Shown here in pieces: positions 1-64,000 of a stretch of 64,000 bases of DNA. Every line of letters begins with the position of its first letter. Position 1 is the stretch's first letter. Below the pieces are notes generated by a model. That model did not search any database. It was not told the DNA's origin and saw only the letters and a program-made list of their open reading frames with translations. The position numbers were made by a program, and so were the translations under genes. The stretch comes from Phyllosticta citribraziliensis (taxonomy: Eukaryota), in assembly GCF_038025025.1 (NCBI RefSeq), contig NW_027117341.1, forward strand, positions 2,046,001 through 2,110,000, in the 5' to 3' direction.

Positions 1-64
1 TGCGCTGGACGTAGCCGGATGTGCCACTGCCGCGCGGCGTCGAGAGGCCGACGTTGGAGGACAT
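1..64 (-). CDS. CWC21: Pre-mRNA splicing factor Cwc21 (SRRM2-like), 5' end only; runs off the window
   Basis: Reverse strand from ATG at 64 reads MSSNVGLSTPRGSGTSGYVQR, the conserved Cwc21/SRRM2 N-terminal motif. Not in the ORF track. Confidence 0.9.
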   Translation of the reverse strand, partial: MSSNVGLSTPRGSGTSGYVQR

Positions 65-277
65 GTTGGTTGAGGTTGTTGACGGAATAATGAGTGTCGT
101 CGGCTCGGAGGTTTGAGGTTCGCCGCAGCAGGCCGTGGCCAGTGAATTCGTAGCCGCAGCTCCGCAGTGGACGCAGGTAAAGTGCGGCAACAACCTTTTT
201 GCTAGACTCATGCCCCTCCATGACGAACTGTCGCACTCTCTCTTCGACGCTTCTGTTCCTTCGCACTCATCCAGAAA

Positions 278-1702
278 ATGGCAGGCTTTGATGACTCTTC
301 GATATCGCAATCGGCGGAACCGTATACCTCTCTTCCTTTTTCTCCGGTAACCAAGCAGCATATTCTGAATTGCTCGTACCATTCCTGGCATCCACGGTAA
401 AGACTCTTCGCAATTGCGCAAACAACGACGGCAGCTTACCATTTTGACAGCTACCGCAAGGTCACCCCAAAAGCCCGCCTGATCCCTTTGACCGCGCCCT
501 TCCTCTCATACCTACGCGCAGACGGCATTCTTCTGCCCGACGACGACGCCTCTCCGCCGCGCGACTGGTCCGACGACGACAGCGGCATCTTTTCTTCGTC
601 CGAGAATCCAGACGCTGGGGAGGAGAGCGACGATGAAGACCCGTCGGCAGAATGGCGCCACTTGCACTTGCAAATCAAAAACACCATCGAAGAGCTGGGG
701 GGCAAGGTGGTGCCCAAATTGAATTGGAGCGCGCCAAAAGACGCGACATGGATGAATGCTAATAGCATGGACTGCCGCACGCCGAGCGATATCTACCTGC
801 TGCTGAAGAGCAGCGACTTCATCACACACGACCTGGAGCATGCGTTTGACGACACGGAGGAGCCTGCGCAGTCGAATGCAGCAGACGAAGCGCAGGCCGA
901 CCCCGAGATACCCTACCATCTCGTTTTGCGCAAGCACTTTTTGATCAACCCGTCGCTCGAGTTCCGTTGCTTTGTGCGGCGGCGCAATGTTTTGGCCATC
1001 TCTCAACGCGACCTGAACCACTTTGAATTCCTCTTTTCCATGTCCGGCACTCTCCGCTCCCGCATCGCATCTTTCTTCGACGACAATCTGAGAGACACCT
1101 TTCCCGACGAAAACTTCGTCTTCGACGTCTACGTCCCCCCGCCTCACGACAAGGTCTGGCTGATAGACATCAATCCGTGGGCGCAAAGGACGGATCCGCT
1201 GCTGTTTAGCTGGCTGGAGCTCCTCACCATGGACGGGCCCGATTCGGAAGAATGGGTACAGAAGCAAGAGGAGCAAGAGGCCAGAGCAGCAGCGAACGTC
1301 GTGTCCATTCCCATAGCACCAGCTCAGCCAACCGACTCCAGCCCGCCTTCATCCACGGCTGCCCCGGCTTCCAGCAGCCATCAACGCCAAGACGCGGACC
1401 ACGACGACAACGCCTCCGAAGCCTCCACCATTACGCCATCCGACTCGGAGGAGGAGGACGACGACGACGCAGACGAAGAAATCTGGACCCCCGAGATCCG
1501 CCTCGTTAAAAAGGACGACCCCGAAGCCTACAGCTTCGCATCGCCGCAATACAGCGCGCACAAGCTGCCGCGGGACGTTGTCGACGCCAGCCGCGGCGGC
1601 GAGGGCGCCATGCGCGAGTTCGCCGAGCAATGGAAGGAGGTGCTAGCCAGAGCCGAGCGGGGCGACCAGCAGGCCAGCGACAGCGACGGCGATGACGAGT
1701 GA
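278..1702 (+). CDS. CDC123: Cell division cycle protein 123 (eIF2 assembly ATP-grasp protein); exons 278-396, 451-1702
   Basis: Exon 1 gives ..[17 protein letters not shown] intron 397-450 joins in frame to [14 protein letters not shown]123 motifs [45 protein letters not shown]. Confidence 0.95.
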
Positions 1703-2660
1703 GGAGGGACCTAGGGACATGAGGGAGGTTGAGCGGGGCGCCGCCAAACATCTGATGCCGTCGCTGTCGCTGTCGGTGCTCTCCACGGCGCAGCTCGCTG
1801 TGACTTGCCCCACACCGCGTTGCGGCAATTTTGAGAGCAACGTCAAACGTCGCAATCGCCGTCGATTTCCCCTCGCTGCGTGGTCGTTGGGCAGGCGTCT
1901 GCGAACAATGCTGTGAGTTTATTGTGCTCTCCTCAGAAGCTCTCGGGCGAAGGCGAGACTAAGCTACCGTCGAGTGCGGGCAAAGCGGACCCACACCTGT
2001 CCTCAATGCCGCCGGGACACACTCGCCCCGGCCAAAACCCGTGTGTGGGGAACATGGGTGTAAATACATTAAACGAATGTAAATGGCAATCCATGCAAAG
2101 GAACCAAAACCAACCTACCTACTACACAGACACGCGGGAAAAACTCTGCCCGCGTCATTGTGAATATGTTGGCCCGCGAGCGAGTGGGCTCGATCTCCGT
2201 AGTTCGTTGCTTGTTTGCCGATTGCATTTTACCCTGTCTCATTTTTTGACACCGCGGAGCGCGGGGGCAGCAGCACGCCTTTCCGGCCCCCTTTCTATCC
2301 CCCTTACTGAGGCCCCCCTTTCTATCACCCTTGATTACCCACCCCGTCTCGGCCCTCCTCTCTCTCCCCCTTCCTCCGTTACCTATCTATATATCCCCCC
2401 GTCCGTCCATCAATCTATCCCACTCGCCAGAGACTAGGTGCAAGTTTTCCATCGCTCACTGAATCACGCTGCATTGTCGCGCGGGGCAGGCAGGCGACTG
2501 AGCGTGAGAACGACAGAAGACAGCGAGGAATTTACGCGGCGGCATTATTGTAAGAGTGCATGTAGTGGTATTATGGTAGTAGAAGTACATATATACACCC
2601 CCAAAACGTCGAGAAAAGAGGAAAAGGGAGCGCCACAACCCAACGACGACAGACAACCAC

Positions 2661-5600
2661 CTACGCCACAAACTCCATCTTCAACTCAATGCTCGGCCCA
2701 GCCCTGCCGCCCGCCCCCTCCTCCTCCTCCACCTCCCTCCCCGCCTTTCCAGCATCGCCGCGCCCACTCCTAACAACCTCCTCCATGAACCCGCGCGTCT
2801 CGGGCGCCAACCCAGCGACAACGCCGCGGAACGCGACGCCGTCGGCGCCCGCGAGCTCGACCAGGCGGTCGGCCGTCTCGCGCCAGACGGGGCGGCCCTC
2901 GCTCTTGGCGCGCGCGAGCAGCGTGGGCAGGACGAGGCTGACGGCGGCGGGGACGTTGGGGGACGGGAGTGTGGAGGGGAGGAGGGTCAGGGCGTGTGCG
3001 AGGAGGGAGCGCGATTCGTCGAGCGATTCGAGGGGTGTCGGATGTGTGAGGAAGGGGATGAGGTGCGGGAGGAGGAGTTTGGCGAGGGCGGATGGCGTCG
3101 TTGGCGCCGCCCCACTGCTATCACCACCAGCGCCGACGTCCGCGGCGCCCTTCTTGGGCAGCAGCAGCAGCGAGCGGCAGCAGTTTGCCGCGACCTTGCT
3201 CGTGACGCGGTTGCCGAGGCAGTCGACGAGCTCGTCGACGAAGCGCGCGAGCAGCGGGTCCGATGGGTCGAAGACGTTGGGGGCCGACGAGAGCAGGATC
3301 GTGCTCGCCAGCACCGTGTTCTTCTCGCACTGCGGGGCGGCTTCGAATTCGCGCTTTTGCGCATTCTTGATGATGAGCAGGAAGCGGTCGATTGTGCTGC
3401 GCAGCTGGGCCTGCGTCTCTTCTTGCATGGGGTGCGCGGGGTTGTAGGACGATGCGAGACTGGCGACGAAGCGCCGGAAGATGGGGAGGACTTGTGGGAC
3501 GACGAGCGCTTGCGTCGAGGGTGTGGAGAGGATGGTGACGAAGATTTGCAGGAGGCAGGCATGTAGGTCGGTGCGGATGATGGAGGGGAAGACGCCAGCA
3601 GCGTCGACCAGGGCAGCTAGAGCGTGGTTGATGAGGGTAGTAGACTCGTCCGTGAGAGTGTGGCGGGCTGCCAATTATGTTAGTGTCTTTCATCTCCTTT
3701 GCCGCGCCAGACGTACCTTGCGTGTTGTTATCACCAATACCCGGCACCAAGCCCGCCAGAACAAGTACAATGATGCGCGTCAGCTCAAACAGCTGCTCAA
3801 TGTCATCCGACAGCGTCTCCTCGCCATTGGGATCAGGACCCCTCTGCGCACTTGGATGACCCAGGCACAAATTCCGCGCAATCTCCACAATGACCTCCTG
3901 CACCTCCAAGCCCTCGGTGAGGACCAGGCGGTCCAGCATGTCCATCGTCTCCGAAAACACAACCTCTTGGTAGATGGCGTGCCCAGAGACGCTAGGCTTG
4001 AGAATGTTCTTGAGCGCTCTCAGAATCTCGAGCGTCTGCGCGCTCTGAGTCTTGGTGTCGCTGGATGACGGCCGCCCGCTAGTCACCAACGCTTCAAAAG
4101 CGAGGCCAAACAAGACGAAGAAAAAGGCCACAGGCTCATCGCGGTAGTTGATGTCAGCAGCCGGTTTACGGGTTGGGGCAGCGCTTGATTCCCCCTCGTC
4201 GTCTCCAACCTCGGTCTTGCCATCCAACGCATCAAACACAAACTCAGAGTCCTCGTCAATCAGGCTGGCAATGGCGTCGACGAGGTTGAGCCAAGAGTCT
4301 TGGTAAAACTAGCACAATGTCAGTCATCTCCATTTCGACAGACAAGAGAGCAAGTCAACATACCTTCAAAAGCGTCTCGCGATTCAACGCCGCATAGATC
4401 GTATCCAAGCTACCGCTCAAGCTCCCCGTCACCGCACCACTAGCTTGAACGTCGGGCTCAAAGCGCAGTCTAGCAAACTCCCGCAAGCTACTCAGCCACA
4501 GCGGCGTCAGCTTCGCCACATACGGCTTGACGACGTCAACCAGGTAGCGCTGCTCCTTGCTCGCAATCTGCAGTTCGGCCCACGCCGAAAACACGGCCAT
4601 CTTGACCATGACCTGCGCGTTACTGCTCAAACTCTTCAAGTCGCCGATGCTCGCAGTTTCTGATTCAGACGAAAAGTTTTCGAGAGCTTGCACGAGGAGC
4701 TTGAGGATGCGGCCCATGCGATCCACGTCGGTCACGATGCCCGTGGATATAAAGGTCGCGCAGACGGAGACGGCCTCGGCAGCAAGCTCAGGGCTAGAAT
4801 CCGCCGCGAAAGCAGGCGTCAGGGCCGAACCAATCTGCGCCTGGTACTGCTCCAGCAGCGGCGCCTCGGGAAAGTCTGGGTCAGGCGTCTTGCCAAACGT
4901 CTTGAGCACCTGGTCGACGATGCGCAAACCACGCAGACGCAGCTGCGCAACGCCAGCAGTGGAAGCGGTGAAACCAATACGCACAATGTCTGCAATGCGG
5001 CTCTGGAGCGCTTGTTGCGGCGCAATGTCGTCGCCGTGGATTGCTGCCTCATGGCCAACAATGTTGAGAAGTTCGGATAGGAGATCCATGGCAAAGCTGC
5101 GGACTTGCCAATTCAGCAGCTCTTGCGCGGAGCTGCCAACCGCGGCCGAGTCTTCTTCCTTGGCGCCAGACGCAGCTGCAAATCCAGCAACCTCGTCATC
5201 CACCAAGTCTGGCACTCCACCCGTAGCCACAGCTTTGGGCTTTGACGGCGTTTTGGGACCTTTGCCATCCTCCGAGCGACGAATGGTTTTGGTGAGTACG
5301 GCGTTGCAACGCTGCACCCAGTCCCCAGTATGGGAGAGAGCAGTTTGATGGAGCCAGTTGCGCATCATGGAATTGATGACGTCCAGGTCAGGGTTTTGGT
5401 TGAGTATGAGCCAGAGGGTGTCTTCGAGACCGGGATTGGCGGTCCGAATGATTTCCTCTGCGTTACGGCGCATCAGATTGTGCAAACCATCGATCGCCAT
5501 GTCCCTGATGAGCGAGGACGAAGAATCCAAGTCCCGCTGCAGTCGATCGACATAGGCAGAGAATTCCATATGTCCAGGTGCATACAATGACAGGTGCTCT

Positions 5601-8600
5601 TCGCACCGGAGTCCCTCGACAAACACTAAGAGTTCCTCCTCGGATTGGAATTTGGTAATGAGTGCCATGATGAGGTCGCGAGCTTTAGACAGGTCTTGCA
5701 AGTCGGGACCGAGCACATTGACGATGCTATCAACGCAGCGAGCCAGGACCGCAGGCGTAGGGAGGTCGGTCTCAATGTTTGAAGACGCCAAAGACGCAAC
5801 CTGCTCATTGTGCGTCTCGGAAACGTAGAGCTGTGCTATCATGCCAAGGGTGCTCGTGACGTAGCCCGAGAAGCTGAGGCCGGCCGAGTCTGCGACCCTA
5901 GACAGGCTATCCAAAGCCCAAAAGTGGACCGATGGGTGTGGATCGCTCGCAAGAGACATGAGGATCCCCAAAATGCTCTTGAGGTGGAAGCCAGCAGCCA
6001 TGCCGCCGAGCTGGGAGTGGATGGCACCGAGAGAGACGGCACAGCCAGCTCGCACATTGGGATCCCTGTTGGCTACAATCGTGTCGATCAGGTAGTTGAT
6101 TTCGGTGGTGGTGAAAGTGTTGCCAGAACTGCTGCTGAGGCGACCCAGTGCCTCTCCAGCAATATGGCGAACATATTGGTCGGAATCTACAATGAAAGAC
6201 TTGGAAATGTCAGCTCCCAAAAATGCAAATTTAAAGATCGACCACTTACGTGGAGTAACTCCTGCAAAGCTTTCTCAACAGCAGCACTCTTCAAATCACC
6301 TGGCGGACTCGTAGTCTCCTTATTTGCAACCTTGAGCGCGCCCAAGAGCGCCGTAGCGATATTGACCGTCATGGCCGCCTTCCTGGCCGGATCTCGAATC
6401 AAACTGCCGGCCGACAAAAAGGACGTGATTTGCTCCAAGAGGCTCTCCTGAACCTTGGGAGTCTGCAGCGGCAGCAAAATGGCAAATAGACTCAAGGCAG
6501 CATTGACCACCTCGGTGGCGGGCGGGTCAGGCAGCTCGTTCAGATCAACGCTGCCATCCCTCCGAATGTATAACGATATCGAGTCATGCTCGCTCGCATT
6601 GCAGATGGGAGAGAGAAGGACAGCATCGGCAGCATACTCGGGGCCCGGTTTCGAAGTCCAATGCCTGTTCCCCCTGTCGCCGACTTCTCCAGCAAGAGGT
6701 TTGATGTCAAACCCCCTGACCAAACCCGTCACGCCGAATCCAGAATTGTCGCCAACTTCCCAGATACTCTCAAACGTGCTGGCAGAACTGGCGATGCTGG
6801 CGCTGACGCTGTTGGTTGAGAGGCCATAGTTGTCAGGGTCTGCAAAGCTGGCGACGGCCAGCGGAAGAAGATTCGTTTGCAGGAGCATGTCGGAGCTGCC
6901 GGCAGGGCTGAGATTCACCAACTTGGTGTAGCATTGCAGCACGCGGCGGCGAACCATGAGGTCGAGATCGTGGAGTTGTAAAGCAGGGGAGAGGCGCTGC
7001 GACATTTCCTCGGTCGTCTTTTTAGCTGGCAAAGAGTTGAGGAACAAGGTCGTGTTCTGGAGCATAGCAGCAAGACGCTTGGTCACGTCGGCCGTAAGGA
7101 GGCGGCTGTTGAACTCCAAAAAGGTCAAGACAGAGCCGAGGGCGCACTCGCGCACGTGGGTCAGGAACGATAGGTCTAGGAGGTTGCGCGAGACGATGCT
7201 GTCCTTGTTCAGCGGCTTGGGAAGAGCGTTCTTCCAAAGCAGGAGCAGCTGGGAAAGATGAATCTTGACAAAGTTGGGCCCCAGGGTCATGAGCCCTCCA
7301 ATAAGAATCCATGCCACCTGTATCTGAGTGCTGGAAATTCTGAGGTCGGACCCGCTGCTGCTCTTGAGAAGCGTAGTAGCTTGTTGCAAGACTCTCGAGT
7401 TGACGTCGACGGAGCCGTACAGCGGCTGCGACGACGTTGTGCTCAACACCGCGGACAAGCCATTCGCCAGGCCGACACATTTCCGTGGAGATGGTCTCGG
7501 CCCTGTGAGTTGGCCCAATTCCCTGTTGACGCTATTCATACAAATCGTGACAGCAGGAATGAGCTGTTGTGGACATGCGACTACAAAAGCACGCAGACAT
7601 GAGGATGTATGGACTTGGACGGTGTAACTCGGATGCTGCAGTACGCCAATCAGGGCATCTCTACACATGTCGGCAACTGAGTTGACCGCGGAGCCCAAGC
7701 TGTTCATGAGAGAGGTAAGGGCGGTCAAAGTGCCGGTAAGAACCTGCTTACTCGGCTCGGGGCGCTCCTTCAGCGTCTGAGGATAGTCCTTTAGAATCTC
7801 GTTTACAAGGAACCTGGCAGCATTCAGCTGGCCCGTCTCGCCCAAGATTTGGCGGCCGACGACTTCCTCCAAGACTAGACGAACGAATCTGCGGGTTATG
7901 AGCTGGCGATATCGGTTGTTGGAGATCGTATGCGCGCCGAGCAGCTCGACAAACAAGTGTTTCGCAATTTCGCCATACTTGGTCTCGACCACACCCTTGG
8001 GCAGGCCCTTGACTATTTTGATGTAGCACACTGCTATGCCAGTTCTCGTCCTGTTGCTCGTGGCGCTCTTGCAGTACTGCGTACTCAGCTGCTTGAGCAA
8101 GTCCGTAAGCGAAAAGGCTAATTGTGTGACGGGCTTTCCCGGCGCCGGGCTGCCTGGTCTCTCGTTCACGTCCTCGTCAGCATCAGCAATTGCCATGCTC
8201 TGCCGCTTCGTCTTCTTTGGCTTTTTGACCTTGGGCACAGCATCCGCTTGCGGATGCTCCGAATAGCTCTTGACCAAGGCCGACGACAAGGTGCTGGCGG
8301 CTGCATGCCGGACCGTAGGACTGTTGTTGTCGATTGCTTTCCACACCACGCTCGAGAGCTTCTCAAAGTCGCCCGAATTGTCAAAGTGCGTCGTGGCGCA
8401 CACCAGCTGCTCCAAGCACCATGCAGCGCTAGCTTGCACGCTCGCGCTGCGGTCCGAGCTAGCCGCCGTCCGCGCCTGTTTCCAAATGTCTCTTGCGACG
8501 ACTTCGTCTAGCAGTCCGGCGACTCCCTTGGCGACCTTGCCCAGCGCCCTGAAGACGCTGCTGCGGTACCCTGTGTGGCTCTGCGCCGCTTTGATTTGCT

Positions 8601-9102
8601 TTAGGATCGTCTGTGCAGCCAATCCCGAGGGCCCAATGGCACTGTCGCCTGCAGCTTCGAAGACGGCGCCCAGGCAGTGGACGGCCGCATGGCGGGTCTT
8701 GAGCTCCTTGTCCGATTTGCCGCTCGTGGTGAGGATGCTGACAAGCTCGTTGATGGTCTCAAAGAGAAGCTTGCGGTCACCCTTGGCAAAAACGTCACCA
8801 AGTGCGCGACCCACGTTGGCGCGAATAACGCGAGTAGGGGCGGGAGAGGACAGCGTGACGACTTTGAAAGCCTCCTTCTTGATGTAAACCTGGTGGGCAG
8901 AGGCGCCGTCATGGTCGAGGCGAGCGGCGAGTCGCGCGAGGTCGGTCGTAAATGTGAGCAGGTAGAGCTCCTGCTGCTCAGAGGGCAGGGCGTGCAGCTT
9001 GGTCACGTCGAGGTCGGTGTTTGTTGAGGAGGCGGACGCATTGACAGTCGTGGAGCTGCTCGAAGGCGGAGGGGCAGGCCCCGCGGAGTCGGTGGAGGCC
9101 AT
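2661..9102 (-). CDS. LAA1: Large HEAT-repeat AP-1 accessory protein, Laa1/Sip1/HEATR5 family (~2095 aa); exons 9102-6250, 6199-4364, 4308-3717, 3667-2661
   Basis: Four ORF-track segments joined in frame by three GT-AG introns (6200-6249, 4309-4363, 3668-3716). HEAT-like helical sequence throughout; HEATR5-type motifs LLLLWKNALPK, LLEQYQAQIGSAL and a C-terminal SIELKMEF. Confidence 0.85.
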
Positions 9103-9353
9103 TGCGAGGAGCGAGAGTAGGGATTGCGAGTCTGGCGTCACGTCGGGTATCTCATGAGGCAAGTCGAAGACGTGAAGCGAGAGAGGGCGGGTGTAGTGAG
9201 CGACGTGGTTGAGATGGTGTTGGAGTTGCGGTCTGGCACCTCCGAGCTCGAGGCCGCAAGACGCTACGGGGGGCTTCGCGCGCCAATCACTGCCCAAGAA
9301 GTTCTCCGTCCTGCAGTCCAGCTCTCTCCACAGAAAATCACCAGCTTTCCGCC

Positions 9354-10299
9354 ATGTCCATTCCCACCCCGCGGCTGCTATTGAGGAGCTTTGGCTTTGG
9401 CAGTCATGTCTGCCGGGCATGCCAGAGGGGCTTGGCGACGTCGGCGCGGCTGCAATCAGGGCACAACAAGTGGTCGACCATCAAGCACGACAAGGCCAAA
9501 AAGGACGCGCAAATGACCAAGCAGCGCTCATCCACCTCCCACGCCATATCGCTTGCAGTTAAACGTAAGCAATTGGGCTGCCTGGTGCCGGTTGGTTGCC
9601 GCTAATGTTGCTCCAGTGGGCGGCCCTGACCCAAACTTGAACCCGCGCCTCGCCCTCGCCATTCAAGTCGCAAAAAAAGCATCCATCCCCAAGAACATTA
9701 TCGAACAAGCTGTTCGGCGGGGTCAAGGTGTATCTGCGACCGGCGCCGCCCTTGAGCCCGTCACCCTCGAAGCAATGCTGCCCGGATCCGTCGCCGTCAT
9801 GATTGACTGCGAAGCCGAGTCCAGAAACCGCACCCTGGCAGACCTACGCCTCGTTGTCAAAAGAGCGGGAGGCAACGCATCATCTGTCAGCTTCATGTTC
9901 ACGAGAAAGGGTCGGATAGAGTACAAGGCGAAGGAGGGCGTAGATTCAGAACACATTCTGGAAGCCGCACTGGAGGCTGGAGCGTTGGACGTTGAGGATG
10001 GCGAGGACGGGGCAACAGTAGTCTTTGCGGAACCGTCAGAGACCAAGGCCGTGGCAGAAAAGGTTGCCCAAGCTGTGGGTCTGGAGATTGACCAGATGGA
10101 TATCCTCTGGGTGCCCAATGAGGACACTCAGGTGGCGCTCTCCACAGACGAAGAGGCGGAAGAGTTGACCAAGTTCGTTGACCAGCTCAAGGAGGTGGCA
10201 CCCGTGCTGGGCGTGCAAGCCGTCTACTGGAACTGCAAGCAGGGTGGCGTGAGCGACGCGGCATGGGAGGAGCTGGTCGAAAAGGTCGAGGATTTTTAA
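9354..10299 (+). CDS. TACO1: YebC/TACO1-family protein, probably mitochondrial; exons 9354-9564, 9617-10299
   Basis: Presequence-like N-terminus, then SGHNKWSTIKHDK and GGPDPNLNPRLALAI (YebC signature). GT-AG intron 9565-9616. Confidence 0.9.
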
Positions 10300-10446
10300 C
10301 ATGGCTGAGAGTAGAGATGTACACATGTATAGATGTAGATAAGTCCGTAGACTGCTGTCGGATATCAAGTAGAAACCCCGCTCCATGCCCCCCAAACGCC
10401 AATCATGCAGTCCTGCGCCTTCTTTTTCACTCTAGCCCACCCATTA

Positions 10447-10877
10447 TTAATCTTTCTTGGGCCATGCCCCGCCAAACCACCCACTGCCAGACTGAGACTG
10501 CTGAGCCTCGGCGGCCTGCGACTGGCGCAACCGCTGAAAGTCGGCCACGGCCTTTTCATAGTCTTCGTGCGCCTTCTTGGCCTCGTCGCTTTGCCCCTCG
10601 CCAGCCAGCCTGTTCTCGCGCAACGCCAGACGGCGGGCCTTCATGCGCGCCAGCTCGGATTGTATCTCGTCCTTTTCGAAGGGAATCTTGTGGGTTTGGT
10701 GCTCCTTGGGCCAGAAGTCGGGGACGCTGAAGCGCTCTTCGAGGTTGGTGCCGAAATACCACATGTAGCCAATGGGGAAGAGAATGTAGAGGCCGAACTG
10801 GAGCGAGGGTTAGTGTCGATGTTGCCGAGTGCGGCCGTAAGATTTACTTTGAAGACTTCGAGATTGGGGTTGCCCAT
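10447..10877 (-). CDS. PET100: Cytochrome c oxidase assembly protein Pet100; exons 10877-10848, 10797-10447
   Basis: Spliced product MGNPNLEVFK-FGLYILFPIGYMWYFGTNLEERFSVPDFWP..EIQSELARMK matches the Pet100 family. Intron 10798-10847. Confidence 0.9.
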
Positions 10878-11375
10878 CTTGACGCAAGTTGGGAGGAGAG
10901 GGCTAGGTGTGAAGATTGAAGGGGTGGCGGCCTGTGGTGGGGAGAGGAGAGGTTCTGGCGAACAGCGAATGCGATGGGCTCGAATGATGATGGAACAGCA
11001 GCGGCATGATTCGGCAGTGCAGCGCAGCGCAGCGCAATGGCAGAAAGGGACGCGACTGACCGCCGGAGATGGAGAAGCAGCTGATCCGATGGGCATCGAT
11101 AAGATAACCTTATTCTGGCGTCAAGTCAGCTGTGAGCGGAACCTCGGTTCTCCACGACGTCGCCGCCCAGGGATTCGTGATCACCGCGGCCCACGGTCAA
11201 CGCGACGTACAATGTTGTCGCCGACTCCGCTCTGATCTCCGCTGCCACGACTCTTCTTTTAATGCGTGTTCTTCTCCTTATCTAGACTTCAACTCCCTTC
11301 CAGATACCCCTCAGTTTTGCCCGCCCTCTAACGGAATACCAACCCAAGCTTCCAATTACCTACCTCTGCAGCACC

Positions 11376-12265
11376 ATGGCTACCATCAACCCCGAAGAGG
11401 CCGTCACCCTCGAGGTGCGCGGCAGGGTCGCCCTCATCACCCTCAACCAGCCAAAGAAGCTCAATGCCATGAACCAAGACCTCTACTTCCGCCTGGCCCA
11501 GCTGCTGAATGAAATCGCCAAACGCGATGACGTCTTTGTGACACTTCTCGCCGGCACAGGACGCTTTTTCTCTGCGTTAGTGCCTCCACGCTCCCGCTGT
11601 CAACCACCTCCACCTCACTAACGCATTTCACCTGTCACAGAGGCGCCGACGTGTCCATCTCGCGCGAGCCGCCCGAGGCCGAAGCGTCTCCCGAGCGCTA
11701 CTACCTGCGCGGCTTCGTCGCCAACAACCTGTTCGTCACGCGCGCCTTCTACACGCACCCCAAGATCCTGGTGACGGCGCTCAACGGGCCCGTCGTGGGG
11801 CTGACGGCCGCCATCATCGCCTTCTCCGACTTCATCTACGCCGCGCCCCACGCCTTCTTCCTGACGCCCTTCTCGTCGCTGGGCCTCGTCGCCGAGGGCG
11901 GCGCCAGCCGCGCCGTCGTCCAGCGCATGGGCGTCGCCAAGGCCAAGGAGGCCCTCATCATGAGCAAGCGCATCTCCGCCGACGAGATGCTGCAGACGGG
12001 CTTCGTCAACAAGATCATCGATGCGGGCGGCGACGCGCAGAAGTTTACCGACCTCGTGCTTGCGGAGGTTGATGAGCGGCTGGGCCCGCATCTGGTGCAG
12101 GACAGCCTGACGGGCATCAAGGCGCTGCTGCAGAAGCACGAGAAGGATATTTTGGATCTGCAGAACGTCGAGGAGGTGTTTGGCGGCTTGGAGAGGTTCA
12201 AGAAGGGCATCCCGCAGAGCGAGTTTGCGAAGATTGCCAGCGGCGCCAAGAGGCACAAGCTCTAG
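11376..12265 (+). CDS. ECI1: Peroxisomal delta3,delta2-enoyl-CoA isomerase (crotonase fold); exons 11376-11575, 11641-12265
   Basis: PKKLNA, GRFFSAGADV (across intron 11576-11640), ALNGPVVG, GLVAEGG; C-terminal HKL PTS1-type signal. Confidence 0.9.
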
Positions 12266-12580
12266 ATCTTTCGGGTCGTTGGTGGGTGAGATTGAGCGGC
12301 TGGCACTGGGCGCAACTGAGAGCCCATTCACTTGGCCGGAGGTTGAGTTTACGCTGACAGGCGGATGGCATTCCACTTGGATCTGATAAGTCTTCCTCAG
12401 ACTAGTCCAGCAGTACGTTGATGAACACCACCACGACGTCTGCCAGACAGGGCGAATTGACGAACTAAATGAACATTACTTATCCAATACCCTACCTACA
12501 ACGCCCGTTGCACCCTGGAGATTTAAACAGTGTCCTAGCCATCCAGTCCTCCCGTCTCTCCTCCTTTCCCATCCCTTTTT

Positions 12581-15500
12581 TTACTGCCCCTCCAAACCCA
12601 ACTCGGCCGCCACAGCCGCCGCCGCCATCGCACTCGTAGCGCCCTGTTGCTGCTGACACGGACGCCCGGCACCAGCACCTCCACTCCCACCACTCCCATT
12701 CCCGATCCCATTCCCACCCCCACCCCCACCCTGCCCCTGCCGCCCCAAACCCACCCCCACGCCCATACCCATCCCCTGACTCTGCCCCTGACTCTGCCCC
12801 TGCCCCTGCCCCATCCTCCCCCCACCCCCCCTACTCCCCGCGACCTCATGCTTCGCCCGACTCCGCACCGGGCTCGCCGTGCGCATGCTCTTCCAATCAT
12901 CGCCGCCGAACCCAATCGTCCACAGCTGCTCCACCTGCCGCGCCAGCGTCGCCAGACTGCTGGCGCTGGAGGCGGCGGACGCGGCGATGGCGGACGCGAG
13001 CGAGGGCGTCGTTGTGTTTGTGGCGTGCCGAGGGGGAGGGGGAGGGGGAGCGAGGGGCGGTTGCACGGCCGGGGCGAGCGTGGGCGTGTGCGTATAAGTA
13101 TGGGGATGGGCGTGGGGATGCGAGGAGCTGGGCGAAGTCGACGACGACGCAGACGCAGACGCCGCCGAGTTGGAGCGCAGGATGGGCGTCGCGACGGGTG
13201 CGGCAGACGCCGGCGACGCCGCCGCCGCCGACGCTTCGGCACCGCTGCGTACCGCTTGCACGGCACCACCAGCACCACCATCACTGCCACTCCGCCCCGC
13301 CACGACGCTCCCTAGCGTTCCCCCCATGTGCCCGATACACGAGCCCGGCCGCGGCACGGCGCCCAGCGTGGCGCTGAAGCGCGTGAAGGGCGCGCTGGTC
13401 GTGTGGCGGCGGACGGCCTGCCGCACGCGCGTGACGAGTTCCGTGTCGCGCGGCGTCAGCGGCGCGTAGGCCGGCGACGCGATGGTGCTCGTGTAGGCCA
13501 TGAGGTAGCGGGCCAGCTCGGTGCACATGTGGTATGCCGAGACGGAGAAGATGGTGGGGGCGTGGGTCGCGACCTGCGTCTGTTAGTTAGCAGAGAGAAA
13601 TTGGGAAAGGGGGAAAAACGGATTCAGGGGGCAGGGGCAGGGGCAGGTTAAGGAGTAAGACGCACCTCCGTAAAACCCGTTTTCGACATGGAGGAAAACG
13701 CTTCGACCGCGCTCTCCACGGCTTTATACGTCCACGGCGGCCGCGTCTGCGAAAAGTTGCGGTTGCGATTCACGCGCATGCGCGCGTACTGGTGCAGCAC
13801 CTGCGCCTCGCCCCTGGGCAGCGTCGGGTTGCCCAGATCCCAGAGGCTGTCGACGGGCGCCCACCAGAGGTCAGCCCACAGAGCCAGCGCGGCGTCGAGG
13901 CTCTCGCGCAGGCGAAACGCGCCCATATCGCGCGCCTCCCACGCGGCGACGGACGTGTAATTGTTGCGCAAGCGATGCGCCGTGTTGAACGTGTCGCAAA
14001 TGACGGCGAGCAAAATGTGCTGCCCAAAGACCGTCGCTAGCTCGTAGTCGGTGAAGTGCACCGTGTCGCGCGACAGCATGGCGTGGGCGGCGGCCGGGAA
14101 GTTTATTTCGACCTTGTCGTGCAGCGATAGGTTGGCCACCTCGCGGCGCCAGTCGTCCTCGGTCGGCGCCTCCCACACGCCGTCCGGGCACGGCAGCGTC
14201 ATCTCGATCTTGTCCGCCACGATGTTGATTTCCTCGTCGTAGTACAGCGTTTGCGTTATGCTGAACAGGCAGAAGGCGAAGGCTGTGCGCTTCACTTCTT
14301 CCCGCCGCCGCCAGGAGAGCCAGTTGTCGTAGCTGAGCGGGAGGAAGTGCGCTTGCAGGAAGTCGATGCGGGTCTGTGTTTGTGGTCAGGATGATGTTGT
14401 GTAGGGAGCACTTTCGAGGAGTTTGCAAGTGCTGGGCGCTGAAGAGGTCCAGACACGTTTCAGCATGTAGACACCTTGACTTGACGTACCTGAGCCAGAC
14501 AAGAGCGCTCCATGCGCGCCCACCTGCGCATGCTTTCGTCTCCATACCAAATGCCAAAATCAATCAACAGCGTGCGAGCCTGGATGTTTCGGAGCTGGTT
14601 AATGACCTGCGTGTCGTCAGACAAACCCAACTCTTGGCCGTCAAATATTCTCACACTCTTGGGCCCCTTGTCCAGCTCTTGCACAGCCAACTTATGAAGC
14701 TTCTCCGCCTTGGAGCGGTACTGGTCCAGCTCCATGGCCCCCGACATGGCCATGGCATAGTACAGCGCCGAGCTCTGCGACATGCATTCCTCCTCGCAGG
14801 TGACGTGGTGGAGGAACGGATGTCGCGGCAAGACGCCCCTTCTAAAGGCACTGACGCACCGCAACATGTCTTGCGAGCTGAGAGCCAGGTTCATCGGCGG
14901 CGGCATGGCGTGGGCCGCAAAGTCGGCGTTGGGCGCGTGGGCGAGGGCGAAGAAGGGGAGCACGTCTGCCGTCACGGCCGTCTCAAACGTCGGCATGGCG
15001 TAGTCTTGCCATGACCGCACGTTGTAGCCGTCGAATGGCAGCGTGTAGTCGGGCCAATCGTCGAGGCCATATGTCCACTCGTTGGATAGGTTGAAGGTGT
15101 CAAAGGACTGGGCCGACAGCGGATCTACCTGTAGCCTCGCGTCGGTGCCATGACCGTTGGACACTTGGACTCCCGGCAGATTTGTCAAGATATCCTGAGC
15201 CAAGGACTCGGACTGGTGGAGCGGAGGATGAGAGGCATCTGGGCTCGTGGTGGAGCCCTCGGCGCTGTCCTCTCCGGACCACGACGCGTGGCCGCCAGCC
15301 TGCTGTATAGGGCCGTGGGGTATAGGACCACGGCGGGGCTTTCGGCGGCGCTTCAGGGAATTCGGCTGGTGGACGAGCTTGTGCCGCTGGAGGACGTCCT
15401 TGCGGTGGAAGCGCATGCCACAGCCATTGTGGTCACACAGGAAGCGTGGGAAGCCGTGGCTGAGCTCGTGGCGGCGGAGGTGGTCCTCGCGTTTGAACGA

Positions 15501-15602
15501 GTCGGAGCAGTGCCTGCACCGGTACCAGGCGGACTGCGAAGCCGAAAGCTGAGCGGCGTCGCTGCCAGCTTGGGCTTGTGGACCTGGCATGGCTGATGAC
15601 AT
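12581..15602 (-). CDS. C2H2 zinc-finger transcription factor with fungal-specific TF middle-homology region (~937 aa); exons 15602-14490, 14373-13666, 13573-12581
   Basis: Two fingers CRHC..F.REDHLRRHELSH and CDHNGC..FHRKDVLQRHKLVH, then PFLHH, WRRREEVKRT, LPCPDGVWEA. Introns 14374-14489 and 13574-13665 restore frame. Low-complexity Ala/Ser/Gly tail. Confidence 0.85.
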
Positions 15603-17079
15603 AACGAGGGATTTCTGGCCGGCATGTAACCGCGGGGCATGGAGACGAGGCGACGAGCGGTGCCGTATCCCATTCTCCTAGCCGCGACCCATCCTGCGAC
15701 ACGGACCCGCGGGTGCTTATTCATGGCGGAGCTAATTCCTGCCGCTCGCACTGGGCGACGCGGCGCTGGTGAGAAGCGCTCCCCAGGCATTGAAGACGAG
15801 GTGTCAAAACTCGTCGAAAAACCACCTGGGGGGACGGCCTCTATATAGCACCCTTCGTGCTCCACTTGCCACATGGGGTGCAAACGCCGCGTGTGCGCCG
15901 TGTGCCACCAAGCCTTGCGCAGATGACTACGGCGGGGGATCCAAAGGCGGTCTTACGCCTCCAAGAGCCGCCTGCCCTGAGACCTGACACACGGCCCAAT
16001 CACTGCAAGCGTGCGCGCCAAGGGCTAGTCAGGCGAAGCAGCGAAACCACATCTCACCTCCGCCGTTGGCTCTCTCGCGCGTGGATAGTTGGATGAAACG
16101 CCAGACTCGGGACCCAAGACGGCAAGCAGACCGCGGCGCCGGATTCTGGGCTGAAGCTCCGACGCCTGTGCCAGTGACGGTCAACATGGTTCCTCCCGAG
16201 CGAGAAAATGCCCGAGCTGGTGCTGAGAATGCTGACCCAGCGTTGACAAACGCGGCGCCGGCACCCGGTGTCAGGATACTGATTCGGAGGCAGGACGATC
16301 TTGCAGAGAGGTGTTACGGTGGGGGACGCGATTACTTTTTGCTGTCGGCATGGTCTGAATGTTAAACGAGTACGAGGAAGTTTGATAGTGAAACCGAGAC
16401 GCTCGAAAGTTCTGCCGCGAGGTACGTTGTTGTTTGCGAGTGCGAGGCCGGCGGAGGTACGAGGTATTTGGAGATTTGCGGCGGTCCGACTGGCTGAGGC
16501 ACGAGCCAAGCGCTGGGCCACAAAGCCAAACGCCTGTCCAGTGTCGATGGCGGGTGCAAAAGTGCCGACTGCTGTGAAGCGCAGAAAGATGGAAATGCGA
16601 GATGAGTTGGTGTGCGCGACCTGAGCAGCACCAAAGGGGCTAGTGGATCGCCGGAAACGTTGGAGCCGAGCGATAAGCTTAAAGTTTAGCGGCCGCATCC
16701 ACTCGACTCGACTCCGTAACTGAGGAAATTTCTTCCGCTCGCTCTTGGACGGACTCCGGCCCCGGCCCCGACTTCCTGCTTCTCCGCCGACTTTCCTCCC
16801 GTCCCGTCCTGTCCGTGTCTCGGTCATTGTTGCTCGACGTCCTGTGGTGGGTGAGAATCCCGTCTGCTTGCTTTGAGACGCTGCTGATTGGTTCCAGCTT
16901 CTACCTTTCTTCTCCGCTACCATGGTCCTTTCAAGAATTTTCTGAGCTTGCTTTCTTTGTCTATTTTCATCTATTATCCTTCTTCTGTGCCACTATTACC
17001 ACATCTCTATCCCTTGCCCCATCCGGAAATTTCTCCCTCCCCGGCCTCCGACTCTGACCGACCCCCGACACGTCTCGAC

Positions 17080-19659
17080 ATGGCCAAAGACGATGCCTGC
17101 CATGCCCCGCGGATCCTGTTCCTTGATGCCTATGATTCGTTTGCCAACAACATCGTGGCTCTCCTGCGTCAGACCATCCAGGCTGACGTAACGACCATCC
17201 ACATTGACGACCCGCGCTTCCTGGGCCAAGACGCTTCCAAATTCGCCGGCTTTGTTTCTGGCTACGATGCCGTCGTTGCAGGCCCAGGCCCCGGAACCGC
17301 CACTAATCCAGACGACGTAGGTCTCATCTCGCGCTTGTGGAGCTTGCCTTTGACCCAGCAAGAACTGCCTGTCCTTGGCATCTGTCTGGGCTTCCAAAGT
17401 CTGGCCTACGCATACGGAGCTGCTGTAGAAAAATTGCCGGAGCCACGTCACGGCATCATCACTCGGGTGCAACACCGGCAAAGCTCCATTTTTACCGACG
17501 TCGGCGACGTACACGCTACGCAGTACCATTCACTCCAGGTCAAGCTTCACTCGGACGGGCAACATTCCCCCGACCCCAAGTCTGGAACTGGCTTGTGGAA
17601 TCCGAGCCAGCAATGCCCAAAGCTCCGGCCCATAGCCTGGGATCTCGACAGCGCGGCAAACGGCCCCGTGTTGATGGGCGTCGAGCACATAGTCCATCCC
17701 TTTTGGGGAGTCCAGTACCACCCCGAGTCCATCTGCACAAACCCAGCCGGCGCCCGCATCATCCGAAACTGGTGGAATCAGGCCAGATCGTGGCTCGACG
17801 GCAGGCCGGCGAGGACTGCAAATCCGTACTCCACGGGCGTCTGGGTCGGCAGCGGTGCTTCCATAACGCAGTCTCTCCGCCCCGCTCCGAACGGCCAAAA
17901 TCCCCCGCAGTGGGATGCTGTCCACTCAAATCTGCTTCGACGGCGATTAGTGAACAAACCGCAAAGCGTCGTGCACTACGAGCGATTCGCGGCCACTACC
18001 TGCGATGTCAAGGAAATCAGCTCGCTCCTTGGATTGCCGCGGGGAGAGACCATTATCCTCGAGTCTGGCTTCAATTCCAAAAAAGAACCAATCAGAGCCG
18101 AGACGGGCTCCAACTCCATCCTCTGCTGTCTCAATCCAGACGGATCAAATTTACGACTGGAATACTACGTCGAGGACAAACGACTGCAGCTGTGGAGTGC
18201 AAACGAGCTCCTGCTCGACGAGACCAACGTGGATGTCTGGTCCTACCTCAAGGACCTCTCGGAGCGCTGCCGCACACACAATGGCCCGCTCGGCGTTCCC
18301 TTTTGGGGCGGACTTGCCGGCATCATCAGCTACGAAGCTGGACTGGAGACGATCGACGTCCACTCCAAGGGAGCAAGTGTCGGAGGTGGAGGGGCACGCC
18401 GGCCAGACATTCTGTTCGCGTTCGTCTTGCGGAGTATCGTGATTAATCACGTCGAACAGACCGTTCACGTCCAGAGCATCGAGGGGAGTGACGAGTGGGT
18501 GCAAGACACGGCGAGGAGGCTCAGGTCTGCGTTGACGGCTCCCATCGACTCGCGCTTTACCGACAAGTGCTCCAAGATGGCGGCACTCAAAGACGCAGAC
18601 TCCCGTTCACAGCTCCACCATTCCAACTGCCACGACAAAACCAGGAACGGGAATAGCACCATCGCTTCACCCACACCCTCCACTAAACCCGCCCCCTCTC
18701 GCACCTCACTGGCCCACCTCCTCCGCCGCTCGCACACCACAACGCCCACCCGCTCCTCGTACACCGCCAAAGTCGCCACCTGCCACGACCACATCCGCGC
18801 CGGCAACTCGTACGAGCTCTGCCTCACAGCGCCAACATCAGTGCGCCTCCCACGGTCCCCACACTCCCCGCACGCCCTGCCCTGGCACCTGTACACGCGC
18901 CTGCGCCGCCTCAACCCGGCGCCCTTCAGCGCCTACATCCGGCTCGCCGGCGCGACCGTCGTCAGCAGCAGCCCGGAGCGCTTCCTCAGCTGGACGCGCA
19001 GCGGGCGGTGCCAGTTCCGGCCCATCAAGGGCACGGTGCCGAAGACGCAGACGCCGGACCGCGCCGAGGCGGAGCGCGTGCTCAGCTCGGCCAAGGAGCG
19101 CGCCGAGAACCTCATGATTGTCGACCTGGTGCGGCACGACCTGCACGGCGTGGCGGGCGCGGGCAACGTGTGGGTCAGCAAGCTGATGGGCGTCGAGGAG
19201 TACGAGACGGTGTGGCAGTTGGTCAGTGTGGTTGAGGGGCAGCTGCCGGGGAATGAAGTGAAGGGCGATGGCAACGGCATCGCCCTCCTGTCCGCCTCCC
19301 TGCCGCCGGGCTCCATGACCGGCGCCCCCAAGAAGCGCAGCTGCGAGCTGCTGCGCGCCCTCGAAGCGCGCGTCCCCCGCGGCGTCTACTCCGGCGTCAT
19401 GGGCTACCTGGACGTCGGCGGCGGCGGCGACTTTGCCGTCGTGATCCGTACGGCGTTTCGCTGGGACGACGACGACGACGACGGGAGGAGGAGCAGCGCC
19501 AACGGGGAAGATGAGGCGTACGAAACCTGGACCGTCGGCGCCGGCGGCGCCGTGACGGCGCAGAGCGACCCGCACGCCGAGTACGACGAGATGCGCGTCA
19601 AGCTGGACAGCATCATGCGGGTTTTCGATGGGGGTGTTGTCGTTGTTGACGACGAGTAG
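17080..19659 (+). CDS. ABZ1: Aminodeoxychorismate (para-aminobenzoate) synthase, fused GATase and chorismate-binding domains
   Basis: DAYDSF, GPGPG, GICLGFQ, GVQYHPES (class I GATase); SYELCLT, SSPERFL, PIKGT, KERAENLMIVDLVRHDL, PPGSMTGAPK. First ATG at 17080. Confidence 0.95.
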   Translation: MAKDDACHAPRILFLDAYDSFANNIVALLRQTIQADVTTIHIDDPRFLGQDASKFAGFVSGYDAVVAGPGPGTATNPDDVGLISRLWSLPLTQQELPVLGICLGFQSLAYAYGAAVEKLPEPRHGIITRVQHRQSSIFTDVGDVHATQYHSLQVKLHSDGQHSPDPKSGTGLWNPSQQCPKLRPIAWDLDSAANGPVLMGVEHIVHPFWGVQYHPESICTNPAGARIIRNWWNQARSWLDGRPARTANPYSTGVWVGSGASITQSLRPAPNGQNPPQWDAVHSNLLRRRLVNKPQSVVHYERFAATTCDVKEISSLLGLPRGETIILESGFNSKKEPIRAETGSNSILCCLNPDGSNLRLEYYVEDKRLQLWSANELLLDETNVDVWSYLKDLSERCRTHNGPLGVPFWGGLAGIISYEAGLETIDVHSKGASVGGGGARRPDILFAFVLRSIVINHVEQTVHVQSIEGSDEWVQDTARRLRSALTAPIDSRFTDKCSKMAALKDADSRSQLHHSNCHDKTRNGNSTIASPTPSTKPAPSRTSLAHLLRRSHTTTPTRSSYTAKVATCHDHIRAGNSYELCLTAPTSVRLPRSPHSPHALPWHLYTRLRRLNPAPFSAYIRLAGATVVSSSPERFLSWTRSGRCQFRPIKGTVPKTQTPDRAEAERVLSSAKERAENLMIVDLVRHDLHGVAGAGNVWVSKLMGVEEYETVWQLVSVVEGQLPGNEVKGDGNGIALLSASLPPGSMTGAPKKRSCELLRALEARVPRGVYSGVMGYLDVGGGGDFAVVIRTAFRWDDDDDDGRRSSANGEDEAYETWTVGAGGAVTAQSDPHAEYDEMRVKLDSIMRVFDGGVVVVDDE

Positions 19660-20098
19660 GTAGGCATCGAGTGGGTCTGAGGAGATGTGCTGGTGTGGGT
19701 TTGTAGACAGAGCGGCGTCTTCAACACTACTTTTTGGCATTTACAGTGGATGGCGTTCTGGATTTGTAGGTGAGAGGAAGCAGAAGGAGAAGAGGAGGAG
19801 GTGGAGCAGCGATGCTCGCGCGGGATGGATGGATGGATGTGTTTTCAACGAACACGCCGCCGCTGCTGATAGCTACGTTAGACATAGATGGCGGAGGCAT
19901 GTGGTATTGGTAGACTTCAATGCACACCTCATACATGGTAGAGCAATCAAGCTCGATACCGTTTTCAAGAACTCATATCGCGTCAAACGCAACATGGAGA
20001 AATTCCTCTGTATGGTTAGAGAGCTCAGGCATGTAGCCCGCCCTCACGCAGCACCGCATGTGTATAACCCAACGCCGCCACCTCAACACCAACATAAA

Positions 20099-20284
20099 TC
20101 CGTCGTGGTGCAGTGGTCCAGCACGCCAATCTCAACACGACGGCCCCCCTGGGTCCACCGCGGCTCCCGCCGCTCACAGTAAATAGGCTCCCGCCGCTGT
20201 GTGGCTGATTGTCTGGCCGGTGGCCACCAGGGTGGTCCGTTACGGATCAGACTGGAGACCCGAGTTCGATTCTCGGCGATGGAG
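20099..20284 (+). ncRNA. tRNA-like Pol III element (Glu/Asp-type body) with a ~110-nt hairpin in place of a normal anticodon loop; identity undetermined
   Basis: Acceptor stem TCCGTCG/CGATGGA plus discriminator G; D arm GTGC-AGTGGTCCA-GCAC (A box); T arm CCGAG-TTCGATT-CTCGG (B box); 4-nt variable loop AGAC; T5 run at 20290-20294. Confidence 0.75.
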
Positions 20285-20373
20285 TGTTCTTTTTGCTTCA
20301 TCCTTTTTGCTTCATCTTTTTGACTTGATTAGTATACTGTGTGTGCTATCCACCTATCTAGCTGGCTACTCAC

Positions 20374-22599
20374 TCACTCGCGCACAGGAATGACCCACGC
20401 CCCCTCCTCGCCCTCCAGCTCGTCGCTGTCCCACCCGTCCTCCTCGTCCGCAACCACCATGCGCAGGAAGCGCTGGAGGCCGTGGCCTTGCGCTACCCCT
20501 ACCCCTACCCCTCTCTCTCCAGCTACCCCTCTCCCTTGCCCTACGTCGTGCGCCCCGCCGTCGTCGACACCACCGCCTGCATGCCCGCGTCCCCCCTCGG
20601 CTGCGCGACGATGAGGGGCGCCGTTGCGATTTTGTTGGTTTTGTTGGTTTTGTTGGTTTTGGTTTTGTTGTCGCCGCCGCGCGCCGTTCTGATTCCCGTT
20701 GCCAAAGTGCTGTTGGTTGGGATTGCGGTTTTGGTGGCGGTTACGTTGTCGAACCTGGTTTGCTCCTGCTGCTGCTGCTGCTGCTGCTGCCGGTGCACCG
20801 CGAGCAGGGAGATGATGGTCAGGAGGCAGGTTTGCGTGGTTGATGTGAGGCATGACGGGGATGGGGTTGAAGTTAGGGATGGGATTTGCGAAGGGCAGTA
20901 TAGGGGGACCGGCGCGCGGCGGGCCGCGGGGAAGCTCGCGCTGCTGCTCTTCTGCTAGGCGCAGCGCGTCGAGGCCGATGACGAGCTGCAGTTCGGGCAG
21001 GGGAGCGGGGGCGGGAGGGTGAGGGTTGCGTTGGGCGTGTGGGGGGTGATTCGCGGGCAACGGATGTCGGCCATCCGCCACAAGAGCGTCCTCTTCAGCC
21101 TGCAACTCTCTAGCGGCGTCCTCGTCCGCCGCGACTAGGACATCAGCCTCCCACCCCCTGACGCCGCCCGCAAAGACGCCCCTACCATCCGGGTTCGCCT
21201 CGGGCCCCTCGTCGCCCTCCTCCAGCTCCCACAGCCGCATGTAGCACGGCGCGCCCTCGGTGTTGAAGTGCTGGTAGGGATTCTCTGGCTCCAGCCAGTG
21301 GCTGCACAGGTAGCAGAAGTGCGTGCGGCACTGGAAGCACACCATGTGGTTGCAGCCGTGCGTCTTCTGGCACGGGCTCTGGCACGTCGGGCACGGGCTG
21401 GTGTGCTGCCGCAGCCAGTTGTACGAGGCTTGCTCTTCTTCCGACAGCTCTTTGGCGTTGCGCGGGTAGCACCGCACGTATTCGCCGTGCCAGCCCGCCA
21501 GGCACACGCGGCAGAAGGCGTACTCGCACTTTTCGCACACGGTGAGGCGGGATGCGCGTTCCTTGACTGACTGCTCGTCCTTATTTCGCGCGTTGTCCTC
21601 GCCGTCTGACTCACTATCTGAATCAGGAACTTGGGTCAAGTCAGTGATCTTGGGGTGTTTGCTCGAGCGCGCAAAGCCCTGGCACCAGCTGCGCGGGCAA
21701 TAAATGGTATCCTTGTCCGACTCAATCTTCTTTTTGCGCTTGAGCTCCGCGTACCGCTGAACCACGCTCTTCTCAATGGGAATCTGCAGGAGCTCCGACG
21801 GGTTGAGCGTGCGGTCCTTTTTCCTGGCGGCCGCGTCGCCGTCCTTGCCACAGCCCGGGTCGATGCAGCGGACGCTCGCGACGTCGCCCTCGGCGATGCA
21901 ATTGTTGTAAAAGTCGCGCAGGCAGCCGACGCAAAAGACGTGCCCGCAGCGCCGCAGGCGGTAGCAGGCGCTGCCCTTCTTCGGCTCCAGGCAGACGCCG
22001 CAGTCGAACGTCTCCTGCTCGAACCGGCGCCGCTTGGCCTGCATGTCGAAGTCCAGCAGCTCGATCTCGAGCGCGGCCGGCATTTCCAGCACGTCCTTGG
22101 CGCTGTCGTCGACCAGGCCGAAGCTCTTTTCCGCCGCCTGCTGCAGGAAGTCGATGTATGCGAAGACGACCTGCCCGCGCCCGTATTCTTCCCAGAGCGC
22201 CTCGCCCTGGTCGACCAGCTGCCTCAGCACGTGTTCCGGGACCCAATTTGCCGTTGCCTCGATGGTGAAGTGAGGCGGCTTCTCCGCCGGATAGCCCTCT
22301 GGCAGCGCTATCTGCAGTCTGAGAGGCGGCAGATACGACAGGCGGTGTACCTCTCGCGCGGCAGTCCGACCAGGCAGCCCATTCTTGTCTGTTGCACCCT
22401 CATTGTCCGATGTAGGCGGCGTGGGGAGATTCTGCGGCGGCGTGCCGTCGAGCGCAGGGAACGCAATGGCGAGCGGCGACAGCGGCGCGACGGGCAGGTC
22501 GATGGACGCGGCAAACGGGTCGTCTGGGTTGATGGCGAGTTCGGGGAAGATGGCGGTGATGGAGGAAAGCTCCTCCTCGCGCTCGTTTTGGTCGGCCAT
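20374..22599 (-). CDS. ITT1: RWD-domain RBR E3 ubiquitin ligase (Itt1/RNF14 family)
   Basis: N-terminal RWD (REEELSSITAIFP, LPEGYP); RING1 CGVC..CGHVFCVGC; IBR CPRSWC..CEKC..FCRVC..WH; RING2 CPTC..KTHGCNHMVC..C.HFCYLC. Confidence 0.88.
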   Translation of the reverse strand: MADQNEREEELSSITAIFPELAINPDDPFAASIDLPVAPLSPLAIAFPALDGTPPQNLPTPPTSDNEGATDKNGLPGRTAAREVHRLSYLPPLRLQIALPEGYPAEKPPHFTIEATANWVPEHVLRQLVDQGEALWEEYGRGQVVFAYIDFLQQAAEKSFGLVDDSAKDVLEMPAALEIELLDFDMQAKRRRFEQETFDCGVCLEPKKGSACYRLRRCGHVFCVGCLRDFYNNCIAEGDVASVRCIDPGCGKDGDAAARKKDRTLNPSELLQIPIEKSVVQRYAELKRKKKIESDKDTIYCPRSWCQGFARSSKHPKITDLTQVPDSDSESDGEDNARNKDEQSVKERASRLTVCEKCEYAFCRVCLAGWHGEYVRCYPRNAKELSEEEQASYNWLRQHTSPCPTCQSPCQKTHGCNHMVCFQCRTHFCYLCSHWLEPENPYQHFNTEGAPCYMRLWELEEGDEGPEANPDGRGVFAGGVRGWEADVLVAADEDAARELQAEEDALVADGRHPLPANHPPHAQRNPHPPAPAPLPELQLVIGLDALRLAEEQQRELPRGPPRAGPPILPFANPIPNFNPIPVMPHINHANLPPDHHLPARGAPAAAAAAAAGANQVRQRNRHQNRNPNQQHFGNGNQNGARRRQQNQNQQNQQNQQNRNGAPHRRAAEGGRGHAGGGVDDGGAHDVGQGRGVAGERGVGVGVAQGHGLQRFLRMVVADEEDGWDSDELEGEEGAWVIPVRE
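20630..20790. repeat. Coding microsatellites in ITT1: (TTGTTGGTT)n Gln/Asn tract and (TGC)n poly-Ala
   Basis: Read directly at about 20631-20670 and 20767-20790. Confidence 0.85.
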
Positions 22600-23160
22600 G
22601 GGCGGAGCGAGTATGACTCTGCAGCGATGGTTCGCGGTCGATAGGACGGAGTAGGTGTAGTTGTGGCGGGATGGATTAGATGGCGAGTGGGGGTCAAAGG
22701 ACGGTGTTGGTGACGGTGGACGACATGGTCAAATGTTGTCCTGGCGTAGCGAAGATGAGTCTGGTACAGGTATGTAGTGAAGCGGAGTGATAATATATTC
22801 TTGGGGCCAAGGGTGAGGTGTTGGGACAGTTGAGGTTTACACTGGTCGAGTCATATCAAACAGACTGGGACACCGGGGAGGGCGGACTTGTGGCGCGGGA
22901 TCGCCCCTCGTCCGAGGGTCCACCACTCGTATTATTCTGCCGAACACCCGCCACCGCTAACTCGACCGCCCAGCAGTACTCCTTCCCCATAGGCGTGATA
23001 AAGTCACAGAACATGAGAATCTTGGATTGAAATACGAGAATTGTATTGAAAGCTAGGAGAGCAACCCGGATTCGCTGGACTACTGAGTGGTATCTTACAT
23101 CTTGTGCCTTTTCCCATTGAGCAAGTAACACGCCGTAAAGAACATCAACGCTGCTCCCAT

Positions 23161-24696
23161 CTACCATTCCTGCGGCTCGATTCTATCGGGCAAGGCGACG
23201 CGTGGACGAGGCGACCAGGACGGATCGCGAGGCGCAGGCGCGGCTTCTGGCATGGGGGCTGGCTCCTCCTGGTAGCTGTTGGCACGTTGCTCGTGGTCGT
23301 TCAGACGTCCTTCATCGGGGTAGCGACGACGAGGGGAACGAGAACGCGTGCGGTCGTTGTACTGCGTGCGGTCGTTGTACTGGCGGCTGCGTGGGTAGTC
23401 GCGGTCGCGGGGGCGCATTTCTTCGTACTGGCGGCTGCGAGGATACTCGGGCGCGCGGGGACGCTCTGCGGGGTAGCGGCTGCGAGGCGGGCCACGTTCA
23501 CGGGGTCGCTCGTCTTCGTAGTTGCGGCTGCGGTACGGATCACGCTCGCGAGGGCGTTCATCGTCATAGTGGCGGCTGCGGTGTTGCTCACGTTCGCGAG
23601 GGCGCTCGTCTTCGTAGTGACGGCTGCGATGGTAATCACGCTCCCTGGGACGCTCTTCATCATGGCGGCGACTGCGATGCTCGCGAGAGCGGGATCGCGA
23701 TCGAGAGCGGTGGCTGCGTCGGTGATGGTGGCGATGATGGCTGTCGCGAGATTCATCGTGGTGGGAGCGATGATGACGGCTGGAACGGTGTCTGTCTCCA
23801 CTGCGTGAATCGAGTCCTTCGCCCTCCAGGACATCGCCTCCGCCCATGTTGCCGGATTTCTTGCCGTAGCCAATGCCGCGACCTCCGGCACCAGAGTCTT
23901 GGTCGTGCTCGTCCTTTCCGGAGTTGCTTCGAGCAGACCTAGGGCCAAGGGGGATCAGATTGGCGTTGGTGGCCCCGGCAGCTGCACCTGCACCAGACTG
24001 GGGGGGAGCGGGGCGTTTGACTCCGAGCATCTCGTCCATCATGGCAGCTTCGCGTTCCTTGATTTGGCGTTTTTCTTCCTCAATCTGCTTCCTCTCGTCG
24101 TCGTCGATGTGAAAGGCAGACTTGTTGGCCTTTGCGTACCAGTTGAGGTCACGGCCCTTTTGCCAGCGTCCGACGGCTGTGGCAGGGTTAGAAGGATGCC
24201 CAGACAAGGAACAGGGAAAAGTTGGGGGCGAGGCAAAGAACCTTGCGAGAGGACGAAATGCACAGCCTTGCAGTCCAGCGCGTCAAGGCAAAGATGAGGG
24301 TACACATGGGTGGGGTGGAGAGGGAGAGGGAGAAGGAAGCCCACCGCAGGCGGGCGTGGAGTCATGGGAGCGGAGGGAACATGTAGACAGACACCCGTGG
24401 AAGGCGCGTCCGAGGCGGAATGGAAGAGGAAGGCACAACAAGGAAGCGACGCGAGGACTCACGGGCGTGGACCGAGTGGCCGAGATAATTCTCGCGCTGC
24501 GAGTCCGACGCGATCTTGCTCCAGTCGACGTTCCCACCGATGGCGAGGTTGCCCCTGGGATGGGTTAGTGCATGCTAAGGGTCATGGACGACAGTTTCCT
24601 ACAGGGCCAGGTTAGCGGTGATTCACCCTCGGGGAGCGAAGCGGCACCCATACCAAACCTCGAGCCCTCTTTACGGACCGTCTGCACGAGATCCAT
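23161..24696 (-). CDS. MMTAG2/C1orf35-like protein with Arg/Ser/Glu-rich tail; exons 24696-24659, 24554-24463, 24176-23161
   Basis: Spliced N-terminus [59 protein letters not shown] is the family signature. Introns 24555-24658 and 24177-24462. Confidence 0.85.
23350..23680 (-). repeat. About 7 imperfect 45-48-bp coding repeats (RSRxYxxERPRxRxx)
   Basis: GCGGCTGCG-like motif recurs every 45-48 nt; protein units such as HRSRHYEDERPREREQ and HRSRHYDDERPRERDP. Confidence 0.85.
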
Positions 24697-24925
24697 TTCG
24701 AAACAAACAAACAAGACAATCGACGGGTAGGACGACTGCGGCGGAGAGACGGATGTCCTGTGCTGTCCGGTCGTGGTGTCGTCGGTCGCGTTTGTCTCTC
24801 CCGTCGGCGCCACGCCAGCGCCTAGCGCCACTCAGCCCTATGCACGGCTCTTCAACACCTCCGGCCAGTCGATTGCTTATCCCGACGTCACCTCGCCTCT
24901 GCCCTCCGTCTCTCGCCCATCTACC

Positions 24926-26098
24926 ATGGCTGCTGTCCAGCAAACCCCGCTGGACGAGCTCCAATGGCGCAGCCCGGCCGCCTTGGCCAACCTCTACCAC
25001 TTTTTCGGCGGCCTGCACCGTGGCACAATCCACCTCTACTTTGCCGAGTCCGACTACATGGATCGCACCTCCAACAACTGGGCTCTCCTCATCCAGAACC
25101 AAGGCGCCCCCTGGCTGGCAGACCGTGACGCTTTCGAGGCCCGCCTGCGCACCATGCAGGGCTTGGAGTTCATGGTCGTAGCGGAGCCCGAGCGCAAGCC
25201 AGACGCCATCGACAGCGGCATATACGTCCTGCGCAAGCAAAATCGGCGAAAGAGACCGGGAAACCACGACGACGAGTTGACCGTGCTGGCCACCTACTAC
25301 GTGATTGGTGAAAACATTTACCAAGCCGCGTCGCTCGAAGACATTATCGGCAACAAAGTTGTGCGTACTACCTGCTTCTCATTCGTAATCCTACGCTGAC
25401 TGACTGCAAAGCTTGCCGCTTCAACATCTCTCTCCAAATTCTTCAACCTGGCAGCCTCGCTACCCATCTACGCTTCCGGCCGTGGCTACTCCTACTTTCC
25501 ACCCTCGTCCGCGCTCCCGCGCCCGGGGGGTTCCGCCTCCGCGTCTCGCCGCAGCTCGCGCGCCGGCTCTCCCGTGGGTGTCGAAGGCAGCGTGCTCGAC
25601 TCGGCCGCGGAGACGGCATCCCAAACGCAAGACTCTTCGCAGCCGAACGGTTCACAGTCGCAGCCCAACCAGGGAAAAAAGAGCGGTCCTGCCACCGGCG
25701 CTTCTGCCGCTGCAGCCGCTACCTCGCTGTCCGCCCTCACCCACTCCATCCGCCTCTTCACGCAATACGGGTCCGAGTTCTCCGACACCAACCCGCTCGT
25801 TGGAGAGCCTGGGTCATTCGTCTTTAGCGCCACGGCGCGCCAGGTGCAAGCGTCCCAGGCCAAGGCTCAGGCAGCCGCTGAAGCCGCCGCCGCCGCAAAG
25901 ACTGTTGTGCAGAGCATCGAAGGCGCTCCCGGTGGCGGCGTCAAAGAGGGTGGCACCTCGAAGCCGCCGACGCCCATGCCACCGCTCGAGGCCGTGACGA
26001 AGGTGCCGAAGCGCGTCAAGCGCAGCAAGAGCAAGGCGGGCACCGCGCCCACAAGCCCTGTTTCGCCCAATGCGGCGACGCCGGGGAAGGTCGCATGA
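24926..26098 (+). CDS. MED6: Mediator subunit 6; exons 24926-25360, 25412-26098
   Basis: PLDELQWRSP, YFAES..DRTSNN, L.TMQGLEF, YVLRKQNR, YYVIGENIYQA. Intron 25361-25411 joins to the 25574-26098 frame. Confidence 0.92.
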
Positions 26099-27446
26099 TT
26101 GCCGCGTTTTGTGGCGAAGTATCCGGAGCTACATGTTTTCGTTCCCTTTTCTTGGCGCTGCGGCGTTGATAGACACTTGGGTCAATGGGAAAAGAGATAC
26201 CCTAGATTTGCTTTTCTTCTCCTTATTCGACTGGACGAAAGAATTGAATTACGCTGTCTCCCATGTTTGATCTGTCCTGGCCACGCTCTTTATCTGTGTT
26301 GCACCGCCTGCTGAAAGGCCACTCGTCAAGAAGTCGGCGAAATCGTTGACGTTGAACTGCCTCTCAATCCACCCACCTCTCGGTCGCTCGTTTGATCATT
26401 GCTTGAGATGAACCAATTGACAGTTGATTAGTCCTTGCGTGGACAACGACTGCCATCATGACCACCGGCCAGGGTCTATCGGTCTCAACGGCGAGCCAGC
26501 GAGGGAACACAGGGTCCTTTCCTCCGTCCAGCATGTGACCAACATATTCCATCCCTTCCAGCCGTCCCATGGTTCGACCTACCGCACAGGGTTCTTGCCA
26601 GTGGAATTCAGATGCACTGGTGAAGCTTGCTGATGGGGGGAAAACAGACATAACATCCGACTTGCAGATGTGGGTGGTGAGGGTATTCTGATTGGCTTGG
26701 TGCCTGTCGGCGCGAGGTAGTGGTAAACGGCAACGCTTCCCCGATACCCAGAACCGTGGATGGTTGGTCACCCTCCTTGCCTTGCTGCTGCTGATTGCGT
26801 CCCAGAGTTCGTCGATAGAAAGGGGCTGGTGGGATAGGCAGTGCGGTGGGAGTGCGGCTCCACTGATATTCGCAGTTTTTCTCTCCCTCATGGCTTGCGG
26901 GAGCTTGAATGGCTCACCTCTCATAGCACGACCTGATATCATGATTCCTACCTGGTCTCATCATTTCTACCCTTACAATCCCTCAGCGACTGCCGACGCG
27001 ACGTCTGGGTGGAGCATCCAAACCTTAAGAGAACAGGGGTCGCGAATGACCTGACCCTGAGTCACTGAACCATAACCATACATGGCCGCCATCCCACCAC
27101 CCTCGACTTTCTACCGATGGATGAGCCTGACAAAGCTTCTCAACTAGCCATGTGAGCCATAGCACATAAAGCGCTGCCCGCCCCTGGAAATCGGGGTCTT
27201 TTCTTCTCTCCCTCATCCCACATCTCTGTCGCACGTCAAAAACATTCAAGCCAGAATTCAAGCCAGAAACCCACGATCAAACACACACACTGCTACAACA
27301 GCTGAGAAGCATTCAAACGCACACACACCAATCTAAAACACTACCTCGTACGGTTGAGAAGGCCATCTCACACCTCAGGCCGCGCCGAATACACCGGTCA
27401 CGGAGCATTCAAACACAAATCGTCTCCACCAACCACAACAAAAACC

Positions 27447-28766
27447 ATGGACGACGCAAACGCCTCCATCAAGAGGACTCTTGCCGAGTTCGAGGCCGGC
27501 GTCCACAGCAGCCTCCGGGTCCGACAAATCCTCCTCGACGCCTCGTACATTGTGCAAACCAGCCAAAAGCTGAACTCACCGCGCCAACTCACGAACGCCT
27601 CGCTCATCCAGTCTTGGATCGACAAGACCAGCGCGAACCTGAGCGCCGTCAAGAAAGCCTACGACGCACTCAACAGACGCCGCCCGTGCTGCCTGCAGGC
27701 CGAACGATGCGTGGGAGTAGACGACCCCCAAACCGTCAGGGCCCGCAAGGAGAGATACATGCACGACGAGTGCGAAAGCTTGGCCTCCTACTGGGTCGCG
27801 GAGATCACCCCCATGACGCTTCGCAACGCCAATCTGCAGGTCGCCCTCGCCATCGTCAACGACCGCCAGCTGGACCTGTCCGCGTTCCGCAAGCAAGCCC
27901 TGCGCGCCGTCAAGGAGAAAGCCGCCGAGGCTTTCAGATCGTCCTCGTCGTCGTCGCCTCCCAAGACTGTCTCCGAGCCAGAACTGCCTCCGCCACTGCT
28001 CCCGCCAGCCAAACAGGACAACGTCGGCCAGAAAGACAAACCCAAAAAACAACACAAAACCGTCACCTTCGCGCGCTCCGCCTCCCTCCTCGGTCAAGAA
28101 GCCACCCACCGCCCCGCGCGCGCCTTCCACCGCAGCAGACCCGCCACCTACGTCCCGGGCCGCTGGGCGCCGCCGAACCGCAAACCACGACCGGACGCCG
28201 CCTGCACACCCACGACCTGCGCACCCGCTCGCAAGCTCAGCAAGCTCAGCAAACTCAGCAAGCGGGCTGCGTCGAAGGCCGCGCCCACCATGGCCCTGGA
28301 CACGACGCCCGCCGCCGCCACCAAGTATCCGCTCGAGCCGTTCGACCCGTACGGCCCGCCGGCGTTTTTTAATACGTACGCCGATTACAGCTACAGCGGC
28401 GGCTGCCGCGATTTCAGGACGTTTGATTTTGCTAGCAACGCCGCGCCAAAGTCCTCACCCAGCTCCTCACCAAACTCACCAATTTCACCACCATCACCAC
28501 TAGGATCAACCGACGAACTCGAAACCGAATCAGACGACGACCCCGCACCCGCCCTCCCGCTCGACGACATGTTCCTCGACACGAGCGGCATCAACGCATC
28601 GCCGTCGGCCTTCTACCACGACGACCCCTTGTTGGATGCGGAGGAGTGGGCGCTGGAGCAGGAGCGGCGCGCGGTTTGGGATGCGTTTTTCGCGCCGCTT
28701 CCTGCGCCGCGGAGGGGGCTGCTGCAGAGAGTTAGGAGTGCGAGTTTGGGGAGGGGGGGCTGTTGA
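27447..28766 (+). CDS. Hypothetical protein (439 aa) with FxR..YVPGRWA motif
   Basis: Long ORF with GC-rich third codon positions, ATG in AAACCATGG context, T-rich 3' flank; motif shared with the neighbouring gene. Confidence 0.7.
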   Translation: MDDANASIKRTLAEFEAGVHSSLRVRQILLDASYIVQTSQKLNSPRQLTNASLIQSWIDKTSANLSAVKKAYDALNRRRPCCLQAERCVGVDDPQTVRARKERYMHDECESLASYWVAEITPMTLRNANLQVALAIVNDRQLDLSAFRKQALRAVKEKAAEAFRSSSSSSPPKTVSEPELPPPLLPPAKQDNVGQKDKPKKQHKTVTFARSASLLGQEATHRPARAFHRSRPATYVPGRWAPPNRKPRPDAACTPTTCAPARKLSKLSKLSKRAASKAAPTMALDTTPAAATKYPLEPFDPYGPPAFFNTYADYSYSGGCRDFRTFDFASNAAPKSSPSSSPNSPISPPSPLGSTDELETESDDDPAPALPLDDMFLDTSGINASPSAFYHDDPLLDAEEWALEQERRAVWDAFFAPLPAPRRGLLQRVRSASLGRGGC

Positions 28767-28770
28767 TGAT

Positions 28771-28823
28771 CTTTCTTGTTTGTTTGTGTTTGTTGGTTTT
28801 GTTTTTGTTTTTGTTTTGTTTTG
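28771..28823. repeat. (TTTG)/(TTTTG)n simple repeat in the 3' flank
   Basis: Read directly. Confidence 0.85.
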
Positions 28824-29601
28824 TCGTTGCAGCACTCGCTGCTTGGTTGGTTGTCCGCGTTCAGAGCTGCCTACCCCCCTTTGTCATCGAAATCTTCCCA
28901 AAATTTGTACGCGTACAAGCGCACGAACGCACATCACAAAAGCATCTGTCTTCTTCATTATCAAAAGAAATGGTCATTCCCTTCGTTCACATCAATCACT
29001 CTCACAACCCATCCTCTCTCCAAAAATCAATTCAATTTCATGCCGTGCCATGCCATGTGCAAGGGACATCTTGATCTGATTGACGTGCGGCCATTTTCAA
29101 CCTCCCACTGCCGCACCGCCTCCGCCTCCGCCTCCGCTTCCGCTTCCTCCTGCTAGCTGCTCGACTGAATCGCCACGGCCCCGTGACATTCGCCTAGACT
29201 CCAGCTCCAGCGCGCAATCAAGATCCACTACGCGCGTTTTTCCTTTACGATGACCGGCGACATCCCCCACATAACGCAGGCGATGACACGCAGAGCGCTT
29301 GACCAGACTTCGATTGACTGTGAAACCAAGAGCGAACACGCCTGGGCGGCAACAGTTCGCGCAGACAGATAGCGCGGCGCACAGAGACAAAGGCAGCGTG
29401 CTAAGCCCGGAGCGCCATTTCACCAAGCCATCAGCGTTCCGCTGCGCCTGACGACATTCATGGCGGGCTTTTGATGGCGTGGCCGGCTGCTACTACCTGC
29501 TGCTGTGGTGGTGGTGAAAGGCCACCGCGCCGCTCTCTCGAAAAGGACCTGCCGCGTGTCTGACGATCGCGCTTGCAAGCTCCGTGGTTGATGGTGCCTG
29601 T

Positions 29602-31131
29602 CTAGCTGTTTGCCCGGGCGCTGGTGGCATTGGTTGTATTGTCGCTGTTGTCGAAGGTCAATGCGGAAGCGGACGGTGAACTCGACGAGCTGTCGGACGG
29701 CAAAGGAGACGCAGACAGAGGAGCCTGGTGAGCTGGCGGACTGGCAGCAGCGGCTTGGATTTGAGTAGCGCAGCTGTCGCTTCCGCTGCTACTGTCTGAG
29801 CTCGTGACGCCGCCGCTGCTGTCGTCAGAACTGTCAACAACAGGAGGCGCCTCGCCAGCCCGCAGCGGGCTCGGCAACGACAGACGAACGCGCTTAGGAG
29901 TGACTGGCGGCCGCGTGCCTTCGTCGCTGTCATCGCGGCGGCGCTTGGGGCCGGCAATCACCCACGGGCTGGCTGTCGGCAGCGGGACGGACGAGCAGCG
30001 AGCGCGCGAGGACAGAAGAGAGACTGGCGGGCGACCTGATGGGTGAGGCGAAGGGACTAGAATGGGAGGAGCGGAGCTGGCTCGCAATTGGCGCGGCGTT
30101 GAGAGGCGGATGCGCTTGGGCTTGGGCTTGTTGGAGTGCTGGGCAAAGCTCTCGTTGTCATCTTTGCGGTGGCGTTTCGGACTGCCAATCACCCACGGGG
30201 AGGCGGACGGCGGAGGCACAGAGGCAGACCGGGCGGCAGACGACGGGACAGAGGCGATTGAACGAGGAGAGGTAACGCCAACGGGCAAGACAGCAGGCGC
30301 GGGCGGCGGCGGCGAGATGGGGACGACGTCGATGAGGTGGTGCCGCTTCGGGCTGCCGGGACGTCCATCGCTGGCGTTGTCGTCCTCACGGCGGCGCTTT
30401 GGAGAGCTCAACGACGCAGGAGCGCGAGCCGAATCGGGACTTGACTGAAGGCGAGGAGGGGAATCGATACAGATGGGCGAAGCAGAGTAGTCGACAGGCT
30501 TCTTCAACATCTCCTCCATCTCCTTCGCCTCCGCCTCATCCAACTCCAGCTCCCACGGCGCCTTGCCAAAGTACCACGAGGTATTGACGATCTCGTCGCC
30601 TGGCGCGGCAGCCCAGCGGCCAGGGGCGTAGATGCGGCCCATACGCGCAAACGTCCTCTTGTTGCGGGCCTGGTGGTGCTCAGTGTGCAGATTGTGAAGA
30701 CCGCCGTCATTGTCCCTGCACCACAGCAGGAACGAAAAGCGAAGCCGAGATTCCCAAGTTGGGTCGACGGGGTGTTCCACCTCTTGCACCGCGAGATTCG
30801 CGTTGGCTGCCTCGACTTTCGCCCGCCGCCACTTCTTGAGCTTCTGGATGTACACCGGCCGCATGTAGTGTGCCATCGGGCTCCAGCCCATGCTTCTGGC
30901 CTTCTCGACTACCACGAGAAGATGGTCGGCGACCTCATTGATCCTTTTCGCGCGCTCCTTCAGTATCTCTAGGGTTTGGCTCCCTTCAATAGTATGAGGC
31001 AGGGACGGACCGGGGGCGAGAGCGAGGGTGGCAGAAGGCTGGCCGTAGGATATCTGAGCCGGAGGTGTGTCGGCTGCGGCAGAAGGAAAAGAGTGGGCGA
31101 GGGCACAAAAGTAGTCGTCCGTGACGCGCAT
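29602..31131 (-). CDS. Hypothetical protein (509 aa) with FxR..YAPGRWA motif and repeated basic SP/NLS-like modules; an upstream exon is possible
   Basis: Long ORF with a helical N-half and low-complexity C-half. A branch/acceptor-like GCTGAC..CAG lies just before the ATG. Confidence 0.7.
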   Translation of the reverse strand: MRVTDDYFCALAHSFPSAAADTPPAQISYGQPSATLALAPGPSLPHTIEGSQTLEILKERAKRINEVADHLLVVVEKARSMGWSPMAHYMRPVYIQKLKKWRRAKVEAANANLAVQEVEHPVDPTWESRLRFSFLLWCRDNDGGLHNLHTEHHQARNKRTFARMGRIYAPGRWAAAPGDEIVNTSWYFGKAPWELELDEAEAKEMEEMLKKPVDYSASPICIDSPPRLQSSPDSARAPASLSSPKRRREDDNASDGRPGSPKRHHLIDVVPISPPPPAPAVLPVGVTSPRSIASVPSSAARSASVPPPSASPWVIGSPKRHRKDDNESFAQHSNKPKPKRIRLSTPRQLRASSAPPILVPSPHPSGRPPVSLLSSRARCSSVPLPTASPWVIAGPKRRRDDSDEGTRPPVTPKRVRLSLPSPLRAGEAPPVVDSSDDSSGGVTSSDSSSGSDSCATQIQAAAASPPAHQAPLSASPLPSDSSSSSPSASALTFDNSDNTTNATSARANS

Positions 31132-31953
31132 GATCTGGATCCTCGTCAGCAGAGTTGAAGAATATTGACGATGCGTCTGTTATCAAGCAAGACTGGAAGC
31201 AACCTACGATGAGAGACCAAAGTTTGACTGGTCGCAAAAGGAAACAGCGAAGGAGAGAAAGCTTGAGCGTCGGCCGGCGCCAAAAAGCCTGGTCGCGAGC
31301 TTGCAGGAGGATTTGGCAAGGTCACGAAAACGCGACGCAGTTTGGCGTGGTAGTATTGGAAGGTCGGGCGTCGGCGAGCAAAATAATCAAGGTTGGCCAG
31401 CGGGCGAGCCCCGGGCGCTGGTGTGGCTCGAACTGTCCTGACTGAAATGAAGTGAAAGCTTCGATGGTTGGCGCTGTGATTTTGATGGAGGCTCCCAATG
31501 CAACGCAAAATTGCCCTCAAAGCCAATTCCAACGCCCGCCGATTCATCTACACCCAGATAGCGCCATGGATACATAGAAGCACTTAGTCATTAAATTGCA
31601 AAGACTCGCCATCCGAGAACGACTTGCAGAACAGACCCGGTCGCTCCACCATTTGCATCAGTTTGAAAGAACGAAACGGCACCAAAAATACCATGTTTTT
31701 AACGCCTTGCAGTGGTGTTTGATGATTTTGAAAACTAAGACGGAGCCATTGGAACATGGAAAGATTGGGTATAGCTAAAACAGGTCCTGGGTCGGCATAT
31801 GTCCTGCTAGCAGAGGTTGCCACTGCTCAGCCGCACTCAGTTCTGGGGGTAATTCACAGGGACTTTGAATCTGAGGATAGTCAGCATTATATGCCAACGT
31901 GGTAGACGGTTGTCTGCAAATATATGTCGCAAAAGAATCCATCGGGAGTGGAA

Positions 31954-33463
31954 TCATCTCCCAGTCCTGCGTACGACAGGCGTATGAACTTGACTACCAC
32001 CACCATCAAAGCTCTCCACATTATCCACAAAAGGGCTCTTGTCATCCGCAGGGTTTGGCGTGCCGAAGCTGCCCTTAACGTCGCCCGTTGTAGGTACTGC
32101 ACTGGGCAGGTCTGCGAGCGAGCGAAGCGGATCGTTGCAAAAGATGGCAAGGAGCTTGTCAACGACATCTCGGAGCTGGTCTACGTGCTGGCCAAGCAAT
32201 CGCGTCGACATGTGTGTGCGCTTGACAATCGCGGCGTCAGTGTGGCCGTCCTTGACTCATATTTTGGCAAGATACTTACCATGGCAAAAACCGCTCCACG
32301 ATAGGTTTGGTGATAGACCAACTTGTACTCCTCGTCCCGCGCTGCGTCTTCCGGCGATATTTCTTCGTCCTGCTGCTGTGAATCTACGCCAACAGCAACC
32401 GAAGCCCGTCGTGGCTGCACCTTGTTTCCTCGCCTGCGCTGCTGTAGGCCATACATCCGCATACCAGCCATGACGAGCCGCGAGATTGTATCCTTATTCC
32501 GGGATTCGACCGCTGGCTCTCCGTCAAGGTCCGCCACACTGGCAACCCGCGACAGCGAAGAGCGCTTGGCTTGGCTCTCAAGACCATCTCTGCGGCTGGC
32601 AGGCCGAATCTCGAGATTGGCGCTCGGGGAGCGAGACAGCGATCGACTGCTTTTGACAGCGGCCGGTGGATCCGTGAGGCTTGAGGACGCGGAACGTTTT
32701 GGCTGCGGAACCGGGAAAGCGGATTCGTTGGCACGAGAGGCGGCAGCCGCCACACTTTCACCACCCCTGCGCCTTGCTCTTTTCCGTGGCTCCTCGGCTT
32801 CCTCAAAGACGCTCGCGAAACTCTCGCGCTTCCGCGCCTCCAATGTTGATGTTGTGGATGGCTGGGGGAGAAACTGGGCAACCTCTTCTCCATGAGATGC
32901 TGAGTACTCGTTGGGCGATAAAGGAGGCGTTGATTGCGCAGGGACTTGGTGAAGAAGGTCCGACGACAGCGGCACAGCGAGCACCCTGATTGCTGGTGTT
33001 TGTAGCGCGTCGTTCGCATTGAAACCTCTAGATTCGTCGGGCTCTGCACTGGCGAAGAACAGTATTTCTGTAACTCTTGGACCAGAGCCCCCCTTCTTGC
33101 TGTCAAAGGCCTTTGCTAGTATGCCGACAGGCGACTGGTGTCGAAAGTCTTGCCACCATTGACCGACCTCCGTTGAGCAATTGTCGAGCAGTAGCGTGTT
33201 GAACCAGTCCTGCGTCGGCTGTCGCTCCGAATAGACCTCCATCGGCGACCCAATGGCTAGGTAGAGCGGCATCTTCGTCATGTCCACGATGGCGAGGTAT
33301 TTGAGTGATGTTTGCGACAGGGAGAAGGCAACGGGTTGTGCCGAGGCGAGTTCGACATCTTGACTCTCTCAGGAAGTGCGGTATGTGGCTTGCAAACGAA
33401 CGAGGACCTACTTTCGATGTTGCCTCCACCAGGAAGCTGAATGTCGCCAGTCCAGACGTCCAT
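31954..33463 (-). CDS. SLD7: Sld7 C-terminal-domain protein; exons 33463-33412, 33358-32280, 32220-31954
   Basis: NKDTISRLVMAGMRMYGL..EYKLVYHQTYRGAVFAM-R..LRDVVDKLLAIFC resembles fungal Sld7_C. Introns 33359-33411 and 32221-32279 keep frame. Confidence 0.75.
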
Positions 33464-33679
33464 GGCGGTTGTTGGGGTTGTCGCGAGGTGCTGCGTCTCG
33501 TCGTGGGAGACGCGTTGGTTGCGGACGCGTTTCCTGTCGCGTGACATCATTTTCGGCTAGCGTCGGGAGATCCCGAAAAGGAAATCCGACAAGGACACTT
33601 GCATTCGACAACAGAGGTCTGCTTTGAACTCATGTATTACGGTCTATTGTTTTTTGAAGAGCTATGCATGTCTCCACTG

Positions 33680-35495
33680 TTACCAGAATTTCCATCCGTG
33701 TTTTTCGCCACGCTCGCCATGGCGCCCGATTCTCCACCAGTACAACGGAACTCCAGCGAGGATAAACGCCAACACAAGCAGTGTCTGGACCGGCTCCGCA
33801 ATCACAGCCCGGCTGACCAAGAACAGACTGACGCAACAAAATATTATGGGCGTGGTGATCCACGTCTTGTAAGGACGCTCCAAGTCAGGCTCTTTGACCC
33901 GGAGCACAATCAAACCGAGAACTGTGAAAAAGTAAAACGTGTATCCCGCAACGCCGTAGAACGTAACTAGTGTTGAAAACTCCCCGATAATAATGTAAAC
34001 GGCCGTGAGGGCCCCGTTCAGAACCATTGCGTTGATGGGCGTCATGAAGAAGCCCGCATCGTCTGAAATCATCTCCACAAAGCGGTTGCTCGAGCGACTC
34101 GCTCGCGAATTGAGGCGCACCGCGGAACGGTTTCGGACACCAACCTTGCCAAAGATTTCCGGAAGGTAGCCCTCCTTGCCCGCGGCATAGACCAATCGCC
34201 CGCTGGTGAATGTCGTCGCGTTGAGCGCACCAAAGCAGCTCCCTCCAACAGCCAGAGCAAGAATCAAAGAGCCGATCGGGCCCAAAACCTGCGATCCAAA
34301 GGCGATGGCCACGGTGTTGCTCGATGCAATCGCCGAAAGTGGTAGGACAAGAAAGTACGCAATGTTGGCGAGAATGTAGGCGAGAATTACGAGAGGGAGC
34401 GAAGTGTGAATCACTCGTGGCAAGTCACGAGCAGGGTTGATGAATTCGCCAGTGACATAGTTGACCTGCGTCCGTTAGCGTGCAAAGCTGTAACCAGGGT
34501 GGAAATATTACATTATCCCAACCGTCAAACGCCCAGAGCCCAGCGTACAGTGCCACGGCGAGGTTGGAAATGTTGGTGTTTGTGCCCTCGAACCAGCCCT
34601 TGTCTTTCCAATCTCCGCTGGCTGGCCCTTTCCAAGACCAGCCAGAGACGGCGACAACGATTCCTGCAATTGTGATCCCAAGCAAGGCAATGAACTTGAG
34701 GAACATGAAAACATCGGCGCTTCTGGTTCCCAGTTTCGTAGAGACGCAATTGAGTAGTGTTACGAGTATCAATCCGCCGAGCGCAACTCCTTTGTTTAAC
34801 CAGATGCTAATTTCTGCGGCATCTGGACCAATGACGGCGCGCACGCAGTATTCCCCAAGGATGATGGCGATGATTGCTGCTGATCCAGGCTTCAGGACAC
34901 AGACAGCACTCCACGTGAACAAAAAGCCGGACCATTCTCCAAATATCTTGGCCAGATAGACTTGCGCGCCGCCATTGAGAGGGATCGCACCGCCCAGCTC
35001 AGCATAACTGGCGGCACCGGTCCATGCCAACAGCCCCGCGATCAGCCATATTATGAGCGAAGCCCCCGGCGACCCGGCATTGATGTTGACCTGGCTCGGG
35101 GAAGAAAAGATTCCAGATCCAATGATGAGGCCGACAACCAGCGACACACCGTTGAGGTACGTCAGTGATTTGAGCTTCTCCAACGAGCCGCCATTTAGCG
35201 ACGACGATGGCTCAAAATGCGCCGCAGATGGCGCCCCTAGCGCAGTGTATCCGCCGGCTGTTGTGGAAAGAGGGAACAGGTTCGCAGAGAAGTCGAATGT
35301 GGAGCCGCCGGAAAAGGATCGCGCTCGAGCGGGGTTCTGGTCGGACAGCGGATCTTCATCTTCGAGAGATAGTCGCCTTGAAGAGGGAGGGCCAGGCGAC
35401 GATGACTCGGAATCCCGTCGCGAGTCCTGGTCAGAAGAAGCAAGGGAGGCTAGCTCGAGGGAGTCGCGGAGAGGCTGGCTGGCGTAGCGAGACAT
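33680..35495 (-). CDS. APC-superfamily L-type amino-acid (methionine permease-like) transporter; exons 35495-34512, 34465-33680
   Basis: [41 protein letters not shown]; many hydrophobic segments. Intron 34466-34511. Confidence 0.92.
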
Positions 35496-35840
35496 GGCGT
35501 GGAGGTGAGCGAAGCGGCGAGGGAACGGGACGGACGGGCACTATCTGAAGAACTGGCTGGAGCAGGCCATAGTCGTGCGCAGCTAGAGTGCTTCGGGGAT
35601 GGATTGGAGAGGAAGAAGGTTGGCTTTGAGTTGGCGCAGGGGATAAAGAGGGTCGTCTCCAATTCCGGTCGACGCGCTGTCTCGGCCCGTAAGTGCCAAG
35701 ACTCGGCCCGCTGGAGGTTTCGGCCTTGGCCACGGCATGCCGCCAAAAGACGCGCCGGGCCGCTGTCCGTCTCCAACGCGACGACCTCGACGTGCGACCT
35801 TTTCTCACGTCCCAATGCTCGCGCCCGACCGTCCTATTCC

Positions 35841-38800
35841 ATGACCGCCCTTAGCGTACTTGCCGCACGCTCGTCATGGGCTCGCCGACCGCTCCTTCAA
35901 CTGCGACTCGCCCGCCTTAGGCGCGCTGCTTCGACCGATGCCAACGTCAACGAGAAGCTCGACTTTCCAGCCATAGACCGCAAATGGCGAGAGAGGTGGA
36001 AGACCACGGGACAAGTGCAGCTCTCGAACGCTGCGGAGAAGAAATACATCCTGCCCATGTTCCCATACCCATCTGGCGCACTGCACATGGGCCATGTCCG
36101 AGTCTACACCATCTCCGATGTCCTCGCGCGATTCTGGTTGCTCTCTGGATATCAAACAATACATCCGATGGGGTGGGATGCCTTTGGTCTGCCAGCTGAA
36201 AATGCCGCCATTGAACGAGGCATTGATCCTGCAGAGTGGACCGTGTCCAACATTCGAAAGATGAAGGAGCAGCTGGAAAAGATGAATGGGCGTTGGGATT
36301 GGGATCGAGTACGTCTGTTGTCGCAAACCGGCGTGTATGTAGCTAATTAGAATTCTTGCAATGTAGGAAATCATGACTTGCGATCCCTCGTTTTACAAGC
36401 ACACTCAGGGTCTTTTCCTCCTCCTTCATTCCAAGGGACTTGCGTACCAAGACGAGGCCGAGGTCAACTGGGACCCCGTCGACGGTACTGTCCTCGCAAA
36501 CGAACAAGTCGATTCGAAAGGTTTTTCGTGGCGCTCCGGCGCCAAGGTCGAAAAGAGGCGCATGAAGCAGTGGTTCCTGCGCATCACAGCTTTCAAAGAA
36601 GCCCTCCTCGAAGACATCGACAAGATTCTTGCAAAAGATGGGCGGTGGCCAGACCGCGTTTTGTCTATGCAGAAAAATTGGATAGGGAAATCGGAGGGCC
36701 AACAGCTCCAGTTCAAGATGCAAATGATTGACGGCGAAGATCTCCCCCCAGCCGAGGTATTCACCACTCGCGTCGATACCCTGTTTGGAGTGCAGTACAT
36801 TGCACTCTCTCTCGAACACCCGATAGTCAAAGAAATGGCCCAAGGATTTCCAGAGCTCCAGAAATTCATTGAGGAGGCTCCCTACTACCCTCCTGATTCC
36901 AAGGCAGGGTTCTTGCTACCCGGTGTCCACGCCATCAATCCTGCATCGACTCTCGACAACCCTTCATCACATGTACAAAAGCCTCTGCCCGTATTTGTGG
37001 CTCCTTATGTTCTCAGTGGCTACGGATCGGGTGCTGTCATGGGCGTACCTGGTCACGATGGTCGGGACTACGCTTTTTGGAATGAAAATATGGGAAATTC
37101 TCCTATTTTAAAAGTCGTCGAGCCCGAGGCTCCCAAAAAGAGGACTCAGAACCAGGGGAGACAGGACAAAGTATTCATTGCGGAGGTGAAACACTTCCAG
37201 AACAAAGGACGACTGACCGACGCTTGCGGTCCTGTAAGTGGTCTTACGTCGGACGAGGCTATTCCTGTGCTCGTCAAGCTTCTCCGCGCTGGTGGACAAG
37301 AGGTCGAAACCAAACACAACTGGCGGCTTCGCGACTGGCTTATTAGCCGTCAACGGTACTGGGGAACTCCGATCCCAATCGTGCACTGCGAATCTTGTGG
37401 CCCGGTGCCGGTCAAGAAGTCCGACCTTCCCGTCGAGCTCCCAAGGCTTGTCGGAAGTGAGCTTGGAAAAGGCGGCAATCCTTTGGCCGACGAAAAAATG
37501 TCCGACTGGGTTAACACGGAGTGCCCCAAGTGCAACAAGCCCGCGAAGCGTGAAACGGATACGATGGACACCTTTATGGATTCTTCGTGGTACTTTTTCC
37601 GCTTCGCAGACCCTCACAACGAAGGGCACGTCTTCGAACGCAACAAGGCAAACGAGTTCTTGCCTGTCGACCTCTACATTGGCGGAATCGAACATGCCAT
37701 CTTGCATCTTTTGTATGCCCGCTTCATCTCCAAGTTTTTGCATAGCGCCAAAAAGTGGGACGGCGGTGGAAGCGAGTATGGGGGAGAGCCTTTCAAAAGA
37801 CTCATCACGCAAGGCATGGTCCACGGCAAGACGTTGAAACACCCCACCACTGGACGTTTCCTCAAGCCTGACGAAGTGTTCCACACCAAAGGGGATGTTC
37901 CTCGTGTGGTAGGGACCAACGAGGCGGCCCTCGAGACGTTTGAGAAAATGTCAAAAAGCAAGTACAACGGTGTGGACCCTGTCGAGACCATCTCCAGGTG
38001 GGGTGCTGATGCCACTCGTGCCCATATCCTCTTCCAGGCTCCCGTCACTGAAGTGTTGAAGTGGGACGATGAAAAGATTGTCGGCATCCAGCGCTGGTTC
38101 AAGCGCGTCTGGAAGATCACCAAGGCAGCTACCGACCTCCCGCCAACTTTACCGCCCGTCAAGAGTGCACCTGCATCGGGTGCGTTAACGAAGGCCGACG
38201 AGATTCATCTCAAGACGCAACAGACCATCAAAAAGATTATGACATCGTTCGAATCGACGCTCTCCCTCAACACCGTCATTTCAGACTTGACCAAATTCAC
38301 AAACAGCTTGCATGAAGAAGACCCCTCGGCCTTTGAGTCCACCGCCGACAAGTCCGGCAACCCCATCTTACGCGACCCCCAAGGCGTCAATCTGGTGGAG
38401 ACCAACTTTTGCCGACGCTACTACGAAGCAGTCCAATCCCTCCTCATCATGCTTGCGCCCATCGCGCCTGCTTTTGCCGAGGAATGCTACGAGCAGCTCG
38501 TAAACTCGCCACCCTACCGCATTTACAACAAGCACGGGCAGAGACGAACCTTCCCAGGCACTATCTTCGCTGAGTCTTTCCCCAGCTACAGCGACGAGCT
38601 CATCGCCGCGCTTTCCCGGCGGGACATGCCGGTGGGCATCGCCATCGAGGGCAAAGTACGCATTCAGATCCGCGTGCCAGCGCCTGACCTCGCGCTGCTG
38701 GCTATGAAGACGAGGCCGCAGGTCGAGGCCCTCAAGCATTATGTCATTGAGCAAGTTTTGCAAACGAAGGAGGGCCAGCGCCTCATTGGGCCTGGCCGCA

Positions 38801-38946
38801 TTTACGACATCGCCGATCCTGCTGCAATGCAAGGGATAGAACTACATAGTTCTGGCCTGAAGGGACAGCTCCTGAACGTTATCAAGTGGCGTTCTACGAA
38901 GGAGAAGGCGGATTACTTGAGCAAGCTACATCAGACAGAGTCTTAA
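35841..38946 (+). CDS. NAM2: Leucyl-tRNA synthetase, mitochondrial (bacterial type); exons 35841-36308, 36367-38946
   Basis: [65 protein letters not shown]; Arg-rich presequence. Intron 36309-36366. Confidence 0.96.
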
Positions 38947-39402
38947 TTCATTGAGAAGAGTCTGAGAAAGATCACTCATAGAGCATCGATGTGCCGTCAT
39001 GGTCTGTGATGTACGGATGCGATTGGTCTGGGTAAATCGGAAAGTTGGCTTCCATTCCCCTTCGGGAGTTCTTTCGCGAGACATGAGGACATATCGATCT
39101 ATGATTCGAATAGAGGAAAACCAGTCCACCACGGTAATCTCAAAAACTTGCGACAAAAATCGAGGGGACGTCGATGGCTGAGACAAAAAGGGACTCGAAT
39201 AACGCTTGACAATCCACGGTAGGTCTTTCTGCATCCTGTTCCGCCTCTGCAACACCAGCTGTCATTTGTCTTGTCTCTTTCGCCTCCTTTCTTCGATTAC
39301 TCAGAGCTCTCGTGTAAGCGATCATCCACGGCAGCGAAGAGTGGATTCAATTTCCTCCGTCTTGAATGGGCGTTATGCTCAGGTATTGTCTGTCCGACCT
39401 CC

Positions 39403-40794
39403 CTAGCTCCAGTCACTCTGCAGATAAACCCGCGAAGGCGCTATGAGTCGCCGCTTCGAGTAGTCGTTTCCAAAAGCATCACCGCGAGCCATCAGTCCCA
39501 CGCCGACCAGCATTTGAATTTTTTCTCCATTCCAGGTCTCATCCTTCTCGTCCAAGACATCGTTGGCTTGATCGGCCTGCAAAACAGGGTCTTTGACTTT
39601 AAACGACTTTCCGACGACGCCCTCCGGCTGGACCCACTCAAATTGAGTCCGATGGGTCATCAACCGTAAGTGAAGATTGCCAGCTTGACGCAGGATCTGG
39701 CTGAGGTCTTGGTTCATCCCCAGTCTCTCAGTTTCATCCATATCCCTTTGGATCCACAACTGAGGAGGCCCCTCCAGGAACGTTTTCCGTAAGTAATGGT
39801 AGATTGATTTCAGGCCGTCCTTGGGTACTGACTTAGGGCAAAGGATCTCGTTTGGCTCGGCGCGCGTAGTCTGAGGGCAAGATGACTCCGGAAAACTATG
39901 CCTCAAGATGTTGAGTCTGAATGCTATCGCTTTGATGACGTCATCTGCCAGTCCTGTCAGCTCTCAGTCATCTTGGCCGCCACGAAAAAGCTCACCGGAC
40001 GACATTTCTTGGAACATCTTCTTTGCCACCATTCTGAAGGTGAATTCTCCCTTCATGTTATCCGGGTCACGCCAATGGAAGAAGGGGTCCTCGAAAATTG
40101 CGCGCAGAATGAAGTTTGACAGCAAAGCGGCAAAGACGAGAAAGGGATGCTCCAGCTCTCTCAAAGATCGGAAATCCTTGATGCTGGTGATACGCACAAC
40201 CTGGTGCAAGAACGCCTGCTGCTTAAAAAATTCTTCTTTTCGCTGTTTCGGAGGGAAGAGTTTCCCAAACGAGTCAACGCTGTACTTCCGGGCCCAGGTT
40301 CGTATGGACGACTGCAGGTCCTTTACAGCAAACGCGATTGACTGGTCGCCCTCGGGCATCCACTTGGAATCCTCGCACTTCAAGAACCTGTCGTGAAACA
40401 GCTGAAGCTGTTCGACACACTCGTCCAGCTCTTGCTGCTTTTCTTCAAGCTTTTGCTCGAGGTCCTCTTTCTCCTGGGACCATTGAGCAGCAACTTCCTC
40501 AAACTTCGGCCTTTGGCCCCTCTGAAGCCCAAGAATTTCTTCGACGTCCGTTTGTTGGCGTTCAATTTGCCCTTTCAAGGAGCTGACGAGTCGAAATAGG
40601 TCTTTGTCATCCAAATCAATGCTGGAGCTGTTCTTGTTCGTCGGCGAACGGGATGAGTCTCCATCTTCCGATTCGTCTTGTCCAATGTTATGGGATTCCT
40701 TTACCTCTGGCGTCCATTTGGCGCGTTTCACGGGACTGATCGCATCCTCCTTCTGTTCCGCTCTCTTTTGCTTGACAGGTCGTGATTTTGTCAT
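39403..40794 (-). CDS. Coiled-coil partner protein P1 (446 aa) with putative GrpE-like C-terminus; exons 40794-39996, 39944-39403
   Basis: Coiled coil, then WMPEGDQSI..IRTWARKY, HPF..FEDPFF, and C-terminal GDAFGNDYSKRRLIAPSRVYL. Phase-1 intron 39945-39995 at the same position as in P2-P4. Confidence 0.85.
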
Positions 40795-41627
40795 AGTCTC
40801 TTCTACAACTCAGGAGTTTCAGAAACGTGTGTTCCGAGAAAGCAACTGAGAAGCTGGAAGCTTTTATCTCGCAGAGTCCACCATGACTACGAAAACTTAC
40901 CGTGACCCATCATTCGAAGCATATCGAGGCCAACGACAACACGTTTCGCATATCATTACTGATTTCGGTTGTCAACGACGGTCGTACGTTGCTGAATCGC
41001 CTTGGCTTAACACGGGCGCGGCTGACGTAGAAGTTAAAATCACGAGCTTGCTTACCTATTGGACCCGATAGCACACGACTGGGCGTCAATCGAGGCGATT
41101 GCTCTAGCCCGGCCAATCAGCAAACTTCAATGAGAGGCTGAAAGCTTTCCATCCTGGCCATTTTTTCAGCCGCTCCTGTTTTCATCTGTCCCATCTCCTC
41201 AACACCAGATCAGACAGCCATCACATCGTTTGAGATTCATCAGCTTTCTGCCACGATAACAAATTTTCAAGTGCTGATATTGACAACCATGCGTCTTTCT
41301 TGCCGAGGGACGCAGTGCGTCAGTCTTTCGTAGCTCCGCTATGCCGCAAACACCTAGACTACCACTTCTGCTTAGGTCTGTCGGAATTTAACTCAGAGCT
41401 CGACGCACGCCGTCAAACACCAAAAGTCTTTGATATCCCACTTTCACATGCTGCCTTTCTATGCTCCCGTAGCGTTCCGCGGGCGACAATAGCGGGAGTT
41501 GTGAGTCCCCCAGTCCAAATCTCGACTCCTTTGCTGCAATACAAATACCTCACCAACATTTGTCAATCTCTGGCCGTCTTGTCGGTCGGAAAGGTCTAAC
41601 CAGGCTTCATCAGTCCTGTTCCGCAAC

Positions 41628-43606
41628 ATGCGTGCCTCCGTTACTCCTGAATCGGGCTCTTCCGAAGCTCGCGCGAGATCTGCGACGACTGAAATTGCAC
41701 ATAAAATTGTTCTTGGCCTCGACTTTGGCACAACCTTCACTGGTACGCATGGCGTGGAGCATTGCACTCAGATTGCTGACAGTTTGCCAGGTGTGGCGTA
41801 CGGTACGACTGCGGGGACTTCACAAGAAGTTGAAGTCATCTCAAACTGGCCGGGTGCCTCAATTGCCGCGCAAAAGGTTCCTTCGCGCATTGCCTACGAA
41901 GAGGAAAATCTGAAGCTCAGCTCCGACAAATGGGGCTACCAGGTGAACGGCCGAATGGCGTCGTATTCGTGGTTCAAGCTTCTGCTCGATTCCAACGTTG
42001 ACCGCACGAAATATGACGACGTTTCCCTCTTCACGGCCTACAGCGGAATCCTCCAGTTACCAGAGTGGCGCTCGCCCCGAGATGTGGTTGAAGATTACTT
42101 GGGCCACATCTGCGAGTTTGCGACCGAGTTCCTCGCCAAGAGATTCACTGAAGAAAGCTTTCGAACAATCCCAATTGAAGTCTGGATCACAGTGCCGGCC
42201 ATTTGGAGCGATGCCGCAAAGGATCAGACAAGGGCTGCGGCCATGGCGGCGGGATTCGGGTCTCACCCGGGTGACACCGTCAAGATGATTACCGAGCCGG
42301 AGGCTGCTGCCCTGGACGTTCTCCGCATGACGCGCAACTCGGTCCACCCCATTGCCAAAGGCGAAACCTTTATGGTCTGCGACTGTGGAGGCGGCACCGT
42401 TGATCTCACCACTTACGTCGTGCAGTGTTGCGAGCCGGGATTCAAATTTCAAGAAGTCTGCGCTGGCGAAGGGGGCAAGTGCGGCGGTTCCTTTGTTGAC
42501 CGCAAATTTGACGAGTGGATGACCAAAACGTTTGGAAAGAAGTATACTGAACTCAGTCCCAAGTATCGTGGTCCTGGCTCCGCGATGATGGAGTCTTTTG
42601 AGCGGGCCAAGCAACGATTTGAGCTCAAGTTGCTCGAGCGCGGCAACAGCGAGATGGTCGAAATTGAGCACGTCAAGATGGACAGGGATAGCTCCGACAT
42701 TTATGACCGCAGGGAGAGCACTGTCTCCTTTTCTTGGTAAGTGACCGGTGTTGCCACTTGAGTTCCCTGCTGACTACGTACAGGAAGGTGATGCAGTCCT
42801 TTTTTGATCCTGTCGTTGACAAGATCTTGGAGCTCGTCAAAAAGCAGGTGCGCGAGACAAAGAAAAGAGGCGGACTGAAGGTCAACCGCATCGTCCTTGT
42901 CGGAGGTTTTGGCGACAGCCGCTACGTAAGCCGACGACTGAAGTTCTGGTGTCAGTCCCAGGAGCTAAAGATCAAGTTGTTGTGCCCACCAAATTGCCAA
43001 GGGGCCATCATGAAAGGGGCCGTTATCTGAGGCCTTGAGGGCCTGAAGCCGAATGTTAGGATATCACGTCGGCACTATGGTTTCGGTATCAGTCTTCTGT
43101 TCAGAGACGGAAAAGACCGACCAGAGGACATGTGGGTGGGCAGTTTTGACCGCCAGAGGATGGCGTACAATCGAATGTGTTGGGCATTGAAAAAGGCAAG
43201 CCACAGTCGGCGTAGAAGAGCCGATGGCAAACAAACTGATCACGTGCAGGGTCAGAAGGTTCCGAGCGACTTCACGACGACTCAGAGTGTCCAGCGCGAG
43301 ATTTTGCCAAATGAGATCCGCGACCACGACGCCCTGGACGTCTTCACGTGCAGTGCAGATCATGCGCCAGACTTTGAGTACTCCAAGGGGATGAAGCTGG
43401 TCGGGACCATTCACATGACCTTCACTGAGGAAGACATGCAGAATGCCCGGTCGTGGTTCAACCACAAGATGAACAAGTGGGTCAAGGTGTTGTACTACGA
43501 TATTCACGTCAACATGAGCGCCGACGAGGGCTTTCTGACTGTCAAGGTCATGAACGACAAGCGAGAGATGGGAAACGCGGTCATCGAATTCTACCAAGGA
43601 GACTGA
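41628..43606 (+). pseudogene. HSPA12-like Hsp70 copy H1 with an in-frame TGA at 43028-43030; exons 41628-41742, 41791-42736, 42784-43195, 43250-43606
   Basis: GLDFGTTFTG, TVPAIWSDAAK, EPEAAA, CDCGGGTVD, LVGGFGDS. The stop replaces the Arg of GAxxRGL, and the downstream frame stays open and homologous to the paralogs. Confidence 0.8.
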
Positions 43607-45023
43607 GAACGGTTTGTGGGAGGAGAGGAGGCTTGTGAAATTTGCAATGCGTCAATTGCGTTGAAGGCGTTGAGCGTCACTTCTCATCCTGTCTAGGTCT
43701 TTCCTTCTTCACACAACCCACACTACTTTTCCTGTGCCACTGCGTCTTTGCTCGCTGGTACGCAAGTTCGTGCAGCCAGATTCGGTGATGGAAAACACGA
43801 CAAAATCTGCGCTCTGATGATTACGATTGACAGAGGCAAGCCGCTTCAAGCGGCGTCTACCTCCAGCATTTAGGGTAGCTCGACGCCTCAATCCAAGATC
43901 GCTCGCGGAGTGGCCAAACACCACATCCAGACTCTAGCGGTCCCGACGCTGTCGACAGGGAGTCGTTGAGCGGTGAGCGGGCCGCTGCGTCCTTCTCGCT
44001 TGCGATTCCTTGTGGTCGCGAACAATCCCTGTCGTTGCATTTGACATCTCCCCTGCTGCATGTAGGCATGCGGCAGCCAGCCGCAGTCTGCAGCGCGTTG
44101 ATGGCTTGGTGCCACGCAGACTCTCGGCGTGCGTGGAGCTGTTAGACAGCCAAAGAAAGTCGACAACACGGCAGATCGAGTTCTTCCCTTTATTCAACGT
44201 CAAATTTGCGTGAGGAGATAGGCCCTGTCTGGCTTGATTCGCTTCACGCCGACCGCACAGCGTCCAGCAGCGGCAGGTCCAGCGACAATGCATGCCAATC
44301 GGCTCAGCTGCATGTGCTGCGGGAGCCGGGAAGTGGCCCTGTCTGCCTTTTGTCAAAGCTCAGCTACCAGTGCGGGCCAACCGTACCTGTGGGACTGCTC
44401 AAAGCAGCGACCAGCATTAGCTCGAGACATGCCCCAACAGCTCTGCAACGCAGTGGAATACGAGAGCCGCTCGCGGAACTGCCTGATGGCTTGTTGACAC
44501 GGACTGTGATGTCATTTGTACACTCCAAATCGATTGGTGGATATCCGGCAGCCGCGGATTCAGCGAGCGAATCCGCGCTGCAGCTCAGTGGTGGCAGCTG
44601 GGTACACCGAGACGAGCCCCCTCCAGCGGTAAGCAAACAAGTGCTCGTCTCGCGGCTTGCTTCAGAATGCGTTTGGGATGATTCAGCGTCTGTCGAACTG
44701 AATTTGGAGTCTGAAGAGAAAAAGTACAGGAGACAGAAAACCCCAACCAAGCATTTGCGTAGGTCCATTCTTTGCCGATTTTTGCATTCTTTCCGTTGCC
44801 CTCGTTTCCCTGCCTGTCCTTCGCGAGCCCAGCAGTATATCTTTGTCGTAAGCACAATGGGCCGAGTGAGGCATGCATGCGAGCCATGCCCCTGTTCACA
44901 GAGAGATGAGAGCTGTTGCAGGCGAAGATGGGCGATTCGGCGTTGGAACGGCACTTTGAGAGAGCTTTGTGTCAGTGAGGAAAGCAGTGAATGGATGACG
45001 AGCGGAGTGGCAATTCTCTTGAC

Positions 45024-46653
45024 TTACGCAGCGTCGATTTCGCCGATCATGGCTGGCTCCAGCAGCATATTCGGAGCGGGAGCTGGGCGCTTTGGATTCA
45101 GATAGACGCTTGCACCTACGATGATGCGAGATTGCTCCTGATGATGCCCCTCCGAGTCTCCATACGCAACCAAGCTCGTGCCGAAAACGATCTGGACAAG
45201 CTTCCCATCGTGCGATGTGTCCTCACTGTGCAAACAGAGGGCACTTGCGGGATTGAACAAGCTCGACCGGACTGAGAATGGCCTTCCGAGGTATAACACA
45301 GGGTGCGTCCATACGAAGTGGCATTTCTGGGTCAGGAGACACAGGTGGATGTTTCCAGCCATCACCATAAGCTCGTAGAGGCGCTCGATGCATTGTTCGA
45401 CCTCTTTCTTTGTTTTTTCATCCTTTCGCAAGCGTTTGGGCCACGGCCCGTATAGGAACTCTTCGCTCAGATCTCTGTAGAGACGTTGGATCCTGTCTGG
45501 TGCAATTCTCTTTGGGCAGATCGGAACGCGTTCGTGTATCGCCTGTGCTGTTGTTCGTTTACTGGGATCTGGGAAGACGCTGCGAATGGTTTGGGTGCGC
45601 CATATGCTCGCTCCCTTGGGATCATCTACGCTGAGGTTAGAGGAATGTTGTAGTGTGACTGGGCACTTACCAGACTGCATATCCTCAAACATTCGCGTAG
45701 CCTTCACCGCGAATGACTCTGGTGCATCCAATCTTGCTGGATCCTGGAAGTGGAAAAAAGGTTTCGCCAGGATCTGGCTCCGGATGAATTCGGAAAGAAT
45801 GGCTGTCGTCACAATGTCCACTGGATCAAACTGCAAAGCAGATGTCACTTCCTGGAAACCGCTGACACGGTGGACCATCTCATTTAGTGCCTGGAATGAG
45901 AATCGCTTCTTGGCAGTTGAGATAGCGCGTGGATGGAGAGCTTTGGGGCACCAGTCTCTAGCCCAGCTCTTGATACTCCTTTGCAAATGGTTGACAGAGA
46001 GTTGAATGCTGCTGTCGTCCTCGGGGCCCCATCCGCCATTTCCGCTACTGCTGAACATGAAGTCGCGTAGGTATTCGACCTGTTGCTTCAAGTGATCGTT
46101 CTCCAGGGCCATCCTCGTACCATTGTCCAATATCTGCCTGAGAGCATTCGCCTCCTGCGTCTTTTCGTCCACCTTCTTGTTGGCGCTTTCCAACTCGCTT
46201 CTCAGGGTGGTCAATTCTTGCGCCTCAGAACCCTGCTGCTGGACGTTGAGAATTTTCCAGATCTTTTTCAAGACGGCCTCAGGTGATTCATGCCTTTTCG
46301 ATTTCGGGGGACGCCCTAAGAGCAGTGCAGAATTAGCTCTTTGATGTCTAGCGTTTGTTGGCCCATCTGGCCCCGCATCGTCGTCAAATCCGTGCAGTCT
46401 CGGTCCATGGGAGATCCAGAAGTCGAAAATTGCCACGCATGACCAATTCGTGCCCTCAGCTGCAACGAGGCTGCACTTACTTTGCGGGCACAACCGAGCA
46501 GGGCTTTGCGAATTTCATCGACTTACCTCGAACTTTGCCGCGGGGGTTGACAGGCTTGAGCTTTCGCGCTTTCACCACTCGAACCTCCTTGGATTCACGG
46601 AGAGATAGCGACTTGAGTCTGATAGATCGTCGGGGAGTCTTTGGCTGATCCAT
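45024..46653 (-). CDS. Coiled-coil partner protein P2 (~457 aa); exons 46653-46527, 46315-45671, 45625-45024
   Basis: WGPEDDSSI..IKSWARDW, KPFFHFQDP, GDSEGHHQEQSRIIVGASVYL. Conserved 45-nt intron 45626-45670. First exon inferred from GTAAGT donor (46526) and CTAAT..TAG acceptor (46316). Confidence 0.8.
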
Positions 46654-47411
46654 TTGAGGTTCCAAGGGACGAAGACTTTCGGTAGATACGAGGTAGATGG
46701 GGAGCAAGTTGAAGGTTGTCAGTGAATGGGATGGGGTTGAGCGTCGGTCCGCGAGTGGTAGCGAGGAGCTTAACCCTGCAGGCGCGTATTCAAAAGCGGC
46801 GGTCCCCCTTGGAGGCCGGGAACTCGCAGCAGCGACGTGAAACTCTTCCTACGCGCCTTGCCGTTGACATGTCCAACCACCCACACCGCATCTTCTCTTC
46901 GGTACACGCAGTTCCTGGCTTGACGGAAGGCGATTTAATGTCAAAGATCGTGATAATGAGCGCTCAGTGGGGCCCTCCTCGTGTCTGGATTTACTGAACG
47001 AACAAGAGGGTAGTTGGCAATGGTCGTTCGCTGTACGTCTTGGTAACCGTAAAGACCGTGATTGCGAGCTTGTTCTGCGCACACGTGGTCAGCTGCATGA
47101 TGGTAGGACAAATTGGACGGAAGAGAGCGTTGTGTTGTGGCCAGATCCATGTGATGAACCAAATGCCGGGCGGTCCTCGGGCGGGTACGTGCATGACCCC
47201 GCAGGCATCTGAGATAACATGAAAAAGTAGGTATCACGAAGTTGAACAGGCATCGCGTCCTGTCACCACTGGCTTTTTTCTCGGCCAGCAATTTGAATCC
47301 TTTTTCCTCTTTGCCAGTGATCCAACCTCCTGCTCGACCTCAGTCCGCTCACGTTGTTACTTGCAAATCTCGACCTGTCTTCCCGCATCGAGAACCAGCG
47401 GTCCGGCCGCC

Positions 47412-49412
47412 ATGGAGCGCGCCTCGGCCACTCTTGTCCAAGTGGACAGCCATGGCTCTGCGGCGCCATCGGCTCAGAAGATCATTGTCGGACTGGATTT
47501 TGGCACCACATTCTCTGGTGAGCTATGCCGTTGCGGATTTCCCATATGCGACAACCCAAACTCAAAGCTCATACTGACACGGCGTAGGTATGTGCTGGGT
47601 CACGTCGAACGGGCAGGCCAACGACATTGAAGTCAAGAAAAGCTGGCCTGGGCGGGCCGAAAGTGTATCAAAGGTCCCGTCACGCATAGCCTACGCGTCG
47701 GAAAATCCCACTCTGAACGCGAACCTATTTGGATTCCAGATCAGGCCTTCCCACAAGCAAGTAGCCTGGTTCAAGCTGCGCCTCGACGATGAAGCAGCCC
47801 CGACCGAGTACGACGACCCAAATCTGAGACATTTTACAGACCCAGGACAAGATCACCTCCCCGCAAGGTTGACTGCAAAGATTGTCACCAAAGACTTTCT
47901 CAAAGAGCTCCACGCCCTTCTCATGATAGATCTTCGCACGTCGATCGCTCCCAAACTGTTGAGCAAAACTTCAATCGAGGTCTGGCTCACAGTGCCGGCG
48001 TCCTGGAGCGACCCCGCCAAGATGAAGACTCGCGAGGCTGCGATTGAAGCAGGCTTTGGCAAGCATGAAAAGGACTCGGTCAAGGTGATTTCGGAGCCCG
48101 AGGCTGCTGGAATCTTTGCGCTCTGTCCAGAAGTCAACCAGAACGCAGAACTCGTTGCGGCTGGCGAGACGTTCATCGTTTGCGATTGTGGCGGCGGCAC
48201 CGTCGACCTGACGGTGTATACATTGAAATCTGCACCCCCAAATCCGGAATTCCTAGAAATCTGCAAGGGCAAGGCGGGCAAGTGCGGTGCCACAATGATT
48301 GATCGAGCGTTCTGTTACTGGATGGAGAGGACCTTTGGAGAGGCCTACACTAAGCTTCCGCAGGCGCAACGCGGTCCCGGTTCTCACTTCATGCGCGAAT
48401 TCGAGGATTGCAAGACGACCTTCAGCAGCCGAAACATCCCGAACTTTAAGCATGAATACTTTGAGATTAGCCCCATCAAGATGGATGTGCCAAGGTCGTC
48501 CAAGTATGATAGAGAGAGTGAATCTGTCAATCTGTCTTTGTAAGTCATGACCATTTCCAGGAGCCTGGGAAATGCCTCTGACAAAAGATCCTAGGAAAAC
48601 GTTGAAGCGTTTTTTTGATCAAGTCATTTCGCACGTCATACAGTTGCTCGAAGAACAAATCGAAGAGGCCAGGATGGCGCTGGGAGGGAAACATGTCGAC
48701 CGCGTAATTCTTGTCGGCGGCCTGGGCAATAATCTCTACCTCAGAGACAGGCTGACGGAATGGTGCAGGCAGCAGACGCCAGTCCTCGGCCTCATATCTC
48801 CTCCATATGGCGAATCTCAAAGCTGCATCATGAAGGGGGCCGCAATTCGCGGTCTTTTGGGATTGAAGCCGACCTACCGCGTCTCTCGGCGTCACTATGG
48901 CTTCGGCGTCAGCCTTCATTTTCGCGAAGGCATTGATTCTCCGGAAGACGCTTGGTTAGATGACGATGGGGAGAAGATGTGCTTCGGTCGCATTGTCTGG
49001 CTCGTCCGCAAGGCGAGTTGAGCCATGACATCCAAAAGTTCCCAGACTAATGGTGTAACAGGGCCAATTCGTCGAAAACGATTTCCACATGGAGGTCAAG
49101 GTCCGCAAGTACTTCACGCACAGCACGCGCAGGCGAGACGTAGTAGAGCTCTGGTCTTGCGACGGGGACCATGCACCAGACTACGAAAGCGATGACAGCC
49201 TATTCAAAGTGGCTTCAATCAGTTACGACTTCTATAAGAGCGACTTCAAGGGCATCAAGCGTACTTACAGCAACACGTTGAAGAGAAATTGCCAGATCCT
49301 CAATTACTTCGTCCGCGCCAACATGGGCGCCGATGAGGGAGTCTTGACTGTCGAGGTCGCGGGCGCAAGGCTATTCGGGTCGGCGAATATTACATTCCAC
49401 GAAATGGACTGA
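47412..49412 (+). CDS. HSPA12-like Hsp70 copy H2 (608 aa); exons 47412-47517, 47588-48539, 48595-49012, 49062-49412
   Basis: GLDFGTTFSG, TVPASWSD, EPEAAG, CDCGGGTVD, LVGGLG. Last intron is GC-AG (49013-49061). Confidence 0.9.
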
Positions 49413-51409
49413 TATGCAGTGTTTTTTGCCACCTCAATTTTATCACTCGTGGACGGAAACCCCTTGGCACTTGGGCTCGACAGCACTCGGGACATGGAAA
49501 GCCATGGTGTCGTGCTGGCTCAGCGCTTGAGGACTGGAATTGGTTCTGGAGGACGCTACTTTCTCGTTCATACCTCGATACCCAGGAATGCTGTTTTGTC
49601 TTGATCTAGCGTTCGACGGCCTTCCGTTGAGTCTTGGTCGCTTGATACACATCTTAGCTGTTTTGAGAACCTACGACATGCAGGTGTCTTCATGTTCCGA
49701 AAACTCGGTCTTTTCCAACCCTCTTGTGTTGTCATATCTTCTCTCTGACAAGGCGATTGCAGCCGTGGACCTGAAGGACTCACGGACCACGGCTGGTGAA
49801 TGCTCGCCGGTGCCCGATTGACTGAGGTTGCCCAACACAACCCATGAGAGGTGTTGTACACTCAAATATGAGCTTTGAAGAGCATTCTGGCTGCCTTGAA
49901 AAAAGACAGAGCGGTATTTCAAATCAAGGCGCAGGGGACGGAATGTTGGCAGAATGAGCGCGCAAGCCGAGCTCACCAAGAGGCAGTCCGGTAGTGCTCC
50001 GAATCCACCGCATTTGAGCCTCCCGCGATGCGCCTTTTGGAGATGAGATCAATTGATGGCATGACGCAATTGATGAGGTGGCCAACTGAATTTTGATGCT
50101 TGAATGTCGAGGCGTTCCCAGGTATCAGACGTTGTGAGGTCCTAGGGTGCCGTGGGTGCCTGAGGTGGTAAGAGAGCGGCCCCTCAGCGCTATGCCCAAT
50201 CCGGTATCCCGCCTGAGGCAACGAACTCGTGGACGAAACTCATCACCTTGATGGATTCAACACCATGACGCCATCATACAACAACCAACAGCACTGATTG
50301 AGCTTACCTGACGCTGCAAGCTACGGCACCTTTGCCTCTCATGCCACAAATTGGAGGGCGCCGGCAAGTTACAACACTACCGATGTACATCTGATCTCCC
50401 TTCCTCTTCTGCAACCGCATGACGGCGCTGGCCAGATGAGCCGCACAGCTCCCTCCTCCCTCGCCTGTCGCTCGCGACATTTTCCAACGCTGCACCATTC
50501 AAAGGCATCATTTCGAGGTGACAGATGATACCGTCAGCTTTGCAATTCGTCTGTCTTTGATCAACACCAAGAAGTAGGCACCGCCACCGATGCCGGAAAC
50601 GCCACCACGACACTCGACAACATCGGCTGCTTCTCTGTCGAGTCGCTCGACAATGCCGCAGAACAACGTCAGAGTATGGTCAAGTTCTCCCTGTGGCCTT
50701 GCACCTGTGCTGACCAGCAACGCTGTGTAGTTCCTCTTCCATCGACCTCTTCCTCATAGCACCGCTCAATGGCAGCGCCGAGATGCGATAACAACGCCGT
50801 ACGGGCAGGGCGGAGTCCGTCGTTGACAAACACCGAGGGCAAAGAACCACCGCCGTAGCCGCCGCCGGCCCCAACGCTCAGCTTCCTCGACGCATCCTAC
50901 CATCACTCTCTCAAGCCGCCCACCGGCGCCAGACACGGTACAATGCTTTGGTCGAGGACAGGACGTCAATGGCGACATGTCAGAGCAGGATGGATACACG
51001 CGCGACTGCGACACCACGCTTGCCGGCCGCGCCAACATCTTTTCCTCCCCTCCCCCGACTGCCACTGTCACCCAGCGCCCATCTTCGCGGCATGGCGCAT
51101 GCCACAACATCGGAGTAGGATAGACGTACCTCCGCTCCGCCACATCGCATTCGCCCCTTCCCAGGCATCTCTCTCTTGCCCGCCCGTTAGCGAACAGTGC
51201 TGCTCAAAAACACCGTCGCGAAGCGCCCCGACAAAATGTGCTCAACAACCACCTGCATCTTTCTCGTACCTCAGGCTTGTCGGCGTGTTCTCGTAAGCCC
51301 CCAGCAGTGCGGCGCTGATGTCCAACAACATCCCGGTCATTGCACGGGCTTGAGCGCCCCCAGGGCAACGTCATGCCCTCGAGGCGGGCCGTACCGAGCG
51401 CGAGCGTCG

Positions 51410-52900
51410 CGTGTCGATCTTTCTGCATGGATGAGGCGTTCGCTTCGTCGAGCAGCTGAGGAAAGTGTTCGGCAACGCTGCGGAACTCGCCACGACGGCG
51501 CTGCATAGCGCCGCTCGCCCTGCGCCGCGCCGTATCATCGAGGTCCACCGCCGCCGCGAATGTGAGGGTGGTGGATTGAAGTTCCTCTCCGCACAGCACC
51601 GCTCCCTCTGTACACCGCGCCGTATCGTCGAAGCCCACCGCCGCGAATATGATGGTCGTATCTTGATCTTTCTGCGCGGATGAGGTGTCAGGGACGACGG
51701 CCGCTGAAGACACGGGGGTAGACGGGCTTGGAAACTCTGAGGACCTCGCGACCTGGCTGCTGGGCAACGCTGCGCTCCTGGTAAAAGGCGCCGTATTACC
51801 GAGGCTTGCCGCTTCAAGTACGAGTGTCGGTTGTCGATCTTCTGCGAAAACGAGTTGTCAGCGACGTCGACTACTTGAGAGCTGGGGGCAAACGAGTTTG
51901 GAACCTTTGTAGACCTCACAACCTGGGCGCTGGACAGCGACGCTCTCCCCATGCGCAGAACCGTGTTGCCTAGGACCGCTACGGCCTGCGCATGTCTTCC
52001 TCTCCGATCTCTTTTTACGAGTGCGGCGGCAGCGTCGTAGACCGCTTCAGTAACAGTATCGTAGCCTCTGCAGTCCTCGCAGCAATCCCCCTGGGCCGCA
52101 CCGCTCTCCCGGTGCGAACCCTTTTGCCGTCAAGGCCTGCCATAGCCAGCACGAGCCTTGCCCTTCGATATCTTTGCGCAAGTGCGGTCGCAGCGCCGCG
52201 GAACGCTCCAGGAAACGGCGTGGTAGAGCCTGTAGACCTCGCCACAACGGCGCTGGATAACGCTGCCTTCCCCGTACGCAGAATCGAGACATCGAGGTCC
52301 GCCATAGCGAGCGCGCACCTTTCCCGACCTTCCTGTGCAATTGGAGTGTTAGCCTCGTTGACCACTTCGGCTGCGGTGTTGAAAACTCCGCCGCAGCCTT
52401 TGCCACGGTATCGCTGGTAGACAGCGCCGCCCTCCTCGTGCGTGGCATCGAGAGCACAGGGTCCGCCATTGCGCGTGCGCGCCTTTCCCAAACTTTCTGT
52501 GCCAATGGAGTACCAGCAGTGTTGACCCCTTCTTGAGAGACGGCGTTGTAACCTCCACGGCCCTCACCACATTGCCGCTGGACCTCAACGCTCTTCCCGC
52601 ACGCAGCACTGACGTATTGAGGCCGTTCGTAGCCAGTGCAAGTTGTATTTGCGATCTACCTGCGTGGATGGGACGTGAGCGACGTTGACCACTTCTCAAG
52701 AGACGGCAACGTGACCTCCGCAGCCCTCGCAACCTCAGCGCTGGCCAGTATCGCCCTCCCCGTGCGCAGTATCGTGCTCCTGAGACCCGCCACGCCGAGC
52801 ACAAGCTCCGTCGTCGATTTCCTGCGCGCATGCGGTGTCAGCGTCGTCAAACGGCCGCGTAAGAACTCTGAAAGCCACGCCACCGTACCTGCGTAAGAGC
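51410..52900 (+). repeat. Degenerate tandem repeat, about 9-10 units of mostly 160-170 bp; possible relic of a repeat-protein gene
   Basis: Anchor motif (G)xCCTCxCxAC..GCGCTGG..GCxCTCCCCGTxCGCAG recurs near 51484, 51744, 51914, 52075, 52237, 52398, 52562, 52725, with weaker copies near 51584 and 52875. Confidence 0.75.
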
Positions 52901-53862
52901 GACACAGCGTCAACACGCCGGCCCGCGACGCCGCATCGCTGCTGCATGGCAGCCATGACGCCAGCTGTGTGCGATTTCTTGCTCGTAGGGCACAGCAGCG
53001 GCGCAAGTTGCTGCAAGAAAAGCGGCACAGGTTGCAGGCTTCCTGGTCTTTCGCATCCGCGTCGGTGGGTATGGCGTGGCGCGTCGCGGAAGGGTGTGCT
53101 TGCGCGGACGACGGGGAGGAGACGTGTCGGTGGTGCTCGCGTGGTTTCGCCTGGAAAATTGTTAGTACGAGAGGACGGTAGCGTCCGCGCAACGACGACG
53201 CGGAGCAGCGGAGTTGCAGCGCGCTTTCTGGCCTCGAGTCACTGAACCGACGCGCTTTGTCTACGCGGATATGACGGCGTCAAAGAGCACGGAAAGGAGG
53301 AGAAGCCAGATTGATTGAGCAGCACTACCGAGCAAACTTTTGAGGCGAGCTGAGGCTCGATTAGAAGGAATCAGAAAGCAAGCAAAGAAAAGAAGCACGC
53401 CTGTCCGTCCCGCCGACCGAATACTCCCTTGCTTCCAAATACACGTTCTCCTTCGTATTCTGTATTCGGTCGGTGTGTTTTTGAGCAAAGCCCTCGCCGT
53501 ATTGGCTGATGGGCAGGTGTCGGGCAAGCAATTAGGCAAAGAGAAAAAGCAAAAGAGCAAAGAAAAAAAGCAGAGAAGCAATCAGAGGCCCTGGTGCCGA
53601 AAGGTCCGGCTGTTTCTGTGGTCTGCTGCTTCGACTGAGGCGAGAGAGTGTCGCCAGAAGGTTCGTCCATCTCTTTCGCATCTCAGCAAAACCCGTCAAG
53701 CAAGATTGAGGTCTTTGTACGAAAGGAGGTAAAGACGTTATGGTTGCACTTCCTTTATGCCGTTTGAAATCGAGCTTTGTGTCGCTGAACGACTCAGTTC
53801 GAGCGCATCGGGATCGAGGATACCGCGGATGCTTTTCTGTCCTGTGTCTGATTTATCGATGT

Positions 53863-55267
53863 TCAGAGCTGACTGTCCTCCAAGTAGACCACAGCTTTTG
53901 CAATGACTCGATGACGCTCATAGTCTTCGCCATGGCTGTTTCCATGAGCGAGAACAACCGGGCTCAACACAATCTTGACTCTCGCACCGTCCATGGTTGT
54001 CTCGCCTTCGTCTTCGTCAATCTTGTGGAGACGGTCAGCCCTCAAGTAAGGCGAGGCGATGAAGAAATCAACACCGATCAGGTCTGCTGGCTCCATCCAG
54101 CTGTAATAGACACGCTGAGTTTGCAGGCGCCCGTAAACATTGGCTGCGCGGGTCACCAGCATGCAAAGGTCCTGTTTGCGGTTGTCCTGTTCGTTCTCAT
54201 ACAAATCCTTCATCATGAATGCCGCTGAACTGCGAAGGAAAATGTTGGCCATGGTCGAGTGAAACTCTTCCGCTTCCTTTTCGGACCTCAGAGAGCCAGA
54301 GATAGGCTGATCCATGTTTCTGTGGCCTCCATTCTTGAATACGAAACGGCTGAGCTGAGTGCGCCATGCATGGGCCTCAGTGACTCGATCTATTCGATTT
54401 CTGGTCAGCACGGCAAATCCGAACGCTGTGGGATTGCATGAGCGGTTTACCTGTGCACATCTTGAGGAAGATGTCGTAGAACTTGCCGTGCAATGACTTC
54501 TGGCTGCCGTCGTTCAACCAAAAGAATGGGTTCCGAAACACAAGGTGACGAAGAAACTCTGACAAGAGCGCCGCCAAAACAATGAACGGGTGCTTCATCA
54601 TCTCAATCTCATCGATGTTGGAAAGCGAGCTGACTCTTCCGACCTTCGCACCAAATTCCCGCTGTGTTTTCTCATCAAGGCGACGGAACTTGCTGGCACA
54701 TGAAGTTCCCGAATCACCATACGTCTTGGCCCAGCTCCGAATGTCCTTGTAGATTTGCGACAAGTCGTCTCGGATCTTGGAGTCGTCCTCTGGCAACCAC
54801 TCTGTCTGGGCCTGCTTGAACGTGCTGATCTGGGCCTTGCGAAGGTCCAGCGTTGCAGAGTCCAACTGGCCTTGTACCTTTCGCAGTCGATCGACAAGTT
54901 CATTCTGCGATGCCTTGAAGCGAGCGCGTTCGTTGACAATGACTTCCTTGAGAGCATCGACTTCAGTTGAGTTTCGAGTCGAAGCGGCTCTGAGTGTGCG
55001 AATCGCCTTGGACTGCTTTTCGTTCAGCATTCTGGCTTCATCCAGCTCGTTCGACATGGCAATCATGGTTTCTTCCATCCGACGCATCCTCCTCGTAGTG
55101 CGCTCGAGCTGCGAGCTTGGTGTAGTGTCCGGGTCACTGGCATACCCATCAGTGATTTCGGACAATGCATCATCGCGGACCGAGTGGAAAGGCACGCTAC
55201 TTCCTCTTGAGCTGTGTGTTTGGCGTGGGCTCTTGAGGAAATCGGAAAGTCTTGAGAACGCGTCCAT
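53863..55267 (-). CDS. Coiled-coil partner protein P3 (447 aa); exons 55267-54451, 54389-53863
   Basis: Coiled coil, WLPEDDSKI..IRSWAKTY, HPF..FRNPFF, GNSHGEDYERHRVIAKAVVYL. Conserved intron 54390-54450. Confidence 0.88.
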
Positions 55268-55610
55268 TTTGGGCGCGCAAACGCTCGAATGTGAGATCGC
55301 AATCAGTAGCAGGCCAGGTGTGGTAAGAGTTCCTGTAGACAAAGAGCAAAGGTGGTAGAGGTTTGCTCAGTGGAGCGTCGTGCGCAGGACGTGGGTTTGT
55401 TGTTTGTTGCCTGTCGGGGAGGGAAGGTGCTGGCCTTGCGCCTTCCAGCCAGCACTGGGCAGTCCACCCACCCACCCAGACTCTGCGCCCACTCCCTCCG
55501 CCCAGCAACTCCTCTCTCCCTCTTCCACCCTCAACCTACCACCTTCACCTCCTCTCAACACCTTTGGCTCTGCTCGGCGGATCAGAGAATTCGCCCTGCG
55601 CTCTGCCATC

Positions 55611-57549
55611 ATGGCGCCGTCCCTTCACAAGATCATAGTTGGTCTTGACTATGGCACGACATACACCGGTGAGCTCGCCAGTTTGCGCACTCGAATCCTT
55701 CCCAGTTGCACACACTGTGCTCTCAAACGACCAGATCACAGCATGCTGACAGCTCCTGGTAGGCGTCAGCTACGTCACCTCCAATGAAGAGTCAATGGAA
55801 AAGATAGAGGTCATCAGTCAATGGCCAGGAACCTCTGACACAGCCTCCAAAGTCCCTACGAGGATTGCATACGCCAGCGAGAACAACAACCTGATGACCG
55901 ACTCCTGGGGTTTCACCGTTGCGGCCTCGATGGAGTCCTATAGTTGGACCAAGCTTCTTCTTGATCGCACCAGCACGCTCACCGACTTCGACGATCCCTC
56001 TCTCAGGAACCTCATGGGATTCGGCATGATGAGACTTCCTGTCGACAAATCCGCCAAAGAAGTCTGCGAAGACTTTCTAACTGGACTTCATCACTACACG
56101 GCCATGATTCTTGCCAAGAAATACTCGCCTGAGATCTATGATATCACACCCGTCGAATGCTGGATTACAGTCCCTGCCATCTGGAGTGATGCAGCAAAGA
56201 ACGCCACTCGGTCAGCAGCCATGATGGCTGGCTTCGGATCTCGACCCAACGATGCGGTCAACATCATCACCGAGCCTGAGGCAGCTGCCCTTGCTGCGCT
56301 GAAGCCGCACGTGGACCCACGAAGCATTGACCCTGTCCATCCCGGAGAAAACATCCTTGTCTGCGACTGTGGTGGTGGTACGGTGGACATCACCACATAC
56401 AAGATCATGGAGGCTTCGCCCCGCTTGCTCTTCAAAGAACTTTGCGTTGGCATCGGAGGAAAGGTTGGATCAACCTACATCGACCGAAACTTCAACAAGT
56501 GGCTCAGCGACACTTTCGGCGAGGCCTACACCAGAATTCCCGCCAAGAAACGTGGCCCAGGAAGCGCCTTCATGCGTTCTTTCGAAACAGCGAAGCGTGC
56601 GTTCGGCAGTAACCTCGATGGACGGAATGAGATGAAGTTCATCGAAATCGAACATCTCTACATGAAGTGCTCTTGGTCTTCGAGCTTCGACGAGGATGAG
56701 AATACCCTCAAATTGACTTCCGCCGACATGCAAAGTTTCTTCGACCCCGTTGTCAGCGATGTTCTTCGTCTCATAACTTCCCAAGCTGATCGCGCAAAGA
56801 GCCTCGGCCATCCCGTTGACCGCGTCATTCTTGTCGGAGGTTTTGGAGACTCCGACTACTTGGTCGGACGCATCAGGTCCTGGTGTGAAGCGCAAACAGT
56901 ACGGGCGAAGCTGACCTGTCCACCCCAATGCCAAGCTGCAATCGTCAGAGGTGCTGCTCTGCGTGGTCTCGAGGGTCTCAAGCCCTCATCCAGGATTTCT
57001 CGTCGCCATTATGGTCACCCGGTTGGCCTTCGATTCCGCGACGGCAGAGATCCAGAGCAACACGCCTACCACAATCATTGGCACGACAAGAAATATTGCT
57101 CGTCGCGAGTTGATTGGGGCGTTCGCAAGGTGAGTAGCTCTTAGTTCTTGTTGCACATTTCTGTTCACGATGTGACTGACGTCTTGTAGGGACAGGAGAT
57201 CAATGACGACTTCGAAGTTGAACTCGAAGTAGGCCGCAACTACTACAACACGGACTTGCGCTATGTGAACAAGGCCTTCCATGTCAAGCTTCTCTGCTGC
57301 AGCTCCGATGACGCTCCTGAGCAGGAATTCGAGGCTGGGGTTGAGAAGGTCGGCACCATCTCCACGGAGTTTTCTGACCTCGACTTTGCGAGTGCGCCGA
57401 AGCGCTTCAAGCAGGGTATTGGCTGGATCCACAGGCTTGAATATGTCATCAAGATCAGATTTTCGGCTGAAGAAGGCGTCTTGGTCTTCTCTACCTGGAT
57501 CGAAGGACGTCAAGCTGGTCATACCAAGGTCGAATTTCACGACACTTGA
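55611..57549 (+). CDS. HSPA12-like Hsp70 copy H3 (594 aa); exons 55611-55668, 55763-57129, 57190-57549
   Basis: GLDYGTTYTG, TVPAIWSDAAK, EPEAAA, CDCGGGTVD, LVGGFGDS. Two GT-AG introns. Confidence 0.92.
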
Positions 57550-59101
57550 GTCTTTCACTCCACTCGTCGACGGCGCCGTAGGATTCAGCCATAGAAAGCT
57601 CTTGGAAATTCCCCTCTGCTTTCACATCACAGCCGTTACGACAAGGAATCCGCGCGAGGTCTACCCCCTCGGTGTCGGCTTCGCTCTTCATGTAAATTAT
57701 CACAATCGGCCCACTATTTCGGCCACTTTCCACTGGAATTCTGCTTTTGCAAGGCACATCCATGGTTTGATACCGGTTTTTGGGTTTTCAGGGATGATGG
57801 CCACGTCAGGGTAGCAACTCAGACAGCTTCAATGCAAACCATTTCCCTCTATGGATATGCTGGCCAGTTAGTCCTTGATTGACTTTGTGATAGGACATTT
57901 GTCAGTGCTAATGCAGTTGGTTTCTTTGTGCCAGCCATAGGGATGGAAAGACGGCAACCGGAGCAGAGTGAGAAGGCCCAGAACATCCTACGAGGGCACG
58001 GTGCTAACACAGTGTTTCCGCCGCGAAAACGCCCTACCGTCGACATGGTCGTAGAGGATGCGCTAATGAGTTCTCTTTGCGACAATGACGAGTTCGGGGG
58101 GAGGCTGTGCTCTTCCGCGTGTTGCCCGACTCTCCCGCCAACAGACAGGAAAAATAGCGGCTTCGAGCATTGCAGCACACATCAAGCACCGCAAAGGACT
58201 CCGTCATCGTCGACGCCCTTCTCCTTCTTGAGCCTTGTGGAGCCGATAAAAGCAAGCGAACAGCTTCTCTTTCAGAGCGCGTGCTTCCGACACAAGCGGT
58301 CGCCTTCCCCGAGACGCGCAAATTTCTGGCAAGCCAAGGTGGACGTCAATCCTCCAGCGCGGTATCGAAGCCACAAACTCTGTCCAGCAGTCTGTCTCCG
58401 CCGGCGCCCCTCGATTTCTCATCCTTTCCACAACTGACGGTAGCAATCGGTACGTTCCATCGACGCCTGTGGTCTCCGAAAGAAGCCGGACGTTGACACG
58501 ATGTGGTCCCAACAAACGGAGATGCACGCCATGCTTCCAGCACAACACGGAAACGAAAAAATCCATCGGACAACCTGCTTCCGGCGTCAGCGTTGCTGGC
58601 GCAGCTGTGACGGAAAATTCGCAGCAATTCCACCGTTTGAGCTGGCTTTGTTGCGCAAACATCGTGGAGCATTCGACCCGTTCACAGACGCAATCTATCC
58701 CAGCCGTTGTTACTGCGGCAGCACCTGTAGAAGGAGGCTTCGAAGTCCTTCCGCTGTAGGGGCGCAAGCTCTGCTGTGGAAAAAAAAGGGATAGAGAGCG
58801 GCTGGGCGCTTGCAGAGCTGAAGGAGGCGTGCACGAAAGGCTCTGGACGGCATGACGGGCGTGCTGTTTCTCAATAGCACTTGTGGCCTTTCGGAGACAG
58901 TGGCTCAGCGGATGCTTTTGCTTACCGCCTGGCAGAACGAGCGCCCGTGGTGTTGCAGTCCTCTCCCAGACGCCTACTTCGCCGGCGCTTCGTCTTCTTT
59001 GCCGTTCCTTGACGAATTGCGGCAGTCTAGTGCTCTTTCATTTGCCATGAGAGAGCACAGGGTCTGTTTTTAGTTGCTATGTCATGCTCGAAGGTAATGG
59101 A

Positions 59102-59135
59102 ATTCAGTGACGATTCTGATTCAGTGACGATTCTG
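59102..59135. repeat. Perfect 17-bp tandem duplication (ATTCAGTGACGATTCTG)x2
   Basis: Read directly. Confidence 0.9.
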
Positions 59136-59263
59136 ACCTTGATTTGCTAGTGCTACGTATCTGTTCCTTTCCCGGCGCGCAGAAACAACATCCAGCCCAC
59201 CTCCCGGCCTCCTTCGCGCATTTTGAGGGCACTGATGTCCAATCCCGTCATTAACACGTCCGT

Positions 59264-60660
59264 CTACAGCATTTCAATGTCGCCGTCCTCATTGCGGTCG
59301 TCAACCCAGACAACTGCCTTGCAAATAACGCGTTCCTGGTCGTACTCCTCGCCGTCACTGTCGCCACGCGCAACCACGTACGGACTCAGAACAACCCTGA
59401 TAGGTTTTCCGTTGCACTTCTCGTCTTCTTCATCGTCAAGCTTGTTGAGCCGATCGGCCTTGAAAAGGGTAGAGCGAACGTCGAATGCTTGACCCACGAG
59501 GTTGGCGCTAGGTATCCATTCGTAAGAGATCCTTTGGGTCGCCAAATGACAGCGAATCTGCGCAGCCTCTTCAATGATCTGGAGGAGCTTTTCCTGGTAT
59601 TTGTCCTTCTCTGGGCATTCGGGCTTGAGGAGCATCTTGGCGTCATTCCAGAATGCTTCACAAATGCTGATGAGAGTTTTTGTCGCAGCATCGGAACAGG
59701 TCAATGGCTCCTTGAAGGAAAACTCACTGAATCCAGTTTTGGAGAAAGAAGACCTCAGTAACTGCGTACGAAACGCATGGGCATCAAACGCATTTGCTGC
59801 GCACTTTGTAAGCAATTAATGTTGATCAAGCATTCTGACAGGGTGGGCTCACCTTTCAGAAGCAATTTGTACATGTCGTTCAGGCATCTTCCACCATTGG
59901 AGAGCTCGCCATTCTGCTGAAGCTGTGATAGCAGGAAGAATGGGTTGTCGAATATATGAAGGCGAACGTGTTCGCAAAGCCGATGTGCCAGAATCAGGAA
60001 AGGGTGGCGAAGCCTTTTGAGCGCTTCCGGATTGGAGAAGCCAGGGACATTACAGAGGATCCCATGCAGTTTTGGTGCGTTGGACTCACACAAACAGGAA
60101 ACGCTGGCCAAGTATGGGCCGCAGAATGTCTTTGCCCAGTAGCGAATCTTTCCGTGAAGTGCCTCGATTTGGTCGCGTACTTTGGTGTCCTCTTCTGCTG
60201 CCCAGCCGGATTGAGCCTGCTCGATCGCCTTGAGCTGGAAAGAGCGCAATTCTTGCGTAAGAGTTTCGATCTTGTTCTTCGCCTCTTCGAATTGTGCACT
60301 GAGCTGTTCACTTTGAATCGAAAAGTAGGTCACTTCTTTTTTCCAAAGTTCATTGCTCTTCGTCTTTTCGCTTAGCTGAGAGTTCAGCTTCGAATTCTCT
60401 CCCAAAGCCCCTTGCAACCGACTCGAATAGCTTGTGACTTGCTTCTTGCAACATCGAAGCTCTGTGTCCAAACGTTTGGATGTGTCGCGTTGTCGTTGGA
60501 GTTCGTCCTTGAGTTTTCCTATTTCTTCCTTCGCGGCGTCAACCTCCTTTCGCAAAAAACCATCTCCCTGGACGATCTGAGTCGGCGGAGGAAGATCTTC
60601 CTTGAGATTTTCCACATCCTTCTGGTCTTTAGAAGACGCGTCGGTTGCCCAGAACCTCAT
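59264..60660 (-). CDS. Coiled-coil partner protein P4 (446 aa from ATG 60660; upstream in-frame ATGs exist); exons 60660-59853, 59796-59264
   Basis: Coiled coil, WAAEEDTKV..IRYWAKTF, HPF..FDNPFF, GDSDGEEYDQERVICKAVVWV. Conserved intron 59797-59852. Length matches the paralogs. Confidence 0.85.
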
Positions 60661-61311
60661 CTTGGATGTTTTCTCTCCCCGTGAAAAAAGTTGTTCGACG
60701 GTTACGGAGAGAAGCCCCAGCCTTCCTGTGGAACAGAAGGAAAGTAAGCAGCGATGGTCGGGTCGATGTCGAAGTTCTGTGCCCATGGTATGTACAGAAT
60801 CACTCTGTCCCTTGTTGGGTCTCAGAACCATGGTAATGACCTGGCCATGAAGTTAGTGCAACGCAAAAGTGACCAAATTATACCCACAGAAAAGGGGCAC
60901 CCAGAAGGTTCCTGGTAACGATTTTGAGGCACGTTTCTAGAACAAGGAACATTAACGAGTCGAATCACGGTTCGATGGCGGAACCTTTTGTCCATGGTTA
61001 TGGTCTTTAAAAGTCTCCATGTGACGACTAACACCTTGTTTCCGCAGGATTCGACGACGCGCAAGCAAGCAAACAAACCAAGGATCATGGTTTCGCGCAA
61101 CGATTACTGTTGAGAAAGACGCGCCGCTCTAGCGCCGATTCCTTTCCCACATGTTCCCTTCGCGAACTTCCTAAAGACTTCTTAAGCTCCCACTTACGTC
61201 CATCCTGTGCCCATCCATCGCTTTCCCACCACCAGGGCTCCTAAAAAGACATATTCCACTCAGATTCTTCGATTCAATCCCACCCCAGCCTTTACGTCGC
61301 TGGGCTAGGAA

Positions 61312-63349
61312 ATGGTCAACACGGGTATTAGGATCGTTGTCGGCGTCGACTACGGAACGACATATTCTGGTAATATCCTGTAATGTCCTGTCGTGAGTCT
61401 CCATCTTTGCTAACTTGAGCTACACAGGCATCAGTTATGTCGCATCAAATGAGACAGATCCCGACAAAATTGAAGTTATTAACCAGTGGCCTGGCGCTCC
61501 TGGCGTTGTAGCCAAGGTCCCTACGCGCATTGCCTACGCCGTCGAGAACCCAAATCTGGGGACCGACAAATGGGGATTCGCAGTCTCATCTGGCTCCATT
61601 TCCTACACGTGGACAAAACTTTTGCTCGACGGAAGCGCCAATCACGCCGAATACGATGATCCTGCGTTGCAGGACCTCTTTGGCCAGGGAATGATGCAGC
61701 TTCCACCACACAGGACTGCAAAGCAGCTGTGCGCTGATTACCTGGCAGGTTTGTATGAGTATATGGTTGCCATACTCTGCAAGAAGTTTTCCAAGGAGGT
61801 GTATGAGATCACGCCCATTGACCTGTGGCTTACGGTTCCGGCCATCTGGAGCGACGCGGCGAAGGATTCCACGAGAATTGCAGCTGTTTTTGCTGGTTTT
61901 GGATCTCGCTCTTTTGATCGTATTCACATCATTTCCGAACCCGAAGCTGCAGCTCTCATGGCACTGAAGCCGCACCTCAGCTTGGATTCGCTCGATCCTA
62001 TCGATGCTGGCGAATCGATTCTCGTGTGCGACTGCGGCGGCGGAACCGTCGATATCACCACCTACCGCATCCTTTCCACACAACCAACTTTGTCATTTGA
62101 AGAGCTTGATGGCTGCGTTGGAATAGGAGCCAAATGCGGTTCGACCTATATCGACCGCAACTTCAACAGCTGGATGACTAGGACTTTTGGCAAAGCTTTC
62201 TTGTCCCTGTCGCCCAAGAGACGCGGGCCCAACAGCTCGTTCATGCGCTCGTTTGAAACCGCAAAAAGATCCTTTGGTTCCAAGCTGCTTGGCAACAACG
62301 ACCAAAAGTGGATCGAGATTGATCACATCAACATGGACGTACAAAATTCCAGCAACTACGACTACGATGAAGCCACTGTGAGAATTTCTTGGTAAGTACT
62401 CGGCTCTGGGCCGACCTTCTTTTGAGAATTAAGTGGTCGGTGCTTGTTTCCGTCAATGGCTCCTCTTGCATCACACGTCTCCTCCTCAGCGCTAATTCTA
62501 GGACAGGCATGAAATGAAATCCTTCTTCGACCCGGTTGTTCACGACATCATCGATCTTGTCAGCACTCAGGTTGACTCAGCCGCAAAAGCTGGCCACAAA
62601 ATCAACCGCATTGTTCTCGTGGGTGGTTTTGGCGACTCGGATTACCTCAACGAGCGGATGTCCATTTGGTGCTCTCAGCTTCCAGGCAACGTGAAGCTCA
62701 CATGTCCCCCTCAGTGCCAGGCAGCTGTCGTTCGTGGAGCTGCTCTCCGCGGTCTTGAAGGGATCCGCCCCGTTACAAGACTCGCACGCTGTCACTATGG
62801 ATATAGCGTCAATCAGGAATTCCGCCAAGGGATTGATCTCGAGTCGCACAGCTACTTCGACAGATTTGATGGCGCTAAGATGTGCAGGCATCGCGTCGAT
62901 TGGCGTTTTGCAAAGGCAAGGTTCAATCTGTCACTTGTGTGAGTTATTCACTAATGAAAGGATGTCAACAGGGCCAAAAGATTAAATCCAGCACAGTGGC
63001 AACTTTCAGTCTGACTACAAACGTCAAAAAGGACGAGATTCCCCAGTGCAGGATGACCCTTTACTCATGTTCGAACGACACACCACCAGAGTACAAGTAT
63101 TGCGATGCTGCTCGCGAGGTTGGAGAAATCAAAGTCAGATTTTCAAGCAACGACTTTGAAAAGGCCGAAAGGCGCTTCAACGAATCCACGAAAGAGGTCA
63201 TTTACCGTTTCCACTTTACAGTGAAAATGCATATGAACGCCGAAGAGGGCGTGTTAAAGTTCAGTACCTTTGCGTACGGCAAACCTGCAGGTGAGGCGAC
63301 CGTGAACTACCGAGAAATCGAGGCTGGCGTTCCTGTCCGCGACTCTTGA
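61312..63349 (+). CDS. HSPA12-like Hsp70 copy H4 (602 aa); exons 61312-61369, 61428-62391, 62507-62915, 62972-63349
   Basis: GVDYGTTYSG, TVPAIWSDAAK, EPEAAA, CDCGGGTVD, LVGGFGDS. Last intron is GC-AG (62916-62971). Confidence 0.92.
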
Positions 63350-64000
63350 GCGGCCTTGTCTCTTAGCCGGCATCCGCTTGTCCGGCGTGGCATTTCAAAT
63401 TTCCATACCTGCTTCCTGAGATTTTGAGCTTTTGAGCTCGTCCCGGTGGCGAAAGGGTGCACAACACAGTCGCAAATCAGGACCTCTCGCACTACGGCAG
63501 TTCCCTATTTTGATTTGGTTGCCTGGGACTTGCAATCGACAGAAGTTTGTTTGAGACGGAGAAGTAACGAAGAGGGGCTGAGATCCAGGTAGCTTCAATG
63601 AATTTTGCTTTCCACTACCCCTGAGCCGGTGACTTTTCCTTGAATGAAGCAGAAACCACGCAAGCCACTGCTTGGTTGCAGGATCGACCAGCCGAGCAGC
63701 CAGGCTTCAACTCGAGCTGACGTTTGGAGTCAGTGCAGCATTTCTTCCGTGCGGTCAACTCTGACTCACGAACTGAGATCTGATGTTGAAATAACACCGT
63801 CACTGGCCACTTCACGAATCTCTCCAACATTCTTCAGGTATTTTGCCAACGCCTCCCCTTCCGGTCCTCCTTTGACAGTGACATGAATTTCCCCGCCTCT
63901 TGTCTCCGGTGTCGCTTCTTTGCTCTCATTCACCACCGTCGCCTACTGATCGACCTACCCCTGAATCTTCCATTTCCAGTCCCCTTGGACGTAGAGGAAG

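Follow-up and report, generated by a model that had tools for sequence, protein, structure and literature searches.

The locus described here raises the question of whether an Hsp70-like ATPase (H) and a coiled-coil protein (P), encoded head to head in four successive gene pairs, act together and, if so, in what capacity. The window, the whole stretch of 64,000 nucleotides of DNA that was analyzed, comes from Phyllosticta citribraziliensis, a citrus-leaf fungus, and the P and H proteins encoded in it are identical to database entries of this species. A preliminary description proposed a co-regulated two-component system, diversified into four specificities and possibly acting in non-self recognition or defense. 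The analysis presented here makes it moderately probable that the locus comprises four tandem copies of an old, co-inherited module, each made up of the ATPase H and a dedicated partner P, which would serve as cofactor or adaptor. No description of such a module was found in the full text of the literature searched, in agreement with the earlier statement that none was known.

In all four divergent pairs P lies on the minus and H on the plus strand, and the ATG-to-ATG distances in pairs 1 to 4 are 834, 759, 344, and 652 bp. The phase-1 intron of P and introns 1 and 3 of H are present in all four copies, and H intron 2 is present in three, being absent from H3. The uniform orientation, start-codon spacings, sizes (594–609 codons for H, 446–457 aa for P), and common intron positions given in the preliminary description are thus confirmed, the last with the exception of H intron 2. 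The 3′ end of P2 has been shifted to 44897 on RNA evidence; if the 3′ intron is left unspliced, the product has 457 aa and ends at 45024. The P1 intron has 42 nt, is in phase 1, and contains a TGA. Within the window, neither tblastn nor hmmsearch --max found any additional P or H gene, whole or degraded. Truncated or split models occur several times among the public annotations: P0007 (276 aa) ends within the P1 intron, and P0001 (P2) is truncated at the N-terminus, as is P0157, otherwise the same sequence as H3. P0168 (603 aa) differs from H4 solely in the choice of intron 3.

Coordinates of the P/H array and of its intervening regions in the window.
Feature	Coordinates	Strand	Structure and size
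P1 coding region	39403..40794	-	exons 40794-39996 and 39953-39403; 449 aa
Divergent intergenic region 1	40795..41627	.	833 bp
H1, lidless Hsp70-like	41628..43606	+	609 codons; introns 41743-41790, 42737-42783, 43196-43249 (GC-AG)
P2	44897..46653	-	exons 46653-46527, 46315-45671, 45625-45028 and RNA-supported 3′ exon 44953-44897; 475 aa
Divergent intergenic region 2	46654..47411	.	758 bp
H2	47412..49412	+	608 codons; introns 47518-47587, 48540-48594, 49013-49061 (GC-AG)
Spacer	49413..53862	+	0.58-0.59 G+C over 50-54 kb; outside the P and H families
P3	53863..55267	-	exons 55267-54451 and 54389-53863; 447 aa
Divergent intergenic region 3	55268..55610	.	343 bp
H3	55611..57549	+	594 codons; introns 55669-55762, 57130-57189; without intron 2
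P4	59264..60660	-	exons 60660-59853 and 59796-59264; 446 aa; identical to public protein P0003
Divergent intergenic region 4	60661..61311	.	651 bp
H4	61312..63349	+	602 codons with GC-AG intron 3; introns 61370-61427, 62392-62506, 62916-62971

H is one of a large family of Pezizomycotina proteins that bear the annotation "hsp70-like" and consists of a complete nucleotide-binding domain followed by a beta domain. The match to Pfam HSP70 (PF00012) is confined to the nucleotide-binding domain, with H1 and H3 above the gathering score, H4 at it, and H2 just below it. The residues of the Hsp70 ATPase motifs phosphate-1, EPxAA, DxGGGTxD, and VGG are invariant or nearly so across 98 relatives and present in all four H proteins. 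By sequence the closest solved relative is a BiP domain (E 1.5e-8), and the nucleotide-binding domains of BiP and DnaK match at E ∼1e-8, placing this part of H in the Hsp70 superfamily. The AF2 model of H, calculated for the public H4 protein P0168 (pLDDT 90, pTM 0.89), has no long helix past residue 425, the only helix of at least four residues beyond that point being 539–542, and contains an all-beta domain at 437–590, a putative beta sandwich, in place of the Hsp70 substrate-binding domain. The top Foldseek match of the model is full-length ATP-state DnaK (4b9q, E 1.7e-25, TM 0.59–0.60, ∼610 columns); these alignments to full-length DnaK and BiP, with ∼610 columns and a TM of 0.6, were obtained with the whole model as query, including the beta domain, for which no sequence match was found in Pfam or among solved structures. 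The C-termini (...YQGD, ...HEMD, ...FHDT, and ...VRDS) include no EEVD. H therefore departs from the canonical client-cycling Hsp70s, which have an alpha-helical lid and, in cytosolic forms, a C-terminal EEVD, and is called HSPA12-like because it retains the Hsp70 ATPase motifs and an intact ATPase domain but lacks lid and tail; motifs, model, and C-termini all agree with the preliminary assignment. A language-model search with H returned a chordate 'HSPA12A.1' cluster with a score of 0.97, as a neighbor by feature score, and one fungal H relative carries the annotation 'heat shock 70 kDa protein 12A'.

The partner is a protein of a different kind. In the AF2 model of P (pLDDT 86) a helix of 110 residues, which probably dimerizes, is followed by a helical bundle and a small beta domain. 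P matched no family in Pfam, NCBIfam, or PADLOC, and a P profile retrieves 881 cluster representatives at E ≤ 1e-3 (351 at E ≤ 1e-10), so that P defines a large protein family without a Pfam entry. Among ten representatives looked up, eight are hypothetical or uncharacterized proteins of named Pezizomycotina and two are without a name; a family member in Neofusicoccum parvum is named 'Kinesin heavy chain'. An Atlas structural search with residues 155–446, which compares predicted models, returned clusters of MIEAP (TM 0.53, mostly Mollusca) and of GIL1_IRKI_C (TM 0.59), as well as a Basidiomycota cluster (TM 0.69) in which 73% of members have a GTPase (MMR_HSR1) domain. The corresponding MIEAP and GIL1_IRKI_C families (PF16026 and PF24994) are found in none of 98 P-family members at E ≤ 1.

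Counting the co-occurrence of P and H in other fungi, the check put forward in the preliminary description, supports the pair as a conserved unit of two genes. A survey with H fetched 78 metagenome loci totaling 680 kb, and in 20 of them P sits directly upstream of H in opposite orientation; no other P matches occur in the 680 kb. When only loci with 2.5 kb or more of upstream sequence are counted, P is head to head with H in 16 of 21 at >30% H identity, whereas 2 of 14 at ≤30% carry P. The five P-less loci of the former group comprise four short matches of ∼100 residues and one full-length match of 31% identity, and P is missing from the neighborhood of at least one fungal H-like gene, of 27% identity. 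The environmental loci hold a single pair each and no arrays. In annotated genomes, where neighborhood was read from GenBank accession order, P adjoins H in Aplosporella and, besides P. citribraziliensis, in six Phyllosticta species, with consecutive accessions in Aplosporella prunicola, P. citrichinensis, P. capitalensis, P. citricarpa, P. paracitricarpa, and P. citriasiana. Pairing persists amid differing neighbor genes, in 12 distinct environmental loci and in annotated genomes of these two Botryosphaeriales genera. The accession order H4-P4-H3-P3...H2(-H1) in P. citricarpa, P. paracitricarpa, and P. citriasiana is that of the window, and by this measure the array is seen, with its order kept, in four citrus Phyllosticta species. 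The recurrence of the pair across many filamentous fungi points to a dedicated partner, not described before, of an orphan Hsp70 class.

The paralogues are old, with H pairs 40–52% and P pairs 23–28% identical. The closest paralogues agree between the two families, H3/H4 with P3/P4 and H1/H2 with P1/P2, and to judge from these relationships the array arose through duplication of whole modules rather than of single genes, in keeping with the four-fold array of a two-gene module in the preliminary description. The distance matrices of H and P are correlated over 16 pairs (r 0.65), a value reached in none of 5000 permutations. Positional orthologues among Phyllosticta species are 45–58% identical for P versus 65–89% for H, and P. 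capitalensis has extra H4-like copies.

Spliced contigs from two RNA runs show transcription and splicing of H1, H2, H3, and P2; these data permit no ranking of expression levels. The GC-AG intron of H1 and both introns of H3 are spliced, and all three minus-strand introns of P2 are joints in runs X1 and X2. RNA of H2 has an additional spliced stretch of 56 nt (48713–48768), resulting in a frameshift and a stop at codon 447. The contigs listed over P1 are taken to be antisense because they carry plus-strand introns and retain the P1 intron, and a 7175-nt contig crosses P3 with only plus-strand introns and the P3 intron unspliced. The RNA listed over P1 and P3 is thus antisense or unspliced, and not every pair need be active. 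H1 had been counted as intact, which does not hold: an in-frame TGA at 43028–43030 falls where 116 of the 119 family members aligned have an Arg, and an RNA-derived contig covers the site without differing letters. H1 is therefore probably a pseudogene, and the array in this genome is partly decayed or regulated. Nor are co-regulated pairs borne out by the intergenic regions, all four of which share no promoter motif, heat-shock element, or k-mer. The spacer contains degenerate repeats of ∼163 bp at 51.4–52.8 kb and is transcribed and spliced on the plus strand (introns 50674–50730 and about 53658–53884). The earlier statement that these 24 kb hold no other intact gene is thus doubtful in view of the spliced plus-strand RNA from the spacer and from opposite P1 and P3, and stands insofar as no protein family was recognized in the spacer or on the strands opposite P1 and P3.

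If P is the dedicated cofactor or adaptor of the adjoining ATPase, the two would act together as one machine. P could be GrpE-like in function only, as a dimeric coiled-coil factor on the nucleotide-binding domain of H, or could recruit H to a target, and each duplicated pair would have co-diverged. Against this, common ancestry and a promoter region used by both genes could by themselves account for linkage and correlated divergence, and the P-less loci, the H-like gene without P, and the RNA over P1 and P3 also count against it. P and H might then be held together by nothing but a shared bidirectional regulatory region or chance synteny, with products that work apart. Compact fungal genomes commonly contain divergent pairs with 0.3–0.8 kb of shared promoter, and none of eight long P-family proteins is a P–H fusion, which weighs against a single machine as well; the pairing nevertheless survives differing surroundings, whole modules rather than single genes were duplicated, and with no motif common to the four intergenic regions no common regulatory element that would hold the genes together is evident. 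This makes such a bystander relationship quite improbable. About as improbable is that P is a true but very diverged GrpE homologue, the nucleotide exchange factor of the neighboring ATPase. The layout of the P model is alike (long helix, further helices, and small C-terminal beta domain), and GrpE 4ani_A, the only match on the second-look list beyond plain coiled coil that aligned over its whole chain, superimposes on P residues 103–436 (VIA-align Z 4.4, rmsd 5.8, 156/156 residues, 14% identity), which also hints weakly at a GrpE-like shape for a P that is GrpE-like in function only. This Z is within the range that VIA-align terms common arrangements, however, and P has ∼200 extra helical residues. 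A 98-sequence P profile aligned to E. coli GrpE with an hhalign probability of 0.2%, PF01025 occurs in none of the 98 members at E ≤ 1, a profile search of PDB sequences gave coiled-coil noise with GrpE absent among the best 60 hits listed (E ≤ 10), and Foldseek with the P model gave nothing below E 0.1.

A role in diversifying non-self recognition or defense, with a sensor–effector pair whose four copies represent different specificities, would be consistent with the fast divergence of P, the tandem arrays in the family together with the extra H4-like copies of P. capitalensis, the nonsense allele of H1, and the GTPase-containing Basidiomycota look-alikes of P. One report (PMC9073689) also describes an Hsp70 orthogroup, putatively the H family, with 6–7 genes in endophytic versus 4–5 in pathogenic Phyllosticta. 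However, Pfam searches of H, P, and 98 plus 22 family members found no HET, NACHT/NB-ARC, HeLo, toxin, prion-forming motif, or other death or recognition domain, and at E ≤ 0.01 none of six pieces of H and P matched a PADLOC family. The pair is kept across Pezizomycotina classes and the array order between species, arrays are absent from the environmental loci, and the 90%-identity clusters of P and of H each contain several P. capitalensis strains, so that no extreme within-species polymorphism is visible. These findings, together with the partial decay of the array, lend no support to four specificities in a recognition or defense system, a reading that we consider unlikely. Least probable, and by our estimate very much so, is a toxin–antidote pair in which one product, such as P, is harmful unless checked by the adjoining ATPase. 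It can draw only on the tight two-gene linkage and on a dead H1 beside a P1 with solely antisense RNA in the contigs listed, whereas Pfam detected neither a domain resembling a toxin nor any signal peptide, nuclease, or pore family, and the broad vertical conservation is unlike that of selfish elements.

The reading of P as the dedicated partner of H matters beyond this locus. HSPA12-type Hsp70s range from fungi to humans, and a 2026 review (PMC13580251) describes HSPA12A/B as lidless, massively expanded in bivalves, and still of unknown function. A family encoded beside such an ATPase across Pezizomycotina offers a concrete handle on that function, with P as candidate cofactor or client, and the four co-diverged pairs in one genome predict cognate specificity. 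A more far-reaching conjecture, which we regard as a long shot, is that P represents, in fungi, a class of proteins spread throughout eukaryotes that combine a coiled coil with a MIEAP/GIL1-like domain, and that this class supplies the partners so far missing for lidless HSPA12-type NTPases. If so, the partner would be encoded next to the HSPA12-type gene in Ascomycota, the same domain would occur in Basidiomycota in a protein family with a GTPase domain in most members, and in animals the MIEAP-domain proteins would cooperate with the HSPA12 proteins, both groups being expanded in molluscs; P/H would then not be a housekeeping chaperone but a machine for surveillance or stress that is driven by NTP and diversifies fast.

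Among known systems, DnaK–GrpE and other Hsp70s with dedicated cofactors resemble the P/H pair in that an Hsp70-type ATPase has its own elongated helical partner, with which it works or next to which it is encoded. Further Hsp70s with dedicated cofactors are those of HscA–HscB and Ssz1–Zuotin. P and GrpE have no sequence relation and P is twice as large, P/H is a divergent gene pair of eukaryotes and not an operon, and H is without the lid of client-binding Hsp70s. MIEAP (PF16026) and the plant GIL1/IRKI C-terminal domain (PF24994, DUF641 proteins) share with P a coiled coil followed by a C-terminal domain, at feature scores of 0.78–0.83, under the 0.9 that the tool sets for more than a lead; the literature searched yielded no link between such proteins and Hsp70. 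Two-gene loci for allorecognition and cell death in fungi, such as het-S/NWD2 (compare PMC3321046, PMC4344463), are likewise tight gene pairs with fast-evolving members and tend to form paralogous families, but no NLR, HET, HeLo, prion-motif, or pore-forming domain was found in P/H, and its pairing and array order are conserved between species rather than idiomorphic. The closest likeness of H is to vertebrate HSPA12A/B and the bivalve HSPA12-like proteins, which also keep the catalytic motifs in the nucleotide-binding domain and have no lid or EEVD, a placement made by architecture and feature score. For HSPA12 no conserved partner was found reported in the literature searched, whereas the fungal H genes have one, encoded divergently at their side.

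The head-to-head pairing of H genes (lidless Hsp70-like, + strand) with P genes (an unnamed coiled-coil family, - strand) extends past the array of four pairs, P1/H1 to P4/H4, in this window. Seventy-eight metagenome loci, 680 kb in total, were fetched via alignment to H, and their six frames were scanned with P profiles. P was present in 20 of these loci, each time on the opposite strand to H and immediately upstream of it, with the two matches 0.6-1.3 kb apart in 17 cases and 1.3-3 kb apart in the other three; no P was found elsewhere in the 680 kb. Six of the 20 loci are duplicates (L016=L017; L024=L025=L026=L044). Each locus carries one pair, and its P intron occupies the same position in the profile. 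In the loci that extend 2.5 kb or more upstream, P accompanies H in 16 of 21 where H identity exceeds 30% versus 2 of 14 where it is 30% or less; the five P-less loci of the first group are four short matches of ~100 residues (contigs of 0.46-0.64 G+C) and one full-length match at 31% identity. The co-occurrence that the preliminary description proposed to count is seen in the better metagenome loci as well as in annotated genomes. At 9995-11614 of locus L030, an H-like gene without introns (27% identity) has no P nearby; this contig is judged fungal from its Gti1/Pac2 neighbour, and the P-linked genes are therefore one branch of a wider fungal group of lidless Hsp70s.

In annotated genomes, where gene order was read from GenBank accession order on the assumption that the two agree, P and H are neighbours in Aplosporella prunicola and in several Phyllosticta species (see the table). 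The accession order H4-P4-H3-P3 ... H2-H1 is that of the window, suggesting that the array is older than these Phyllosticta species. In P. capitalensis (proteins P0171, P0174, P0178, P0180, P0199), extra H4-like copies lie no more than about 12 accession numbers from the H3 orthologue, and the H1/P1 pair is found ~100 genes off, indicating that the size and layout of the array vary within the genus. Non-pathogenic model fungi such as Neurospora crassa and Aspergillus nidulans also have family members.

Exon models of the four like-built units give H1-H4 products of 609, 608, 594, and 602 codons and P1-P4 products of 449, 457, 447, and 446 residues, with the paired start codons 344-834 bp apart (834, 759, 344, and 652 bp, ATG to ATG, for pairs 1-4), reproducing the lengths and distances first reported. 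The shared intron positions also hold: H intron 1, placed after GTT(F/Y)(T/S)G, and intron 3 occur in all four H genes, intron 2 in three (lost in H3), and one phase-1 intron is common to all four P genes. The donor of H intron 3 is GT in H3 and GC in the other copies. P4, H3, and H4 are letter-identical to public P. citribraziliensis proteins apart from model differences; truncated public models exist for P1 (276 aa), P2 (347 aa), and H3 (531 aa), and P3 is absent among the proteins returned. The 39 kb upstream hold housekeeping genes (D123, Laa1/HEATR5, PABA synthase, RBR ligase, Sld7, a permease, and leucyl-tRNA synthetase). No fifth copy or remnant of the pair was detected in the window or spacer by tblastn or by an HMM scan with --max (E<=0.1). 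In the four P/H intergenic regions there is no trimeric heat-shock element, and no 7-9-mer is common to all four (chance expectation 0.21 or fewer).

Features of the array in window coordinates, and neighbouring P and H genes in annotated genomes.
Feature or genome	Position or accessions	Strand	Detail
Array of four P/H units	39.4-63.3 kb	P -, H +
Leucyl-tRNA synthetase gene end	38946
H1 in-frame TGA	43028-43030	+	GAVI*GLEGLKP
H1 intron 3, GC donor	43196-43249	+	GCAAGC
H2 intron 3, GC donor	49013-49061	+	GCGAGT
H4 intron 3, GC donor	62916-62971	+	GCAAGG
P2 3' intron region	44897-45027	-	intron of 74 nt
H2 GT..AG stretch, exon 3	48713-48768	+	56 nt
Contigs antisense to P1	39188-40855	+	introns on + strand
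Contigs spacer to P3 to H3	50731-57127	+	introns on + strand
Spacer between pairs 2 and 3	49413-53862		4.4 kb; 0.58-0.59 G+C over 50-54 kb
Degenerate direct repeats in spacer	51.4-52.8 kb		~163 bp
No cover in run X4	~53.4-58.7 kb
Aplosporella prunicola	KAF2137317 / KAF2137318		P/H consecutive
P. citrichinensis, two strains	KAK8161276-78; KAK8160314-16		H4-P-H3
P. capitalensis, three strains			several consecutive P/H pairs
P. citricarpa	KAK7535587-90		P/H consecutive
P. paracitricarpa	KAK7607926-30		P/H consecutive
P. citriasiana	KAK7526415-18, 21, 22		P/H run

The four-pair array described at the outset stands, but its genes are not all intact, as H1 carries an in-frame TGA. The residue at this site is Arg in H2-H4, in 116 of 119 aligned relatives, and in the H1 orthologues of P. 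citriasiana (89% identical) and P. capitalensis (82%), and the TGA reads the same in an RNA-derived contig. Two sequencing runs, X1 and X2, were taken as containing RNA from their spliced joints, the run labels being a guess; contigs were compared over a 20-kb stretch with P4/H4 outside it, and splicing is reported for the joints listed. In both runs spliced RNA confirms the exons modelled for P2 and the 211-nt intron at its 5' end, and an extra 3' intron begins just ahead of the apparent P2 stop codon, replacing it with an 18-residue tail to give a 475-aa product. Splicing was likewise found in X1 and X2 for H2 introns 1-3, H3 introns 1 and 3, and H1 intron 3, so that the GC-AG intron 3 is spliced in the contigs of both H1 and H2. 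A further stretch in exon 3 of H2 is spliced out in both runs, deleting the VGGxG motif region and causing a frameshift with a stop at codon 447, which could reflect unproductive or regulated splicing, or decay.

Other transcripts run across the pairs. Contigs with + strand introns begin close to where the leucyl-tRNA synthetase gene ends and cross the whole of P1 antisense, others extend from the spacer over P3 and into H3, and a - strand intron lies inside H1; the P1 and P3 introns are unspliced among the contigs listed. Neither a long reading frame nor a family match was seen in the spacer between pairs 2 and 3, but it is transcribed and spliced, with two + strand introns, and the initial statement that no other intact gene was recognised in 24 kb is doubtful. 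Run X4, from a related organism at 90-99% identity, leaves about 53.4-58.7 kb without cover.

The copies themselves are old, judging from pairwise identities of 40-52% among H and 23-28% among P. In a 119-sequence tree built from the top matches to H3 only, a single Botryosphaeriales clade holds all four H (support 0.76), H1 is sister to H2 (0.999), and H3 and H4 each group with their own orthologues; by pairwise identity the P paralogues group as H does (P1/P2, P3/P4). Across 16 pairs, H distances correlate with P distances (r 0.65, reached by 0 of 5000 permutations), a correlation for which common ancestry alone can be sufficient. P is the faster evolving of the two, with identities between positional orthologues of 45-58% against 65-89% for H.

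P matched no family in Pfam, NCBIfam, or PADLOC, and at E<=1 Pfam returned only coiled-coil families for 98 members. Searched with the profile, 1.84 billion representatives yielded 881 at E<=1e-3. Ten representatives were looked up: two are nameless, and the other eight, which come from Phyllosticta, Aplosporella, Arachnomyces, Rhizodiscina, Orbilia, Dactylella, and a Phaeosphaeriaceae species, go by hypothetical or uncharacterized. In eight long members the coiled coil is longer, and there is no Hsp70 domain. One member from Neofusicoccum parvum (P0009) is named 'Kinesin heavy chain', presumably owing to its coiled coil, and its 35.5-kb contig also has an H homologue, four accession numbers away. 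For P4, AF2 (pLDDT 86) predicts a 112-residue helix (40-151), a helical bundle (158-355), and a six-strand beta domain (360-434). Foldseek found nothing in the PDB under E 0.1 for the P model, the profile gave only coiled-coil noise against PDB sequences, and a wide VIA-align search returned only long-helix or coiled-coil matches over residues 35-153 (Z <= 7.4). Atlas structural matches to residues 155-446, which may serve as leads only, are a Basidiomycota cluster of ~630-aa proteins, 73% with an MMR_HSR1 GTPase domain (TM 0.69), plant DUF641/GIL1 proteins (TM 0.59), and MIEAP-domain proteins, mostly molluscan (TM 0.53).

The role in defence or allorecognition proposed in the preliminary description is consistent with the fast evolution of P, the tandem arrays, and gene decay, but no recognition or death domain was found, gene order is conserved, and visible within-species divergence is low, and we consider it unlikely. 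It is quite improbable that P and H are linked by co-regulation and nothing else, and that they form a toxin-antidote pair is very improbable indeed. P might instead be a true GrpE homologue: a second structural search aligned 4ani_A along the whole chain, weakly (Z 4.4). Against this, hhalign of P with E. coli GrpE gives a probability of 0.2%, and neither the profile comparison with PDB sequences nor Pfam on the 98 members shows a relation; with the model-based comparison weak and the sequence test negative, such homology is quite improbable.

P and H are probably a two-part machine inherited together, in which H would be the ATP-driven lidless Hsp70 and P a dimeric coiled-coil partner, a candidate for regulating or directing H. 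Within that machine, a GrpE-like action of P on the nucleotide-binding domain is conceivable, and we would give it roughly a third of the weight. Pfam matches to H are limited to the Hsp70 nucleotide-binding domain, and its motifs, whose residue roles we take from Hsc70, are invariant or almost so in 98 relatives. As initially recognised, all four copies keep these ATPase motifs and none ends in EEVD. No description of the P/H pair was found in openly available full-text literature; one Hsp70 survey covers the seven yeast-type subfamilies only (Kominek 2013, PMC3879978), and another source gives a Phyllosticta Hsp70 orthogroup, a candidate match to H only, that numbers 6-7 genes in endophytic species and 4-5 in pathogenic ones (PMC9073689).

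In Pezizomycotina the H family is very large (3531 proteins at E<=1e-5 among 8000 candidates scored), under names such as 'hsp70-like protein', 'actin-like ATPase domain-containing protein', and once 'heat shock 70 kDa protein 12A'. PADLOC and NCBIfam give only DnaK/HscA matches to H, far under threshold, and the closest solved relatives are the ATPase domains of BiP and DnaK (E about 1e-8). The AF2 model of H4 (pLDDT 90, pTM 0.89) predicts an all-beta domain (437-590) after the ATPase domain and no helical lid, and Foldseek aligns it with ATP-state DnaK over ~610 columns (E 1.7e-25, TM 0.6). By language-model features a chordate HSPA12A cluster is close to H (0.97); HSPA12 is reported to be a lidless Hsp70 of unknown function that is expanded in bivalves (PMC13580251).
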